Shown: positions 1 to 64,000 of the stretch, piece by piece | How positions within the stretch are numbered: the first letter of the stretch is position 1 | Layout: each line of letters begins with the position of its first letter | Source of the DNA: Podarcis erhardii | Taxonomy: Eukaryota | Direction: 5' to 3' (one strand) | Assembly: GCA_964252035.1 (NCBI GenBank) | Contig: OZ176201.1 | Length of the DNA stretch: 64,000 bases | Translations under genes and position numbers: made by a program | Notes under the pieces: generated by a model | Databases searched by the model: none | The model's input: only the letters and a program-made list of their open reading frames with translations | Told to the model about the DNA's origin: nothing

Positions 1-3000
1 AAACTGAGCAAGATGAGAGAAGTTTAGTTGGCTGGTTTTGAGACCTAGCTAGTCTGTTACCTGAGATACCAAATAGTTTGATAGTTGGTATTGCAAAGGC
101 TTTGGCTTTAGGAAAAGCTAAAAATAAACTCCCATTGTGCTTTTAGATAATGAAGCCTAAGGAGATCTTGCACAACTCCCTTTAGAGTGCAAGTCAAAGG
201 TGTTTGGGCCTGCTTATTCCAGGTCTACCACCCTGACCTCTGATAGGTCGCTGTAATAAGGACAACTTTAAGAAATGTAGACTGCCAAGAAGGTTCTGAT
301 TTTTTATTCTGGACAGGGTACTTATAGCAGAACATACTGCAGAGACATATAAAGGATGTCAATGCATATATCTAGTTAATAGTGTTGAGAAAAAAGCGCA
401 TTGCTCCTTGATTGCTGCCTTCCTGGCAGCAGGAACCTCAGATGTAGTTATGATCTGTGCATGAACTGTAAATAGCAATAATTGTCTGCATAAACCATAC
501 ATTTTGACAAGACTCTGTATTATCAAATGAGAGGGTATTGCGATCAGGAAATGAGAAGGCAACAGTGGCTTGAAGCTGACATAATTTGCACTTTTAATGC
601 CACAGACTCAAAGCCAAACATACCTTAAAGATAACTGCAGGCTTAAATGAGGGTCTGTTGTCTGCAATTAGCCACTGAAATAGGAGTGTGATGTGCATAG
701 TCCTTCCAGCTTCGATCTGAGGTGGCACTTTTCTTGTCCAATTGGAAAGCTTTTGCATACTGTTGATGTTTACTTGTAGTAGAATAATATGCATTGAACT
801 ATGGCATATGTTGATGATGGTTGTGTGGGTTGCCAAGCCCACAGAATCTGCATTCTCCTGCCTAGTCTTTCTGGAAGGATTGTTTTATTTCTGTCTTGCA
901 AATGTCAAATTGCAAGACTGGCCTGCCTTTTGGAGAATGAAGTTCTGGTTTGTGAGAGGCCTTTTGTGGGAAAAATAACAAAAATGACTGTGCAGTTTAT
1001 CATGCACTGAATCCTCCTAGTATTTTCCAGTTCTGTTGTAATTTCAATCTTCCCCCAACTTGGTGTCCTCCAGGGTAATGATCACCTGAACTCACTTCAG
1101 CTGGTGTAACAGGGATTGTAGAAGTTAGTCCAGCAACAGCTTGAACTCACTAGTTTGGGGGAAGTCTAGTGTATTTTAGATACACTTTCATTATAGGTTT
1201 CTATACTTTCATGGGGCCATGCAAGGTCTCTGTAATGCTTCATACTTTCTGCCCCCCACCCACCCCCCAATTTCTTTGACAGCAGAATAATGGGAGTTTC
1301 TACTTATATTTACCTAAATTTAATAGCATTGGAAGATGGAGCATCTTATCTTACTCTGCAGTCATATGCTGTTGTTTTTGAAGTGAGGTTTGAAGACATG
1401 GAAGCATGCTAGGCAGGAGCCATAAGTGTAATGTGCCTTTCCAACAGTTATTTTATATGGCTGCCTTATTCTAGAGCCAGTGGCTAGTTGATCTAGATAC
1501 ACAGCTGGAGAAACATAAATACTTACCAGAGTGTTCAGTTCCTTTTGAGGCCTGGTGATGGGTGTCCTGTCTCCTTCCTAAATGGCCTATCACTGGAATT
1601 GGTGTTTTCTCATTATTACTGGTTTTCATGTGCTTGTGATGTGTAGCCACTGACTAGTGCATTTTATTCGTGAGTGGGCACTGTAGTATTTCGGAGAACA
1701 GGCTGGTGGGATGCCTGCCTGAAAATAGACCCATGAACAAATATTCCAGACAGCAGCCTCAAGCAGCAAACTTGAAGGGGGGCATTGTTGTATGTCTAGA
1801 CGGCTACCATGAACAATGTTGTGGGAAAGTTAATACCTCCTTTCTGGCATATCTGAAACGAAATGCAGGATTGGAGCCTTAATCAGCAGGCAGGGCTACT
1901 TCAGAACACTATTGTACTCATACGGATGGCGGCAGATTACTGGGAATGGTGGGTGAATGTGGGTGCAGACGTAACCGTAGGGCTTTCCAGACAATAGTTT
2001 TCCACACCATTAGCTGTTGACTATAGTGCTACCTCTGAAAGCACTTTCCTGACATTGTTTTGCACAACCTGTCTTGGACTGTCCCACCCATTCTGTTCCT
2101 GATTTGCCACTTTGGCCTAGCAGCGATTAGCACAGTTGTCATGTGCTTCCATTGGAGCTGCCACTTCTTGACCATCAGTGCCCTGGGGGTCCAGTGGTGC
2201 AGCTCTGTTCTTCAGGATGCTTGCTTCCACAGCATCCATTCACCCGTTGGTTGTTGATGAATGAATCTAGAACCTCTGAGGTAGGTTTGGGCTGCCAAAG
2301 CAATTGCCATAGAAGCGAGAACGAGAGATCTCTATAAACGCTTGAGGCAGCTTGCGTCGAAATGAATGGCAGCATTGGGGGGTTGGGGAATGATTCTGTG
2401 CATGTGCAGGTTAGAATGGCTGCCAAGAAAATCTCCTGGGAATGTGTGCATCAATATTCAGATGCTTCGCAAGGCAGTGTTCCAGTCAAGCCAGTAACGA
2501 AGCAAACTGATCTCATCTGCAGCTTCTGGGGGCTTTTCACATACATGGGGAACAAGGGGTGACCTCACTAATGTGGAATGTGCTTTGCTTAGTGTAAGAG
2601 GGGGGCCTGTTCTCCTGGGGGTTATTGTCAGCATAACAAGTTTGCCAATGATGTCATTTATTCAAAGCGTGCTGCAGCAGGCTTTAAGGACACAGGAAGG
2701 GCTTTTCGAAAGCCGAAGTTTCTGTTTTAGTAATAAATGGAACCAAAGTTCTCCAGGTTGGCTGTAGGAAAAAAAATTATTGGAAAAGGAAGCATTACCA
2801 GGTGCTGACTCCTGTTATACCACTAGTGCCAGATCTTAATAGCCAAAAGGCTCTTAACTCAGAACTGTGGTGGTAAATGTTAAGTGATAACAAGAACTGG
2901 TGAAAAACAAACCTGAGCTTGGACTTAAGTAGTGATCACTTAGCAAATGTGCCACAGATGTTTTCTAAGCAGCATAATAAAGCACCCCAGTATTCATTGC

Positions 3001-3020
3001 CATACTTCTTGGCATCCCAC

Positions 3021-3676
3021 TTATTGGCATCTGTCTCAAGAGGTCAAACAACTGCATTAGTAACACCAAAGTGACCTCCCTGAGGCACAAGCCTGGGCAG
3101 TGTGTGTGGAGCTCCTGGGCTGCCCAGGGTACAAGACTGTCCCCCCAGCCTCACTGCTGTGGTTCAAAGGAAAGCAGAGCAATGCTTTTGGCACCAGACT
3201 GGCTGCAGGAATTGTCAGAAGGAGGGGTACAAGGCACCATCCAGTCGTCTTAAGGACTCTGCATATGTGTAGGGTTTATTCTTGTGCCATTTCTTCTCCT
3301 GAAGTTATCTCATAAGGCAGTGGAGTTTTAAGACCAGAGTTTTCCTTCTAGATGGGCTACCTTCCCAGGTTGACGAGCTGCCTTCCAGACTGTTGGAGTC
3401 ACTATTGGTTTCGTTTGCTTAATCCACCAGAGCCTGTGTCTGCATGCAGGTGGAAGTCGCTAACTTACCAAGGGTTTGAGACCCATTGGTTATCCTCACC
3501 TGATTTAGCTGGCCAATGGAAGCCATTCCCGGGGTGTGTCTACTGTCACATGCTGATAGCTTCAAGGAGCACAGGTGAGAGCCGAGTGCAGGGTGGGGAC
3601 TAAAGGTGGACAAACTACCCCAGAGGGGTACAATGTGTCCCCTACCAGAGTTACTATCCCTCCCCTAACACCCCAT
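3021..3676 (-). mobile_element. RTE-related non-autonomous retroelement (about 650 bp)
   Basis: Recognised from memory as a squamate RTE-type UTR-derived repeat (GATGGGCTACCTTCCCAGGTTGACGAG...GGGTTTGAGACCCAT...GGTGAGAGCCGAGTGCAGGGTGGGGAC); no coding ORF; boundaries approximate. Confidence 0.5.
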
Positions 3677-6600
3677 CCCTTTTTATTTAAAATGCCTACC
3701 TCATTCTTTAAAAGCACAATCCTCTTGGGAGAAGAACTTTGTTAATGTGGCTCTGGTTGCATGAGGTTCAGTTCACACTGCTTTCAGGGTAAATCACAAA
3801 CATGAAAACCTCCCACTTCTGATAGTTGTGTGCTTTATTTGGAGGCAGGTGATGGGAAAGTTAGCAGTTCTGTTTTAAGGGGCAGTACTGCAAGAGTAAA
3901 CAGGGCAGGGTATGTTGCACACAGTACTTAAGGACTAAATCATCCCTGCAACCATAAGATTTGACACTTGCTTAACATGGAGACAGTATTACCATGTTAA
4001 ATACTACAGCTGCAGAAGACAAATGGCTTGTGACTCTGTACTAAGAAACTTGAAACTTCTAACACATTCAAAAACTAAATACCTTCTGAGAAGTGGGAGG
4101 TGCAGGGAATAGTGTTGGTCCTTGTGGTGGCTGGCGGTATAAAAATGCTTCTTTTAAACATGGCGGGGGGCCCTAAACCACGGGCAGTATTTGGCACCCC
4201 CAAAAGGTGGTTCAATGTCCTCTCAAGATGTGCTGCCCATTCAAAATTATATTTAAAATTTAAATTTTACTGAATTTAATGATAAATGGTTTGAATTGAT
4301 ACACAATGGTGGATGGGACTATTGCAAGGCAGCTTTGAGAACTGCAGTTTGCACCACACTCATACTAATACTTAAGCCGCACCCATTTAGATATGTGGCC
4401 CCCGGAGGGTTAACAATGGGTCATTGTGGCACTTTACCCAAAGAACCACAGGTCTGCAACAGACTCTTGTTTTGAAACATTACGTGCAACAGCTTCATCT
4501 TCCCTAGTTTACAAGACACCTAAGGTTGCATTTGCAGCCATTGTAAGGCAACTGATTGCGGGATTGGGATCTTGTGGCCCTCCACTTGCTGGACCAACTC
4601 GCATCAGCTGCAACGAGGGATGATGGGAGATGTACTCAGCAGCATACGGATAGCCACATATTCCCCACACCTTTTCTAGTATGTTCTGTATTTTCCTTGT
4701 AGCATCATTCTCTGGCTCTTTCCTGGTGTCTGAAATGATTAGTGTGCAGAATGGTAGCAGTGTTAGTCTTGTTGTAGCAGGAACAACAAATTCATGTGGC
4801 ACTATCAAGTCCAGCACAGTTATTATGATGCAAGCTTTCATGGACTCTGACCACATGACTCTTCATTGAAAAAAATTAAATGGTACAGTTCTACCTTCAG
4901 GGAAATCTGCAAATGATATCATTTCTATTCACAACTCCGGTTAATAACTTGCACTGCTCATTCCTGCAACATGTTTATTCTCTCTACTAGAGTTCAGAGA
5001 TCATGTCCTCTTGCTATGGTTTGGATCCACAGGCTTGAGTCTTAAGGTCAGGAGGAATGACCTGTTTCAGACATTACGACAAGCCATGTCCTAGCATAAT
5101 GGGAACAATTTGTAGTGAGACATGTGTTCATATGCTTCCATTGTTTGATGGGTTGCAAGATGCCATTTCTTCTAAACTCAACAAGCTGTGTCTGATGTTG
5201 CCTAAAAGATCTATCTTAAGGTAAGCATATGAAGCCAAACTCTCTGCTACAACTAGAAAGCTATTTGGCACCCTCTGTTTGCTTTGTCATGAGGGTGATC
5301 TGCTTCCAAGGAATACATCTTGCAGATTTAGGCATATGGGGCTGCTGCGACTTTCCCCAGAGCTATTTCTGGCCCTAAACATCATTTATGCTTTTAATAG
5401 TCATGTGTTTTAGACTCTCCTCTTGTCAGTTGTTGGTGGTTAACATGCTGGTGAACAATGTGCCTCTCCCAAGTGACAGTGTGTGTGGATGTGAGCATAT
5501 ACATACCACATTGCAGCTTGGTAGCAGAACCTTTGCTGCTGCTCCTTTAAGGCATATAGTAATCTTTGCTCAGTTCTAGTGGTTCTTTTCTTTTTTAAAA
5601 AAACTATAAGCTAACAGTACCAAAAATAACATGCTTTGGGTTTATAATAATCTGTGGTCACATTTGTCATTTTAAATTGCAGATGTGTCACTAAGCTCTG
5701 CCCTCTGTTCCAGCGGGAAGGCCCCCCCAAAAAGAGAAGTTACCAAGTTATGTACTACTAGCTGTTATCTGCATGATCTGCATCAAACCTACAAAATTGG
5801 CTTACACTTTTTAATGGAAAAATAGCTGTGCTATACCAGTGGATTTCAGCCCTTTTAGTTTAGAGGAAACACACCTTTTTTTTTTTTTTAGTACCGTGGC
5901 CCTTTCTCCCTGCCCCCGACATCCACCCTACAAAGTAAAAACTGGTAATGCATTGTAAAATGTTGACGGACCCAAGCATCCTGTGGAACCCTGGTTGGAA
6001 AAGGTGCAGTCTAGAAGGCAACTAGCACATAGGTGGGTGTCTGCCTATAAGTTTTTCAATATCTGTAACCCAGTGTAAAGGGTCACCCAAGGTGAAGGGG
6101 TGCATTTGGCTACAGAAGAAATCCTGCCATCTAAGTTATAGCGGCTGGTACCCTTTGAGATACTGTAAATCCCTTAAAAGAAACATAATGGCTGGTGAAT
6201 ACTGTATTTTAGTTGTATTGCCTTGTAGAATAATAGCAATCACTCTGAACTATTACCTTAAGTTTTAAGTACAAAATTCTGAAGGCTTGCCCAAAGAAGT
6301 ATATTACTCTCTAGACACTAGGTTCATAAATGATACATCTGTCTCCCTCAAATCAAGGCTAGGCCAGGAGAAGACAATCTCAGTGACATTATTCTTACTG
6401 AAAATATTGCAAAAAGTGGATACCCTTTCAAGAAATAGTGTGGCTAACAAATACAAATGAACTGGAGGGAATAAATTTGAATTTGCACACCATAACCAAA
6501 CTAATGGCAAATATGATGACCTACAGTGGAACAGATAAGAGTGTGTGCTGCCCAGAGCCTGCTGGTAACCATTTAAAAAAATTGAACATAAAATCTTTTC

Positions 6601-6966
6601 TAGAAGTCTTACTTTCCTGCCCTCAACTTACTTTGCTCCCGGCATTTGAAAGCAAGCCCAAATAAAACCTATTTTGGGATTGGGTTAGGAAAATCTAGGG
6701 GAATGGGCTGCCATTGCAATGGAGCAGCCTTTTTCTCCATGCTCTTGCTGTTCTAAACTAGGTGCACAGGTGGCACAGTCAAGATGCCTGGTTGGAAAGT
6801 GGTGTCAAAGTTTGGAGTTTGTGCTGTTTGCTGAACTTCTTACTTCCACAATCCAAATGGTTGCTATGCCAGTGAATATGTTAAGAACTGGCTACCTTTC
6901 ATTCTTGGCCAGTAGTACTACATAGGAGCTTGTTCACCATAGGTATGTCCCAGTTTGGTCACTTCC

Positions 6967-7125
6967 AGAATCATAATATCATAAAACTGTAGAGTTGGAA
7001 GGGACAAGGGTCATCTAGTCCAAACCCCAGTGATGCAGGAATCTTTTCCCAATGGTGGGGGGACGGGACTTGAGCCCATGATCTTTGAGACGTAAGAGTC
7101 TCATGCTCTACCGACTGAGCTATCC
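6967..7125 (-). mobile_element. tRNA-Lys-derived SINE with CR1-type 3' tail
   Basis: Minus strand begins GGATAGCTCAGTCGGTAGAGCATGAGACTCTT (tRNA-Lys-like); tail shares GTCATCTAGTCCAA...GCAGGAATC with the CR1 end at 36597-36650. Confidence 0.75.
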
Positions 7126-7930
7126 TGTTTCAAGTGACAGTTAACCTGGTTTCTCAAGCTGCCAAATCTAGCTTATAACAATACTGTCCTTCCTTTGCCC
7201 ATGTTCTAATCTCTTGCTCGTGCCAGTAAAAAGCATAGTTCTTCTGTGTATTCCAGTTACCAAGGAAACTGACCACAGTAGCTTATCGTGTTTCCGCTAA
7301 TTGTCTTAAGAGTAAATTCCTTGTAGTACTGCAGCAGGACAAAGTTTTTAAAAATTAACAAATTCACTTGGCTCTTATGCAACGAGGTTTTAGTTGGTGT
7401 TTCCCAGTCCAGGCGCTCGTGAATAAACTGAGCCGTAAACTTTGTTTTGAACGGTGGTCCTGCAGAATAGTGGGTTGCTGGCAAAATGAGAACTGTTTCT
7501 AAGCAAGGCAAAAGGTCCTATTGGGTGTCCCTCTGGACTGTATTGAAAAGAATTCTTTGGATTGCAGTGCAGAACTTAACCCAGCTAGTAAATGCCAGTA
7601 ATAAACCTGAATAACTATTCTTCTTTTTAGTAAATATTTAACGCTGGTCTCCAGGATCTGACTAATTCCCAGGGCTGCAAGTACATACTTGTGAGATTGC
7701 TCAGTTTCAGTATTGATCAGTCATGTGAGGTTCACAATGGGCTGTAAGTAGGAGAAGGGGCAGAATGTTACTACTGTTTTGAACGTGTCCCAGGTTTTAA
7801 AATGCATGGGTAACAACCAAAGATGTATTTGGAACAAATTACAGCAATTTCTGAAGAACTAGCATCTGAAAGTGAGAAGGCCACCAGCTAAATACTTAAA
7901 CAATTCACTGTTGGAAAAACAGAAAAGAAT

Positions 7931-8140
7931 CAGTGGTACCTCGGATTACAGATGCTTCAGGTTACAGACTGCTAACCCAGAAATAGTACCTCAGGTTAAG
8001 AACTTTGCTTCAGGATGAGAACAGAAATCGTGCAGCAGTGGGAGATCCCATTAGCTAAAGTGGTACCTCAGGTTAAGAACAGTTTCAGGTTAAGAATGGA
8101 CCTCTGGAACGAATTAAGTTCTTAACCTGAGGTACCACTG
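7931..8140. mobile_element. Tc1/mariner(pogo)-type MITE, family A copy 1
   Basis: TIRs CAGTGGTACCTCGG / CTGAGGTACCACTG, TA on the right; homologous to 28312 and 37221 copies. Confidence 0.8.
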
Positions 8141-8452
8141 TATGCTAAATTTGTCTTCTCTGGCATAGACTGTCGGCTGATCGGCAGAGATGCCTTGTCG
8201 CTATTTTATTTTGGATTGTTTTATTTGCTGTTTTAATGTGCTGTAAGCGGCTGTTATAAGAATTTTACGATCTTAGATATATAATAAATGTTCATAAATA
8301 TACCAAGCAAACACGTACATAAATATATAAACCACATATCTGAAGCAGCACAGGAGGGCAGTCCTGAAACCATTTTAACTCCCAAACTGACCAAATGTTT
8401 CTCTGCAAGGAGGGAGAAAATGAAAAACAAAACAAAAAAAAAACCTTCCCAT

Positions 8453-8929
8453 TGTCCCAGGAATTAAGTAATTACCATCTCAAAAGGAATCGCCAGACTA
8501 CCAGAAAAGGCAATAAGATAAGGCATTATCAGATAACCTGGCAGTCAGGAAAAAGAACAACCATCAAATTTCTGTTGTAGACCGCCTTTTCTGTGATGTA
8601 GGTATTATGTTTGTGGGGGGTGGTCTTGGGCTACACCCCTTCTGTGATGTATATATGGAGGGGTGGTCTGGAGCTCCAGGGCAGGAAATTTCAAAATGGA
8701 TATATAAGGCCTTGCTCGCCATTGTTCGAGGTCCTCCTCCTCTCTCCTGCGTGTGGGGGAGCACCCTGTTGCAACAGTCAATAAAGATCAAGCTTACTAG
8801 CTGCTTTGCTTCTCAATATTCTCTGGTTGGTCTCTGTTATTTTCTCCTACCGATAGAGAACCTACAAAAGGACTCTATATGGGCTCTTGGGTACCCCATA
8901 AGGGAAAAGGAGCAGGTTTTTTTATATCA
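8453..8929 (+). mobile_element. Candidate solo LTR
   Basis: TG...CA ends, TATATAA 8701-8707, AATAAA 8780-8785; flanks tcccat/ctccat are only a partial TSD; left boundary uncertain (8453, 8592 or 8643). Confidence 0.5.
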
Positions 8930-9070
8930 CTCCATAAAATGATATAGAAATTAAATGAATAATAATGATTAAATCCCCACTCCCAAAAGGCAACTAGACA
9001 GTCTTGTTGTTATGACTGTAACCTAGGTTGAAGGTGCCATTTGGCGATGAGCTTATATATGAGCTTCTCA

Positions 9071-9186
9071 CATCTCTGGATGTTGTTGGACCATAACTCC
9101 CATCATCTGTGACCATTGGCTTTGCTCACTGGGGCTGATGGTAGTTCAGTAACATCTGCAGGGCCACAAGTTATCTGCCCATGCTC
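9071..9186. mobile_element. Degenerate palindromic hAT-type MITE
   Basis: GATGTTGTTGGACCATAACTCCCATCATC...GATGGTAGTTCAGTAACATCTG, same family core as 33829 and 38495. Confidence 0.55.
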
Positions 9187-11427
9187 TAGTAGTCACCACA
9201 CAAGATCATATGAAGGCCTCCCCATTGTGTTTCTATAGACAAAGTTTCAGCCTTAAATTTAGAGCACTTTTGACCTGCGGTGCCTATATCACTATGGAAG
9301 CCTGCTTCTGCCTGAACCGTTTTTCTTCAGCGATGCTTGTAAATCTTTCCCTGTGGCTAATGGCTCTAAGCAACTCAATTCATTACATTATAGCTCTATC
9401 CCTCAGCAGCTAATGTAGGGCCTGCCCTCATATGACTGCATATTATCTAAAATACAATGATTCAGTTAGGAAATGCGCAGGTAAAAATTTGGTGCCTGCT
9501 ACCCAAACACATTACTAGTTTTTGAGTAGAAATGTTTTCCACATAAGGAGGAAATGTCCAATTGATGCAAAATGAGTTCCTACACTTTGTGCAACTTTTG
9601 GTTCACTGGTGGAATTACTTTAGGCTACTGTTTTCTTGCAAGCCCTTGCATCTGTGAGAAGAGGCGATTGCACACCCCTTTAAATCTTGTGTGCATATTG
9701 TAGCTGTATAGTGAATTGAGCAATGGCCCTCTGGAATCCGACAAATCTCAGACTTCACATGTTAAAAGACCAGTATGCAGCCACAAAGCTAACTTATCTT
9801 CAGCAGTTGATCTGCCCTGCAAACCTGGCTTGTGTGAGTCTACAGCTTAAATGTTGCAATATTGCTAAACACTGTTCCTCAGGCCATGTACCTTAATAAC
9901 CTCCAGACTGAAGCTGTATTGCTTAAGCAGTTTTAAGATGCAATTAACAAATGACAGTGGCTAGATAGAAATTCCACTGTTAATTGCTCATGAAATATAT
10001 TTGTGCTTGGGGCCAGAAACATTACAATAAAGCTTTGCAATGGAGAGAGTTGTGTAGGTGAGCAGTTCCTCATCATGAGACAGTGCCTTGTCATAGTCTG
10101 TGAGTCCTGGTCTAGTTCAAACAGACCTGGCAAACAGGGCTTGATGTGAGTCCTGAAAATATTTGGATAAGAGTTCCCAGGAAGGACTTGTTTTCATAAT
10201 TATGAATCTTTAAATTTCCCTGGTGTGATTTTGGTTTTACTTTTGGCCAGAGTGGTGGTACACTGCAAACCGCTTCATAAGTTTTTTAGCCGCAGTATCA
10301 CTTATGCAAGGACTCATTTTAAGTTTATTTCTAGATCTCTTTGGTACCCAGTCACAAATAGCTGTTGTAAGAGTCAATATAGAAATGAACTTTTGCTTAT
10401 TATACATCTGAGCTAGGTAGTAGGGGAGCTTGCTTTCCAAGTCCAGTTTTGTCGGCTTGATGCCATTTTAGAAGCACATTCATCTGTTTGGCTTTCTAGT
10501 TTCATCAACATACTGATGTGTCCCGGGCAAATGTTGACTAGGGTACTAAGGAATTTCTAGCTTGGTAGAAAGTCTGCTACTAATAGTTGAGTGATAAGGA
10601 GGGGAAATACTTGGACTAAACATAACATTTTCATATTGATGTGAATAAGCTATAGCCAAATTCGCAATAGCATGGAAATCTAGCTGTGTAAATGCTCCTT
10701 TTGTTCTCTAAATTCTAAATGACTGATGCAGATTGGTTCCATCTTGTCTTTGTATATCTTATTCACCATGTAATGTACCTTTCTACAAGAAAGGTTTGTG
10801 TTGTAGAAATAGCTCATGGTTTCCACCCCCATTTTTAAACCCAAGGTCTGTTGCTGCCAATCTGTTTAATTTTGCAATTATGCAGATTCTGTAAGAAGCT
10901 GAGTAAAACATTAATCTTAAATCATGGTTGATTCACTCTTGAAGAGAAACCAGAGCAAAGGATTTCTACCCTTTTGGGATATCTACCAGTTAGTATGATT
11001 GGCTTTACTGCCCTGCCACTTACTGTGGAGGTACATAATGACAGTATATAAACTGTTTTATGCTCTCCTGTAGGGCAAGGTCTTGGATTGAGGACAATAG
11101 GCTGGTTGTCCTAGTTCCTAAGTTCACATTATTATGATCTGTTTGTTGACAGTAGACAGCTGAACTCATGGCTTGAGAAGAAACTTGGAGGAAGCTACTC
11201 CAACCATGAATCAAGCATATAGTAAAGTATGTGTAAAAAGATCTCAATAGATACCTGGGTAGATAGAAAGAACCATTGTGTCTGCCAGTCATATTATCCA
11301 CCTGACTCCTGTGTGGTTAGATTGGTGGCTCAAAGCAAACGCCTTTAAGTGGATTTGTTACCTTTCAGCTTGACTTGATGCCTAATGGTGGTTTTAGTAG
11401 TAATTCTGTTTTTCTTCTTCTTTTCAG

Positions 11428-11676
11428 ATAGTAAAGCTATTGTTGATGGGAACTTGAAGCTAATCCTAGGGTTAGTATGGACCCTTATCCTCCATTACTC
11501 AATCTCTATGCCAGTGTGGGAAGATGAAGGAGATGACGATGCCAAGAAACAGACTCCCAAACAGAGACTCTTGGGATGGATTCAGAACAAAATCCCTTAT
11601 TTGCCAATAACGAACTTCAACCAAAACTGGCAAGATGGCAAAGCATTAGGTGCCCTCGTTGATAGCTGTGCTCCAG
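11428..11676 (+). CDS. FLNB: FLNB exon 2 (249 nt; CH1 end, CH2 start)
   Basis: ttttcag|AT AGT AAA ... GCT CCA G|gtaagc; [31 protein letters not shown]...ALVDSCAP. Confidence 0.97.
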
Positions 11677-14600
11677 GTAAGCCTCCTGTGACCTTTCCAT
11701 TTTCTCGCCCTATGTCAGTAGCAGTTGATTTATCTTTACCTTAATGTAAATAAGATTCCCTTGCTTTGAGAAGTCCTGTACTTGACTAGAAGTCACACCT
11801 ATGAAAACAAGCTCTAAATGTCTGTATAGAAGTCAGGAACCCTTAATGAAGGTTTCACAACTTTTAGGCATTGCTTTAAGTTTGTAATGCATCATAAAAA
11901 AAACTTGGTACATATTTTATGGATTCCAAAATGTCCAATCATAGTTGTTGAGCAGCACGTGTTTAGCTTCATGAAGTATTGCACGGATTCCTAAAAGCTT
12001 TTCTACAGTTGTTTTTTAAACAAAATATCCTGGATGTAAATGCAGCAGTAGAGCTGTTTTGTCGTGTTTACGAGCTGTTACCTTTGCTGCACCCAACTCT
12101 CAAGTGAATGAGAAGACTATTGGCTAAGTTAACCTTCTTGTGATCCAGGAGTAGCCAGTAGCCTTATAGATGTTGGCACCTGTTTCTGAGCTAAGAAAAG
12201 AAGGATGTTGGTGGTCTAACCTGCTGTGACCCCTGGCCGGGGTTGGTGAGAGTGTGGCAGAAGACCATTTTGGCTACGCCTTCTGTTGTCAATAGGATTC
12301 TTTAGCATCTTATTTGTTCCTACTTCTGGCGAAACAATTTTCTGAAAATTCAGCACTGCAGAACAACTTGATAAATGTTGCATCCAGAATTTTAGGGTAA
12401 TCTTTAGTTATTGCATATTGTAAATGAGAGAGCAGTTTGTTAGAATCATAGAATTTGACCAGACTGGCTGCATGGAGTACTGGAAAAGCCAATCAGTGGT
12501 TCAGCAGTCAGTGTAGCTCAGTGGATAGTAGGCAGTTCCAATCTGTTAGATCTCAGATTGGCATTGAATCTCTTTCCTCACAAATGGGAGTGGAGGCCAA
12601 ACAATACAAACAGGATTTATCTCACATATCCTGACTTTGCAGTCTGAAAACCTTGGCTACCAGGCTATAATCTCCACTTCCTACTCTTGTGTAATGCAAG
12701 TGCACTTCTGTGGGTAGACCTTGACAGTTGCTAGCTAAAATTAAAATGGATTTATGCTAAGTGTAAATGCTTCCTGATGTTCATAGTATTTTAAACTTTA
12801 TAATTCTTGCTTCACTAGGTCTCTGCCCAGACTGGGAAACCTGGGACCCTAAGAAGCCTGTTGATAATGCCCGTGAAGCCATGCAGCAAGCAGATGACTG
12901 GCTGGGTGTCCCTCAGGTATGGAGAAGAGAAATGATATTTGAGCTTCAGCATATCCAGGTGGCAGGATATGAACAGAAATAATTTTACTTGTAGCATCTG
13001 ATGGTCCCGGTCCCACAAATTCAGCTGTGTTTAAAAATACCTGCTGTGGTTTGAAATGTCATCGTCTCAAATGATTAAAAACAGTGGGTCCTCCACACAG
13101 AATACATTTGATGAGACTGCTTCCTTGAAAGCTGCCCCGTAACTTATGCATGGGTTACATTCTGGGAATCGTGCCTGAATCCAAAGTTCTGTTGGGTTCA
13201 ATGGTAGGTGGAATTGTCAGTTGCTACCTGGATCCCCACGCACCCCTTTTATTTTTATTTGCCAAGCCCATAAAGCTGAATGCACACAAATTAAATGTCA
13301 TTTTTACAAGGATAGAAGCCCCCCTTCCTCTAAAGGTTGGGCTGGATCCTATCCCTGCTAGAAACACTTTATAGTCCTCTGCCTTTATTGAAATAACTCA
13401 TATTATGCCCATTATTTGCTCCAGTAAAAGAAAGCACTTACGACTTACTGTGCCAGTGCCAGTTCAATAAATTTGCCTCGGCGTTTCTCTAAGATTAAGA
13501 GCCTTGACTGCTGTTATGTACTTTTGAATTGGTGCTACTGAAGTATTTATTTGAGAGGTCTAAAAAAGTTTGTACATAGAACCTAGGCAGTGTTTAGGGG
13601 GACCAGTAAAACACTCAGTGCAACTTCAAGTGATTGGCTGTTGGGAGGAAGGTGGCATCATAACTTTTTGACTGGCAGTAGTAACTCAACTGCAAATGAC
13701 CCAGCTACAAAGCTATGTGTGCAAATAAAGTGCACTTATTCTATGTGTTGCAATTACACGGTGTAATCTTTCAAAAGGCTTCTTGGTCTTAGGAATGCTA
13801 CTGGTTATATTTCCAAACTTAGGGATTTATTGGACGGGCAGTGATTTGGATGTGTAGGAATGTATGAGGGGAACTCGGATTCACATGCTGTAATCCTAAT
13901 GGAAATATGTCCTTATTTACCAGGTCATCGCTCCTGAAGAAATCATACACCCTGATGTGGATGAACACTCTGTAATGACCTACTTGTCACAGTTTCCCAA
14001 AGCAAAGCTGAAACCTGGTGCTCCTTTGAAGCCTAAGCTTAATCCAAAGAAGGCAAGGGCGTATGGCAGAGGTGAGGTCTAAAATGCTTTTCTTATAACT
14101 TACGTGTATTGTTTCTTTTATCTTGTTACATACATTCAAAACTATTGTGCTTTAAAAGACCAGTTGGTTCTTGCTCTATTTAAATCATGTTTGTAGACAA
14201 ACTTCCAAGTTGCATTGTATTCGTTTAGTGCAGTGCTGAGATTCAGAAAAATGTGGAAATAGTCCAAAAGCCACTCCTACTTTCACATGAAAATTCCCAC
14301 TTTGAGAACCAGTTTAGCAAGGCTATTGTCTTGTTCTAAGCTGTAAACCTAAACTTCATCACTGTCAGTGGGAGGGGACCAGTTGCTTCGTGTAAGGCAG
14401 TGGTTCCCAAACATTTTCCCATCATGGACCACCTAGAAAGTTGCAGAGGGTCCAGTCCACTTAATGGTATTTCTGCCTGTTGTAGCAATTGTAATGCACT
14501 GTGCTGTATGGTTTTTAATTGTATTTTGAATGCTGCTTTTATTTTGCACAAATTGCATCAGTTTGTATTCAAATAATACAGCAAAATACAATATATCTTG

Positions 14601-17600
14601 GTGTATATTAAGATGGTAAGAATGTTGTTACACTGCAGTTTTCATGACTGCTGATAGGCAGACTGCCCAGGCAGAGGGTTAGCAGGAAGGCATCCTAGGC
14701 AGGTGGGTGAATGGTTGGCCCAGGTGAGTGTTGTCAGTGGTGGGTGGTCTGGGCAAGTTATAGAGGAACACGCAGGGTTCCCCAGCAAGCATCCTGCTGT
14801 TCTCGTTGTGAACCTCAGCAGCTTCGGTGACCTCAGTATATGAGGCGTGTCTGCTGAGGAGCTTCCCTAACCTATTCCTCCATAGCTGACTTGGGCTGCC
14901 ATTTGGCCAAGCTGTAAGAGGGGCATGGCTTGGGTGGTTGAGTGACAAGGGAACTGGAGGTGGATGGAGGCAGGCTGGTGAGTGGGATTGGAATGAGAGG
15001 GGATGGGATGAGAACCTGGAGAGGAACAGAAGTTCTACCAAAGGAAAACAAGCAGTGAAGACCATGAAAAACTAATGCACGTGTATATTCAGAAAACTAC
15101 CAAAATCTAGGGTATCGATGTTGTCAACGCTAGATTTTTTCTTTTTTAAGCAACACTAAGAATTTTAAAGCAAACTCCTAATTCACACATCACAGATGAA
15201 TACAGTTTTTTCGGATTCTGCACACCTCCAAATTTTGAAATACAATTCGCTACTCAAAACCTGTGTGTTAGGATAAAATTCATTTGGAAATGTGTACATT
15301 GAGAAGTATGTATTTACATTTATTTTAAAAATGCAGTTTAATGTGACAGTAGCTAAGACCAGCCCCATCACCGTGGATTTGTCTGTCAATAGCAATTAAC
15401 CACGTTAGCCACAAATTGAACCTCCCATATTTTGTGGCAGTGCTTCTTTTCTTCACCATTATGTCCTGATGCTACATTAAGAGCAAGGATAGCTCCAAAT
15501 TGGTGCTGATAATTCTAGGAAATAATGTAATTGCATCACAGTTTAGCAAGTAAAAGCTCTCTGCATGTCATCTTTACAGCCAGCTAAGCACAGCCTTTTA
15601 TTCCTGCAGGAATTGAACCACATGGAAATATGGTGAAACAGCCTGCCAAATTCAGTGTTGACACCATCAGTGCTGGCCAAGGCGAGGTATTGGTTTTTGT
15701 AGAAGATCCAGAAGGAAACAGAGAAGAGGTATGCATATTGAGAGGTCTTGGGCCAGGGAAGGGAAATGGGTTGACCACTTACTACTATCTTACACTATGG
15801 AAAAGGAATCCTCTTCAAGTGTGTTGGCATTTGAGTGAGTTTCATGAATCATGAGGATGGACCATAGTTAAGGGGTACAGGCCATATAGAAGGTCCTAAT
15901 TTTAATTCCTGGCATTTTATTTATTTGTACTCTTAGCCCACCTTTTACAAAATGCTCTCCAGCGCAGGCTATAAAAATGTCACTATAAAAATAGGCACAA
16001 TGTGTAGAATTAAAATCATAAAACGACCACAGCAGCCAATACGATACCCAGTGAAAAAGATCAAGAAACTTAAGCATGACTGAGTTGCCTAATGCCTTCC
16101 TCTTCCTTAGGCCATGGTGACTCCGGACAACGATAAGAACAAGACTTACGCTGTTCAGTACCTCCCAAAGGTTACAGGAGCTCACAAGGTAAGAATATCT
16201 GAAGATTCTGGAGGGAGACGTGAGTTTTAGCTGCCAAGTACATTTTGCTCAGGACAATGTTGTTGTAATACTATCTCAAAACAAGTTGGTCTAGTTTTGT
16301 AGCTGTAGTTGAGAGCGACAATGCTCCCCCCCCCCAGCTTAAAGTACTGATTGGCTGGTCTAACAATTGTTCAGGTAAAAGAGGAGGTGGAGGCAACACT
16401 GGTAGTCGGTTTTATTTTAGAGTAGCTAAGCTGCCTTTTTTATCCTGCCTTCTCTTTTGTTGAGAAAGTGAACTATATGGTTGATTGACGTTCAGTGCCC
16501 TATTAAAATATGTTTTGCCTGTAAAAATGTGCATAATTCATCTGGATATGGTAGCTGGCAATACCACATTCAATGTTGGGCCTGCAGACACTTCTCCAGA
16601 AGTTTTGTTTTTTTAAAATTGGCTTTTAAATGTCAGCTTGTGAATCTGGATCTGCTATTGAGTGAATGCAAACTGGCTACCTGTTTGCAGTGGTGCATAC
16701 CTAACTTGAATACTGTTACTACACATCTAGGTTACAGTTCTGTTTGCTGGCCAGCACATTGCAAAGAGCCCGTTTGAAGTAAATGTTGATAAAGCCCAGG
16801 GAGATGCCAGCAAAGTGACCGCAAAAGGACCAGGCTTGGAAGTAACAGGAAATATAGCCAATAAACCTACTTACTTTGAAATTTACACAGCAGGTAAGAT
16901 GGGCTGAATAGATTCCTTCCTTTGTGACGTGGAGCTGTGAGCAGGCTTGCCTTCTCTTCGTATGGGCCATGATGTTACTTCTCCCTATAGTGTCCACACA
17001 GGATAGGGACCCTGGGGCTCTGCAGATGTTTTGGGCACTGAATCATACCTTTCCAGACGTCAGGAGTGATGGGAATTGGATTCATAGCCAGAGACTCCTC
17101 CCCTGACACAGAGCATATGTGAGGGTGGAAGGGAATGCACAGTGCTCCATGGGTTGGGCATTTACTGTTATTAAAATTGTATTATTTGTGGTGTTTTTAA
17201 AGGGTTGTCTTTATTTCTGTTTTTAATTAATACCATGCCACTTTATATAAACACTGACATATTTTTTTTATGAAGTGGTATATGAATCTTGCTAGATAGA
17301 ATAAATGCAAATAAATGGGTTAAGGATGCTGAAGATGCATTTGAAGCTTCAGGGTTCAATTTGCAATTCTTGGCCACAGTACTTAATTAACAACACCTAG
17401 TTTGGACATGAAGGGGTGTATATCTGCTTTACATCTCTTTGGTGTCCAGTACAGAAGCCTGCCTCGTACCAACACTTACTAGTCTTCCAACAGGTTTTTG
17501 TTTTTTAGCAGGCATTGATATGAATTCACATCATTTTTTCTGATTTACCAATCAGGGATGGCAACGGCCTTGGGTTGCTTTGGCAAGAAAGGTTGCCAAT

Positions 17601-20600
17601 GTGTCTGCGTTCAGGAAGTGCAGAGTATAAGCTTTTTGTGCAAGGTGCATGATGTTCATGCATTTGAACTAAGCATTCTTCATTGTTCTTGGGAATGCAT
17701 AGCATGTCTGTGGCATAGTAGCTTCGCTATTGTTTCTTCAGAAGTCACTTAAGATGAACTTACTGAGTACTAGACTTAGGAGTTTATAGCGCTTGAATTT
17801 TGCAGTAGTAACTTAAACAAAAAGGTGACTGCGAATTGAGTATAATGAGGATTTTCCCAACTGGGGGTGCGAGTCTTGTTGGGCTATATTGCAAAACTAA
17901 AGCTGCTTTTAAATCCTTCCAAATAGGAAAACTGGTAGACATAAGTCTAAATAAATCTAGCAGCGTTTTCTGCAAAACAAGCAGGCAGGACCTTGGTATA
18001 AAGATAAGGAGAATTCTGGCTGCAAATGTCAAGGATGTATTATCAGGCATTTCTCAACTCATTTCCTCAGGCTGCAAACCTTGAGATCCTCCTGCCTTTT
18101 GTTATGGATCATTATCATACTCAATAGCTTATGGGTTCTTTTTGGAAAAGCTAAACTGGAAATTCGTGACAAAACAATGTGTTCTTGAGGGGAGATGGTC
18201 TCCGTGTCCCATTTCCCAACACCCCAATTTGGCTATATAGAGTGTGTATTTCCTTGGCCCTCTTTCCACTGGGATGGCTACTGGCCAACATAAAAAACTG
18301 GGAGACTTCCCTAATTGTGGAAATAATTTTTGAGCTCCTATTTTGTATCTTGTAGGGGCTGGTGTTGGTGATATAGGTGTAGAAGTTGAAGATCCTCAAG
18401 GGAAGAACCCCGTGGAAGTTGCAATAGAAGACAAAGGAAATCAAGTCTATCGTTGCGTGTACAAACCTCTTCAAGCTGGTCCCCATACCATTAAAGTGGC
18501 GTTTGCTGGAGAGCAAATTCCCAAAAGCCCTTGGGGTATTCATGTTGGTGAAGGTATGTGTTTAGGGCAGATGTATAACTATTTAACCATATTACTGGAT
18601 ACATGTGCACATTAAGTGCAGTATCTATGAGACTCTCTAAACGTGGGAATTTAGTCTTTTGGCTTGGATAAAGCAGTTCAATTCTTGCATGTAAGTCATT
18701 TCCCCAAAAAAGGACTTTTAAGTGTTAGTATCTTATCACATTTAACTAACTGGGTTTTATCAGTCTTGTCATCTTAAATGACCGCATTGCTCCTTCTTAC
18801 ACTTTTAGAATTGAGCTTTCTTGCTGTGTCTCTTTAAAACCAACTATATTCACTTTATTTTGTATCACAACTCTCTTCCCTTCTTGAACTGACACTTGGC
18901 TTTCTATTCCATCCTTGCCTGCTCCTGTGCTTTCAGACCTCTGCTCACCTCTCCTGAGCTACTTTCAATTTGTGAGATGTTGGACTTCACTGCTATTGGC
19001 TTCATAGTTGGGCAAGCTCTGTCGGTAAGAGGGTGTGCAGGGTGAACTTGTGTTGCTGCGTTTTTTTCCTGAACACCTAGTCAGCAGGCAGGTTTGCAGC
19101 CCTAAGCAGAAGTGGCTGGGTTGTATGAAAATGTTGCAAGCGGCAGGTCAGGCTTCAGGCAGTCTCGCAAGAAGTCAAACGGCTTAACCACAAACTGCCA
19201 AACTTTGTTGCAAGGAGCTTGAAACTGAACTTCGGCTTGCTGCTACATCCCTGGTTTGCTGCATCTACAGATGGATGTAGAACTAGTCAATGCAGATTGG
19301 CTGGGGGGGTGAGAATTCCCTGCATGCTTGCAGCAGGACAGCTTTTCGTGGGATGAATTGGTTTTCCCTCCAAGGAAATGGTTGCCAACTCCAGAAGGAA
19401 ATGCATGGAGTTGAGCTGTTGAGAGCCCAAGCCTGCATGCCTCACAGTCCAATTTCATGGCTAGGCCAAATACTGACAACTGTGACCCTGCTTATCTCCC
19501 ATAAATCATCATTCTGTATGTGGTCTTTTTCACACTGTGTATCCAGTGGTTTCTGCATACAGACCTGCTTTCCCTAATGGTGACGGTGTTCAGGAAAGCA
19601 TGTTTAAACTCTTGCGTGTGAATTATATTTCCCCACCTCCATGGTATTGTTCATTTCAGGCACACCTGCATGGGGCTTCCTCTGGGGGATTAAATGTGCT
19701 AATTTAGGGGCAATAGCAGGATCAGCATAGCAACACTTGTCTCAACAATGCAAGGTGCAACATCTCTATGAGATGCTCCCTGTCTCATGCTATGTTTCAC
19801 TTCTTGCCCTCTTCTTCACCCCCCACCCCTTGAAACCTGAGACTTCACTGGGGAAAAAAAAAGTCTGGTTCAAACTGGAAGGTTTCATCTGCATGCATGC
19901 CCTAAGGCAATATGCCCTCCTAAGTTTGAAACTGTGAAAATGAGGATACTTTGCTCCTTTTACTGTTGTAAGACCAAAAACACTTGCCTTTTCTTTTTTA
20001 AAAAACAAGTTTCTGCAAAACAAATTCCTTCCAGTAGCACCTTAAAGACCAACTAAGTCAGTTCTTGGTATGAGCTTTCGTGTGCATGCACACTTCTTCA
20101 GATGAAGTGTGAAGCACTTCATCAACAGCATCTCTCATGCTGTTGTAAATTTGTTAGGAGTTTAGTTCATTTAAATGAGACTTGGGTTTGTACATAGTGA
20201 AGCACGTGAAGCAAAAAAACTGCAACCCCGAGTTTTATGTTAATATAATGTGCATTGACAGCCTCAGTCTTGCCTCCTTAAGACTGCAAAATGGTGTTCA
20301 GGTTTTACATTTCATAAACTTAAAATCTCATCCATCTTAAAGCAAGCTGAGAGAAACCGTTCCAGACTAGCTTGGCTAAGTTAAATATCTCTAGGAATCA
20401 AAGGCTGTATTGATGTCTGTCTGCAATTCGCTTGCAGCGTGCAATCCAAATGCCTGCCGTGCCAGTGGTAGAGGCCTCCAACCTAAAGGAGTTCGGATCA
20501 GAGAAACCGCAGACTTCAAGGTTGATACTAAAGCTGCAGGGAGTGGAGATATCCATGTGGCAATAAAAGGACCAAGTAAGTGCTCGGCTTCTTAGCATTG

Positions 20601-20929
20601 CTGGGGCTTTGGGGTGGGGCCAGGGAAGTTTGCAAAGGGCTTAAAAGTGTAATCCATCGCCTTGTGATTCTGGTATCTGTATGTTGACTTTATCCCCTGG
20701 GGAAACTCCAGAAGTGAAATGGAGCCGCTCTTTTCTCTCTCTCATATCTAATTGCACAAGAGGAGACTAGGTAAACATGGCTGGAAATTTGAAATGACTG
20801 GTTCTTTGGGTGTGATAACCGCCTTGTTTACCTGTTTATACAGAAGTAATCTGAGCTGTGCAACTGCTTTAGTGGGTTTGGAAAGGCTTGAACTTCTACT
20901 TCACTATCTATGGTGCAAAGCTCTTGGAC

Positions 20930-20969
<40 letters not shown>

Positions 20970-23900
20970 CAAAAAACATTCAGTAATAATGTTTCATGAC
21001 AACATTGCTCAAGAAATGTGAAGCAATCATGCAAAAGGGGAAGAAAGGTTAGGCCAAACTAGACAGGATGATATCAGGTGCCTGCATTTCTTTGCTTATC
21101 TGCCTGAATGGAATATAAATAAGAGGCTGTGTGTCAAACTGATAACCAAATGAGATGTGTGGCTGAGGAGTTCCCCTCTGTTTCAGAAGTGGTTTACCTG
21201 GGGAAGTGTAAATACTGGAAACTAATGGAACTTGTATTAATTGTTTGAAATACTCCTCAGCTGCTTGAGGTAACTTGGACATGATTTGTCAATTTTTATG
21301 CAACTTAACTTGACTGTTTCAGGATTTCAGACCGTCATTCTTTTCCTTGTCTCAGACTTGGTAAAAAAATAAGTGAAACTTAGCATTTCAGGATACTACA
21401 TTTTACACATTTTGGGGAGTTCTGACCTTAAAGATGGGTACTCAAAACTGAACCCCAGGATCATTTTCCCTCTGCTTCGCTTTAGCAAGTTAATGCTCCA
21501 TTCAGGAGTCATAATGGACAGAAAGTCCCCCGCTGGCTTGCTGATCGTACGGCAGACACCTTTTTCTACTCTTGGATCACAGTACGCCTTGAAATAGATG
21601 CAGGGCTTTGTTACCTTCTGGCCCCAGATCAAAATGAATGGCAATCCTTTTCAGCCTTGTACAAATTGGTGGGGATTCTGGTGGGCCTCTTGCGAGCTGT
21701 AATGTGCTTAAAGCGTTGGCTAGGGCAGGGTTGCCAACTGTGCACTGTTAAAGACAATAGTCTTGTATCAACAAACTTAGGCATATTTAGACTGTTGCAG
21801 GAAAATTAAATCAAGTAAGCATTCCCCAAATACTTGTGGTCATGAGGTCTGATGAAGCTTAAGCTTCCCTTGTTTTAACATGACACGCATAATTCTTTAG
21901 ACTAAGGAATAACATAAGGGAATGAGTTAAGCGAGGTAACGTAACACTTTCACTCATCGATCTCTTCTGGAAATATTTATGCCATCTTTCTTGCATGACA
22001 ACTTGGAGGCCATTTCTCCTCCTTGCAAACTATTTCTGGTTGGGGGGGGGAATGACTTCATTCTTAGCAATTTTTCTTAGAATACTGGAAAGGGGCAAAA
22101 TTGCCTGTAACCAGAGGATTGAGGCTGTAACTATGGAAGGCTAATGCTAGATTGATGATATTTCTGCAGAAGGTCTGGAGGAACTTGTGAAACAAAAGGA
22201 GTATGTGGATGGCGTGTATGCTTTCGAATACTATCCAGTAACCCCAGGAAAATACATTGTGACAATCTCATGGGGAGGCCACAACATCCCTAAAAGGTGA
22301 GTTAGAACATCCATTTCAGGTTTGTTTGTTTTTAGCAATGGATGTGTATTCCCTACCAAACACGTTGGAACTGCTTAAGTTTCCACATCTGCCCAGAGCA
22401 AATTAACGGATGGTAGTACTGTTGTTCGGTCCCAGCTCCTGCCCACCTAGCAGTTCAAAAGCATGTCAAGTGCAAGTAGATAAATAGGTACCACTTCTGG
22501 TTCACCAGAAATAGCTTAGTCTTGCTGGCCGCATGACCCAGAAGCTGTCTGTGGACAAACGCCGGCTCCCATCGCCTATAGAGTGAGGTGAGCGTGCAGC
22601 CCCAGAGTCATCCACGACTGGACTTAATGGTCAGGGGTACCTTTACCTTTTAGTGTCTAGTACAAGGGTACTACCCTGTTTGGACAAATTGTATATTTCA
22701 ATTTCTGAAGAGGGAGACTTATGTCAGCTGCATTAAAAAGAAATCAAATCCTGTGGCACCTTAAAGGCCAACAAACTATTGTGGCACAAGCATTCATCTG
22801 TATTTCTAGGTATCAGATTACTATTTGGTAGCACCAAGATTATTCAGATTTTATTTAAAGAGTGGAATTTATTGTAGGCAACCTTTGGAATATCTGCCAT
22901 ATTGTAGCTTTCATTGGTCCCTGTCTGTTTTCCAAGTGATGCACCACATAGAGGTTAGGCTCCCACTTCATCTATCTGTAGCTCCTGGTCTTTTAGCTGG
23001 ACAGAGGTGATTGCACAGTAAGCTCTGCCTTGTTCTGGATTCAGGCTGTAACTGGAATCATTGACAGTGTAGGGAAGGGTAGTGGTGACCATTGTTGCTT
23101 TCAGTCCCAAGCTTTTCCTAGAGTCCCAGGTGCATCATATCCTTCCTCTCCCTACCCAATCTACCTGATCTGATTCCAGTGGCAGAAATGGAAAAGAAAG
23201 GAAGAGGTTTTTTGACATCTGGATCCAACCCAGGAGGCGCTTACAAAAATGCATGAGGACAATGTTTCTAGTTAGCTACATCTCTGTGGCTCTACTTGAG
23301 CCCATCTTTAGTATCTGATATTAATTGCTCCTAATCCTGCTTTCTGGTGTTTCTGTCATAGCCCATTTGAAGTTCAAGTAGGCCCTGAACCTGGTCCTCA
23401 GAAAGTAAGAGCCTGGGGGCCCGGCCTTCATGAAGGCGTTGTTGGTAAATCTGCCGACTTTGTGGTAGAATCCATTGGCCCAGAAGTTGGATCCTTAGGT
23501 AAGAACTTGCCTGGCTTGCCCTGCTTTGCTAAATGGTTATTGCATTTATGTGATGCCTAGCTAACTTCACATGGAGAAAGTCTCTCAACATCACATTGCA
23601 GTGGGCGTGGAACCACATCCAATTGGATTTAAAAGAAATTGGTTTGTATAGCACTTCTGACAAGAACAATGATGACACTGTCCTCCACCCAGTTTTAGCA
23701 TGACAGGCAGTAAATGTTGGCTGATGCCTTTGATTCTCATGATTTTGTGATGGTTACGATGTCTCTGGTAACTTCATTATTGACCCTGCCTTTCAGCAGG
23801 CCCCATTGCTATAAAACCAAGGGGAAGGACTTTAAAAATTAATTAGTACATTTATAAGCCATTCTTTCCTCCTAGAAGCTCAAGTTGGCGCACGTTATTC

Positions 23901-26900
23901 TTCTTTGTCCTGCTTTCGCCCCACTCTAACTTCACAACAACCCTGTGAGGCTGAGAGACTGTGACTAGCCCCAAGGCCACCCAGTCCAGCACTCTAACCG
24001 CAAAACTAAACTGGCTTCTGACAGAAGTGATGAGAAATTTAGCACACGGCCCCTGAAGCACAGTAACTGCAGTGAGTTTTCTGGTTTGCTTTGCAATAGA
24101 TGGTTTCAGTTCACATAAGGGTTACCTCAAACAAAACCTGCTTAACAGGCTTTAATGCTGTGGATTTAAAAAATGGTTTTGAACAGACAACCCAAGGTCT
24201 TTGAGTCCTACTAGCTAAAGCATGGCACCTCTTAACAGCACTGCTAACATGTTTGCTTCTTTTAGGTTTTGCTATTGAAGGCCCATCTCAAGCCAAAATT
24301 GAATGTGATGATCAGAACGATGGCTCGTGCGATGTAAAATACTGGCCCAAAGAGCCTGGCGAATATGCCGTTCACATCATGTGCGATGACGAAGATATCA
24401 AAGACAGCCCCTACATGGCGTTCATCCAGCCTGCTTCTCCAGGCTTCAATTCTGACAAGGCAAGTATCTGAGGAGCTGTTAATCTGTCAGGCTTCTGTAT
24501 AAACTGTGCTAGATGGTATTCAGGGTCAGGATTTAGCCCCAATTTAAAGGAAACTCACGGTATGTTGGAAAAGTTGCTGCCTTGTCCAGTGACATGGCAA
24601 CACCAGATATGAGTCTGTCCCAGGTTAGAAGTTCATTACAGGAGAAACTCCTTCCATTGAGGACCGTTGCAGATTTAGGCACTAGTGCATGTATGCTTTG
24701 CATTGTGAGATGTTCCCAAGAACATCAAGTGGAAAACGACTTATTTTAGCAGTGACATGCAAGGTGTATCCAGGTATCTCACTCGAACAAACTTTGGGCA
24801 TTGTAGTCTGAGCTATTAACAACCTGTAAAGGTATGTTGACATATTCTCTTATGTTTCTGCTGATCTTTCTTAGGTAAAAGCTTACGGTCCGGGGCTGGA
24901 GCGGACTGGCTGCATTGTGAACAACCCTGCAGAGTTTACAGTTGACACAAAGGAAGCTGGGAGTGCCCCTCTGAGGATCTATGCACAGGTAAGGTCCAGA
25001 GTTCCAGGTTGCATTTGCTTCTCACTAAGTCATCTGGAACTGTAGCCTTGGAATTGTGTTCAGAAGTTGGGAGTTTTCTTCTTAAGGGTATTAGTCTGAC
25101 TGGCAGAAATACTTAAGATGCCATATGGCCACAGACAGGCATCACAGGATGCTGGACTTGATGGGCCATTAGCCTAGTCCTGGCACTTGCCATATTGGCA
25201 AGTGTGAGTATGCCCTGAGCCCAAGTCCTTATAAGATACAGGGTCAGATTTATTCCTTGATAGGAAAGAATTGCACTATTGGTCTTGTCCATGTTATCCA
25301 GGTGGTTGCTGGTATGTGGTTCTAGCAACACTTGTTTGTGTGAATTTGGTCCTAAGTGGGAGTGGCTGATATTGCCTGCTCTGTGAAATCTAGCTATAGC
25401 CTGTAGGATTAAAGTGGAGCAAGTTTTATGGCTCTTTACATGGTGGCAGAGAAGAGAAAGCAGGAAGGGCTTCCATCACTTACCAGTACTGTAGATGAGA
25501 AGGTAAACAAAACACTTCTTTGTCCTCTATACCTGTGTTGTGTTCTTGCCTACAAAAGGTTTATACATTCTATGTACCGTTAGAACATACGGTGCCACAA
25601 GGTATTGGAAGATGTTCTGCATGGAAGTCTTAAATGCTGACCAGTAAGCTTGCACTAAAGACTCTTGACTCGCCATCATTTGTGGTAAAACCAGCAGTGA
25701 TAGGATTCCAAAACCATGTCGGTCTGTATGTCACCCCTCTTAAGAGGATCTACATTCTTCCTTTTTTTTTTTAACAGGATGCAGAAGGGAATCCTATTGA
25801 CATCCAAATGAAAAGCAAGCCAGATGGTATCTATGCCTGCTCTTACAATCCAACAAAACCAATCAAGCACACACTTGCTCTTACTTGGGGAGGAGCTAAT
25901 GTGCCCAATAGTCCTTACAGGGTAAGTTTTAAAAGCAGCTAAATAGCTGCAGCTCTTTATCCTCCAGTTGTAGCATGTCTTACTGTGTCTTATGCGCAAA
26001 CCCTTGCTTATGTTAACTGGCATTTAGTTGGTAGTATTACGCTAAGCCCAGAGGTGGAAAACTGGATCCATCTGGCAGGCTGGATCTTTATCTCCCTCAC
26101 CTGCTTGCAGGCCAAGTTTGACAAGTGGGTGGTGCCACCTGCCCGTCAGTCACCTGATACCAGGTGACCAGTTTCTTTAAAAGAAAAACGTGCTTGGAAG
26201 ACCCAACAGAGTTTTGCTGCTGCTGCTGAGCAGTGCCTGAAAATTCTCTTTCAGCCCTATTCCCCAAGCACTCTTGACATCATACGAGGCTGTAGGGCAG
26301 GTCTGTGTGGTTTAGGCCAAAATGGCCTTGTAGGCCAAATGGAGAAGCCTGGTGGGTCTGATTTGGATGTTCTCCACCACTGCTGTAACCAAAAGTTCAG
26401 TCGCTTTGTGCCATTGTTGCACATCTTTATGTGCCAGGCAAAAATATTCCTCTTTACCGAGGCCTTTGGCCATTAAACAATCTATGGCCTGTTAAAGCTT
26501 GGGTGGGGAAAACTGTTATGATTATTTTATTATTATGCTGTTTGCCATTATTCTTTTTATTAAGTTTTTATAATTATGCTCTGTAAAATGTGTTCTTAAT
26601 GTTGTGCACCATCCTAGGATCTTTTGATAAAGGTGGTATATAAATTGAAATAATAATTAATAATGCACCATTAAAGATGTAAATGAGATTAGGAAAAGTT
26701 ATGACCATAAAATAAAGCAGATTCAGAAATACTCATGTTTTCTGGTCCTCTCAGTTCTTAAATCCATTTTTAACTTTGGGGTTGCCTCAGGTTTTGTTAT
26801 CTTATATTTAGGTTCCTGTTCATGATTTTATTTTGTCTCTGCATTGTCGAATACTTACTGTAAGCCTTCCCTTTTATGGAGTGGCATACAAATGTTGTAA

Positions 26901-29900
26901 TAAATACAGGGCTTGTGTAATCAAAGTGGCTCCTCCTTTAATTGGATGAAATGTTCCCGCCCCCTAGGTCCAGATTGGGCAAGGCAGTCATCCCCAGAAG
27001 GTGAAAGTTATTGGACCCGGGGTGGAGAGAACTGGTCTGAAAGCCAATGAACCTACTCACTTCACAGTAGACTGCACAGAGGCAGGAGAAGGTAAAACCA
27101 GAATCACTAACACCGTTAACCTAAGCTCTATTTGCTGCTGTTCCAGTGGAATTGTTCTAGAAAGAAATGTGCTAATGGAAGTGGGTGACAAGGCTGTTAA
27201 GTCTGTGTAAATGTGTTAAGCAGGAGTAGAGAGCCTTGGGCTCTCAAGATGTTGCTAAAATGCAACTCCTATCAGCTTTAGCAAACATGACCAATGGCCA
27301 GGGGTAGTTGGTAGTTCAACAACATCTGGAGGGCGTAGGGTTCTCCATACTAGGGGTCAAGCCACAACTACTGATACGAGGGAGCAATTGTGAAGTCATT
27401 TTACTAACAAATTGATACTTTTGTTTTCTTCCTAGGTGATGTCAGTGTGGGCATTAAATGTGATGCTCACGTATTGAGTGAAGAAGAGCAGGACATAGAC
27501 TTTGGCATCATACATAATGCTAATGATACATTCACAGTTAAATACACACCCCCTGCAGCTGGGCGTTACACTGTCAAAGTGCTGTTTGCTGGAGAGGTAT
27601 GTAGTTATGATGGTGGAGGGGGGAGTTGAGATGCCATTTTATATTGCTCTCAGGTTAGCTGAAGCTTCTGTATGTATGACATTATTGTATGACTGATTTA
27701 TTTTTAAGCTCTGTTTCACATCTCACAAGGGTTCACACCTGAAGGTCCTCAGGGTGGTTTATGACGAAGAACAGCAATTATAAAAACGTATCTGATAATA
27801 TATAGAGATGGTTGTAGCAGATAAAAAAACCACTTAATGGGCTCTTGATTTCATGTTCTGCAGTTGTTTCTGACTCCCTTGCAGTTGTCACTAATATTTG
27901 AAGAGCAAAATGAAATTCAGTGCTTGCTCTTTAGAAATGAAACTTGTTTAATGCACAGATAATACAAAAACGGATAATAAATTTGATGTTCTCTTGCTCT
28001 GTGGCCAAGGACTGATTGTAGTCGGAACTGATTTAGCATCAGTTAAATAAAAATTTAGGGCACTTCTATAAGACACACACCAAGAAATAGGAATGCTTGT
28101 TAAACAGATGGCAGAAAAGGTACCATGCAAAGCATCATTTCTGCTGTGTATGGCACTGTGGCATTTGCTTGAATGACCACTTGAAATGTTCCATGATATG
28201 TGCATTTAGGCCAAGGGTGGTCTAAGCAGGATCAGCATTTGCCTTTTGATCTTCTGGAGCAGAAGATTAGATTAATATTGGGGTTTCTGAGTACACACAA
28301 AGAGTTGATTACAGTGGTACCTCTGTATGGTTCCGGAGGTCCATACTTAACTTGAAACTGTCCTTAGCCTGAAGCACCACTTTAGCTAATGGGGCCTCCT
28401 GCTGCCGGAGCACGATTTCTCTTCTCATCCTGAAGCAAAGTTCTTAACCTGAGGTACTATTTCTGGGTTAGCGGAGTCTGTAACCTGAAGCGTATGTACT
28501 TAAGGTGGTCTCTGCCCAAAAAGTTGATTTTATTTTGGTATTCTTTGTAAATAGAAGGAAGTCAATAACTTCATAGTCTGGTGTATGTTTGAATATATAT
28601 ATTTTGGAAAGATGCCCCGGGTGTATCATGAGCTAGTTCTTTTGTATTTTCTTACTTGAAAAGAAAACTTACATTGAAACAAAGCAATTTTTTTTGTCTT
28701 GAAGGAAATCCCTACAAGCCCTTTCAGAGTGAAAGTGGAACCATCACATGATGCAAGCAAGGTGAAGGCTGAAGGGCCTGGACTAAGTAAAACAGGTGAG
28801 AGTTCATCTTAACTTGGTGAGTGTGGAAGTTTGTCATGATAGCTGTTTGCTTGTTTCTTTTGTCTTCGTATTAAAACAGAGCAATACCCAGTTTGCGCAT
28901 ACTCCTTGTGCAATGGACTCCCACTTAAGCAGAAGGGACTTCCTTTTCCTCTCTTCCCTCGCAGCTCCTTGCATGTGTCCAAATCCAAAATGTGTTCTTT
29001 AGCCTTAGGGGACTGCAGTGGGAAGGAGAAGGAAGGGGAAATCCACTAGGACACTGTTGGATCTCACCTATACAATTCTGTATTTAGGAGAGATCAGTCC
29101 ATTGATACAAAAAAACTTAATCACAAAGAGTTCAGTTTGGTATTAGCCTGATGTCTTCATTCTGTTAAAAGAAAAAGAAAGCATGGCACACCTTCTTTCT
29201 GAATATGCCTTAAGGGGTGATGATGTTCTACTTTTTCTCCTACTTAGGTGTGGAAAATGGGAAGCCAACACATTTCACCGTGTTCACAAAAGGTGCTGGA
29301 AAAGCCCCTCTGGATGTTCAGTTCAGTGGACCGATGGCAGGAGATGCTGTCAAAGATTTGGACATAATTGATAACTATGATTATTCACACACCGTAAGAT
29401 ACACTCCAGTACAGCAGGTAGGATTTACTATAAGAGGTATTAATGTGATCTCTTCTGTCTCATGGCTTAGCCCCAGGCAGCATGATAGCAGCAGGACCAG
29501 AGGAGGAGACCGTGATCTCCTCTCCCAGGGATGGTTTGGTTGAACTATCACTTTATGTTCAAAATGATGTTACGAGCTGCAACTTTCATTTTTGCCCCTA
29601 GTAGTTTAAGTATAGTGACTGCTGTGTAATCCTGCTCTTCTTGTGATCCCTTCCTGGTTTCTGCACTGCCGGGCATCTGTATTGGTCCATTGATACAGGT
29701 GGTCTTTATCTAAGCCATGTTCATTTTTATACCAAGATGATCCTTTGGGTATTTTGTGCAACTTTTAGGTGTCCATAATTTGGAGTAGCTGGGTTCTATA
29801 GGCTTTTGTTTTAGTTGGATCTCGGTGGCAGAAACTTCAATGCCAGCTTTCTCTTTGGCATGCCGCTCGTGACACTGGCTGGTGTAAATAGAACTGGAGT

Positions 29901-32900
29901 TTATGACTTCGGAAAACAGTGGTGCTGTGTACTATCCTCCAGCAACTTGCAGCAAGCTTGCAAGTGGTGGGGTGCATTTGAGGGACTGTCTTCAAAATAT
30001 GGCTGACGCTTGTTGAATGTGTTCTTTGGAGGCCAGTTAACTGTTCCTGGCTTGCTTACACCTCAGAAAGTACTAATTTTTTCCTATGCTTACCAAATCC
30101 AAGATACACACGGATGACAGCTAAGCCATTTTACGCTTGATTCCTTACAGAATTGTAGAATTGTGGTTTCTACCCATTTGCATAGAGCCTTGCTTGTAAA
30201 TGCTTCCTCGCATAAAAAGTTCACCACATGTCCCAAGAACATCCCTGCTGGTTCAGGCCAAAGGCCCGTTTCGTCCAACATCCTGTTCTCACAGTGGCTG
30301 CAAATGGGACTTGAGTACAACAGCACTTTCCACAATTCAGATTTCTAGCAACTGGTATTCAGAAGCATGATGGCTTTGACAGTGTAGGCAGTACCTAGCC
30401 ATTGTGGCTAGCGGCCGAGAATAGCCTCATCGCCCTTTAAAGTTATCCATGTTGTTGTGTCATAAACTAGCACATTTAGGAGAAGACTACACTGGACCTT
30501 AACTCAACAGGTGATGCTGAATTATTTTGTGCAGGGAACCTCTTCTGCTTTCTGGGTACAGTGTAGAATATTTGGCCCATGGGCTCCCAGCTTAGATAAA
30601 GGAAGCGGAGATAAACTCAGAAAACTGAACGCTGGCATTCTGCCAGCATTCTGTCAGGGGTTGAAAATTATAGTAGGTGGTGGCACTGTTGAGAAATACT
30701 GCCATATTTGAACACTGCACCATATGTACATTGCATTTTTGAAGCAAACGTTGATAGAGGTTCTGGAGGGGGAAGGGGAGAGCGAGCTGGTTAAAGTGAA
30801 TAAGGGGTGGAGTAAGCAAACATTGCAGTCTGCTCTTTTGCTCTGTCAGTCTGTAAACATAGCAGTGACAAATACTACTTATCAAACATTAAACTGCTCC
30901 AGGCCCTGTGAAAATGTAACTTCCATTCCCAAATGCCTTATCCAAGGGATTAATTTCCAGAACTGCCGCATTATATGCACCTTAGTCACAGGGAGTTAAC
31001 ATGCTATGCTTTGCTGGCCCATGCCCAACTAGCTTAACTGAAAAATCTGAATTTCAAAGTCTCTTCTCTATAGCCTGCCTCTGTTCCTTCAAATTTATTA
31101 GTGTTCTACAGCAAATGAACAAAGCGAGGCTGAAGATTCTGGATGCATTAATCTTGTGCCCATATGGGAACATTGCAGACGAATGCATGGCAGTTTCTAG
31201 GCAGCAAATGCTTCGTTTCTTGGCACCTAATTTAGCTGTTTTACAGAATCAAAAGTGAAGTTGACTGTCTTGTGGTGTTAATAGGTGCAGCTCAGACTGT
31301 AACAGATGAATGGGAAACTGGGAAAGCAGGCTGCAGCGTATGAGTGGCCTGTTTTGATGTTGTTGGAAATACCTTAGATACAGAATGTTGGATTTTGAAT
31401 GGGTCTGTTAGGTTTAAACTAATGGAGTTGATATATAAAACACCCTTTGCCATACACAAAGGTTTTATCAACTGAAGATTTCTTACATTTCCATTAGTGT
31501 TGTTTTTTTTTTTGCCCTTCCTGTATCTCTTATTTGTAGATTATAAATTTGATAGTTACGGACTTGGGAGTATACATACACAGTGTAGACATCCATGTAG
31601 AGGTCAGGAGGGTGGCAACACAAGAATGGGCCTTCTCTGCAGTAGCTTCCTGTCTGTGGAATGCTCTCCCCAGGGAAGTTCGTCAGGCACCTTCACTATA
31701 CATCTTTAGGCACCAGACAAAAACATTCCTCTTCAACCAGGCCTTTGCCTGACCTGACATCCTATACCCTTTTTTAAAATGCTGGCTCTTTTCGGGGGTG
31801 GGTCTGGTTTTTGTTTTGATTTTATGTAAGTGATTTTTAATGTGAACCGCCCCGAGACCTTCAGGTATAGGGCAGTATAAAAAGGCAAAGGACCCCTGAC
31901 AGTTAAGTCCAGTCACAAACGACTCTGGGGTTGCGGTACTCATTTCGCTTTACTGCCCGAGGGAGCCGACGTTTGTCTGCAGACAGTTTTCCAGGTCATG
32001 TGGCCAGCATGACAAAGCCACTTCTGGCGAAACCAGAGCAGCGCACGGAAATGCCGTTTACCTACCCGCCGGAGCGGTACCTATTTATCTACTTGCACTT
32101 TGACGTGCTTTTGAACTGCTAGGTTGGCAGGAGCAGGGACCGAACAATGGCAGCTCACCCGTTGTGGGGATTTAAACCGCCGATCTTCCGATTGGCAAGC
32201 CCTAGGCTCAGTGGTTTAGACCACAGCGCCAGCTGTGTCCTTATAGGGCGGGATAGAAATAAAATAAAACTGTAGAGGACCCCAACAGTATTTTTACACA
32301 TCTATAAGAAGGGTAAAACAGCAAACCTTAACCTGCAGAGTAGTCGTCGTGTTATTTCTGATGTTTTGCCTAGTATTAAGCCCTTGCAGATTAACTGTAG
32401 TTAACTGATTTACAGTATCCTTGGTTCAAAAACTTGTATTTTGCTGAAATTTGTAGACAATAGATTAGTTTGAAACACAGTAGGCTTAAGAGTGAAGCTA
32501 GCAAAATACGGGTCCTTATAGGGCATGACTGGGCACAATTTCATCAATAACAGGGCAGAGCATCTTGTTATCCTAGTAAAAACATACTAGTATTTTAGCC
32601 TTTAAATGCAAAGCTTCATGCCAAGGCTGCATCTGCACAAAACCTGCCAATTGGGATTTCTCCTACCAGTTATTTACTTGCCTCTACAACTTTGCTTGTA
32701 TATACTGCTGAACAATTTTAAGTAGAACTCTGGAGGTTTGGGATAAGCTTTTGCTTCCTGGTGTCTGAAGATATGCATGATTCAGTATTAGGGGGCAGTT
32801 GTATGTCAGACTCTGCTGCTGTAGTTTCTGGCTTGTAGCAAATATCGAAATAAGAAACAACGTTTTCCAATCTGTCCAATCTTTCTAGGGTAGCATGAAT

Positions 32901-35900
32901 GTTCAAGTGAGCTATGGTGGTGATCCCATCCCCAGGAGTCCTTTCACTGTAGGTGTTGCTGCTCCACTTGACCTAAGCAAAATTAAAGTTAATGGCCTGG
33001 AAAACAGTAAGTAACTTAAGTAATGTGAGCTTTTCTTCTTTTTTTAAAAAAACTTGTGTACAGAATAAACTTACCTGGAATGGAGGTCAAGATGCCAGTA
33101 GACACCTGAATTGACAGATATCACTGTTTTGTGTGTTGTGTAGAACTTCTGAGTTTGTTCAAACCTGAGAATTTTGGGTGGAGAAGGGTGTATGTATACG
33201 TTCTCGCTGTTAAATTGAAATTGGCCGTTCTCTGCTTTGGAAAGAGCAGGCCATTTAAGGCAAGTACTTGAAGCGAGAGTTCTGCCTGTATTGGCAATAA
33301 AAGAAGTTGCGAGCTTAAAGGTCAGCATTGACCTAGGACTTTCCTTGGATACGTCCCGTTCAATACTCAAAATGTGGGGTAAGGAAAAAAAAGTAAGGCG
33401 TTGAAGATTTCCTGAGTTCCGCCCATTAACCATGGGGAAGCAGGAATCCTTCTGGTTCTAAACCCTTCACCAAACCTTCCTGTATGATGTTTGCTCTTGC
33501 TAAAATGTTGGTTGGATACACTGAGATAATAGTTTGGAAGGTAGTTCCCGTTATCATCTACTTCCCATCTGCAGTCCCCTATGCTACATCCTGCAGTATT
33601 TCCTTGGAATTGGGGTTCCAGGAGTAAAGTGGAGAGGCAGGACAACAGGAAACAGCATTCCATGAACAGAGGGCTGCTCATGGGTTGGATCCAAAGCATG
33701 CTTTATTTTTTAAAATGGGTACACTGAGGGTTATGCAGAATTTTAGGTTGGTGATCATGTAGCATTCCAGATCCCATTTGATGACTTCCTGGAACATAGA
33801 TGTGGAGATGATACGTTTTGCTCTGCTACAGGCATAGGCAAACTCAGCCCTCCAGATGTTTTGGGTCTACCACTCCCATCATCCCTGACCACTGGTCCTG
33901 TTAGCTAGGGATGATGGGAGTTGTAGTCCTAAAACATCTGGAGGGCCGAGTTTGCCTATGCCTGCTCTACCACTTTTCTAAGCCATTCCTTGAGTTGATT
34001 GACTTTTAAAGAAGGTGCGTTTGAATTTTAAGAACTTGAAAGACCTTCAGGCTCCTGAAGGGAGTGTTCTACTATGAAATACATTGAGCTACAATAAAGA
34101 GTTTTGCATCAGTGAGCACTGGACCTTAGGTTAACCAAACGTTAAACTACCTTCTCCATTCTAGACTTCACATAGCACAATAATATTATAGTGAGGCGAT
34201 GTGAAAATGGCCTATATAAAAAAAGAGTACCTTTAAAAAAAGTTCTTACCCTGTATGTTGTCATGTGACTGTTTTAAACACCAATTGCTCTCTGTCGATT
34301 CCCCCCCCCCCCCAACCACACCTTTCATGGCAATATTGGCACAGAGCAAAATCCTGAATGTTTCAAAATGAGTGTGTCCCAGTGAGCTACAGGGGCAAGT
34401 CTCCGTTCTACTGAGTTAACTCTGGGGTTGGCTTGCAAAATGAAATAGTAACTGTACATATTTTGGAATGTACAGTCTCCCTATGTCGTTGTATTGATAG
34501 CTGGTATGAATTTTGTTCTGAATATGGCCTATGGTCAGTGTAGAGAAAGAGAACATGCCATAACTGAGTCTCCTTTCCTTTCTGAAGGAGTCGAAGTAGG
34601 GAAGGATCAAGAATTTCTAATTGATTCGAAAGGCGCTGGTGGACAGGGCAAACTCGATGTGAACATCTTCAGCCCCAGCAAGCAAGCTGTGCCATGTCTT
34701 GTGGAGCCTGTAGTAGGCAAAGAGTGTAGCACTGCAAAGTATATCCCACGGGAGGAGGGCCTTTATCTAGTTGATGTCAATTATGATGGGAATCCAGTCC
34801 CAGGAAGCCCTTACGCTGTAGAAGCCACTCTGCCACCAGATCCTTCCAAGGTAAGCTGTTGCTAACCCTCGCTACATGGGTGGGTGAGATTTGGATGCTT
34901 CCATTGCTTGGCAAGTTGTGATGTATGTGCATTACACCTTTGAAAAGTGTGACAAATGTTATCTTTTAGCAGAAGCCCTTAGACGCAAAATTGGGGCATG
35001 GGCCCACAGACATAGATGTGCATTTGCTAATCTTACATGAGTTTGAATTCAAATTTCACAGAAACTTAAGCTTATTAACCACCCAAATTATTTAATTTGC
35101 ACCCTCTCAGATCACCCCAGAGCACTTCCTTTTCAGTTAATTTGACCCAGTTTCCTAGCAGAGCCTCCTTCAAATCAAATTGCCCTTATGCTATCCCCAT
35201 TCATTACCCCTTCAAATAGCCTATTGATATTTATCCCCCACCATTCAATTTCCCTCAAATTCATTATGGACTCAGAAATGTTCCAGAAGAGGTACAGTAA
35301 TAGCCATGGATCTTAATTGTTTTCTTTCTTGGCGTTCTCATATATTACAAATTGGTAAATTTGTTAGATTGTGCAATGAGTTGATATAAGACATTACAAT
35401 TTACTCAGAATTATTTTGGATCATCTGTGATTACGCATTAATGTCTGGCATTTTGGTAACGATCTAAGCTTCTACGTTATTTTAATGCATGTTGAGCCTT
35501 GTAATAGCTGGCAGGATTAAAAGGCCTATTTCTTTCGTAGTTCCTGTTGAAGAAATGTTGGCAATTTCTGAAGAAGTTAATGATAAATCACATGGGACCG
35601 TTTTAGCTCTTGTTTTCCTTTGTGCTGATTGGGTCAGCTCTCTTGCTTTCAAAACAGATTAGATTAATGAGAATCAAGTTGGCGGCAATATGCTAATTAG
35701 GCCAACTGTTGTGCAATGTCGCTACATTTTCAAAATCGAAGAAAAAAATGTTGAGCTTGAAATCTTGCTGACTTGTGATAACGATAACTTGTGATAGTGA
35801 TGATAACAGTGCCTTTGAACAATAGAAATACTGTTTGGTTCTTATACATCTATTTAGTGACTGCAGACCACTAACATAAGAGAACTCTAGAACTGGCTCA

Positions 35901-38900
35901 GATCCCTTCCTGGTTAAATACTTAATTCAGCACTTTCCTGTCCTTCCCAGGTGAGAGCCTATGGTCCAGGTCTTCAAGGAGGCCTTGTTGCAAAGCCTGC
36001 TGAATTCACAATAGACACCAAAGGAGCTGGAACTGGTGGTCTGGGGTTGACAGTCGAAGGCCCGTGCGAAGCCAAGATAGAATGTTCCGATAATGGGGAC
36101 GGCACTTGCTCAGTCTCCTACCTGCCTACGAAACCTGGCGAATACCTTGTGAACATCCTCTTTGAAGACGTCCATATTCCTGGCTCTCCTTTCAGAGCAG
36201 ACGTTGAAATGCCGTTTGACGCTTCTAAAGTAGTCGCCACAGGCCCTGGGCTTGAACATGGCAAAGTGGGGGAAGCAGGCTTGCTACATGTAGACTGCTC
36301 AGAAGCTGGGCCTGGGACTCTGGATATGGAAGCTGTGTCTGATTCTGGCTCCAAGGCAGATGTCGAGGTTCAGGATAACAAGGATGGAACCTACGCAGTT
36401 ACATACGTCCCCCTTTCTGCCGGGATGTACACACTCAAGATGAAATATGGCGGAGAACCAGTGCCAAACTTCCCTGCACGGGTCAAAGTTGATCCGGCTG
36501 TGGACACAAGTCAAGTCAAAGTGTTTGGGCCAGGAATTGAAGGAAAAGGTATGCCTCCCTTAGTTTCTCTTTAGGTTTGTAGCACTAGTAGAATCTAGTT
36601 GGAAGGTACCCAGGAGTCATCTAGTCCAACCCCCTGCAGTGCAGGAATCTCAGCTAGAGGATCCATGACAGATGACCATCCAACCTCTGTTTAAAAACCT
36701 CTAAGGAAAGAGAGTCCACCACCTCTCATGGGAGACTGTTCCACTGCCAAACAGCTCTTACTGTAAGAAAGTTTTTCTGAATGTTTAGTCGGAATCTCCT
36801 TTCTTGCAACTTGAAGCCATTGGTTCGAGTCCTACCCTCCAGAGCAGGAGAAAACAAGCATGTTCCCTCCTCCATGTGACAGCCCTTAAGATATCTGAAG
36901 ATGGCTATCACATCTCCTCTGTCTCCTCTTTTCCAGGCTAAACATACTTAGCTCCTTCAAGCGCTCCTCATAAGTCTTAGTTTCCATACCCTTGATCATC
37001 TTGGTTGCCCTCCTCTGCACACGTTCCAGCTTGTCAACATCCTTCTTAAATTGTGGTGCCCAGAATTGCACACAAAATTCCAAGTGTGATCTGTCTAAGG
37101 CAGACTAGAGTGGTACTACTACTTCCCGTGATCTGTATATAAAAAAAATGTCCAGTAGCACCTTAGAGACCAACGAATTTTGTTCTTGGTATAAGCTTTT
37201 GTGGTCATGCACACACTATACAGCGGTACCTCAGGTTATAAACACATCGGGTTACAGACTCTGCTAACCCGGAAGTAGTACCTCGGGTTAAGAACTGTGC
37301 CCCAGGATGAGAACAGAAATCGTGTGCTGGCGGCACGGTGGCAGCAGGAGTCCCCATTAGCTAAAGTGGTACCTCAGGTTAAGAACGGACCTCCAGAACG
37401 AATTAAGTTCATAACCAGAGGTACCACTGTACTTTTGTTGTCACTCGCGTGACTCTTAACCTGCATATCCCAGTACATGCTTAGATGTGCCCCTGGCAGT
37501 TCACAGTGCTTTCCAGGAAAGCACCCTTCCCGCTACCAAATCACACGGCTCACTTCCTCATTTCTGTGGGTTGATCGTGACTCATGAGACTGTAGGAAAG
37601 CACCCTGGCAAAATATGGCTTAGGTGAGCAGGTTTGCGGGAAACTGCTTGGTTGGGATCATTCTTGCATGATACCATTTGCGTCTCTTGAGTACCATTCC
37701 TGCCTCAGAGCGGCCAAACCTATTTCCATGCAGAAGCATGGAATTCTTGCACATGATTCTGCCCAAAACAAAGCTGTTTCCCAACTTTATTTCATAGATG
37801 TTTTCCGTGAAGCGACCACCGATTTCACCGTAGATGCTAGACCCTTGACCAAGACTGGCGGAGACCATATCAAAGCTCAGATTGCAAATCCCTCTGGAGC
37901 TTCCACAGACTGCCTCATCAAAGACAATGCCGATGGGACATATGCAGTAGAGTTCACACCCTATGAAAGAGGTAAAGTCTGCTAGTTGCTACTGACTTTG
38001 GGAGAATAAAGGAGGAAATAGATCGTACTAAGTGGCACCATTCTATTTTACCATACATCGAAGGGCAGGCTTGCTCCAGGACAAGGGTAGCCAACTTGAT
38101 GGCCTCCAGATGCTGCTAGACTAAAACTCCCATCTTCCCTGACCATAGGCAATGCTGGCTGGCAGAGCCATAGCTAGGTGATCTTGCGCCCCTGGCAGAA
38201 CCGCCCAGATTGTGCCCCCTAGCCACGGACAAATAAGCTCTTCTTTCCGCCTCTCCTCCAACCCCCCACTTTCCACCCATTCAATTCACCATAAATTTGA
38301 AACCATTTATTATGAGGCAATAATCAATATTTATATTTATGGACATATTTTTTGCCAATTTTTCACTCACCCACCCAAATCACCTGTGCCCCTGGTGGGG
38401 GCCCACCTCACCAACCCCTAGCTACGGTCCTGCTGGCTGGTGCTCGTGGGAGTTGTAGTTGAACAAAATGGGGAAGGCACTACATGTTCTAGAGCAGGCA
38501 CCCCAAAACTCGGCCCTCCAGCTGTTTTGGGACTACAACTCCCATCATCCCTAGGTAACACAACCAGTGGTCAGGGATGATGGGAGCTGTAGTCCCAAAC
38601 ATCTGGAGGGCCGAGTTTGGGGATGCCTGTTCTAGAGTAAGCTCTCTTGCATTCTGAAAATAGTTAATTCAAATAAGGTGGAGACTAATGGTCAGACACC
38701 TGTGATGTAACTTTTGCAATGGTTCAGAGACTTCTCCAGTAAACGTTCATCTTCTCCTTGCAGGTCCTCACACTGTTGAAGTAACCTATGATGATGTTCC
38801 TGTACTAAACAGCCCTTTCAGGGTTGATGTTACGGAAGGATGCCATCCTTCTCGGGTGGTGGCCCAAGGAGCTGGGCTACAAGAAGCCTTCACAAATAAA

Positions 38901-41900
38901 CCAAACCCATTCACTGTTGTCACTCGGTAAGTATGATGGACTGTATTCTGATACATTAATGTGGGCAGAGTAAGCTGTGTATTTGTAAAATAAAGTTAGA
39001 AGATCTGACTGTAGATGCATGATGCAGAATTGCAGGTGTCCTTGCCTCTCCTTCCAAAGTAGCTGATTGACAGGGACATGCCATGGGCTAGGTACAAATA
39101 GCAAGAAGCAACTTAGAGATCTTGACGTTACCACAGGCTTAAACATTGTCATCTTCCTTACAAACCCGCCCACACACCTTCAACTCACTGCTTTGATTCT
39201 TGATGACTTTCCCCAGACTGTCTTTGTGTGATTCACACGCCTGCCAAGTAATGTCCTCACCAATGACTTCAGAATTCCCCAGGCTAAATTGGACTTTAAA
39301 CTGAAGAAACCATTAATCAATCAACATGTAGACCTACCTGCATTACAGGTTCTTATTCTTCTCAACTGTCTAGTAGGCTACTGTCATTCTGAGAGAATGC
39401 AGCAGAGAACAATTAGTTGCAGTCATGCAAAGCAAAGTGGGATCTTGAGTTTAAAATGCTGTAATAGAAACATGTTAACTGTCCCCCCCCCCCTTTTCTT
39501 AAATGCTTGCAGAGGGGCTGGAATTGGCGGCCTTGGAATAACTGTTGAAGGACCCTCAGAATCCAAAATAAGTTGTAAAGATAACAAGGATGGCAGCTGC
39601 AGTGCAGAATATATTCCTTACGTTCCAGGAGATTATGATGTCAACATAACTTATGGAGGCGAACACATCCCTGGTAAGACGACTTGTATCCTGAGGTTGG
39701 ATTCAAAGTAAAAGCCTGTGAACTGACTTTCATGTTGGAGAACACTTTCTTTTTTCTTTTTAAGGATGTTGTAATGTATAATAAATAATGTGTGTTGCAT
39801 TTGAAAAAGTCAACATATCACGCTTTTGCAAGAAAATTCCCAGTGGGAATCAGGGTCTCATAGCAGAGCCTTTAGATTTTTGGGAATACAAAGCAAATAG
39901 CCTTATTGACCTATAACACAATAGTAGTATATTTTGCTGCTGCTGCTCTTTGACCACTACATAAGAATTTGTCTTACAGAGTCCACCTAGTTCAGTGTTG
40001 TTGACACTAACTGGCAGCAGCTCCCCAGGTTTTGAGTTTGGGGGTATCTCCCAGCCCTACCTGGATTGTCTGGAGATTGAGAATCTGGGATTTCTTGCAT
40101 GCGAAGCTGATGCTCAGCCACTGAGCCACTGCTCTATCCCAAATGTATCTAAAGATTTTGTGGTGGGTGCTAGAACCAACTTTCAGTGCCCCAAAACGTA
40201 TTTTTCTCACCTCATTAGAGCATCAAGTTCACATTGCATACAGTCCCATTTCAATTAAAATTTAATCCTTGTCCATCTCAATAGCCAGTATAAATCTGAT
40301 TTAAGTTGCCCAATTTTATCAGGATAGTCATCAGTGGGGGACCAAGGGAGCAGTGTGAGAGGAGCTGGGCTCCTTAGGGATGGCTGTTGACGCACCTTTA
40401 CACAAGTTGCTACATTCCCCTTTGTACTGAGCTAGCACTTTCTTCATTGGCAGGCAGTCCATTTAAGGTTCCTGTAAAAGATGTCGTTGACCCCTACAAG
40501 GTGAAAGTCTCTGGACCAGGCCTGGGAACAGCAGTCCGTGCCGGAATTCCCCAGTCATTTACTGTAGATACCAGTAAAGCTGGGGTAGCACCACTTGAGG
40601 TTACAGTAACAGCGCCCAGAGGTAATGTGTTCCACTGCAATCACTTGATATTTCTTTTAAATGAGTTGTATGATTAGCAGAAGTCATCACTTGGAAGCAC
40701 TTGAGTGGTAACTGGTAGGAGTTGTTGAATTGGAGGTACTAAGAAAAAGTAGCGTCGTGTACAGTTCTGAAGTGCAAAGTTTTGGGTACTGCTGATATAG
40801 CTATTACTCTGTAGTGCTTCAGAAAGTTGGGAGCTTCAGTAATCAAGGTGCTCCTTTATAACTCAGTTGGGAGTCTTCAAGGCAAGTCTAGTGTTTAAAC
40901 AGACATGGGAGGACAGCAGTTTGAGTACAGTTGTATCTTGGAAGCTGAATGGAATACATTCCGGAAGTCCGTTCGACTTCCAAAACGTTCGAAAACCAAA
41001 TTGAAGCTTCTGATTGGCTGCAGGAAGCTCCTGCAGCCAATCAGAAACTGCGGAAGACCCATCAGACGTTCGGGTTCCAAAAGAACGTTTGCAAACTGGA
41101 ACCATCACTTCTGGGTTTGCGGTGTTCAGGAGCCAAACGTACGAGTTCCAGGGCGTTTGACAACTAAGGTACGACTGTACATGACACTTGGAGTGGAGCA
41201 TATCTGGTCATTGAACGAACTTCTTGCACTAAGACAATATGGTGTTCAACCACCAATCCCGCTAACAAGTCATTGTAATCAAATCTTGCATAGAAAGCGG
41301 CAGACAGGAGTATTAATATTTGATTGTTTTCATGATGCATTGATTTGCATTTTTGTTCTGTTGTGAGACGCTATGAGAATATAAATTTAAATAATAAAAA
41401 CAAATGGTACACGCTGATCCAAATATATTAATGTTGGGGTTGTTTTGTTTTTTTTTAAAAAATCAAGGTAGCTCAGGTAAAAATAGTACTGTATCTCATA
41501 GGGTGGTGAGAAATGGCCTAGGATCATCTGACAGCTGAATGGGGGGGGGAAGGAATCTGCGTTTTGAAACACTTCTTGGCTACCTTGAAGGGCCGCTTAC
41601 AACCTGTTAAAGATACACCACCGCTTACTCTGTATTTGTGAATAGAAAATGTTAAGGTGGTTATCTCTTTGGCAACGAGTTCATTGAGCTGCCCTTGGTC
41701 CTATCCACTCCTGTGAGACGCAAGTGTCTGGCTGCCTTCTCTGTGAAGTGCCCTGATCCTTGATAAGAGCATGTAGAAAGATTGAGGGAGGAAAGGGGAC
41801 AGAGGTGAAGGCCTGAGGAAAGCGCTGTGAGAGGGTGGCTAGGAAACATGAGTTGGAAGAAGGAAACAGCCTGGTGGGATGAGGGCTAGTGGAAGAAGCC

Positions 41901-43649
41901 CAAAGCAATTCTGATGTTACTAGATGCTAAGCACTCTTGCGTGTCAACTATCTAACATTGCCAGATATAGAATGGGAATGCATTGAACGTCAGATGAATG
42001 AAACCCTTACCCCCCCCTCCACAAATTGTACTTGGGTCCCCTCTCTTACCTCATTCTTCCAGTTACTGAAGACCTAACAGGCTTTTATTTAATGTGTTCT
42101 GAGTACTGCAGACTTATGCAAGAATATTTGAGTACGTAAAATACTTATTGGAGCAAGTACGTTTCAGCTGTTGGCAAATCTAATTCAGCATTTTAAGAAG
42201 TCTTTCTTCGCTGAAGTTGTGAAAGCAACTCAGCCCAAGGGCCAGGGGAGGCAATGGCATTTGGAATTAAATTGCATGTACACTGCACACCGTGAACCTA
42301 TGCTGAACGGGATGCACTTGGTCTAATGTAGCCGTTGCATGAATAACCACCTTTTGTGTAATTGGTTTTAAGGCAAACATGTCTCAAGGGACAACTGACA
42401 GAGCTCTGATTTTGTATTACTAAGTTAATAGCTTTTTAATTCTAGCTGATGAGCCGGATACCCAGTCATGGCGCAGTCCGCTGAAAGCAATTTCAGAGTT
42501 CTTTAAAGGTGACCCACAGGGTGAATCTAATGAGACAGGTTTGAACTTTTACTAACTAATTACCTGTGCCTCCAGCAAATCCTCTAAACTGTATAAAGTG
42601 CTGCTGTGAATGAGCTTAATTGAACTTCTGTGCTTAACTGCCGCTGTACTATTAATTCTCCACTGAGTTATCCTTTTTACTAAACAATTCCTTCTTTGAT
42701 TTATATGCACACTTACTTTGGTCCTTGATCTAAATTGTAACTGCAGGCAGTTCTAATCATGTTTGCAACTAATCTTGTGAAATAGCTGCATGTGCAAATC
42801 CACATATCTTGATTTTCTGGGAATAGGTCCTTGGAGCTCTTCTTACCTTGAACTAGCCGATCATAACACTTGTTTGGCAGCACCAAATTTTGTTGACTGC
42901 GCTCAACTTCTTAATGTCATACTGAGGGGTAGAGCCTAAAGAAGGCAGGGTATTTTTTTCCATTCTGCACCAGTTTTCATATATTTATTCAAATGTCAGT
43001 TTGATCCCATTTCTACATTAATCTGCATTTTTATTATAAAAAAGCATGAGCATTTGTATTCAAATACACATTGTCATAATAAATACTTTAAAATGCATAT
43101 TTTATCAGTTTCTCAACCTTTTAAATGCTAAAATATGCAGTTTAATTTTTTTATACATTTTGCTGTTTTTGAGAAGTGTATTGCAAAATTTGGAGAGCTG
43201 TTCTGATCTTTGTATTAATCTGGGAGGTGCAAATTGATTTGGTTTGCTCATCGATGCAGACCAAATAAATCTCTCCTCCATGCCTGGGTTATAACGAAAG
43301 TTACTAACTATTCCTGACTAACACGCAGTACTGAATTGGATGTTGAGCCTAATCAGTAGTAGTGTTCAAATAAAAAAAGTCTTCCTTTTTCTGGAAGCTT
43401 ATATTTAAATCTGCCCGATAACTGACCTAACCAGCTGTATAATTTTGGAACAATAAATCACTCCAACCCCTATTTGATGGGGGTTTCTTAGCTTACAGCC
43501 ATTGGAGTTGAGCCAGCCAAGGAACTGCTAGTGATTTCACCTCTCTCTAATTGAGGTCACAGACTGGGAATGATAGGAATAAATTGGCTTATCTGAACAG
43601 ACCACAAAGCAGATGTCTCTGCAGATTTCTTGCAAAGCTTTAAATCAGC

Positions 43650-43683
<34 letters not shown>

Positions 43684-46600
43684 GGTGCTCAAAGCGGCAA
43701 AAATTGCTCGTGTGTCATTGAGGCCTTTGATGAGAAGGTGGCCAAAAGAATTGAAATGTGGTCTTTTTACTACTTAGGCTTGGCAGAACCTGTAAATATA
43801 GTTGACAATGGCGATGGCACCCATACAGTAGCCTACACACCTACGAAAGAAGGTCCCTACACAGTTGCAGTAAAATATGCAGATGAAGAGATTCCTCGCA
43901 GGTAAGAGTGGGGTGCAGGAAACAAAGCTTATTGTGCAAACTGCAGTGCTGTTGGTTGGCCTCCAAATTTGAGGTGGGTTGCATTGTTGTTCATGAGCTT
44001 AGTCTTTGCATTTAGTTTTGGTAAAGAGGCTTTAAAGAAATGCTTCTACAGCAAGGACTTGGTTCCTCCTGGTGGTTGTCAGAGAGGGGGAAGAGGCTAC
44101 AAAGTGCTGTGCATTTCCTTGAACTGTAGAATCTAGCAAACATTCTGTAACTAGCCCAGTGTTTGCTTCTGCCAAGGACCAGCTTGTTTATTTATGTGCT
44201 GCTATTATTGCTTGAATGCCAAAATAGGCTTCCGAGAAGATTTACAAAGCACCAAAACGAGTTACACAAGCATTAAAATACAAGTGCCCGTCGCTGAAAG
44301 GCACAATGAAACAACACAGCAATTAAAAACAGGGGTCAAAAGATCTTTAGGGAATGCCTGTGTAAACAAGGGTGTCTGTCCCACTTTGTTCCCCAAATGT
44401 CTAGTAGGTTTGTACATATAGTAATGAGTGGTTCCCTAACTCCTGCATCAAAAAGGTTCAGTGACTAATCCAGTGTCTGGCCTTCAACAGTAATCTTGTA
44501 CCTTTGTTTAACTTTCATGCCGGTGAGGCATCTACTTACATAAACATTCATGATCTTCAGTGCTGAAATATGTCGCTTTGTTCTTTCAACAGCCCGTTCA
44601 AAGTTAAGGTGCTTCCAACATACGATGCCAGTAAAGTGACGGCGAGTGGGCCAGGGCTAAGCTCCCATGGGGTTCCTGCCAGCATGCCCACTGAGTTTGC
44701 TGTTGATGCTAGAGATGCAGGCCAAGGACTTCTCTCAGTGCATGTGACCGTAAGATACAATTTCTTCCTACTGTTGACCATTTAACACAGGAGCTGAATC
44801 TTCACACGCTGAACTCAAAGACCTCTGGTATTTTGAGTAGGAGAACTAGAATGTTTCCTTCTGGTGCACTGCTGAGCATCACTGGGGGTTCAACAGGGCA
44901 GACCTCCATTCAGCAGTGCCCTTAAAGCTTTCCTTTAAAAGTATCAGTTGGCAAACTTCGCTCACTTTATATATCACCCAAATTTAGCAAGGCTACTGTG
45001 TGCCGACTATTTCTAGGCAAAGCTTGTGGCTCCTAATAAATAGAGGGTGCCCTGGACATAGTACAGTGCTTTTTGATGTGAACTATTCATAGCCTTTTCA
45101 GATCCCCATAAACTAGGCCAGTCTGCAGTTTTCACCATGAATGAACATAAACAAGGTTTTGTGGAAGAGCCAGTACATACTTCAGAGGTAATCATAGCTG
45201 TTCTGGGCTCTGTTTCAAGGCAGCTTTGTCATGAGCATTTGCAAAGACAAACCTTGGTTTTGAGGGATACCAGTTAACCCCCACAGCGCATTAAAGCTGT
45301 TAAAGCAAACAAATATGTATTAGCCAGAATAATGCATGGTGCCCCTGTCTAATAAGCAGTGCTATGAAAACTTGTTATAAAAATATAATGGAAGAGTAGA
45401 GCTTGCATTTTACCCAGAGGACCTTTGACTTGCAGCTATTAGTCAAAAACTGCACAGATACAACACCTAAAAGCTGTCTGGTGGCATTATGATATGCAAT
45501 AGTCTTGCATTAGACTCCTGTTTCAGTATAAACCTAAGGTAAAGGTAAAGGTACCCCTGCCTGTACGGGCCAGTCGTGTCCGACTCTGGCATCTGGCGAG
45601 CCAGCGCAGCACATGGAAACGCCGTTTACCTTCCCGCTAGTAAGCGGTCCCTATTTATCTACTTGCACCCGGGGGTGCTTTCGAAGTGCTAGGTTGGCAG
45701 GCGCTGGGACCGAGCAACGGGAGTGCACCCCGCTGCGGGGATTCGAACCGCCGACCTGATGATCGGCAAGTCCTTGGCGCTGAGCCTTTACCCACAGCGC
45801 CACCTGCGTCCCTGATAGTATAAACCTAGACCATTCTTAATCAAGAAGAAACAGGTTAACAAAAATGACTGCTTCCAGTGTAACATGGAAAGTGTTTGCA
45901 TTACCCACAGAAGCAAGCCAATTGCACATTGCTCATCCAAAGCCTGTGATATTTCTTGCAGGATCCAGGCAATGTGGATATTTACTACTTACTGTCCTAA
46001 GGATTTTTTCATGTCACAAGATTGGCTTTTACAGGCAGCAACAAATCACATTCCTTTGAACTTCCATGTCAACCTCAAACTGCCCTTTGATTGCTTAAAT
46101 ACCAGGTCCGCTTGGAAATAAAAAAACAGCATGTTATAGAAACTGTCAAGTTCAGGGTAGATGTAAACTTGAACGTCTGCTGTTTTTAGAGCTTACGCTC
46201 TGCGTCTTTGTGATTGAGGCTTTCTTGCTGATTGTGGCTTCGCTTCTGGCATTCAGGACCAAGAAGGCAAACCAAAGAGGGTTGATGTCCAAGACAACCA
46301 AGATGGCACTTATGCAGTCACTTACCTCCCTGACAAGACTGGTCGCTACTCAGTTGGCATTAAATACGGTGGGGATGATATCCCCCTTTCTCCATACCGA
46401 ATTCGTGTGTCACCAGCAGGAGATGCTAGCAAGTGTCAGGCAACAGGTAAAGTCGTCCTGTTTTCTCACTGTAAGCAAGTGTTTTATAAGAGTACCGGAG
46501 TCAGGCAAGCTATGCAAACTGCTCTCCTAAAAGCCTTTGTACAGATATATTGACGTGAAATGGGCTACCTGCCCTATATGATCAGCACACATACTTAAAC

Positions 46601-49600
46601 AGTAACTGACTGGCAGTGGTTTCATGTAAAGGGCCTTCTCAGCCCTAGCCCTTCTGCATGCAAAGCAGATGCTCTACCACTGAGCTGCACCCCTTCACCA
46701 TGCACAGTGAATTCCCCTTGGTGATTGCAGCTTGATGCAAGAATAAGTTGAGCCCAAAAGTCTGCTGCAGAATTAGTTCAAAGTGGAGCCTGTGGCCAGA
46801 TGCCAACTGTGTGCCCCCAATAGGCATCTTTCAAGCACAAAGAATGTGGAAGTGTTGGTAAGCATGCCAGTCTCTTAGGAAAGCATCCATTACAGCCTGA
46901 AGCAAGCTCTAATGCTAGAGCCTAGGGTTGACAGCAGGGAAAGACCATCTTTGCACCAAAGGAGTGACTGCACTGTTGCCTTGATCCACAGCGGTCCATT
47001 TCTAGTAGGGTGTATGTCGTGACATCTTCTGGTTGTTTAACAGCATTAAGGGGGCACAGTGGGCTTCAAGGGAAAGAGCAGCTGTCTCTGCTGCAATAAC
47101 CACCTACTTCTTTTCACACTCCCCACCTTACAACCAGCAACCTGTCGTTTGAAAGCTGACACAAGGATCATGCTTTCTGCATGAATAAAGCTTTGTGTTG
47201 CTCATGCAGATGGCAAGTCGTGCAGGGCTCCTTTAAAGTTAAGCCAAACTACTTTAGTGTTCACAAACTTACAGACCTCTCCTTATCAAAGTATACTGTG
47301 GTACCCTGATAAAAATTCTCATCTGTAAAACATTGCTGTCTTGTGTGAAAAATGCTTCTGATGTGTTACAAGTGCCAGATAAAGAAGAAATGGATCTGGA
47401 GGTGCAAATGAATCTCTTCCCCACTTCATCCACCTCCACATGCACCCAGGGGAACCTTGCGCTACAGCTGGGGTGGTTTGCAAAGGTTTCATGACAAAAG
47501 CCTGGTTTAGGCTTGCTTGTCTGCAGAAGTTTGGATTAACTTGCTGTGTGTTTCATAATGCAGGTGTCCAAAAGGAAACTGCACAGGACTTTCTTAGCAG
47601 AAGATATGAGAATCTGCTCTGATGCTCACCATACCATTTCTCTCCTAGGTCCTGGCATTGCAGACACAGTGAAGTCAGGAGAGGAAGTTGGCTTTGTGGT
47701 TGATGCTAAATCTGCAGGCAAGGGCAAAGTGACATGCACTGTCCTGACACCAGAGGGTACAGAAGTCGAAGCAGAGGTCATTGAAAACGAGGATGGAACA
47801 TACGACATCTATTATACAGCTGCTAAACCAGGAACCTATGTAATTCATGTCCGCTTCGGTGGCGTGGACATTCCAAACAGCCCCTTCACTGTCATGGTAA
47901 GATACCTGGCTTTTGGTTTTGAAACCCTTTGCGTGAACTTAACAGGTAGACTGATAAGTAGTGAGCATGTTAGCTTTAATAAGTCACATGGAGTTTGACA
48001 CAGTCGTTTGCAGCCTATTAGTCCAATCCTTATCAAGAGTAATGAGAAGAAAGTTCTGATGAGTTCAGTAGGACAAACGCACAGGTAAGTGGCGCTAGGA
48101 TTGCAGCCTAAATTAGCATTTGGAGTGAGCTGAGTGTTTTGCCTATGTGGTTCTTGTGGACAAAGCAGTGTTTTTTCAGCTATGAGAAATACTACCTCAC
48201 AAAACCCTAGTGTCGGATGCCATTCTTTTCAGATATGCTGTTGTACCACTTTCCCCCTTGTTCAGGGCTCTTCGCCGTAGTGGTCCCAGCTAGTTGGGAA
48301 CTGTGAGCAAGAAGTCAGCCCAACACAGAGTGCATGCGCAAGAATGGAGTTGGTTCATGCGGAAAGAGGGAAGGTGGCTAGCTTGGAAGTGTCATGCAAC
48401 CCTTGCCTTCTGCTTCTGGTGTAGCTGCTTTCACCACTCCCACACTGTGTACGCCACAGAACCCTATGCATATGTACCTCTAAGTTGCGATGTTTTTATA
48501 AGCTCTATGAATGAAGAGGGTTTTTAAAACTATACCTTGCCTTTTGCCACTAACTAGGCTACAGATGCAGATGAAGTTGCAGTGTTGTCTCAGGAGCCAC
48601 TAAATGCAGCATGTCCCCCTGGATTCCATCCCTGGGTACCTAGTTTTGTTTTTTTACACTGTCTTCCGTGTTCCATGCAAGAGTTGACATCCTGCCTCTT
48701 GGGTCTGTCTAAGCTTGCTTTCTTGTCATATCTTACTGGTGATCAAAAAGCTACTTTGGGGCAACTTGGGTTTGATTCAGAACCTTCCTTCATATATATA
48801 TATATATTTAAGAACCCTTAACATCACAATCATTTTAAACGGTGCATCTGTGGTACTTTGTCCTTGGGGAGCTATTTTCTTCTTGACTTCAGATGGTGAA
48901 CGGCTTCTTCCTAGAGTATTGTCACTGACCATGTTGCTCTGGCTTTATGTTTTGGTTTCTCTTCTGCTTTAAAAAAACCACAACTTTCTTCCAGACCATA
49001 GCCAGCTTCAGTGTTCCTTTGGACGGAGCTATCCTTGCATCTTTTACTCTTCCATTTTGTATGTTTTTAAAACTCTCTTCTGAATGTTTTTCACGTTAAA
49101 CAATGAATGGGAGCAAAGCTTTGTGTGGTGGTCAACAGTCTGCAGTTGAGTGGTGTCTTCATTCTGGATGCAACTGTCTGAACTGACCAAAAATAGCTAA
49201 GCAAACTGTTTTGTGCTAGAATGACAATAACTTTTTCTCCACAATAGGTCACGGAAGAAGCTTATGTTCCTGATGGTGACATGAATGGTCTTGGGTTTAA
49301 GCCTTTTGATATGGTCATTCCTTTCGCAGTAAGAAAAGGAGAAATAACTGGTAAACAAGCTTTCAGCACACAGTTGATGACTCTCTTTAAAGCAGTGGTG
49401 AGGACCCTGTGGCCTGCCGGATGTTGGGCTCTTAACTTCCACAGTCCCTGACTGCTGGTTGGGGCTGATGTGGGTTAGAGGCAACATCTGGAGAGCCACA
49501 GAGTCTCCAAACCTTAGTTAATGTCAAGGAAAATGCCTTTCCCCCACCTGTCTTTTGGGTGCCCCTTGCATGGCTCAGTAGTTTAGCTTTGTAATAGAGG

Positions 49601-52600
49601 CATATATTTCACCCTGCAAGATAATCTTTCAAAAAGATGGTGCTATTGTTTGGTCTTAGCAGAGCTGGGAGGAGATAAAAATGAAGCTCTCCTAGAGTAG
49701 CCATGATTGTCCTGTCCTTGTTACCCACTGTGCAAGTCTATTTAATCTGCTCTTAAGTATCATCCAGAGCAACAGCTCTTCATTGGGGCCTTCGATTATT
49801 ATTATTTCTTCTTATTATTTATTGAATTTCTATATTGCCCTTCATCCGAGGATCATGGAGCGGTTCACAATATAAAAACACAAAAATACATACCATAACA
49901 ATTATCATTATTGTTATTTATTGAATCTGTATACCACCCTTCACCCGTAGATCTCAGGGCTGTTCACAACAAACACAAGAAAAAGCCTTGCACAAAATGC
50001 TAAAACCAAAGCGCCTGAAAATAATACCCCACCCCTACACTGTTAAAAAGGCCATAGATTGTTTAATTTGCCAAAGGTCTGGTTGAAGAGGAACATCTTT
50101 GCCTGGTGCCTAAAGGTGTTCCAATGAAGGTGCCAGGCGAACCAACCTGGGGAGAGCATTCCACAAGTGGGAAGCCACTGCAGAAAAGACCTTTCTCATG
50201 TTGCCGCCCTCCAGATCTCTTATGGAGGAGACACACAGAGGAGGGCCTTTGATCATGATTGCAAGGTCCGGGTAGGTTCATATGGGGAAAGGCTGTCCTT
50301 GAGGTATTGCGGTCCTGAGCTTGAAAACAGTCAGCTTTGGCCGGCCATGGCAAACTCTATAGAGAGTTGTAGATGCCACCAGACCTTGATGGCTTTATGG
50401 ATTTTGTCTGTCTAAGCCAACCTTCAAGGACACGACTTGTCTTAAAGAATATTAGCATGTTATATTCTGATCATTATCAGAAGAATAAATGGATCTCCAA
50501 GCCTTAATGCAGGAGAATTTTTGGAAGTGCTTTCAAAGAAATGCAGGGAAACCTTTGTATAACCTCCCCCTCCCCTGTTTATATGAGTGAAAGGGAGGGC
50601 CCCAATACCATGCAGATTTGAGTGTGAAAACACTAAAACACATGGCTTTGCTTTTTGAAGTATTGTGCAGTTTGAATTTAGTTTGAGCCTTGTGTTTTCA
50701 GGGGAAGTTCACATGCCCTCGGGGAAGACTGCACCAGCAGATATTGTTGATAACAAGGATGGCACTGTAACCGTCAGCTATGCCCCTGTTGAGGTTGGAT
50801 TGCATGAAATGCATATCAAATACATGGGCAGTCATATTCCAGGTGAGTGCCAGCTGATCTCAAATCAGCACTACGTTATGTTACAAGAACTTGGCTGTTG
50901 TTGATTTTCAGGGTGAGGGCTGCATTTATTCACACCTTTTCTTCGATTGTCCTACTTCAGTCCTATGCATTGCCTTGGTCTAGGGTTGTATTGCATGCCT
51001 CATATGGTGATGGCGGTGGGTAGCTGAGTGAAGGCAGGAGGAGTTCTTAGTGGGTTTGCAGCCTGTGCCAGACTTAAAACAGATTTGGCTTTTGTGGACA
51101 GAGTTTTGTGGCCATACTTTTGCAGTTAGCTTGGAACTTATAATTAACTTATTTTAGTGAAGAGGTACTACAACTAGAATTGAGAAAAAGTTTTGAAATG
51201 CATGTGTAAAATATTAGGCCTGCTTTGCTTAAACTATAATCTGTGGAAAGGATCAAGCTATAAAGAGCTCAGCCCAATTTCCTAGTGAAGTACTTACGTT
51301 GCCAGTTTTGACTGCCTGCGCCACTTTTGCTGGCTGACTCACATGCATCATCTTCATTGAGAAGTTGTAAAAATGAAAGCTGAATACAATCCATCTGGCT
51401 TCCCCCCCTCCCCCCCCTCCTCTCTTAAGCCAACACTATTAGCTAGCTTAAGGTTTACTACTTGGCAAGAATTTTCAATTAATTTTATCTGGGAAAATGG
51501 ACAAATCCCTGGTAGTTCAGCTTTTGCATACATATTCTCCTGGCTTACTGGGATTGATACAACCAAGAATTGTGCATGGATATTTTTCCTCTTTGGCATG
51601 CTGGTGCTTCGGGGGGCACACTCGGTTCCTTTCCACACCTGTAGTGCCGCTGCTCAAATAATTTTTATTACATCACTTAGAGTTTTGTGACTAAGCAGCT
51701 TTCTAAATAAATAAAACAGAAAGCGATGGGTGTCCAGTTCCATACTACCTGGGTGTACAGCTCCCCGTCTACTCTTGGAAGCGGCATTGCAGGTTTCTGC
51801 CCATGTCAAAAGGGGCTTTTTGTCCCTTGAACTGGGGCACATCCAGACAAACAGGAGCCGGCTCATAGCTTTTGGGGACAGGGACACGTTCAGCTATTTC
51901 AGCTTTGAAGCCTGTGGCAGAGCTAGAAATAGAAGCGCCAGTTAAGTCCCAGCCACAAGAACAGTCTCTGCATAAATCTAGACTTTTTTTATTATAAAAA
52001 AAATAGCATTGGCTTTTTTATGTGCTCCGTGATGACTGGTTTAGTGAATCTCTGGCAAACTCAAACTTCACTGGCAGCAACCAGTTGATAAATTTGTAAG
52101 GGATAGGATGCTTTACATGGGCATGACTGAGGACCTGCTATTTGCTTGCTGGTAGAAAGCAACTGCATGGGATGGTTGGAGTTCCTGCTGGGAGGTGTAA
52201 GGCAAAGTCCTGTGGGAGACTTTGATGGAGGGTTGGGTGCTGCATATGTTCATTATTTGCAGTAGGCTTTCTAGAGCGCTCTAGTACACTTTGGGGCGGT
52301 GAATAAATGTGAAACCTAAATGGAAACCAGTGAAACACTGAAATCAGAGGAGGATAAAGTTACTGGAACTGAGCCTAAATGCTCATGATTGACAGTGGAT
52401 CTTGCATTTAATTTCTTGCAAGGCTCTCCAGCATCAGAGGCATCATGAATGGCTGCACAACTGCAGCACAAGAGAGCGATTGCCCCACGTCTTCCTGCTT
52501 GTGGGTTTCCTAGATAAGCATCTGGTTAGCCACTGTGGCAAATGGATGCTGGAGTAGATAGTTCTTGGTCTTATATAACAGAGGTCTTAATGCATAGCAT

Positions 52601-55600
52601 TCTCTGTCATACGGAAGGGAATATAGGAAAGAACTGAAAATAAATTCTGTGTGTGCAAGCTTAAGACGTATTAAATTGCTGAGTAAACACACAAACTTAT
52701 ATTCGTTCTCTTTGGAGAGATGTACAAAAAGATGTTAAAATAATTTAAATATCCTACCCCATGTTTATGCATAGTTTTTCAACCTTTGCAGAGAGCCCTC
52801 TACAGTTCTATGTGAACTATCCCAACAGTGGAAATGTAACTGCTTATGGACCTGGCCTTGTCTATGGTGTAGCAAACAAGCCAGCAACCTTTACCATAGT
52901 CACAGAAGATGCTGGTGAGGGTAAGTGGTCTAATCCATAGTCTCTGAAGAATTTACTTGACATGAATCCTGTTTGATTTTTGGTGGAATATTTAACTTCG
53001 ATATAAGCACACCCCAAAATTTTAAATTCCGAGGCGGATGCTATAATCAGACTTCATAGAGGGTGAATAGAAATAATTCATCATTTTCTTCATTCCCCCA
53101 GTAACTTTAGGGATCCATAAATATACCAGTGCATGGTTCAACAAAGCATCACATTGTACATCACAGAAGTACAATCTACTTCTGAAGCATTTTGCAGATT
53201 ACATGATGTGTTACAACTGCCCCATCTAACATTATGGTGACCCTAATGATGGGTTAGGCTCAGAGCTACCCAAAGCCATGAAGTGAGCTTTATGGCTGAG
53301 CTTGGATGTGTACCTGCAAGTCCAAATACGATTCTGGACACTGAACCCTCCTTTAGGAGAAACGTAGATGTTCCTGTAAAGAGCCATAGAGTTGGGACCC
53401 AGCGTCTTACTGCCCTTGTAGTCCAACCCCTTGTTTGCAGCAGGAAATTCAGAGCTGATTACAGTCAGTTTGACACAGACTTAATTCCCTTAATTCAAAG
53501 TTGCTTGCTTTCACTCCCAATAAAACATTTTTGAAGATAACTTGAATATGACAAATGAAATCTTCAGAGGGCTAGCCATGATGCTCAATCCAAGCAGGGC
53601 CTCCCACATCTGGAACTGAAACTTCGTTCTTAATTGAAGTTCACTGATTTTTATTTCAGACCATGTCTTGAAAAATGTAAGTTTGAGAATTCTTGTGGCA
53701 CTTTTTTCTCCAACGTGACAGGTGGCCTGGACCTAGCAATTGAAGGTCCCTCCAAGGCAGAGATCAGTTGCATTGATAACAAGGATGGCACTTGCACCGT
53801 GACTTACTTGCCAACTCTTCCAGGAAACTACAGTATATTAGTCAAATACAATGACAAACACATCCCAGGAAGCCCATTCACTGCCAAAATCACAGGTACG
53901 AGGAGCACTTGAAACAGCTACGATGGGCCTAAAAGTTTTGTGTTTGCAATCGGTTGCATTTAGTATAAATTTACATAAAGAAAAGACTTACCTTTAACAC
54001 TCATACTCTGTGTAGACTGCAAACGGAGAACTGACAACTTGTTTTTAACCATGTGATGAAGTCATGTTGTGTTTAGCTGGCTTTTGCCCAGTAATTTAGT
54101 ATGAACTGCAGAAACAAAAGGTTCCCTGCAATAACTTCTGAGCTGTCAAGTGTTGTCCAGTTACTGTCCACGGGAGTCCTGGTTTCGTGGAGCATAAATT
54201 TGCATTTGTAAGCAGCACACATGTCTTCTGATTCTCATCAATACTTTCTTTGTAAATTTAAGTGGAAAGGCATTTGGATGGTTTGCCCAGAATGTTAAGA
54301 TCCAGTAATGTTAATACTTAGTAGTGTTTTAATCCAAAGTCCTAATGGGAAATTTTCCTTCTTAAAGATGACAATAGGAAGCAATCTCAAGTTAAACTGG
54401 GTTCTGCTGCTGACTTCCTGTTGGACATTAATGAGACTGACCTTAGCCTCTTGACAGCCAGTATTAAAGCCCCATCTGGCCGAGATGAACCTTGTCTTCT
54501 GAAAAGGCTACCCAATAACCACATTGGTAAGTCTTAATCATCTTCTAGGGAGGCTGCTGTATTGGTTGTGTGGTGCTGCCAGGGTAGTCTTGGGGAAGCT
54601 TGTGAGCCTGGGCCACAATTGGAATCGAATAATACTTTTAATTTCTGGCTAGAGTGGGATTTTGATGCCACAAATATTTAATGCCAGCTATCTTACAGGG
54701 ACACGGGTGGCACTGTGGGTTAAACCACAGAGCCTAGGGCTTGCCGATCAGAAGGTTGGCGGTTCGAATCCCCGCAACGGGGTGAGCTCCCATTGCTCGG
54801 TCCCAGCTCCTGCCAACCTAGCAGTTCAAAAACATGTCAAAGTGCAAGTAGATAAATAGGTACTGCTCCAGCGGGAAGGTAAACTTCTCTGGTTCGCCAG
54901 AAGCAGCTTAGTCATGCTGGTCACATGACCTGGAAGCTGTACGCCGGCTCCCTCAGCCAATAAAGTGAGATGAGTGCTGCAACCCCAGAGTCGGTCACGA
55001 CTGGACTTAATGGTCAGGGGTCCCTTTACCTTTACCTTTACTTTTACCTATCTTCCAGTTCTGTATTGTGATTTGACAGTGTGTTTAGAGGGGGGGGGCG
55101 CAAAAAGATAAAGTGTGAAGTTACAAATTTGTCTCACTTCTAACCTCTGTCTGGCAGGTATCTCATTCATTCCACGGGAGGTGGGAGAGCACCTGGTCAG
55201 TATTATGAAGAATGGGAGCCATGTCCCCAACAGTCCGGTGTCCATTATGGTGGTCCAGTCTGAGATTGGTGATGCGAGCAGAGCAAGGGTTTCTGGACGT
55301 GGCTTAGTCGAAGGACGCACGTTTGAAATGTGTGACTTCATTGTAGATACAAGAGATGCAGGTCAGTACTGGGATTCCGAGGCTGCCAGAAAGTATCTAA
55401 GGGATGCCTGTGGGCTGCGGGTTGCCCACCTGTGATGTGGTTGATCTGCTGTTGTTGTTCTGAGTCGCAGTTGTCCGATCTTCACAGCTACTGAGCAGAG
55501 CAAAATTGCCTGACTTGTAAATTGTGGTTGCCATGATGTAGAACAAGTTTGGATGCTCTGTCAATCTGCTAATTTATATAGGTTAAAACTCACAGCTCTA

Positions 55601-58600
55601 TACCGCAAGCAGCATATCAAGCAAAATCCCATATGTGACCATGAGCTGAAACGGCTGGCTCACTTGGAATGGTTAATATACAATGACTGCAGTCCATAAA
55701 GCCGTCCATCAAGATTTAGGCGGTGCTCATTGAAGCTCTTTACAACTGCTTGCACTCATCCCAGCTGCTTTCTTTTCTAGGTTATGGTGGGATATCGCTG
55801 GCAGTTGAAGGACCTAGCAAAGTAGATATCCAGACAGAAGATCTAGAGGATGGAACTTGCAGAGTTTCGTACTTTCCAACTGTACCTGGTGTCTACATAG
55901 TATCTACTAAGTTTGCTGATGAGCACATCCCAGGTAAGAGAAAAAGAGCCTACGTAAGCGAGCCATTGCTGGTCCACTTCCCCATCAGCGCTGACCTCTT
56001 GTAATAAGTGCAGAGTCTATAGGACACCATCTAGGCTTCCCACCAGGGCCTTCATGTTCTGAAAATGCCTGAAGATGCTTGTTTGCTAAATTTTGGAAGG
56101 CAGGATAATAAACTTCTTGCGCACCTTGAAGATGCTTTTGTTTGAGGGGTTGTCTCCTGCTGCAGTGTAACACTTATCTCTTCGCTACTCAAACTAGAAT
56201 ATTGGTTTGGTACAGGTGACTCTCAACATACGTGGGGGTTGCGTTCTAGGGTGTAGCTTGCAAAGCCAAAATCACGAATAGTCAAAATACAGTGGGGTCA
56301 TAGGTGGGTGGGATTGCCAAAGCTTTTTTTTCCCAGGACACCTGCCCCACCTTTAATTAATTTAAAATTCGCAAAGCATGCAAAGCTGAATGTGTGTAAA
56401 TAGCAAGTTAATCTGTGTAGGAAGATGGGGTTACCTTGATAGTCATCGGTGATAAGTCTCATGCTTAATGTGCTTAGTTAACAATGCAGTGGTCCAGCCT
56501 TCCTCAGTGGGAAAGAATTCTAAGATGGTAGCGGAAATAACTATTAGTAGACGATATGTTACTTTATTGCCTGTGAAAGTCTTTGCTTCCTGTACTGATA
56601 GATGGAACTCAGTGTTGTTTTGTCTCTACTAACTACAGGGAGCCCATTTACTGTGAAAATAAGTGGTGAAGGAAGGGTGAAGGAAAGCATTACACGTACT
56701 CGGCGGGCTCCTTCTGTGGCCACGGTTGGAAGCTTGTGTGATCTTAACTTAAAAATTCCAGGTAAGTTAGTTCTACTAATAAATTTACTGTTTTGGAAAC
56801 CATAAACCAATAAGGCATTGAATCTTCTGGGCATTCTTTGCAATCCGATTTAAAAATGGAATGTTTTCCAAATACTTCTAGAGATCAGGGAAGGCATTCT
56901 TATATAGATCGGGGCTTTGCATGGTAGGACTCACACCAATTTCTTCCTTGGCCCCATGAAGCAGCAGTGGCATTTAAATTTTGCTTTCTAGCATATCACC
57001 CACTGACTCAGTTCTAATAACAAGTGACCTGGTTCACATGTAATGCTAAGCGAAACCTGGACTTAAGGTGAATGCATAGGCTATTCAAAATGATATCATT
57101 ATTTTTGCCTCTTAGACCTTCCTCCTGTTGCCTGTCTACCTGAGTCTAAGCCACAATTTGACTTAGCACATGGCTGAACCCAGATTTGTTTTATTAACCA
57201 AGGTTTTTTCCTGGTTTCACAGTTTATGGGTTGTCTAGAGGAAACAAACCATGAGCTTGAGTTTGGGCTACATGTTAAGCCAAACCATGGCTTAACTCAC
57301 TGTAGCACAGCAGTACTGGATGAAGAACAATATGCCCAAAATTTCTGTTCTGGGAATTCATGCATTCATGCTATGTGTGAAGTACGGGTGCTAGGATGAT
57401 CTCAGAAGGTTGTACTTGAGTCACCTGATGCTTGAGTTACCTTCAGCCATATTTTTGGAAGGGTAGGAGCGCAGTTGCTGCTATAGAGATCTGTATCATG
57501 TGGATCTAACTGGGGGAGACGCATAAAATAATTGGCTGGTTAAAGAATAAATGCTATCTTCCTCATAGAGTGCACTAATATACAGAATATATTCAGCATG
57601 CTGCTTCAGTTTAATACATATTCTGACGTCTGTTTCTATCTCTTTCTCTGCTGCTCTAATCAATCTTGGTCTTCCTGTCTTCTGTTCCTTTCTTTCCCCC
57701 TATTGCCTTCTCATAGTTACATGGTTCCAAATGGCTATATCTCTGGAAAGATTGTCCCGTGTTTCACACCAGTTCATTCCCACTTTCCTGTGTGTTGAGC
57801 AGAAGGAAAACTGCCAGACTCAATTGAGAGAATCTTGGTGTCCTAGTTTCACAAAAAAACCAGCCAACATCAGACAACAATGTTTCCAATCGGTCCTTCT
57901 ATGGGATCTACAGATGTATTACATACCTGGCTCCTTAGGGGTAGTGGGTACGTTGTAGTACTGAGGTTGTCCTATAACTGCATTACATACTTCAATAAAA
58001 TCTGCTTTAAGGCGCAATGCATGGCAAGTCAGCAGCAAAAGTATTTGTTACAAAGACCTGTAACAAACCCTCAGTCAGTAATGGAGCCTGTGGCCCTCCA
58101 GATATTGTTGAATTCCAATTCCTATCAGTTCTTAGAATGGGTAATGTTCACTGCACTAAATCCAACTCTGTTCCCAAATAAAATTAGTTTTTTCTTCCTT
58201 TCCTTTCCTTTCCTTTCCTTTCCTTTCCTTTCCTTTCCTTTCAAGAGAACTTCAAAAAATCTTAAGCACAACTCCTCCTGGACATATTTGTCTGTAACCT
58301 GGTAGATTTGATCTCCTCTGTTGTGGGGGGAGTGTATTATGCCTGCAAATTCCATCCTCTTCTGTCAACAGGAAAAGGTCGGGTTTTTTTTACTTTCCAG
58401 TGGGGGATGAAGTGGACTTAAGTTGGGTGATTCAATTCTTGATTCATTTGTCAAGTGCTTCAGAAAGAGGCAGACTGCTTTCTGAATTGTGCACCTGCTG
58501 TATACATTGATTAAGTAAACATTCAAAAAAAGGGGGTGAGTGGGCTCAAATTTAACTCATCCCCCACACTTGAATGCCTGTGACTCAGTGTGAGTGCAGT

Positions 58601-61600
58601 TGAGGCTCCATCCCAATTCCATATTTGCAAGAAAAGGGAGCTGCTTAATATGCTTAAATCTTTTGAAGTATTCTCTTTTCGTTTGAGAGATTCTATAGCT
58701 TCAAAAATGGATGGTTGGGGCTCAAAGAGCAATGTATTGATTTCTCATTACCTGCTGCAAGCTCTCTTAACTCTGCTTTCTGCAGTCAATGGAGACACCG
58801 TGACTTGCTTGTCAAGGGTGGTGGGTGACAAAATAATTGGATTTGTGAAGATTCTTGGTTTTTGAGGTGAACTGATAAGTATGTGCTCGTCCCTAATATA
58901 TATATCTGACACTCTGCATGCACAGGTGAATGCTTGGTATGCATCACTTAATCGTCAGTTATGTTTTGCTGGTTGCAGTTCTGGGAAGTTGAGTTCCATC
59001 AGGTTCCCAGCAAATGTCTGCCAGGTAAAAGTGTTTTGGTGTATGATCTATAGACGAATGTGTACTCAAGGGCCACTTTGCATGTAATGTTTGAGGGCAT
59101 TTCAAACATCTGAAAGCAGCTGACTTTGGAACTTCCTATAGATCCCAAGAACCTCAGTTGTATAGTCAACTAAACTTGGTGTCTGGGTTTGCTATGGGGA
59201 AGGTTTCAAAACAACTGAAATACTGGGGAGCTCTGCCCTCGTGCACTGGGCATTGTGTGACAGAGTAAGATGTTTAGAAACCGAATCTACCTGCTCCCCA
59301 TTAATGGTCAGTTTCTTTCTTTCTTTTTAGAAATCGACATTGGTGACATGTCAGCTCGGGTCACTAGCCCATCTGGGAGAATGACAGATGCAGAAATAGT
59401 AGAGCATGATAAAAACACGTACTGTGTCCGCTTTGTACCACAAGAAATGGGGGTCCATAATGTGGATGTAAAATACAGAGGGCAGCATGTGCCAGGCAGT
59501 CCATTCCAGTTTACCGTTGGGCCGCTTGGTGAAGGAGGGGCCAATAAGGTCAGAGCTGGCGGTCCAGGACTAGAAAGAGCAGAGGCAGGCATCCCAGGTA
59601 AGACCTTCACTAAATTTCATCTGAATGCATGGGCATGGGTCTAAGGGCCTTGCAGTGAGAGGGGACAATAGCTGTAATCTTGGAACAGGGTACTTATACC
59701 TTGTAACACTAGAACACATTTCTGGAAGCCTAGTGACCCTGCCTTGTGTTGCAGAGCCCCATATCACAAAGGGATTGGAGGGCCACTTGCCTGCTTCTAA
59801 TTCCTGGGTGGTTGTTGTTGTTGTTAACAGCTGAGTTCAGCATCTGGACAAGGGAAGCTGGAGCTGGAGGTCTTTCCATTGCAGTAGAAGGACCAAGTAA
59901 GGCAGAAATTGCTTTTGAAGACCATAAAGATGGATCGTGTGGTGTATCATACACTGCTCAAGAGCCTGGTATGGATATCTTAAGCATTAGCAAGTTGAAA
60001 TGAAGCAAAACACCACAAAAACAATTCCTCCTTGCTTAGCAAAGTTCTTATTTCTTCCAGGTAACTACGAGGTGTCCATCAAATTCAACGATGAGCATAT
60101 TCCGGAAAGCCCTTACCTGGTTCCTGTGATTGCTCCTTCCGATGATGCTCGTAGGCTCACTGTTATGAGCCTTCAGGTGAGACATAAGGAAGCATCTCCC
60201 ATAGCCTACCACAAGCTGATACCATCCTTGTGCTCAAGCTCCTTAAAATTATTACTTGCTCACTAGCTACACTTCTTCAGAGGAGATCCCTTGGCAAGCA
60301 TGTAGGCCTTCCAAGTTAGGAAACAGCATCTGAAAAGGGGCGACTCTTTCCTAGTGCTATTCAGCTAAGGAACAACTATAGCCTCCATTCTCCCCGCACA
60401 GTGGCACTAAGCAGTTCTATAAACCTTGCTGTTAATTTTCTCACAAGGTTTGTCTATGTATGACAGCGTTCAGCAATGAAGCAATACTAAGTGGGGTAAG
60501 TTGGCTTGCATGATTGCATGCTGACAAGGCAGTTAGGCTAACATGCAACATTTCAGCTTGGCGTATGCTCCAAGAATGCACATGCTTGAACAAATGAGGC
60601 TCTGGGGTGAGCACAGAGCAGTAATTCACACATGTGCAGATGTTGCAAAACCACAAACTTGTACTTTAAATGGTTCTTAAACAGCAGCCAAAGTCTGAGT
60701 GGATTCCAGACTTCTAGTGGCTTGAGTTTGTACATAGTCCTGACTTTTTCGTGGTGTGCATCTAGCAACATTTTTAAGTGACTGTCTTTAATCTAAAATA
60801 AGAAGCCTGGAAGTTTCAGATTGAGCGTCATCCAGCCCATGATGTGTAGATTTGCTGCAGCTTGAGGCAGCAGTATTGGTTAAATTGCACTGCTTTTCAG
60901 AACTATGGTTTTATAGACTGACATTTGGTGTAACTTTCTAGCCAGAGCTGAACTTAAAACAAGGAGTTACAAGGACGATAATTAGCTGCTGTGGTACTGA
61001 TGTTTTTCTTGTGTTTCATTTAAAGACTCTTGACAGAATGTGTGGTGTCAGCTGACTTAAACCCTGAAGAGGGAAATAAAACTGATATTTTTTTGGGGGG
61101 GGGGAGGAGTAATCTTTTTACAAAAGATGTCTTTTGGCACTCCATAAAAAACTTCCTTGGTGTATTTTAGCTGCCTGTTTCAGTTTATTTCTCTCTTGAG
61201 GATAAAACTGTTAAGTTGAAATTAAGGTAAGCTCTGCACTGAAAGCAAAAGCTCAGCATTCCAGCGACCCTCCCCCCCGATGGAACTTCAATTTTCCAGT
61301 GGCTGGGGGCGGGAATCACACATGCATAACACCAGGAGACTCTGTTTTTTTGTATGTGTGGTGACCGCTACTGGGGAGCAGGTGTGCATTGATATATACT
61401 TTTGGTTCCACCTTTGCTGGCATGTTAACAGAAATCTCCAAAACGTTGTATTTGTTGGCATGGGGTGAAACATGCTTTGCTTAATCAGAAAGCTCCAGGC
61501 TTAATTGTCGGTGCAATATGGAAATTTATTTTTGGCAGCATATTAATGAGTTAGCTACACAATTAGGAAAAGAGATTTCAAGTGATTTTGGGAGTATGGC

Positions 61601-61823
61601 AAAGCAAATTCAGCCCAGACAACCATAAAGATTTGGGCAGCGCAAGCATTTTGTTTTAAAGCTAATGCATTTGATGATTTGGGGGCTGGCATCCTACATT
61701 TGTAGCAAAATGATGACCTTGCATACTTATAGTCAGACCAGAAAAAAGTGTGTGGGTAGACAAACTTAACCAAGCCCACACTTTGGGAATGTATCGTACT
61801 GCTGTTGAGGAATATAATTAGTT

Positions 61824-61875
<52 letters not shown>

Positions 61876-62817
61876 TTTATTTATACCCTGCCCTCCCTGG
61901 CCAGAACCGGGATCAGGGCGGCTAACACCAATCAAAATTACAATAAAACATAATGGGGGGGGGACAGTTAATTAAAATACAGGTTAAAATACCATTTAAA
62001 ATGCTGCCTCATTTTAGTAGTAGCCCATAAATCAAAACTATGAGGGGAGGGACACATAAGGGTCAGACTGAGTCCAAACCAAAGGCCAGGCGGGACAGCT
62101 CTATCTTGCAGGCCCTGCGGAAAGATGTCAAGTCCCGCAGGGCTCTAGTCTCTTGTGACAGAGCGTTCCACCAAGTCGGGGCCAGTACTGAAAAGGCCCT
62201 GGCCCTAGTTGAGACAAATCTAACCACCTTGCGGCTCAAGACCTCTAAAGTGTTGTTATTTGTGGACCTTAAGGTCCTCTGCGGGGCATACCAGGAGAAA
62301 AGATCACATCACTTAGTGGTATCTGGAACCCTCAGAACTAGGAAGTTAAAAATAAAAAATATTCCTAGTTTTAAGACATGAGAATACTCAGTTGAGAAGA
62401 GCATAACATACAGCAGGGTTAGGGGTGCCTGTGTCCTTGTCAGACACATTTTTGTAAATAGTGAGACTGATAACGTTTTTCCACGGCCATAACTTCTGTG
62501 ATGCAATAACTTTACATTTGCAAATGTGGTACAGGGCGACCACGTGTCAAATATTGGTTCTGTGTTAGACAAAATATGCAAAGCTGCTGCTATATTTCGG
62601 AGACAGTAAAGGACCGAACTGTTATATATTCCTTGCAAGCCAAATGTCAATATGTATGTGAGGATTTTACTATTGCGTTGTTAGGAGTCTGGGTTGAAGG
62701 TTAACCAGCCAGCATCCTTCGCTATAAGGCTTAACGGGGCAAAGGGCAAGATTGACGCTAAAGTGCATAGCCCAATTGGAGCTGTAGAAGAATGCCATGT
62801 TTCTGAACTGGAGCAAG
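11428..62817 (+). CDS. FLNB: Filamin B spliced CDS, partial (exons 2-42; exon 1 upstream and exons 43-46 downstream of the window)
   Basis: 41 exons join in one frame (6735 nt) via GT-AG introns plus one GC-AG intron. FLNB-diagnostic peptides: [94 protein letters not shown] and hinge ACPPGFxPW. Exon lengths and phases match recalled human FLNB. Confidence 0.98.
12819..12916 (+). CDS. FLNB: FLNB exon 3 (98 nt)
   Basis: cactag|GT CTC TGC ... CCT CAG|gtatgg; [33 protein letters not shown]. Confidence 0.97.
13924..14071 (+). CDS. FLNB: FLNB exon 4 (148 nt)
   Basis: ttaccag|GTC ATC GCT ... GGC AGA G|gtgagg; [49 protein letters not shown] (absent from ORF track). Confidence 0.97.
15610..15728 (+). 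CDS. FLNB: FLNB exon 5 (119 nt)
   Basis: cctgcag|GA ATT GAA ... GAA GAG|gtatgc; [40 protein letters not shown]. Confidence 0.97.
16111..16188 (+). CDS. FLNB: FLNB exon 6 (78 nt)
   Basis: ccttag|GCC ATG GTG ... CAC AAG|gtaaga; [26 protein letters not shown]. Confidence 0.96.
16731..16893 (+). CDS. FLNB: FLNB exon 7 (163 nt)
   Basis: atctag|GTT ACA GTT ... ACA GCA G|gtaaga; [54 protein letters not shown]. Confidence 0.97.
18356..18553 (+). CDS. FLNB: FLNB exon 8 (198 nt)
   Basis: ttgtag|GG GCT GGT ... GGT GAA G|gtatgt; [38 protein letters not shown]...SPWGIHVGE. Confidence 0.97.
18937..19024 (+). other. FLNB: Candidate poison (NMD) cassette exon in FLNB intron 8, 88 nt
   Basis: Preceded by an AG-free pyrimidine-rich zone 18816-18934, acceptor tttcag| and donor TCG|gtaaga. 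Read from exon 8 (phase 1) it gives [23 protein letters not shown] with TAG at 19005-19007. Confidence 0.7.
20031..20104. mobile_element. Interspersed repeat fragment (Penelope-like terminus)
   Basis: CCAGTAGCACCTTAAAGACCAAC...GCTTTCGTGTGCATGCACAC, near-identical to 37152-37214; family assignment from memory. Confidence 0.5.
20438..20575 (+). CDS. FLNB: FLNB exon 9 (138 nt)
   Basis: ttgcag|CG TGC AAT ... GGA CCA A|gtaagt; [46 protein letters not shown]. Confidence 0.97.
20936..20967. repeat. (GT)16 microsatellite
   Basis: Direct reading. Confidence 0.95.
22170..22296 (+). CDS. FLNB: FLNB exon 10 (127 nt)
   Basis: ctgcag|AA GGT CTG ... CCT AAA AG|gtgagt; [42 protein letters not shown]. Confidence 0.96.
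22421..22650 (+). mobile_element. Sauria SINE, 5'-truncated with internal deletion
   Basis: GCAAGTAGATAAATAGGTACC core and GGTCAGGGGTACCTTTACCTTT tail, homologous to 54699-55047. Confidence 0.9.
23362..23498 (+). CDS. FLNB: FLNB exon 11 (137 nt)
   Basis: tcatag|C CCA TTT ... TCC TTA G|gtaaga; [45 protein letters not shown]. Confidence 0.97.
23838..24020 (-). mobile_element. MIR/Ther1-like squamate SINE (Squam3-like), internally deleted
   Basis: Minus strand: GGTTAGAGTGCTGGACTGGGTGGCCTTGGGGCTAGTCACAGTCTCTCAGCCTCACAGGGTTGTTGTGAAG. Confidence 0.65.
24266..24459 (+). CDS. FLNB: FLNB exon 12 (194 nt; GC donor)
   Basis: ttttag|GT TTT GCT ... GAC AAG|gcaagt; [65 protein letters not shown]. Confidence 0.95.
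24875..24988 (+). CDS. FLNB: FLNB exon 13 (114 nt)
   Basis: tcttag|GTA AAA GCT ... GCA CAG|gtaagg; [38 protein letters not shown]. Confidence 0.97.
25778..25921 (+). CDS. FLNB: FLNB exon 14 (144 nt)
   Basis: taacag|GAT GCA GAA ... TAC AGG|gtaagt; [48 protein letters not shown]. Confidence 0.97.
26968..27091 (+). CDS. FLNB: FLNB exon 15 (124 nt)
   Basis: ccctag|GTC CAG ATT ... GGA GAA G|gtaaaa; [41 protein letters not shown]. Confidence 0.97.
27221..27350. mobile_element. Degenerate palindromic hAT-type MITE
   Basis: AGATGTTGC...CAACTCCTATCAGC...GTAGTTCAACAACATCTGGAGGG. Confidence 0.55.
27436..27596 (+). CDS. FLNB: FLNB exon 16 (161 nt)
   Basis: tcctag|GT GAT GTC ... GGA GAG|gtatgt; [54 protein letters not shown]. 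Confidence 0.97.
28312..28500. mobile_element. Tc1/mariner-type MITE, family A copy 2 (inverted relative to copies 1 and 3, one end degraded)
   Basis: TA|CAGTGGTACCTC...; internal CACTTTAGCTAATGGGG and TTCTCATCCTGAAGCAAAGTTCTTAACCTGAGG are reverse complements of copy 1. Confidence 0.75.
28705..28795 (+). CDS. FLNB: FLNB exon 17 (91 nt)
   Basis: ttgaag|GAA ATC CCT ... AAA ACA G|gtgaga; [30 protein letters not shown]. Confidence 0.96.
29248..29417 (+). CDS. FLNB: FLNB exon 18 (170 nt)
   Basis: acttag|GT GTG GAA ... CAG CAG|gtagga; [28 protein letters not shown]...[11 protein letters not shown]. Confidence 0.97.
31595..31879 (+). mobile_element. L2 LINE 3' fragment
   Basis: Encodes L2 ORF2 C-terminus-like [39 protein letters not shown], followed by a typical tail GTGAACCGCCCCGAGACC. 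Confidence 0.8.
31880..32241 (-). mobile_element. Sauria SINE, full length, inserted in the L2 tail
   Basis: Reverse complement of the 54699 copy; flanks TATAGGGCAGTATA (31866-79) / TATAGGGCGGGATA (32242-55). Confidence 0.92.
32889..33006 (+). CDS. FLNB: FLNB exon 19 (118 nt)
   Basis: ttctag|GGT AGC ATG ... GAA AAC A|gtaagt; [39 protein letters not shown]. Confidence 0.97.
33829..33964. mobile_element. Palindromic hAT MITE
   Basis: TIR CAGGCATAGGCAAACT / AGTTTGCCTATGCCTG with near-palindromic interior; 8-bp flanks CTCTGCTA/CTCTACCA. Confidence 0.85.
34588..34850 (+). CDS. FLNB: FLNB exon 20 (263 nt)
   Basis: ctgaag|GA GTC GAA ... TCC AAG|gtaagc; [25 protein letters not shown]...[10 protein letters not shown]. 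Confidence 0.97.
35951..36548 (+). CDS. FLNB: FLNB exon 21 (598 nt)
   Basis: tcccag|GTG AGA GCC ... GGA AAA G|gtatgc; [27 protein letters not shown]...[11 protein letters not shown]. Confidence 0.98.
36589..37135 (-). mobile_element. CR1 LINE 3' fragment
   Basis: Minus-strand CR1 ORF2 C-terminal peptides [29 protein letters not shown] and [33 protein letters not shown], frameshifted; CR1 3' UTR follows. Confidence 0.93.
37141..37214. mobile_element. Interspersed repeat fragment (Penelope-like terminus)
   Basis: Homologous to 20031-20104; truncated next to the MITE at 37221. Confidence 0.5.
37221..37429. mobile_element. Tc1/mariner-type MITE, family A copy 3
   Basis: TA|CAGCGGTACCTCAGGTTAT ... 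ATAACCAGAGGTACCACTG|TA, both TA TSDs intact. Confidence 0.88.
37798..37971 (+). CDS. FLNB: FLNB exon 22 (174 nt)
   Basis: tcatag|AT GTT TTC ... GAA AGA G|gtaaag; [34 protein letters not shown]...FTPYER. Confidence 0.97.
38082..38480. mobile_element. Older palindromic hAT MITE split by a nested insertion
   Basis: Halves CCTCCAGATGCTGCTAGACTAAAACTCCCATC...(38103-38162) and GGGAGTTGTAGTTGAACAAAAT...(38433-38480) rejoin across CTGGCTGG. Confidence 0.7.
38163..38432. mobile_element. Nested non-autonomous hAT element (270 bp)
   Basis: TIRs CAGAGCCATAGCTAGG / CCTAGCTACGGTCCTG (13/16); perfect 8-bp TSD CTGGCTGG at 38155-62 and 38433-40. Confidence 0.85.
38495..38629. mobile_element. Palindromic hAT MITE
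   Basis: CAGGCACCCCAAAACTCGGCCCTCCAG ... CTGGAGGGCCGAGTTTGGGGATGCCTG; perfect TSD TTCTAGAG at 38487-94 and 38630-37. Confidence 0.9.
38764..38926 (+). CDS. FLNB: FLNB exon 23 (163 nt)
   Basis: ttgcag|GT CCT CAC ... GTC ACT CG|gtaagt; [55 protein letters not shown]. Confidence 0.97.
39513..39673 (+). CDS. FLNB: FLNB exon 24 (161 nt)
   Basis: ttgcag|A GGG GCT ... ATC CCT G|gtaaga; [53 protein letters not shown]. Confidence 0.97.
39981..40140 (-). mobile_element. tRNA-Ala-like SINE (Squam2-like)
   Basis: Minus strand: GTGGCTCAGTGGCTGAGCATCAGCTTCGCATGCAAGAAATCCCAG...CAGGTAGGGCTGGGAG...GCTGCCAGTTAGTGTCAACAACACTGAACTAG. Confidence 0.7.
40454..40621 (+). CDS. FLNB: FLNB exon 25 (168 nt)
   Basis: tggcag|GC AGT CCA ... 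CCC AGA G|gtaatg; [25 protein letters not shown]...LEVTVTAPR. Confidence 0.97.
40928..41177. mobile_element. Tc1/mariner-type MITE, family B
   Basis: TA|CAGTTGTATCTTGG ... CTAAGGTACGACTG|TA; central perfect 18-bp inverted repeat. Confidence 0.82.
42446..42538 (+). CDS. FLNB: FLNB alternative 93-nt cassette exon (31-aa insert)
   Basis: ttctag|CT GAT GAG ... GAG ACA G|gtttga; phase 1-1; [31 protein letters not shown], matching the recalled human long-isoform insert [31 protein letters not shown]. Confidence 0.9.
42551..42560 (+). promoter_or_regulatory. Bipartite QKI response element downstream of the 93-nt exon
   Basis: ACTAAC-TAAT starts 13 nt after the donor and matches the NACUAAY-N(1-20)-UAAY type. 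Confidence 0.55.
43652..43682. repeat. (TG)15 microsatellite
   Basis: Direct reading. Confidence 0.95.
43778..43901 (+). CDS. FLNB: FLNB exon 26 (124 nt)
   Basis: acttag|GC TTG GCA ... CGC AG|gtaaga; [41 protein letters not shown]. Confidence 0.97.
44593..44749 (+). CDS. FLNB: FLNB exon 27 (157 nt)
   Basis: caacag|C CCG TTC ... GTG ACC|gtaaga; [32 protein letters not shown]...LLSVHVT. Confidence 0.97.
45537..45816 (-). mobile_element. Sauria SINE, distinct subfamily with internal deletion
   Basis: (AAAGGT)n tail; tRNA head GGATTCGAACC; perfect 12-bp TSD AGTATAAACCTA at 45525-36 and 45817-28. Confidence 0.92.
46257..46446 (+). CDS. FLNB: FLNB exon 28 (190 nt)
   Basis: attcag|GAC CAA GAA ... 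GCA ACA G|gtaaag; [63 protein letters not shown]. Confidence 0.97.
46606..46696 (-). mobile_element. tRNA-Ala-like SINE fragment
   Basis: Minus strand GCAGCTCAGTGGTAGAGCATCTGCTTTGCATGCAGAAGG, then GGCTAGGGCTG...CCACTGCCAGTCAG; same family as 39981-40140. Confidence 0.7.
47649..47896 (+). CDS. FLNB: FLNB exon 29 (248 nt)
   Basis: tcctag|GT CCT GGC ... GTC ATG|gtaaga; [30 protein letters not shown]...PNSPFTVM. Confidence 0.97.
48549..48554 (+). promoter_or_regulatory. QKI-type ACTAAC motif abutting the hinge-1 exon acceptor
   Basis: ACTAAC ends 1 nt before the acceptor AG (48556-57), too close to serve as branch point. Confidence 0.6.
48558..48635 (+). CDS. FLNB: FLNB exon 30, hinge 1 (78 nt, alternative)
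   Basis: actaactag|GCT ACA GAT ... CCC TGG|gtacct; [26 protein letters not shown] vs recalled human ATDGEVTAVEEAPVNACPPGFRPW; phase 0-0. Confidence 0.9.
49248..49350 (+). CDS. FLNB: FLNB exon 31 (103 nt)
   Basis: caatag|GTC ACG GAA ... ATA ACT G|gtaaac; [34 protein letters not shown]. Confidence 0.96.
49393..49514. mobile_element. Degenerate palindromic hAT-type MITE
   Basis: CAGTGGTGAGGACCCTGTGGCC...GATGTTGG...CAACATCTGGAGAGCCACAG. Confidence 0.5.
49795..50345 (-). mobile_element. L2 LINE 3' fragment with two tail-like segments
   Basis: GAGAGCATTCCACAAGTGGGAAGCCACTGCAGAAAAGACC is the antisense L2 ORF2 end (same family as 31595); ATT-rich tails at about 49795 and 49905. Confidence 0.75.
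50702..50842 (+). CDS. FLNB: FLNB exon 32 (141 nt)
   Basis: tttcag|GG GAA GTT ... ATT CCA G|gtgagt; [47 protein letters not shown]. Confidence 0.97.
52792..52920 (+). CDS. FLNB: FLNB exon 33 (129 nt)
   Basis: ttgcag|AG AGC CCT ... GGT GAG G|gtaagt; [43 protein letters not shown]. Confidence 0.97.
53722..53895 (+). CDS. FLNB: FLNB exon 34 (174 nt)
   Basis: tgacag|GT GGC CTG ... ATC ACA G|gtacga; [35 protein letters not shown]...SPFTAKIT. Confidence 0.97.
54368..54526 (+). CDS. FLNB: FLNB exon 35 (159 nt)
   Basis: ttaaag|AT GAC AAT ... CAC ATT G|gtaagt; [53 protein letters not shown]. Confidence 0.97.
54699..55047 (+). mobile_element. Sauria SINE, full length
   Basis: A box TGGCACTGTGG 54708-18, B box GGTTCGAATCC 54761-71, (ACCTTT)n Bov-B-type tail; TSD CTATCTTACAG/CTATCTTCCAG. 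Confidence 0.95.
55158..55361 (+). CDS. FLNB: FLNB exon 36 (204 nt)
   Basis: tggcag|GT ATC TCA ... GAT GCA G|gtcagt; [40 protein letters not shown]...FIVDTRDA. Confidence 0.97.
55781..55933 (+). CDS. FLNB: FLNB exon 37 (153 nt)
   Basis: ttctag|GT TAT GGT ... ATC CCA G|gtaaga; [51 protein letters not shown]. Confidence 0.97.
56627..56633 (+). promoter_or_regulatory. QKI-type TACTAAC motif abutting the exon 38 acceptor
   Basis: TACTAAC ends 3 nt before the acceptor AG (56637-38); second ACTAAT at 56775-56780 just after the donor. Confidence 0.55.
56639..56761 (+). CDS. FLNB: FLNB exon 38 (123 nt; the 41-aa var-1 skippable exon, Ig19-20 junction)
   Basis: tactaactacag|GG AGC CCA ... ATT CCA G|gtaagt; [41 protein letters not shown]; phase 1-1. 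Confidence 0.96.
57717..57947 (+). other. FLNB: Candidate cryptic/vestigial FLNB exon homologous to the filamin-C Ig20 insertion (231 nt, in frame)
   Basis: AG-free pyrimidine tract 57610-57714, acceptor tcatag| and candidate donor G|gtacgt. Phase 1-1 with no stop. Peptide [15 protein letters not shown]... vs recalled FLNC GNWFQMVSAQERLTR... Confidence 0.65.
58195..58242. repeat. (TTCCT)9 pentanucleotide repeat
   Basis: Direct reading. Confidence 0.95.
59331..59597 (+). CDS. FLNB: FLNB exon 39 (267 nt)
   Basis: ttttag|AA ATC GAC ... ATC CCA G|gtaaga; [41 protein letters not shown]...ERAEAGIP. Confidence 0.97.
59831..59968 (+). CDS. FLNB: FLNB exon 40 (138 nt)
   Basis: taacag|CT GAG TTC ... 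GAG CCT G|gtatgg; [46 protein letters not shown]. Confidence 0.97.
60061..60176 (+). CDS. FLNB: FLNB exon 41 (116 nt; ends in the Q/R editing codon)
   Basis: ttccag|GT AAC TAC ... CTT CAG|gtgaga; [39 protein letters not shown]; preceding intron only 92 nt. Confidence 0.97.
60560..60619 (+). promoter_or_regulatory. Candidate editing-complementary sequence (ECS) for the exon 41 Q/R site
   Basis: Colinear antiparallel complementarity: GAGC 60616-19 with GCTC 60147-50; GTGAGC 60607-12 with GCTCAC 60155-60; TGAGGCTC 60595-602 with GAGCC(T)TCA 60167-75; ATGCTT 60582-87 with AAGCAT 60190-95; GGCGTATG 60560-67 with CATAGCC 60200-06. Confidence 0.6.
61826..61873. repeat. (TAA)16 microsatellite (tail of adjacent L2)
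   Basis: Direct reading; contiguous with the L2 3' UTR. Confidence 0.95.
61874..62305 (-). mobile_element. L2 LINE 3' fragment
   Basis: TTTATACCCTGCCCTCCC tail motif and antisense ORF2 end (GACAGAGCGTTCCACCAAGTCGGGGCCAGTACTGAAAAGGCCC). Confidence 0.8.
62685..62817 (+). CDS. FLNB: FLNB exon 42 (133 nt)
   Basis: tgttag|GAG TCT GGG ... GAG CAA G|gtaagg; [44 protein letters not shown]. Confidence 0.97.
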
Positions 62818-63268
62818 GTAAGGATGTGTCGTAAATTTGGTACTCAAAACTGCTTTAAATACGTAAACAGTCAAAATGGTTGTAAGAGTTAAACAGGAGG
62901 TGGCCATTTCAGTTCATGCCAGTATAGAAACATGTTCAACAGTGATTGGATGTTTATTGTACAAAGGACTGTGTTCCACAAAGGAGTTTAGTACTACTTC
63001 CTTGGTGGTAAAAGGAAAAAAGGAAGTACTGAACAAAATACTTCCGCATAACCCATTTTAAGGCTAATTGGCATGTGCACTTTACCACAACCCCAGTTGT
63101 TGTTTATGCAGAGAGAAAGTCCTCCTGTGAACAGAGGTGTGCATGAGGTTGCATGTGCTAATAGCTCAGTTGAATGGCTGCATATGCATCTTTCTGCACA
63201 TTAGAGAGATTGCTTCACAACTTTTAGCTAAATTGTGGACCAAGGAAAAGTTATAATCCTACATAGGG

Positions 63269-63407
63269 CAGGTACCTTCCTCAACCTCAGCCCTTCAGAT
63301 GTTTTGAGACTACATTTCCCATCAACCCTGACCACTGGTCCTGTTAGCTAGGGATCATGGGAGTTGTAGGCCAAAAACATCTAAAGGGCCGAGGTTGAGG
63401 AAGCCTG
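63269..63407. mobile_element. Palindromic hAT MITE
   Basis: TTCCTCAACCTCAGCCCTTCAGATGTTTT ... AAAACATCTAAAGGGCCGAGGTTGAGGAAGCCTG; interior homologous to the 33829 copy; TSD not clear. Confidence 0.8.
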
Positions 63408-64000
63408 CTGTAGATATTTCAACTCTAGCTACCTGAAATGGCTCCTGTCTTTCCATCCTGCCCTATACATTTTCATTAACTCTTTCTCCCCTCATCCTTC
63501 ACTTTTGAAAATACATGGTATACCTATAGGCTGATTCCAACAGGGTCTCATCTGATGCTGGTGCCAATTTGTTTAAATTGGCCTTACATTTTTGATAGCC
63601 ATTTCTAGCTACTTTTAACCATGCAGATTTACCATTCTAGTATTCTATGTTTCCTAGACAGTTTTCAGACTAGTCACTGATTAAAAGGAACAAGCTATAC
63701 TCAATTGTGCTATAATTATAATATTTGCTGTATAATAAAGAAATGCAGTTTTCTACCGGTGCAAGTGGATAACCATTTTGCAGCACACTGGTGGTTAAAG
63801 GATTAAGAACGGATTTTAAAGTGACAGCTCCAACTCCTATGCATGTTCTCCACATGAGGATTGCATTTCAGAGGCTTTGCTTCTCCTCAGGCATATTCCA
63901 TGTGCCACCTTCCCATGGCCCAGACATGGCAGTCATAGAAATAGTTTTAGATGCTGTGTGCTCTGCTTTTTAACATCAAGTTCTCAACCTAAATTTATGA

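What the first reader, a model, noticed from the sequence alone, without database searches (positions are those of the whole stretch)
18816..60619. A layered RNA-level switchboard on one filamin gene
Seen together: a poison exon (off-switch), a 31-aa insert exon, the hinge-1 exon, the var-1 exon, an FLNC-like Ig20 exon and a recoding duplex. Three exons have ACTAAC within about 15 nt of a splice site (one downstream, two at the acceptor), and two have >100-nt AG-exclusion zones. Inference: QKI, RBFOX, PTBP1 and ADAR2 could jointly convert FLNB between off (neurons), flexible (epithelial) and a hinge-less, insert-containing, FLNC-like muscle form. Individual parts are known in mammals; their coordination and the Ig20 exon are hypothesis.
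Basis: inference. Interest (0 to 1): 0.7.

Follow-up and report, generated by a model that had tools for sequence, protein, structure and literature searches.

The report
Filamin B alternative exons and editing
This stretch is most of a filamin-B gene. It carries the known alternative exons and RNA-editing site of that gene, plus a conserved, unannotated exon related to the insertion thought unique to muscle filamin C. Nothing here shows that these events are switched together.

Summary
The window holds about 40 coding exons of a filamin-B orthologue on the + strand.

**Confirmed:**
- The 93-nt, 31-aa cassette exon (42446-42538).
- The hinge-1 exon (48558-48635).
- The 123-nt var-1 exon (56639-56761).
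- A CAG Q/R codon at an exon end (60174-60176).
- ACTAAC within 15 nt of all three cassette exons (post-hoc P about 2e-6). It also sits beside one constitutive exon and is not conserved beyond close relatives.

**Best new result:** a 231-nt in-phase exon (57717-57947) stays open, with both splice sites, in two other species. It is a paralogue of the filamin-C 82-aa Ig20 insertion exon: same intron, same phase, same WFQM..ERL start, and a pyrimidine tract over 100 nt long.

**Corrected:** the editing duplex is real, but its partner is a conserved island at 60994-61043, outside the finding. It is not 60559-60619.

**Not supported or untested:**
- The poison exon is an untested pseudo-exon candidate.
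- Long AG-free zones occur at about the chance rate.

**Verdict:** conserved known events plus one interesting exon; the 'switchboard' stays speculation.

The parts
18816..18934 (+). AG-free, 73% pyrimidine tract upstream of the poison-exon candidate
   Evidence: It is the longest AG-free stretch on the + strand, at 119 nt. It holds 12 PTB-type tetramers, above the 99th percentile (10) of 110-nt windows in the gene.
18937..19024 (+). Poison-exon candidate: 88 nt, shifts the frame, in-frame stop at codon 24. Unverified.
   Evidence: The acceptor is ...gctttcag| and the donor is CG|GTAAGA. My matrix scores are 7.6 and 7.2. Passing comparable cut-offs (acceptor at least 7, donor at least 5.5) are 57 intronic pseudo-exons. 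I obtained no cross-species or RNA data.
42446..42538 (+). 31-aa cassette exon: 93 nt, phase 1-1
   Evidence: It is open in the incoming phase and has weak splice sites, 5.6 and 4.0. A human FLNB cDNA encoding 2633 aa instead of 2602 aa exists (PMC2650634).
42551..42560 (+). ACTAACTAAT, 12 nt downstream of the 31-aa exon (QKI-type core plus half-site)
48549..48554 (+). ACTAAC ending 3 nt before the hinge-1 exon
   Evidence: It is too close to the AG to be a branch point. It is absent in L001, L005 and L006, which carry CTAAC about 20 nt upstream instead.
48558..48635 (+). Hinge-1 exon: 78 nt, 26 aa, phase 0-0, weak donor TGG|GTACCT
   Evidence: It is orthologous in L001, L005 and L006. FLNB exon 30 encodes hinge 1 (PMC6103745).
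48636..48710 (+). Conserved intronic block just downstream of the hinge-1 exon
   Evidence: It aligns with L001, L005 and L006, where other intron sequence does not.
56628..56633 (+). ACTAAC ending 5 nt before the var-1 exon
   Evidence: It reads ACTAAT in L012, a close relative. It is absent in L013, L001, L005, L006 and the filamin-C locus L007.
56639..56761 (+). Var-1 exon: 123 nt, 41 aa, phase 1-1
   Evidence: It has the same length as the human exon and is followed by a 2,569-nt intron, against about 2.5 kb in human (PMC2199218).
57610..57714 (+). AG-free, 78% pyrimidine tract upstream of the Ig20-insertion-like exon
   Evidence: It is 105 nt long. Its 17 PTB-type tetramers equal the maximum seen anywhere in the gene. 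The same architecture occurs in L013 (140 nt) and upstream of the filamin-C insertion exon in L007 (123 nt).
57717..57947 (+). Unannotated in-phase exon: 231 nt, adds 77 codons. Paralogue of the filamin-C Ig20 insertion exon.
   Evidence: Its splice scores are 7.3 and 5.5. It is the longest of only 8 in-frame open pseudo-exons among 231. It stays open with both splice sites in L011 (231 nt) and L013 (237 nt). BLASTP against the L007 insertion exon gives 13/38 identities, E=1e-5, and the alignment is.
58018..58023 (+). TGCATG about 70 nt downstream of that exon
   Evidence: GCATG also lies at +74 in L011 and +18 in L013.
60061..60176 (+). Exon ending in the Q/R codon CAG (60174-60176; target A at 60175). 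The S/G-site A is at 60168.
   Evidence: It corresponds to the mouse Flnb Q/R and S/G sites and to the edited intronic +4 A, here 60180 (PMC6161736).
60153..60199 (+). 5' arm of the editing duplex (exon end plus the first 23 nt of the intron)
   Evidence: Pair probabilities are 0.8-1.0. It is 90-97% identical in L001, L005, L008 and L012.
60994..61043 (+). Editing complementary sequence, inside the conserved intronic island 60958-61090
   Evidence: It forms an 18-bp uninterrupted helix, 60175-60192 with 61004-61021, which 0 of 200 shuffles reach. The arm is 85-94% identical across species, while the alignments that include the edited exon are 76-81% identical and other exons 77-89%. In the other species 33-37 of 38 pairs are kept.
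27106..27111 (+). ACTAAC 14 nt downstream of a constitutive exon (26968-27091); serves as a counter-example

Best explanation
The region is the body of a filamin-B orthologue. It carries a set of separate, mostly already-described post-transcriptional events, each with its own local signals.

1. Three in-frame cassette exons (31-aa insert, hinge-1, var-1) have weak or unusual splice sites. In this lineage each has a QKI-type ACUAAC within 15 nt of a splice site. At the two acceptors the motif overlaps the 3' splice-site region, where a bound protein would most likely block U2AF and cause skipping. Downstream of the 31-aa exon it would most likely promote inclusion. This step is inferred.

2. 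A fourth, unannotated exon of 231 nt sits in the intron after var-1. It is the filamin-B copy of the exon that encodes the 82-aa Ig20 insertion of filamin C. It has kept its acceptor, its donor, an open frame in the right phase and a long PTB-type pyrimidine tract in at least three species. It is therefore most likely a repressed, tissue-restricted cassette exon. Its use in mRNA is inferred.

3. The last codon of exon 60061-60176 is the ADAR2 Q/R target. It is held in a duplex of about 45 bp with a conserved intronic sequence about 820 nt downstream. The duplex and its conservation are shown; editing itself is inferred.

4. The proposed poison exon is an unverified candidate.

Nothing in the DNA ties these events into one coordinated switch.
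For: **Gene and exon map.** The exon chain keeps consistent phases.

**Known events.**
- Var-1 length and the size of its downstream intron match human (PMC2199218).
- The hinge-1 exon and its weak donor are conserved. Its regulation by QKI and RBFOX1 is published (PMC6103745).
- Human FLNB cDNAs of 2633, 2602, 2591 and 2578 aa came from a single cell type (PMC2650634).

**ACTAAC placement.** Four of the 10 intronic + strand motifs lie within 15 nt of a splice site (P=1e-4). Three of them flank the three cassette exons (P=1.8e-6, post hoc).

**Ig20-like exon.**
- The block 57592-57953 is the only alignable intron sequence in L011, at 75% identity.
- It has the same 231-nt length and an open frame in L011, and is 237 nt and open in L013.
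- Neutral simulations give P(no stop) of 0.065 and 0.028 for those divergences, and 0.012 for the shuffled exon.
- The filamin-C locus L007 has a 246-nt exon at the same position and phase. It starts GNWFQMVSAQERL and has a 123-nt AG-free tract.

**Editing duplex.** ADAR2 dependence, the S/G site and the +4 intronic site in mouse are in PMC6161736.
Against: **Ig20-like exon.**
- Its peptide has an odd composition (5 Cys, 3 Trp).
- Substitutions against L011 are spread evenly over codon positions (19/20/18; 10 synonymous against 30 non-synonymous codon changes). There is thus no sign of selection on the amino-acid sequence beyond the first 28 residues.
- It is decayed in one related lineage (L009, L010, L012: stops, lost acceptor).
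- It is missing where the intron is only about 500 nt (L001, L005, L016).
- It was not detected in the mammal-like contigs L014 and L017.
- A search of 1.84 billion representative proteins gave no filamin hit.

**ACTAAC.** The motifs at the acceptors are lineage-restricted, and one lies beside a constitutive exon.
Confidence: 0.7

Rival explanations
1. One reading: QKI, RBFOX, PTBP1 and ADAR2 act together, so that the poison exon, insert, hinge-1, var-1, Ig20 exon and editing form one coordinated switch between an off state, a flexible state and an FLNC-like muscle state.
For: - ACTAAC lies next to all three cassette exons, and the positions predict opposite outcomes.
- TGCATG is twice as frequent on the sense strand as on the antisense strand, 54 against 28.
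- PTB-type tracts lie in front of both candidate exons.
- Mouse Flnb editing is highest in skeletal muscle, cartilage and bone (PMC6161736).
- Hinge-1 is removed from FLNB and FLNC during myogenesis (PMC2199218, PMC7216277).
Against: - Motif co-occurrence is not coordination.
- The ACTAAC sites at the acceptors are not conserved in more distant orthologues.
- QKI and RBFOX2 activate the hinge-1 exon in smooth-muscle cells but repress it in breast cells (PMC12721327).
- Four different FLNB isoforms coexist in one human cell type (PMC2650634).
- No RNA data were obtainable.
Confidence: 0.12
2. The 231-nt Ig20-like exon is a dead relic of the ancestral insertion exon. It is never spliced into FLNB mRNA, and its open frame in three species is luck or a by-product of constraint on an intronic regulatory element, for example a decoy that tunes var-1 splicing.
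For: - Codon-position differences are flat, and the ratio of non-synonymous to synonymous changes looks neutral.
- The residue composition is unusual.
- It has decayed or been lost in several lineages.
- There is no protein database hit.
- Conservation falls from 86% to 64% along the exon.
Against: - Both splice sites, the frame, the phase and a frame-preserving 6-nt indel are kept across three species. Simulated chances of staying open are only 0.03-0.07 per lineage.
- It is the only conserved block in that intron in L011.
- Human FLNB uses a heart-specific exon in the same intron (PMC2199218).
Confidence: 0.3
3. The candidate at 18937-19024 is a true PTBP1-repressed poison exon of FLNB, equivalent to FLNA exonN.
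For: - It is preceded by the longest AG-free pyrimidine tract in the window, with PTB-type motif density above the 99th percentile.
- Its donor, GTAAGA, is good.
- Including it shifts the frame and gives a stop.
- From my memory of the FLNA variant nomenclature, not checked here, it lies in the intron that corresponds to the one holding FLNA exonN.
Against: - Passing comparable splice-score cut-offs are 57 intronic pseudo-exons, and almost any of them would introduce a stop.
- AG-free zones of this length occur at a similar rate on the antisense strand.
- No orthologous intron could be fetched.
- The primary FLNA paper is not held.
Confidence: 0.15

Closest known systems
Human and mouse FLNB splice variants: delta-H1 (exon 30), var-1 (exon 40), heart-specific var-2/var-3 (exon 40B/C) (van der Flier 2002, PMC2199218; Li 2018, PMC6103745)
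   Same: - The var-1 exon has the same 123-nt length, followed by an intron of about 2.5 kb.
- The hinge-1 exon sits between the same repeats.
- An extra exon lies in the same intron as human exon 40B/C.
   Different: - The extra exon here is 231 nt and open in frame. Human 40B/C is 147 bp and truncates the protein after 24 new residues.
- I could not show that the two are orthologous, because no match was found in the mammal-like contigs.
- The intron before var-1 is 705 nt here, against 102 bp in human.
Filamin-C 82-aa insertion in Ig repeat 20 (PMC7216277; Thompson 2000 as cited in PMC2199218)
   Same: - Same intron position directly after the var-1-equivalent exon, and same phase 1-1.
- The same start: two bases, one codon, then TGG TTY CAR ATG, giving W-F-Q-M, followed by E-R/K-L.
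- An AG-free pyrimidine tract over 100 nt long upstream.
   Different: - It encodes 77-78 codons instead of 82.
- Only about the first 38 residues are recognisably similar (34% identity).
- The rest lacks the T/R/S/E-rich character of the filamin-C insert.
- In filamin C the exon is part of the standard protein; here its use is unknown.
ADAR2 Q/R recoding of FLNA and FLNB with an intronic editing complementary sequence (Czermak 2018, PMC6161736; Jain 2018, PMC6166124)
   Same: - CAG is the last codon of the exon.
- The serine codon of the S/G site and the intronic +4 A are all present and all lie inside the duplex.
- The partner sequence lies in the downstream intron, and both arms are highly conserved.
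   Different: Nothing essential. The partner is about 820 nt away, and the target A faces a U. Editing itself was not observed here.
FLNA exonN, a PTBP1-repressed poison exon (Zhang 2016, as described in PMC8652244, PMC5816070 and PMC13542418)
   Same: A candidate exon preceded by a long pyrimidine tract, which would introduce a premature stop.
   Different: FLNA exonN is described as highly conserved in mammals and is shown by RNA data. This candidate has neither kind of support, and FLNB is a different paralogue.
Position-dependent splicing control by QKI through ACUAAY (PMC6103745)
   Same: Perfect ACUAAC cores lie next to three alternative exons, upstream of two and downstream of one.
   Different: At the two acceptors the motif ends only 3-5 nt from the exon, which is much closer than a branch point. 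The sites are lineage-restricted. No binding data exist for this species.

Membership tests
Filamin-B orthologue | Closer to FLNB than to FLNA or FLNC in diagnostic repeats | tested here: met
   Exon 62685-62816 is 42/43 identical to human FLNB 2eeb (81 bits), against 67 bits for FLNC 2d7p. The large exon matches FLNB 2di9 and 2dia best. Exon 59333-59596 does not discriminate.
FLNB var-1 cassette exon | A single 123-bp exon of 41 aa between repeats 19 and 20, followed by an intron of about 2.5 kb | tested here: met
   56639-56761 is 123 nt in phase 1-1, and the downstream intron is 2,569 nt. The definition is from PMC2199218.
FLNB var-1 cassette exon | Actually skipped in some transcripts | not testable with these tools
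FLNB hinge-1 exon | A small in-frame exon between repeats 15 and 16 | tested here: met
   48558-48635 is 78 nt in phase 0-0. It lies between the exon ending ...SPFTVM and the exon starting VTEEAYVP, and it is conserved in three loci.
ADAR Q/R recoding site with ECS | The target A sits in a long imperfect duplex with a complementary sequence | tested here: met
   Pair probabilities are 0.8-1.0 over 60153-60199 with 60994-61043. The 18-bp helix is reached by 0 of 200 shuffles.
ADAR Q/R recoding site with ECS | Both arms are conserved and the pairing is kept across species | tested here: met
   The arms are 85-97% identical, and 33-37 of 38 pairs are kept in 4 loci. Only one-sided changes (wobble to Watson-Crick) occur, with no double compensatory change.
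ADAR Q/R recoding site with ECS | A-to-G difference between RNA and DNA at the site | not testable with these tools
Filamin-C-type Ig20 insertion exon | A separate exon directly after the var-1-equivalent exon, in phase 1-1 | tested here: met
   In the window it is 57717-57947. In the filamin-C locus L007 it is 9336-9581, between 7149-7268 and 10181-10432.
Filamin-C-type Ig20 insertion exon | Sequence similarity to the insertion | tested here: inconclusive
   Pairwise BLASTP gives 13/38 identities at E=1e-5, and tblastn in the 20-kb locus gives E=0.002. The similarity is confined to the N-terminal half. The library-wide phmmer search found no filamin.
Filamin-C-type Ig20 insertion exon | Encodes 82 residues | tested here: not met
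   It encodes 77 codons in the window and L011, and 79 in L013. L007 has 246 nt, or 82 codons.
Filamin-C-type Ig20 insertion exon | Included in the mature mRNA | not testable with these tools
Poison exon of the FLNA exonN type | Conserved across species | not tested
Poison exon of the FLNA exonN type | Inclusion introduces a premature stop | tested here: met
   It is 88 nt, shifts the frame and gives a stop at codon 24. This is a trivial property of most intronic pseudo-exons.
QKI-regulated exon | ACUAAY in the flanking intron near the exon | tested here: met
QKI-regulated exon | The motif is conserved in orthologues | tested here: not met
   The hinge-1 site is absent in L001, L005 and L006. 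The var-1 site is kept as ACTAAT only in L012, and is absent in L013, L001, L005 and L006.

The most novel reading that the evidence does not exclude
The 'filamin-C-specific' Ig20 insertion is older than the split between filamin B and filamin C. In this lineage filamin B still uses its own copy as a tissue-restricted, PTBP1-repressed and RBFOX-enhanced cassette exon. Combined with hinge-1 skipping, that would give a filamin-C-like filamin-B isoform in striated muscle. Human heart-specific exon 40B/C would then be the degenerate mammalian remnant of the same exon.
Probability: 0.3. Interest if true: 0.6.

Novelty: new member of a known kind. Interest (0 to 1): 0.4.

Why it matters
- **Filamin evolution.** The 82-aa insertion in repeat 20 is what sends filamin C to the Z-disc and binds myotilin, and reviews describe it as missing in filamins A and B. 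A conserved, in-frame copy of that exon in filamin B would date the insertion to before the paralogues diverged. It would also give a natural system for asking what the insertion does to the repeat 20-21 autoinhibited pair.
- **Editing.** The mapped editing partner gives a precise target for deleting the ECS outside mammals.
- **Splicing control.** The lineage-specific ACUAAC sites at two acceptors are a neat test case for how splicing control is gained. The idea of a single coordinated switch, however, is not supported by anything measurable here.

Tried and rejected
Its duplex energy of -44.5 is within the shuffle background of -41 +/- 3. It is displaced as soon as 60994-61043 is included in the fold.
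3. **Duplex energy as a statistic.** It did not discriminate. Helix-run length and conservation did.
4. **Library-wide protein searches with the Ig20-like peptide.** The word search found nothing. The phmmer search gave three bacterial repeat proteins, which are compositional noise.
5. **Pfam.** It found nothing for the insert, hinge or Ig20-like peptides.
6. **AG-exclusion zones as independent evidence.** Rejected, because the antisense strand has a similar count.
7. **The primary FLNA poison-exon paper.** It is not held, so the positional equivalence rests on my memory only.
8. **Link to human exon 40B/C.** The mammal-like contigs L014 and L017 showed no match to the Ig20-like block.
   - L014, L015 and L017 could not be named to species.
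   - The L014 exon product differs at one of 83 residues from the chimpanzee entry P0009. I therefore did not take it for human, and used it only for that negative blast.
   - If any of these is human, that negative result should be ignored.
9. **Joined model.** I never built or searched a joined spliced protein; every exon was searched on its own by reference.

Full report
**What the window is**

The + strand carries a filamin gene. I placed exon boundaries using open frames, simple splice-site matrices and phase continuity. This gave 33 coding exons between 18356 and 62817 that keep frame with no stop, and at least five more upstream, including the calponin-homology exons. Exon 62685-62817 is 42/43 identical to human filamin-B repeat 22 (2eeb), which scores better than filamin C. 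The 598-nt exon matches filamin-B domains best. I never assembled or searched a joined spliced protein; each exon was searched by reference on its own.

**The three known cassette exons**

- The 31-aa exon is at 42446-42538. It is 93 nt, phase 1-1 and open, with weak sites. A human FLNB cDNA encoding 2633 rather than 2602 residues, along with 2591 and 2578 forms from the same cell type, documents an isoform 31 aa longer (PMC2650634). I could not fetch an orthologous copy of this exon.
- The hinge-1 exon is at 48558-48635. It is 78 nt, encodes 26 aa, and has a weak donor, GTACCT. The exon, the weak donor and about 75 nt of downstream intron are conserved in three other loci.
- The var-1 exon is at 56639-56761. 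At 123 nt it has exactly the human length, and it is followed by a 2,569-nt intron, against about 2.5 kb in human (PMC2199218).

**ACTAAC**

The motif lies 12 nt downstream of the 31-aa exon (as ACTAACTAAT), 3 nt upstream of hinge-1 and 5 nt upstream of var-1.

- Ten intronic motifs lie on the + strand within the mapped gene body. Four of them are within 15 nt of a splice site (P=1e-4). Three flank the three cassette exons (P=1.8e-6, a post-hoc test).
- At the acceptors the motif is too close to the AG to serve as a branch point. A protein bound there would most likely block recognition of the 3' splice site.
- Three cautions apply. A fourth motif sits beside a constitutive exon (27106). The motif is depleted in the window overall. 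The acceptor motifs are missing in more distant orthologues. The hinge-1 site is replaced there by an ordinary CTAAC about 20 nt upstream. The var-1 site survives only as ACTAAT in one close relative.
- QKI and RBFOX1 do cause hinge-1 skipping in human breast cells (PMC6103745). In smooth-muscle cells, however, QK and RBFOX2 activate the same exon (PMC12721327), so the direction cannot be read from the motif alone.

**AG-exclusion zones**

The two zones exist, at 119 nt and 105 nt, and they are the two longest AG-free stretches on the + strand. There are four of 100 nt or more on this strand and three on the other. Both tracts do have very high PTB-type motif density.

**The Ig20-like exon**

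This is the part that gained support.

- Exon 57717-57947 is 231 nt, begins after a strong pyrimidine tract, ends at GG|GTACGT, and is open in the phase left by var-1. Of 231 intronic pseudo-exons only 8 are in-frame and open, and this is by far the longest.
- Library-wide protein searches found nothing.
- I therefore fetched orthologous contigs through ORF fragments of the neighbouring exons.
- In L011 the only alignable intron sequence is the block 57592-57953, at 75% identity. That block is exactly the tract plus the exon. The exon there is again 231 nt, open, with both splice sites kept.
- In the more distant L013 the exon is 237 nt, open, and also keeps both sites.
- Random substitution at the observed divergences leaves the frame open in only 6.5% and 2.8% of trials.
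- A filamin-C locus, L007, matches FLNC 2d7p best. It has a 246-nt exon of 82 codons at the same place and phase, starting GNWFQMVSAQERL, behind a 123-nt AG-free tract.
- BLASTP between the two exon products gives 13/38 identities, E=1e-5. The four-way alignment keeps W, F, Q, E and L in the first dozen columns.

Evidence against function is also present. Substitutions are spread evenly over codon positions, and only the first 84 nt are well conserved. The exon is decayed in L009, L010 and L012. It is absent where the intron is about 500 nt (L001, L005, L016). It was not detected in the mammal-like contigs L014 and L017. Human FLNB has a heart-specific, truncating exon 40B/C in this same intron (PMC2199218), but I could not show that it is the same exon.

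**The editing site**

- CAG at 60174-60176 is the last codon of its exon. The serine codon of the mouse S/G site and the edited intronic +4 A are also present (PMC6161736).
- When 60120-61120 is folded, 60153-60199 pairs with 60994-61043 at probabilities of 0.8-1.0.
- The 18-bp uninterrupted helix is reached by none of 200 shuffles.
- That partner lies in an intronic island that is 79-89% identical in L001, L005 and L008 and 70% in L012. The alignments that include the edited exon are 76-81% identical and other exons 77-89%.
- In four other loci 33-37 of the 38 pairs are kept.
- The duplex is therefore real and conserved, but its 3' arm lies outside the finding's coordinates.

**The poison exon**

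The most plausible form is 18937-19024: 88 nt, a frame shift and a stop at codon 24. Its splice sites are ordinary. Fifty-seven intronic pseudo-exons pass comparable splice-score cut-offs. I could fetch no orthologous intron, and the primary FLNA paper is not held. It remains a candidate only.

**Coordination**

The DNA shows a sense-strand excess of TGCATG, 54 against 28, and motifs for QKI and PTB near the relevant exons. Motif presence is not evidence that the events are linked.

**Verdict**

This is a conserved set of known filamin-B RNA-level events, one correction (the editing partner) and one worthwhile lead (a filamin-B copy of the filamin-C insertion exon). The 'switchboard' is not supported beyond speculation.

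Noticed in passing
window 24460-24465: The intron after exon 24266-24459 starts with GC instead of GT (AAG|GCAAGT), so it is a GC-AG intron.
   Followed up: partly
window 52914-52926: Two in-phase donors lie 6 nt apart (GCTG|GTGAGG and GAGG|GTAAGT, scores 9.4 and 10.2). Using the upstream one would drop two residues (EG).
   Followed up: no
window, whole: TGCATG occurs 54 times on the sense strand and 28 times on the antisense strand (82 in total, against 57 expected). That is more than base skew explains. There is a local cluster at 16-20 kb.
   Followed up: partly
window 48636-48710: About 75 nt of intron just downstream of the hinge-1 exon is conserved in three distant orthologous loci. It is a likely splicing control element with no assigned factor.
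   Followed up: partly
window 60573-60718: A second, weaker conserved island lies in the edited intron (70-76% identity in L008, L012 and L013). Its role is unknown.
   Followed up: partly
window 61184-61247: A further conserved intronic block lies downstream of the editing partner (82% identity in L008; also covered by the L012 alignment).
   Followed up: no
window 7063-7122 and 46630-46686, - strand: Two borderline tRNA-model hits (30.7 and 29.5 bits, cut-off 29) lie inside introns. They are most likely tRNA-derived SINE fragments.
   Followed up: no
window 31549-31752 (+), 50110-50256 (-), 62063-62239 (-): Three ORF-like stretches share a '...WNALP.EVR.AP.L..F...' peptide pattern. They appear to be copies of one interspersed repeat family.
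   Followed up: no
window 36726-37083, - strand: ORF fragments resembling the C-terminal end of a retrotransposon reverse-transcriptase ORF lie inside an intron.
   Followed up: no
L001, L005, L016 compared with the window: The intron between var-1 and the next exon is about 500 nt in several orthologous loci, but about 2.5 kb here, in L013 and in human. The short form lacks any trace of the Ig20-like exon.
   Followed up: partly

What the first reader, a model, noticed from the sequence alone, without database searches (positions are those of the whole stretch)
60147..60619. ADAR Q/R recoding codon at the end of exon 41 with a candidate long-range complementary sequence
Seen: exon 41 ends ...RRLTVMSLQ with CAG|gt; the A is at 60175, position -2 of the donor. 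A segment about 420 nt downstream (60560-60619) pairs in five colinear antiparallel blocks with 60147-60206, placing A60175 opposite U60595 in an imperfect duplex. Established: this codon is the mammalian FLNB Q2327R / FLNA Q2341R ADAR2 recoding site in Ig22, which depends on an intronic ECS. Inference: recoding, and its coupling to splicing of intron 41, is retained in this lizard.
Basis: partly seen in the sequence, partly recalled or inferred. Interest (0 to 1): 0.75.

Follow-up and report, generated by a model that had tools for sequence, protein, structure and literature searches.

The report
Lizard filamin-B editing site, corrected partner

Summary
The exon and codon are exactly as described. 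A filamin-B exon (60061-60176) ends ...RRLTVMSLQ with CAG|GTGAGA, and the A is at 60175.

RNA evidence supports editing. In two stranded RNA-seq runs of a closely related lineage, 7 of 30 spliced exon 41-42 reads carry G at 60175 (25% and 21%).

- Its duplex is within chance (9 of 150 shuffles do as well).
- It has zero probability in the folding ensemble.
- It is not conserved in any other vertebrate contig.
- It carries three substitutions in the sister lineage.

The real editing complementary sequence is 60999-61036 (extended 60988-61052):
- It pairs with 60160-60196, with A60175:U61021 and C60174 opposite A61022, covering the whole 5' splice site.
- It is the only intron block conserved in sauropsid-like, mammal-like and teleost contigs, including Cirrhinus mrigala.
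- All 256 pair cells across 8 sequences are standard pairs, and two pairs show compensatory change.

This is an orthologue of the known mammalian FLNB Q/R site, so it is an ordinary, modestly interesting result. It remains open whether G at 61022 in the RNA reflects editing or a lineage SNP.

The parts
60061..60176 (+). Filamin-B exon ('exon 41', end of Ig21 and start of Ig22) ending ...RRLTVMSLQ
   Evidence: Translation. PDB Filamin-B 2ee6_A and 2eeb_A. Spliced to 62685 in RNA reads.
60175..60175 (+). Q/R adenosine (CAG to CIG), position -2 of the donor
   Evidence: Read as G in 4/16 (X23) and 3/14 (X24) junction-spanning reads. It is A in the window and in DNA contigs of X15. It pairs with U61021 at p 0.81-0.83.
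60177..60182 (+). 5' splice site GTGAGA, fully inside the duplex. The +4 A at 60180 matches the intronic adenosine edited in mouse Flnb.
   Evidence: Mouse data from PMC6161736.
60160..60196 (+). 5' arm of the conserved helix (lizard-specific extension 60147-60205). It contains A60165 (M/V position), A60168 (S/G position) and A60175.
   Evidence: RNAalifold consensus and pair table. Intron part 60177-60196 is invariant in 16/20 columns, against 2/18 just beyond it.
60999..61036 (+). Editing complementary sequence (core). The extended pairing in the lizard is 60988-61052.
   Evidence: Best duplex in the intron, -52.8, reached by 1/150 shuffles. Ensemble p 0.8-1.0. MFE and centroid of 60140-61060 both close on it. 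31/38 columns are invariant in 8 vertebrate sequences, against 3/33 and 2/34 in the flanks. It is the only conserved intron block.
61022..61022 (+). ECS adenosine opposite C60174 (an A-C mismatch invariant in 8 sequences). It reads G in RNA of the sister lineage.
   Evidence: invariant. (G in the X1 RNA contig and in 1/1 X24 read; A in X15 DNA). (four DNA runs of organism A hold all 12 sampled words of the A version; one holds 9/12).
60555..60620 (+).
   Evidence: Three transversions in the sister lineage, at 60555, 60572 and 60585.
60177..62684 (+). Intron 41 (2508 nt)
   Evidence: Joint 'skips 2508, GT..AG' in 23 reads.
62685..62816 (+). Start of the next exon ([12 protein letters not shown]..., Ig22)

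Best explanation
A60175 is the lizard orthologue of the FLNB Q/R A-to-I recoding site, and it is edited.

- Duplex: once about 850 nt of intron 41 has been transcribed, the ECS at 60999-61036 folds back on 60160-60196. The result is an imperfect duplex of at least 32 bp (about 49 bp in the lizard with its distal extension).
- Geometry at the site: A60175 pairs with U61021. Its 5' neighbour C60174 faces A61022, and its 3' neighbour is G.
- Enzyme: an ADAR deaminates A60175. By analogy with mouse this would be ADAR2; that step is inferred.
- Timing: the duplex contains the entire 5' splice site (60174-60182), so editing can only occur before intron 41 is removed. The helix must melt before U1 can bind.
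- Effect on the donor: the edit changes position -2 (CAG to CIG).

Shown here: the codon, the duplex, its deep conservation with pair-preserving changes, and G at 60175 in about 23% of spliced reads. Inferred: which enzyme acts, any effect on splicing efficiency, and the protein consequence.
For: - Codon and gene identity.
- RNA: 4/16 and 3/14 junction reads read C-G-G instead of C-A-G. They come from 4 and 3 different start positions and from the strand expected for + strand RNA.
  - P of 7 or more of 30 by 1% error is 2e-8. P of 7 or fewer of 30 under a 50% allele is 0.003.
  - The X1 RNA intron contig starts exactly at 60176, as expected of an assembly bubble at 60175.
- Structure:
  - The best duplex in the intron is -52.8, against a null of -42.2 with sd 3.4, reached by 1/150 shuffles.
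  - Ensemble pairing is 0.8-1.0.
  - MFE and centroid of 60140-61060 both contain the helix, z -2.0, 0/20 shuffles.
- Comparative:
  - An independent duplex scan finds the same element as top partner in 7 of 8 FLNB-type sequences, 553-1170 nt downstream.
  - An exact 16-mer is shared with L001-L005.
  - 32 consensus pairs give 256/256 standard cells and 7 variable pairs that all keep pairing. Two are compensatory (60164:61032 UG/CG/UA; 60184:61012 AU/GU/GC). Slid registers give 41-57% paired.
  - Conservation stops sharply at the helix ends.
- Literature: mouse Flnb Q/R is ADAR2-dependent and uses a downstream intronic ECS forming a long stem that includes the 5' splice site (PMC6161736). FLNB Q/R is edited in human, mouse, rat and platypus (PMC4053846).
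Against: - The RNA runs belong to a lineage that differs from the window by about 1.8% in this intron. No DNA of the same individuals was laid, so a genomic A/G polymorphism at 60175 is not formally excluded.
- Only 30 junction reads were available, and the tissues are unknown.
- Most helix columns are invariant. Covariation is therefore modest: 15/500 column shuffles also reach 100% pairing.
- All comparison contigs except L009 carry no organism label.
- No editing was reported at 60168 or 60180. Coverage was too low to tell.
Confidence: 0.8

Rival explanations
1. The functional ECS is the reader's segment 60560-60619, about 420 nt downstream, alone or as an alternative partner.
For: It is the second-best duplex partner in the intron (-47.7). 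It is closer to the site, so it is transcribed earlier than 60999-61036.
Against: - 9/150 shuffles do as well.
- It needs a 7-nt loop next to the site.
- Ensemble probability is 0.00 once 60999-61036 is present.
- No similarity in any other contig, including the sauropsid-like ones.
- Three transversions in 66 nt in the sister lineage rearrange the site-proximal pairs, yet that lineage still shows G at 60175.
Confidence: 0.03
2. The G at 60175 in RNA reads is a genomic A/G polymorphism, or allele-specific expression, in the sequenced animals and not editing.
For: No matched DNA was available. The RNA lineage is 1.8% diverged from the window in this intron.
Against: - Both samples show 21-25%, not 50% (P 0.003).
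- The position is exactly the adenosine edited in mammals (PMC4053846, PMC6161736).
- The window and X15 DNA have A.
- The CAG codon is present in all 73 filamin exon ORFs whose sequence carried the ...ARRLTV.SL(Q/R) exon end; the other 3 of the 76 hits did not carry it.
Confidence: 0.07
3. The conserved element 60994-61039 exists mainly to sequester the 5' splice site of intron 41 (splicing control). Editing would then be a by-product of the duplex.
For: The helix covers 60174-60182 completely. In mouse, edited Flnb pre-mRNA is spliced less efficiently (PMC6161736).
Against: - The helix extends 17 nt into the exon across the edited codon.
- It keeps an invariant A-C mismatch beside the edited A.
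- The two functions are not exclusive, and nothing here separates them.
Confidence: 0.1

Closest known systems
Mammalian FLNB Q/R (human Q2327R) ADAR2 recoding site with downstream intronic ECS (Czermak et al. 2018, PMC6161736; Pinto et al. 2014, PMC4053846)
   Same: - Same codon, at position -2 of the donor of the same exon.
- The S/G-position adenosine lies 7 nt upstream (60168) and the +4 intronic adenosine is present (60180).
- A long stem forms with a downstream intronic ECS and includes the 5' splice site.
- Partial editing of spliced mRNA.
- The ECS core is shared with mammal-like contigs L003-L005 and L010.
   Different: - The host is a squamate, for which I found no report.
- The ECS lies 834 nt from the exon end, against 1148-1170 nt in the mammal-like contigs and 553-880 nt in the fish-like ones.
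- The donor is GTGAGA, against GTGAGG in mouse.
- Enzyme dependence is untested.
- The published mouse ECS is only available as a figure, so it was not compared directly.
FLNA Q/R (Q2341R) site with ECS in intron 42 (Levanon et al. 2005; Jain et al. 2018, PMC6166124)
   Same: - Paralogous codon at the same position of Ig22.
- An intronic ECS is required for editing: deleting 228 bp abolishes it.
- A conserved edited intronic adenosine lies close to the Q/R site in the fold (PMC4053846).
   Different: - It is a different gene.
- In human the conserved edited intronic adenosine lies 213 nt from the Q/R site, which suggests a much nearer ECS than here.
- The one FLNA-like non-human contig I fetched (L016) showed no convincing partner within 875 nt, so homology of the two ECSs is untested.
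GRIA2 Q/R site (exon 11 / intron 11 ECS)
   Same: General mechanism, from established knowledge: an exonic adenosine is edited through an exon-intron duplex, so editing must precede splicing.
   Different: Unrelated gene and sequence. GRIA2 is edited to nearly 100% (Pinto Table S3 values), whereas this site is edited to about 23%.

Membership tests
FLNB Q/R ADAR recoding site | Orthologous CAG (Gln) codon as last codon of the Ig21/Ig22 exon of filamin-B, with the A at -2 of the donor | tested here: met
   The junction is used in RNA.
FLNB Q/R ADAR recoding site | A-to-G difference between RNA and genomic DNA at that adenosine | tested here: met
   4/16 and 3/14 spliced reads carry G, while the window and X15 DNA carry A. 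Caveat: the RNA comes from a 1.8%-diverged lineage with no matched DNA.
FLNB Q/R ADAR recoding site | Intronic editing complementary sequence forming an imperfect duplex over the site | tested here: met
   60999-61036 pairs with 60160-60196.
FLNB Q/R ADAR recoding site | ECS orthologous to that of other vertebrates | tested here: met
   The same element is present in 7 other FLNB-type sequences, including Cirrhinus mrigala, with pair-preserving changes. Most contigs are unlabelled. The published mouse ECS (figure only) was not compared.
FLNB Q/R ADAR recoding site | Dependence on ADAR2 (ADARB1) | not testable with these tools
   Known for mouse only (PMC6161736).
FLNB Q/R ADAR recoding site | Companion sites: S/G 7 nt upstream and the intronic +4 adenosine | tested here: inconclusive
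   The adenosines are present and paired (60168:61028, 60180:61016). No A>G row was shown for them, at a depth of about 9-11, and 125 rows were not displayed.

The most novel reading that the evidence does not exclude
The exon-ECS duplex is an ancient module kept from teleosts to amniotes with an invariant A-C mismatch next to the Q/R adenosine. The ECS adenosine of that mismatch (61022) is itself edited to near completion in pre-mRNA. That would convert A-C into I-C, tighten the helix over the 5' splice site, and so tune both Q/R editing and splicing of intron 41.
Probability: 0.4. Interest if true: 0.45.

Novelty: new member of a known kind. Interest (0 to 1): 0.3.

Why it matters
- It extends direct RNA evidence for the filamin-B Q/R edit to a squamate.
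- It locates the guiding intron element precisely, which gives a clean target for ECS-deletion or minigene tests.
- The same element is the only conserved piece of this intron from carp-like fish to lizards and mammal-like sequences. The recoding system is therefore probably as old as bony vertebrates.
- It is not a surprise to specialists. The site, its dependence on an intronic ECS and its overlap with the splice site are already described in mouse.

Tried and rejected
- Inverted-repeat scan with exact seeds: it missed both candidates because of G:U pairs. It only found 60203-60219 paired with 60553-60569.
- Rfam scan of 59800-62900: only a spurious sub-threshold CrcZ hit on the microsatellite.
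- FLNA-like contig L016, fetched to ask whether the FLNA and FLNB ECSs are homologous: no partner better than the null within 875 nt, so no conclusion.
- Contigs too short to reach the ECS: L007, L008, L011, L013, L014 and L015.
- Second run search, meant to genotype 61022 in DNA: ambiguous. Four organism-A runs hold 12/12 words and one holds 9/12.
- Protein hits with ...TVMSLQ followed by VRRKEAS or VRCKEAS (P0005, P0006, P0025-P0027) could be human or other mammals, so I did not fetch them. No fetched contig was taken for human.

Full report
**What is at the coordinates.** The + strand carries an exon at 60061-60176. In phase it translates to (G)[38 protein letters not shown]. The last codon, CAG, is 60174-60176, the A is at 60175, and the donor GTGAGA follows at 60177-60182. 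The peptide is 29/29 identical to the end of PDB Filamin-B chain 2ee6_A. Its last 14 residues plus the next exon (from 62685, [12 protein letters not shown]...) match Filamin-B 2eeb_A better than Filamin-C. The gene is therefore FLNB, as two earlier notes of this scan also say. Intron 41 is 60177-62684.

- Complementarity between 60147-60206 and 60560-60619 exists but is weak. RNAduplex gives -41.7 for those coordinates and -47.7 for 60555-60620.
- A60175 then pairs with U60587 across a 7-nt asymmetric loop, not with U60595.
- When the exon-end segment is dinucleotide-shuffled and rescanned against the intron, 9 of 150 shuffles reach -47.7.
- The fold of 60120-60640 has z = -0.40. It leaves the site unpaired next to a local hairpin.

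**A better partner.**
- Scanning 58500-62700 shows the best partner at 60988-61052 (-52.8, against a window background of -28.2 with sd 5.8). One of 150 shuffles reaches this.
- The duplex is long and nearly continuous. A60175 pairs with U61021, C60174 faces A61022, and the whole 5' splice site is paired.
- In partition-function folds of 60061-61120 and 60000-61400, positions 60160-60196 pair with 60999-61036 at p 0.8-1.0 (A60175:U61021 at 0.81-0.83).
- The tool fold of 60140-61060 closes this helix in both MFE and centroid (z -2.0, 0/20 shuffles).

**Comparative evidence: sources.** A protein search with the ORF that runs from the exon into the intron returned 76 similar exon ORFs from unlabelled Logan, ENA and JGI contigs and one NCBI genome. 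In the 73 of these whose sequence carried the ...ARRLTV.SL(Q/R) exon end, it reads ...SLQ followed by V (GT...). I fetched FLNB-type contigs. Hits that could be human (the ...TVMSLQ / VRRKEAS or VRCKEAS types) were left alone.

**Comparative evidence: results.**
- Eight distinct sequences reach far enough downstream:
  - the window;
  - L001 and L002, which align through intron 40 and so are sauropsid-like;
  - L003 and L010, from gut-metagenome host DNA, mammal-like by inference;
  - L006;
  - L009, from Cirrhinus mrigala;
  - L012, teleost-like.
- In 7 of the 8, an independent duplex scan picks the same element as best partner, 553-1170 nt downstream. In L002 it is a close runner-up.
- An exact 16-mer of the ECS is shared with L001-L005.
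- By blastn, the only intron block of the lizard that matches anything is 60958-61089 (sauropsid-like) or 60994-61039 (mammal-like and fish). Nothing matches 60555-60620.
- Conservation has sharp edges that coincide with the helix.

| Region | Invariant columns |
|---|---|
| Intron 5' arm, 60177-60196 | 16/20 |
| Just beyond it, 60197-60214 | 2/18 |
| ECS, 60999-61036 | 31/38 |
| Flank upstream of the ECS, 60966-60998 | 3/33 |
| Flank downstream of the ECS, 61037-61070 | 2/34 |

- RNAalifold on the two arms gives 32 pairs. All 256 cells are standard pairs. Seven pairs vary and all keep pairing. Two change on both sides (60164:61032 UG/CG/UA; 60184:61012 AU/GU/GC). Sliding the 3' arm by 1-3 columns drops pairing to 41-57%.
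- Because most columns are invariant, the column-shuffle control is weak: 15/500 shuffles also reach 100%.
- A distal helix beyond an internal loop (lizard 60199-60205 with 60988-60994) is present in each species with different sequences.
- The C60174 / A61022 mismatch is invariant.

**RNA evidence.** Two stranded bulk RNA-seq runs (X23, X24) give 12 and 11 reads across the canonical junction 60176|62685. A further 4 and 3 reads have a joint written as 60174 to 62684 with one letter G between. These are spliced reads that read C-G-G where the genome has C-A-G. The G fraction at 60175 is therefore 25% and 21%, from 4 and 3 distinct start positions, on the strand expected for FLNB sense RNA. This is far above sequencing error and below a 50% allele (P 0.003 pooled). 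X1, labelled a guess, is RNA: exon 42 has depth about 450 against 14.5 in the intron, and one contig joins exon 42 to the next exon. Its intron contig starts exactly at 60176, as expected if the assembly graph branches at 60175.

**Caveats on the RNA evidence.**
- The window is identical to DNA contigs of organism D (X15). The RNA runs (organism A) share the variants of X1, about 1.8% different in this intron. The RNA is therefore from a close lineage, not the same animal, and no matched DNA was laid.
- In the same lineage the 234 nt around the real ECS carry one change, 61022 A>G, exactly opposite C60174.

**The 61022 question.** Whether the G at 61022 is editing of an A in an ideal A-C context or a lineage SNP is open.
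- For editing:
  - The A is invariant in 8 vertebrates.
  - Four organism-A DNA runs hold all 12 sampled words of the A version.
- For a SNP: another organism-A run holds 9/12 words, as a single SNP would give.

**Mechanism and comparison.** Everything matches the described mammalian FLNB site.
- Mouse Flnb: Q/R editing by ADAR2, an S/G site 7 nt upstream, an edited +4 intronic adenosine, and a long stem with a downstream intronic ECS that includes the 5' splice site. Editing lowers the donor score, and edited pre-mRNA is spliced less well (PMC6161736).
- Other mammals: the site is edited in human, mouse, rat and platypus (PMC4053846).
- FLNA paralogue: deleting its ECS abolishes editing (PMC6166124).
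- Lizard: the companion adenosines are present (60168, 60180) and are paired.

I found no report on squamates and no Rfam family. This is a new member of a known kind.

Noticed in passing
window 61972-62298: High-copy interspersed repeat inside intron 41. Summed contig depth rises from about 21 to more than 600,000 in DNA run X15. RNA reads cover it on both strands with many loose ends, so these are transcripts from copies elsewhere in the genome.
   Followed up: no
window 61813-61885: AT-rich trinucleotide microsatellite (ATA/TAA-type run). Reads are cut there, and it gave a spurious sub-threshold Rfam CrcZ hit.
   Followed up: no
window 61022: The ECS adenosine opposite C60174 reads G in RNA of the sister lineage (X1 contig, one X24 read). 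It is A in the window, in X15 DNA and in 8 vertebrate sequences. It is either a strongly edited intronic site or a lineage SNP that closes the conserved A-C mismatch.
   Followed up: partly
window 60958-60998 and 60197-60235: In sauropsid-like contigs conservation extends beyond the core helix on both arms, and an amniote-wide GT(T/A)(A/C)CAAGG motif lies at 60966. This suggests a longer, lineage-specific extension of the stem.
   Followed up: partly
window 59800-62900 versus runs X1 and X15: The window is letter-identical to DNA contigs labelled organism D. Runs labelled organism A fall into window-like samples (12/12 words) and a form about 1.8% diverged. The species labels therefore hide deep lineages or mislabelled samples.
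   Followed up: no
L016 (FLNA-like contig), 1247: A paralogous filamin exon also ends ...SLQ with CAG|GTGAGGCAC, but no convincing complementary partner lies within 875 nt downstream.
   Followed up: partly
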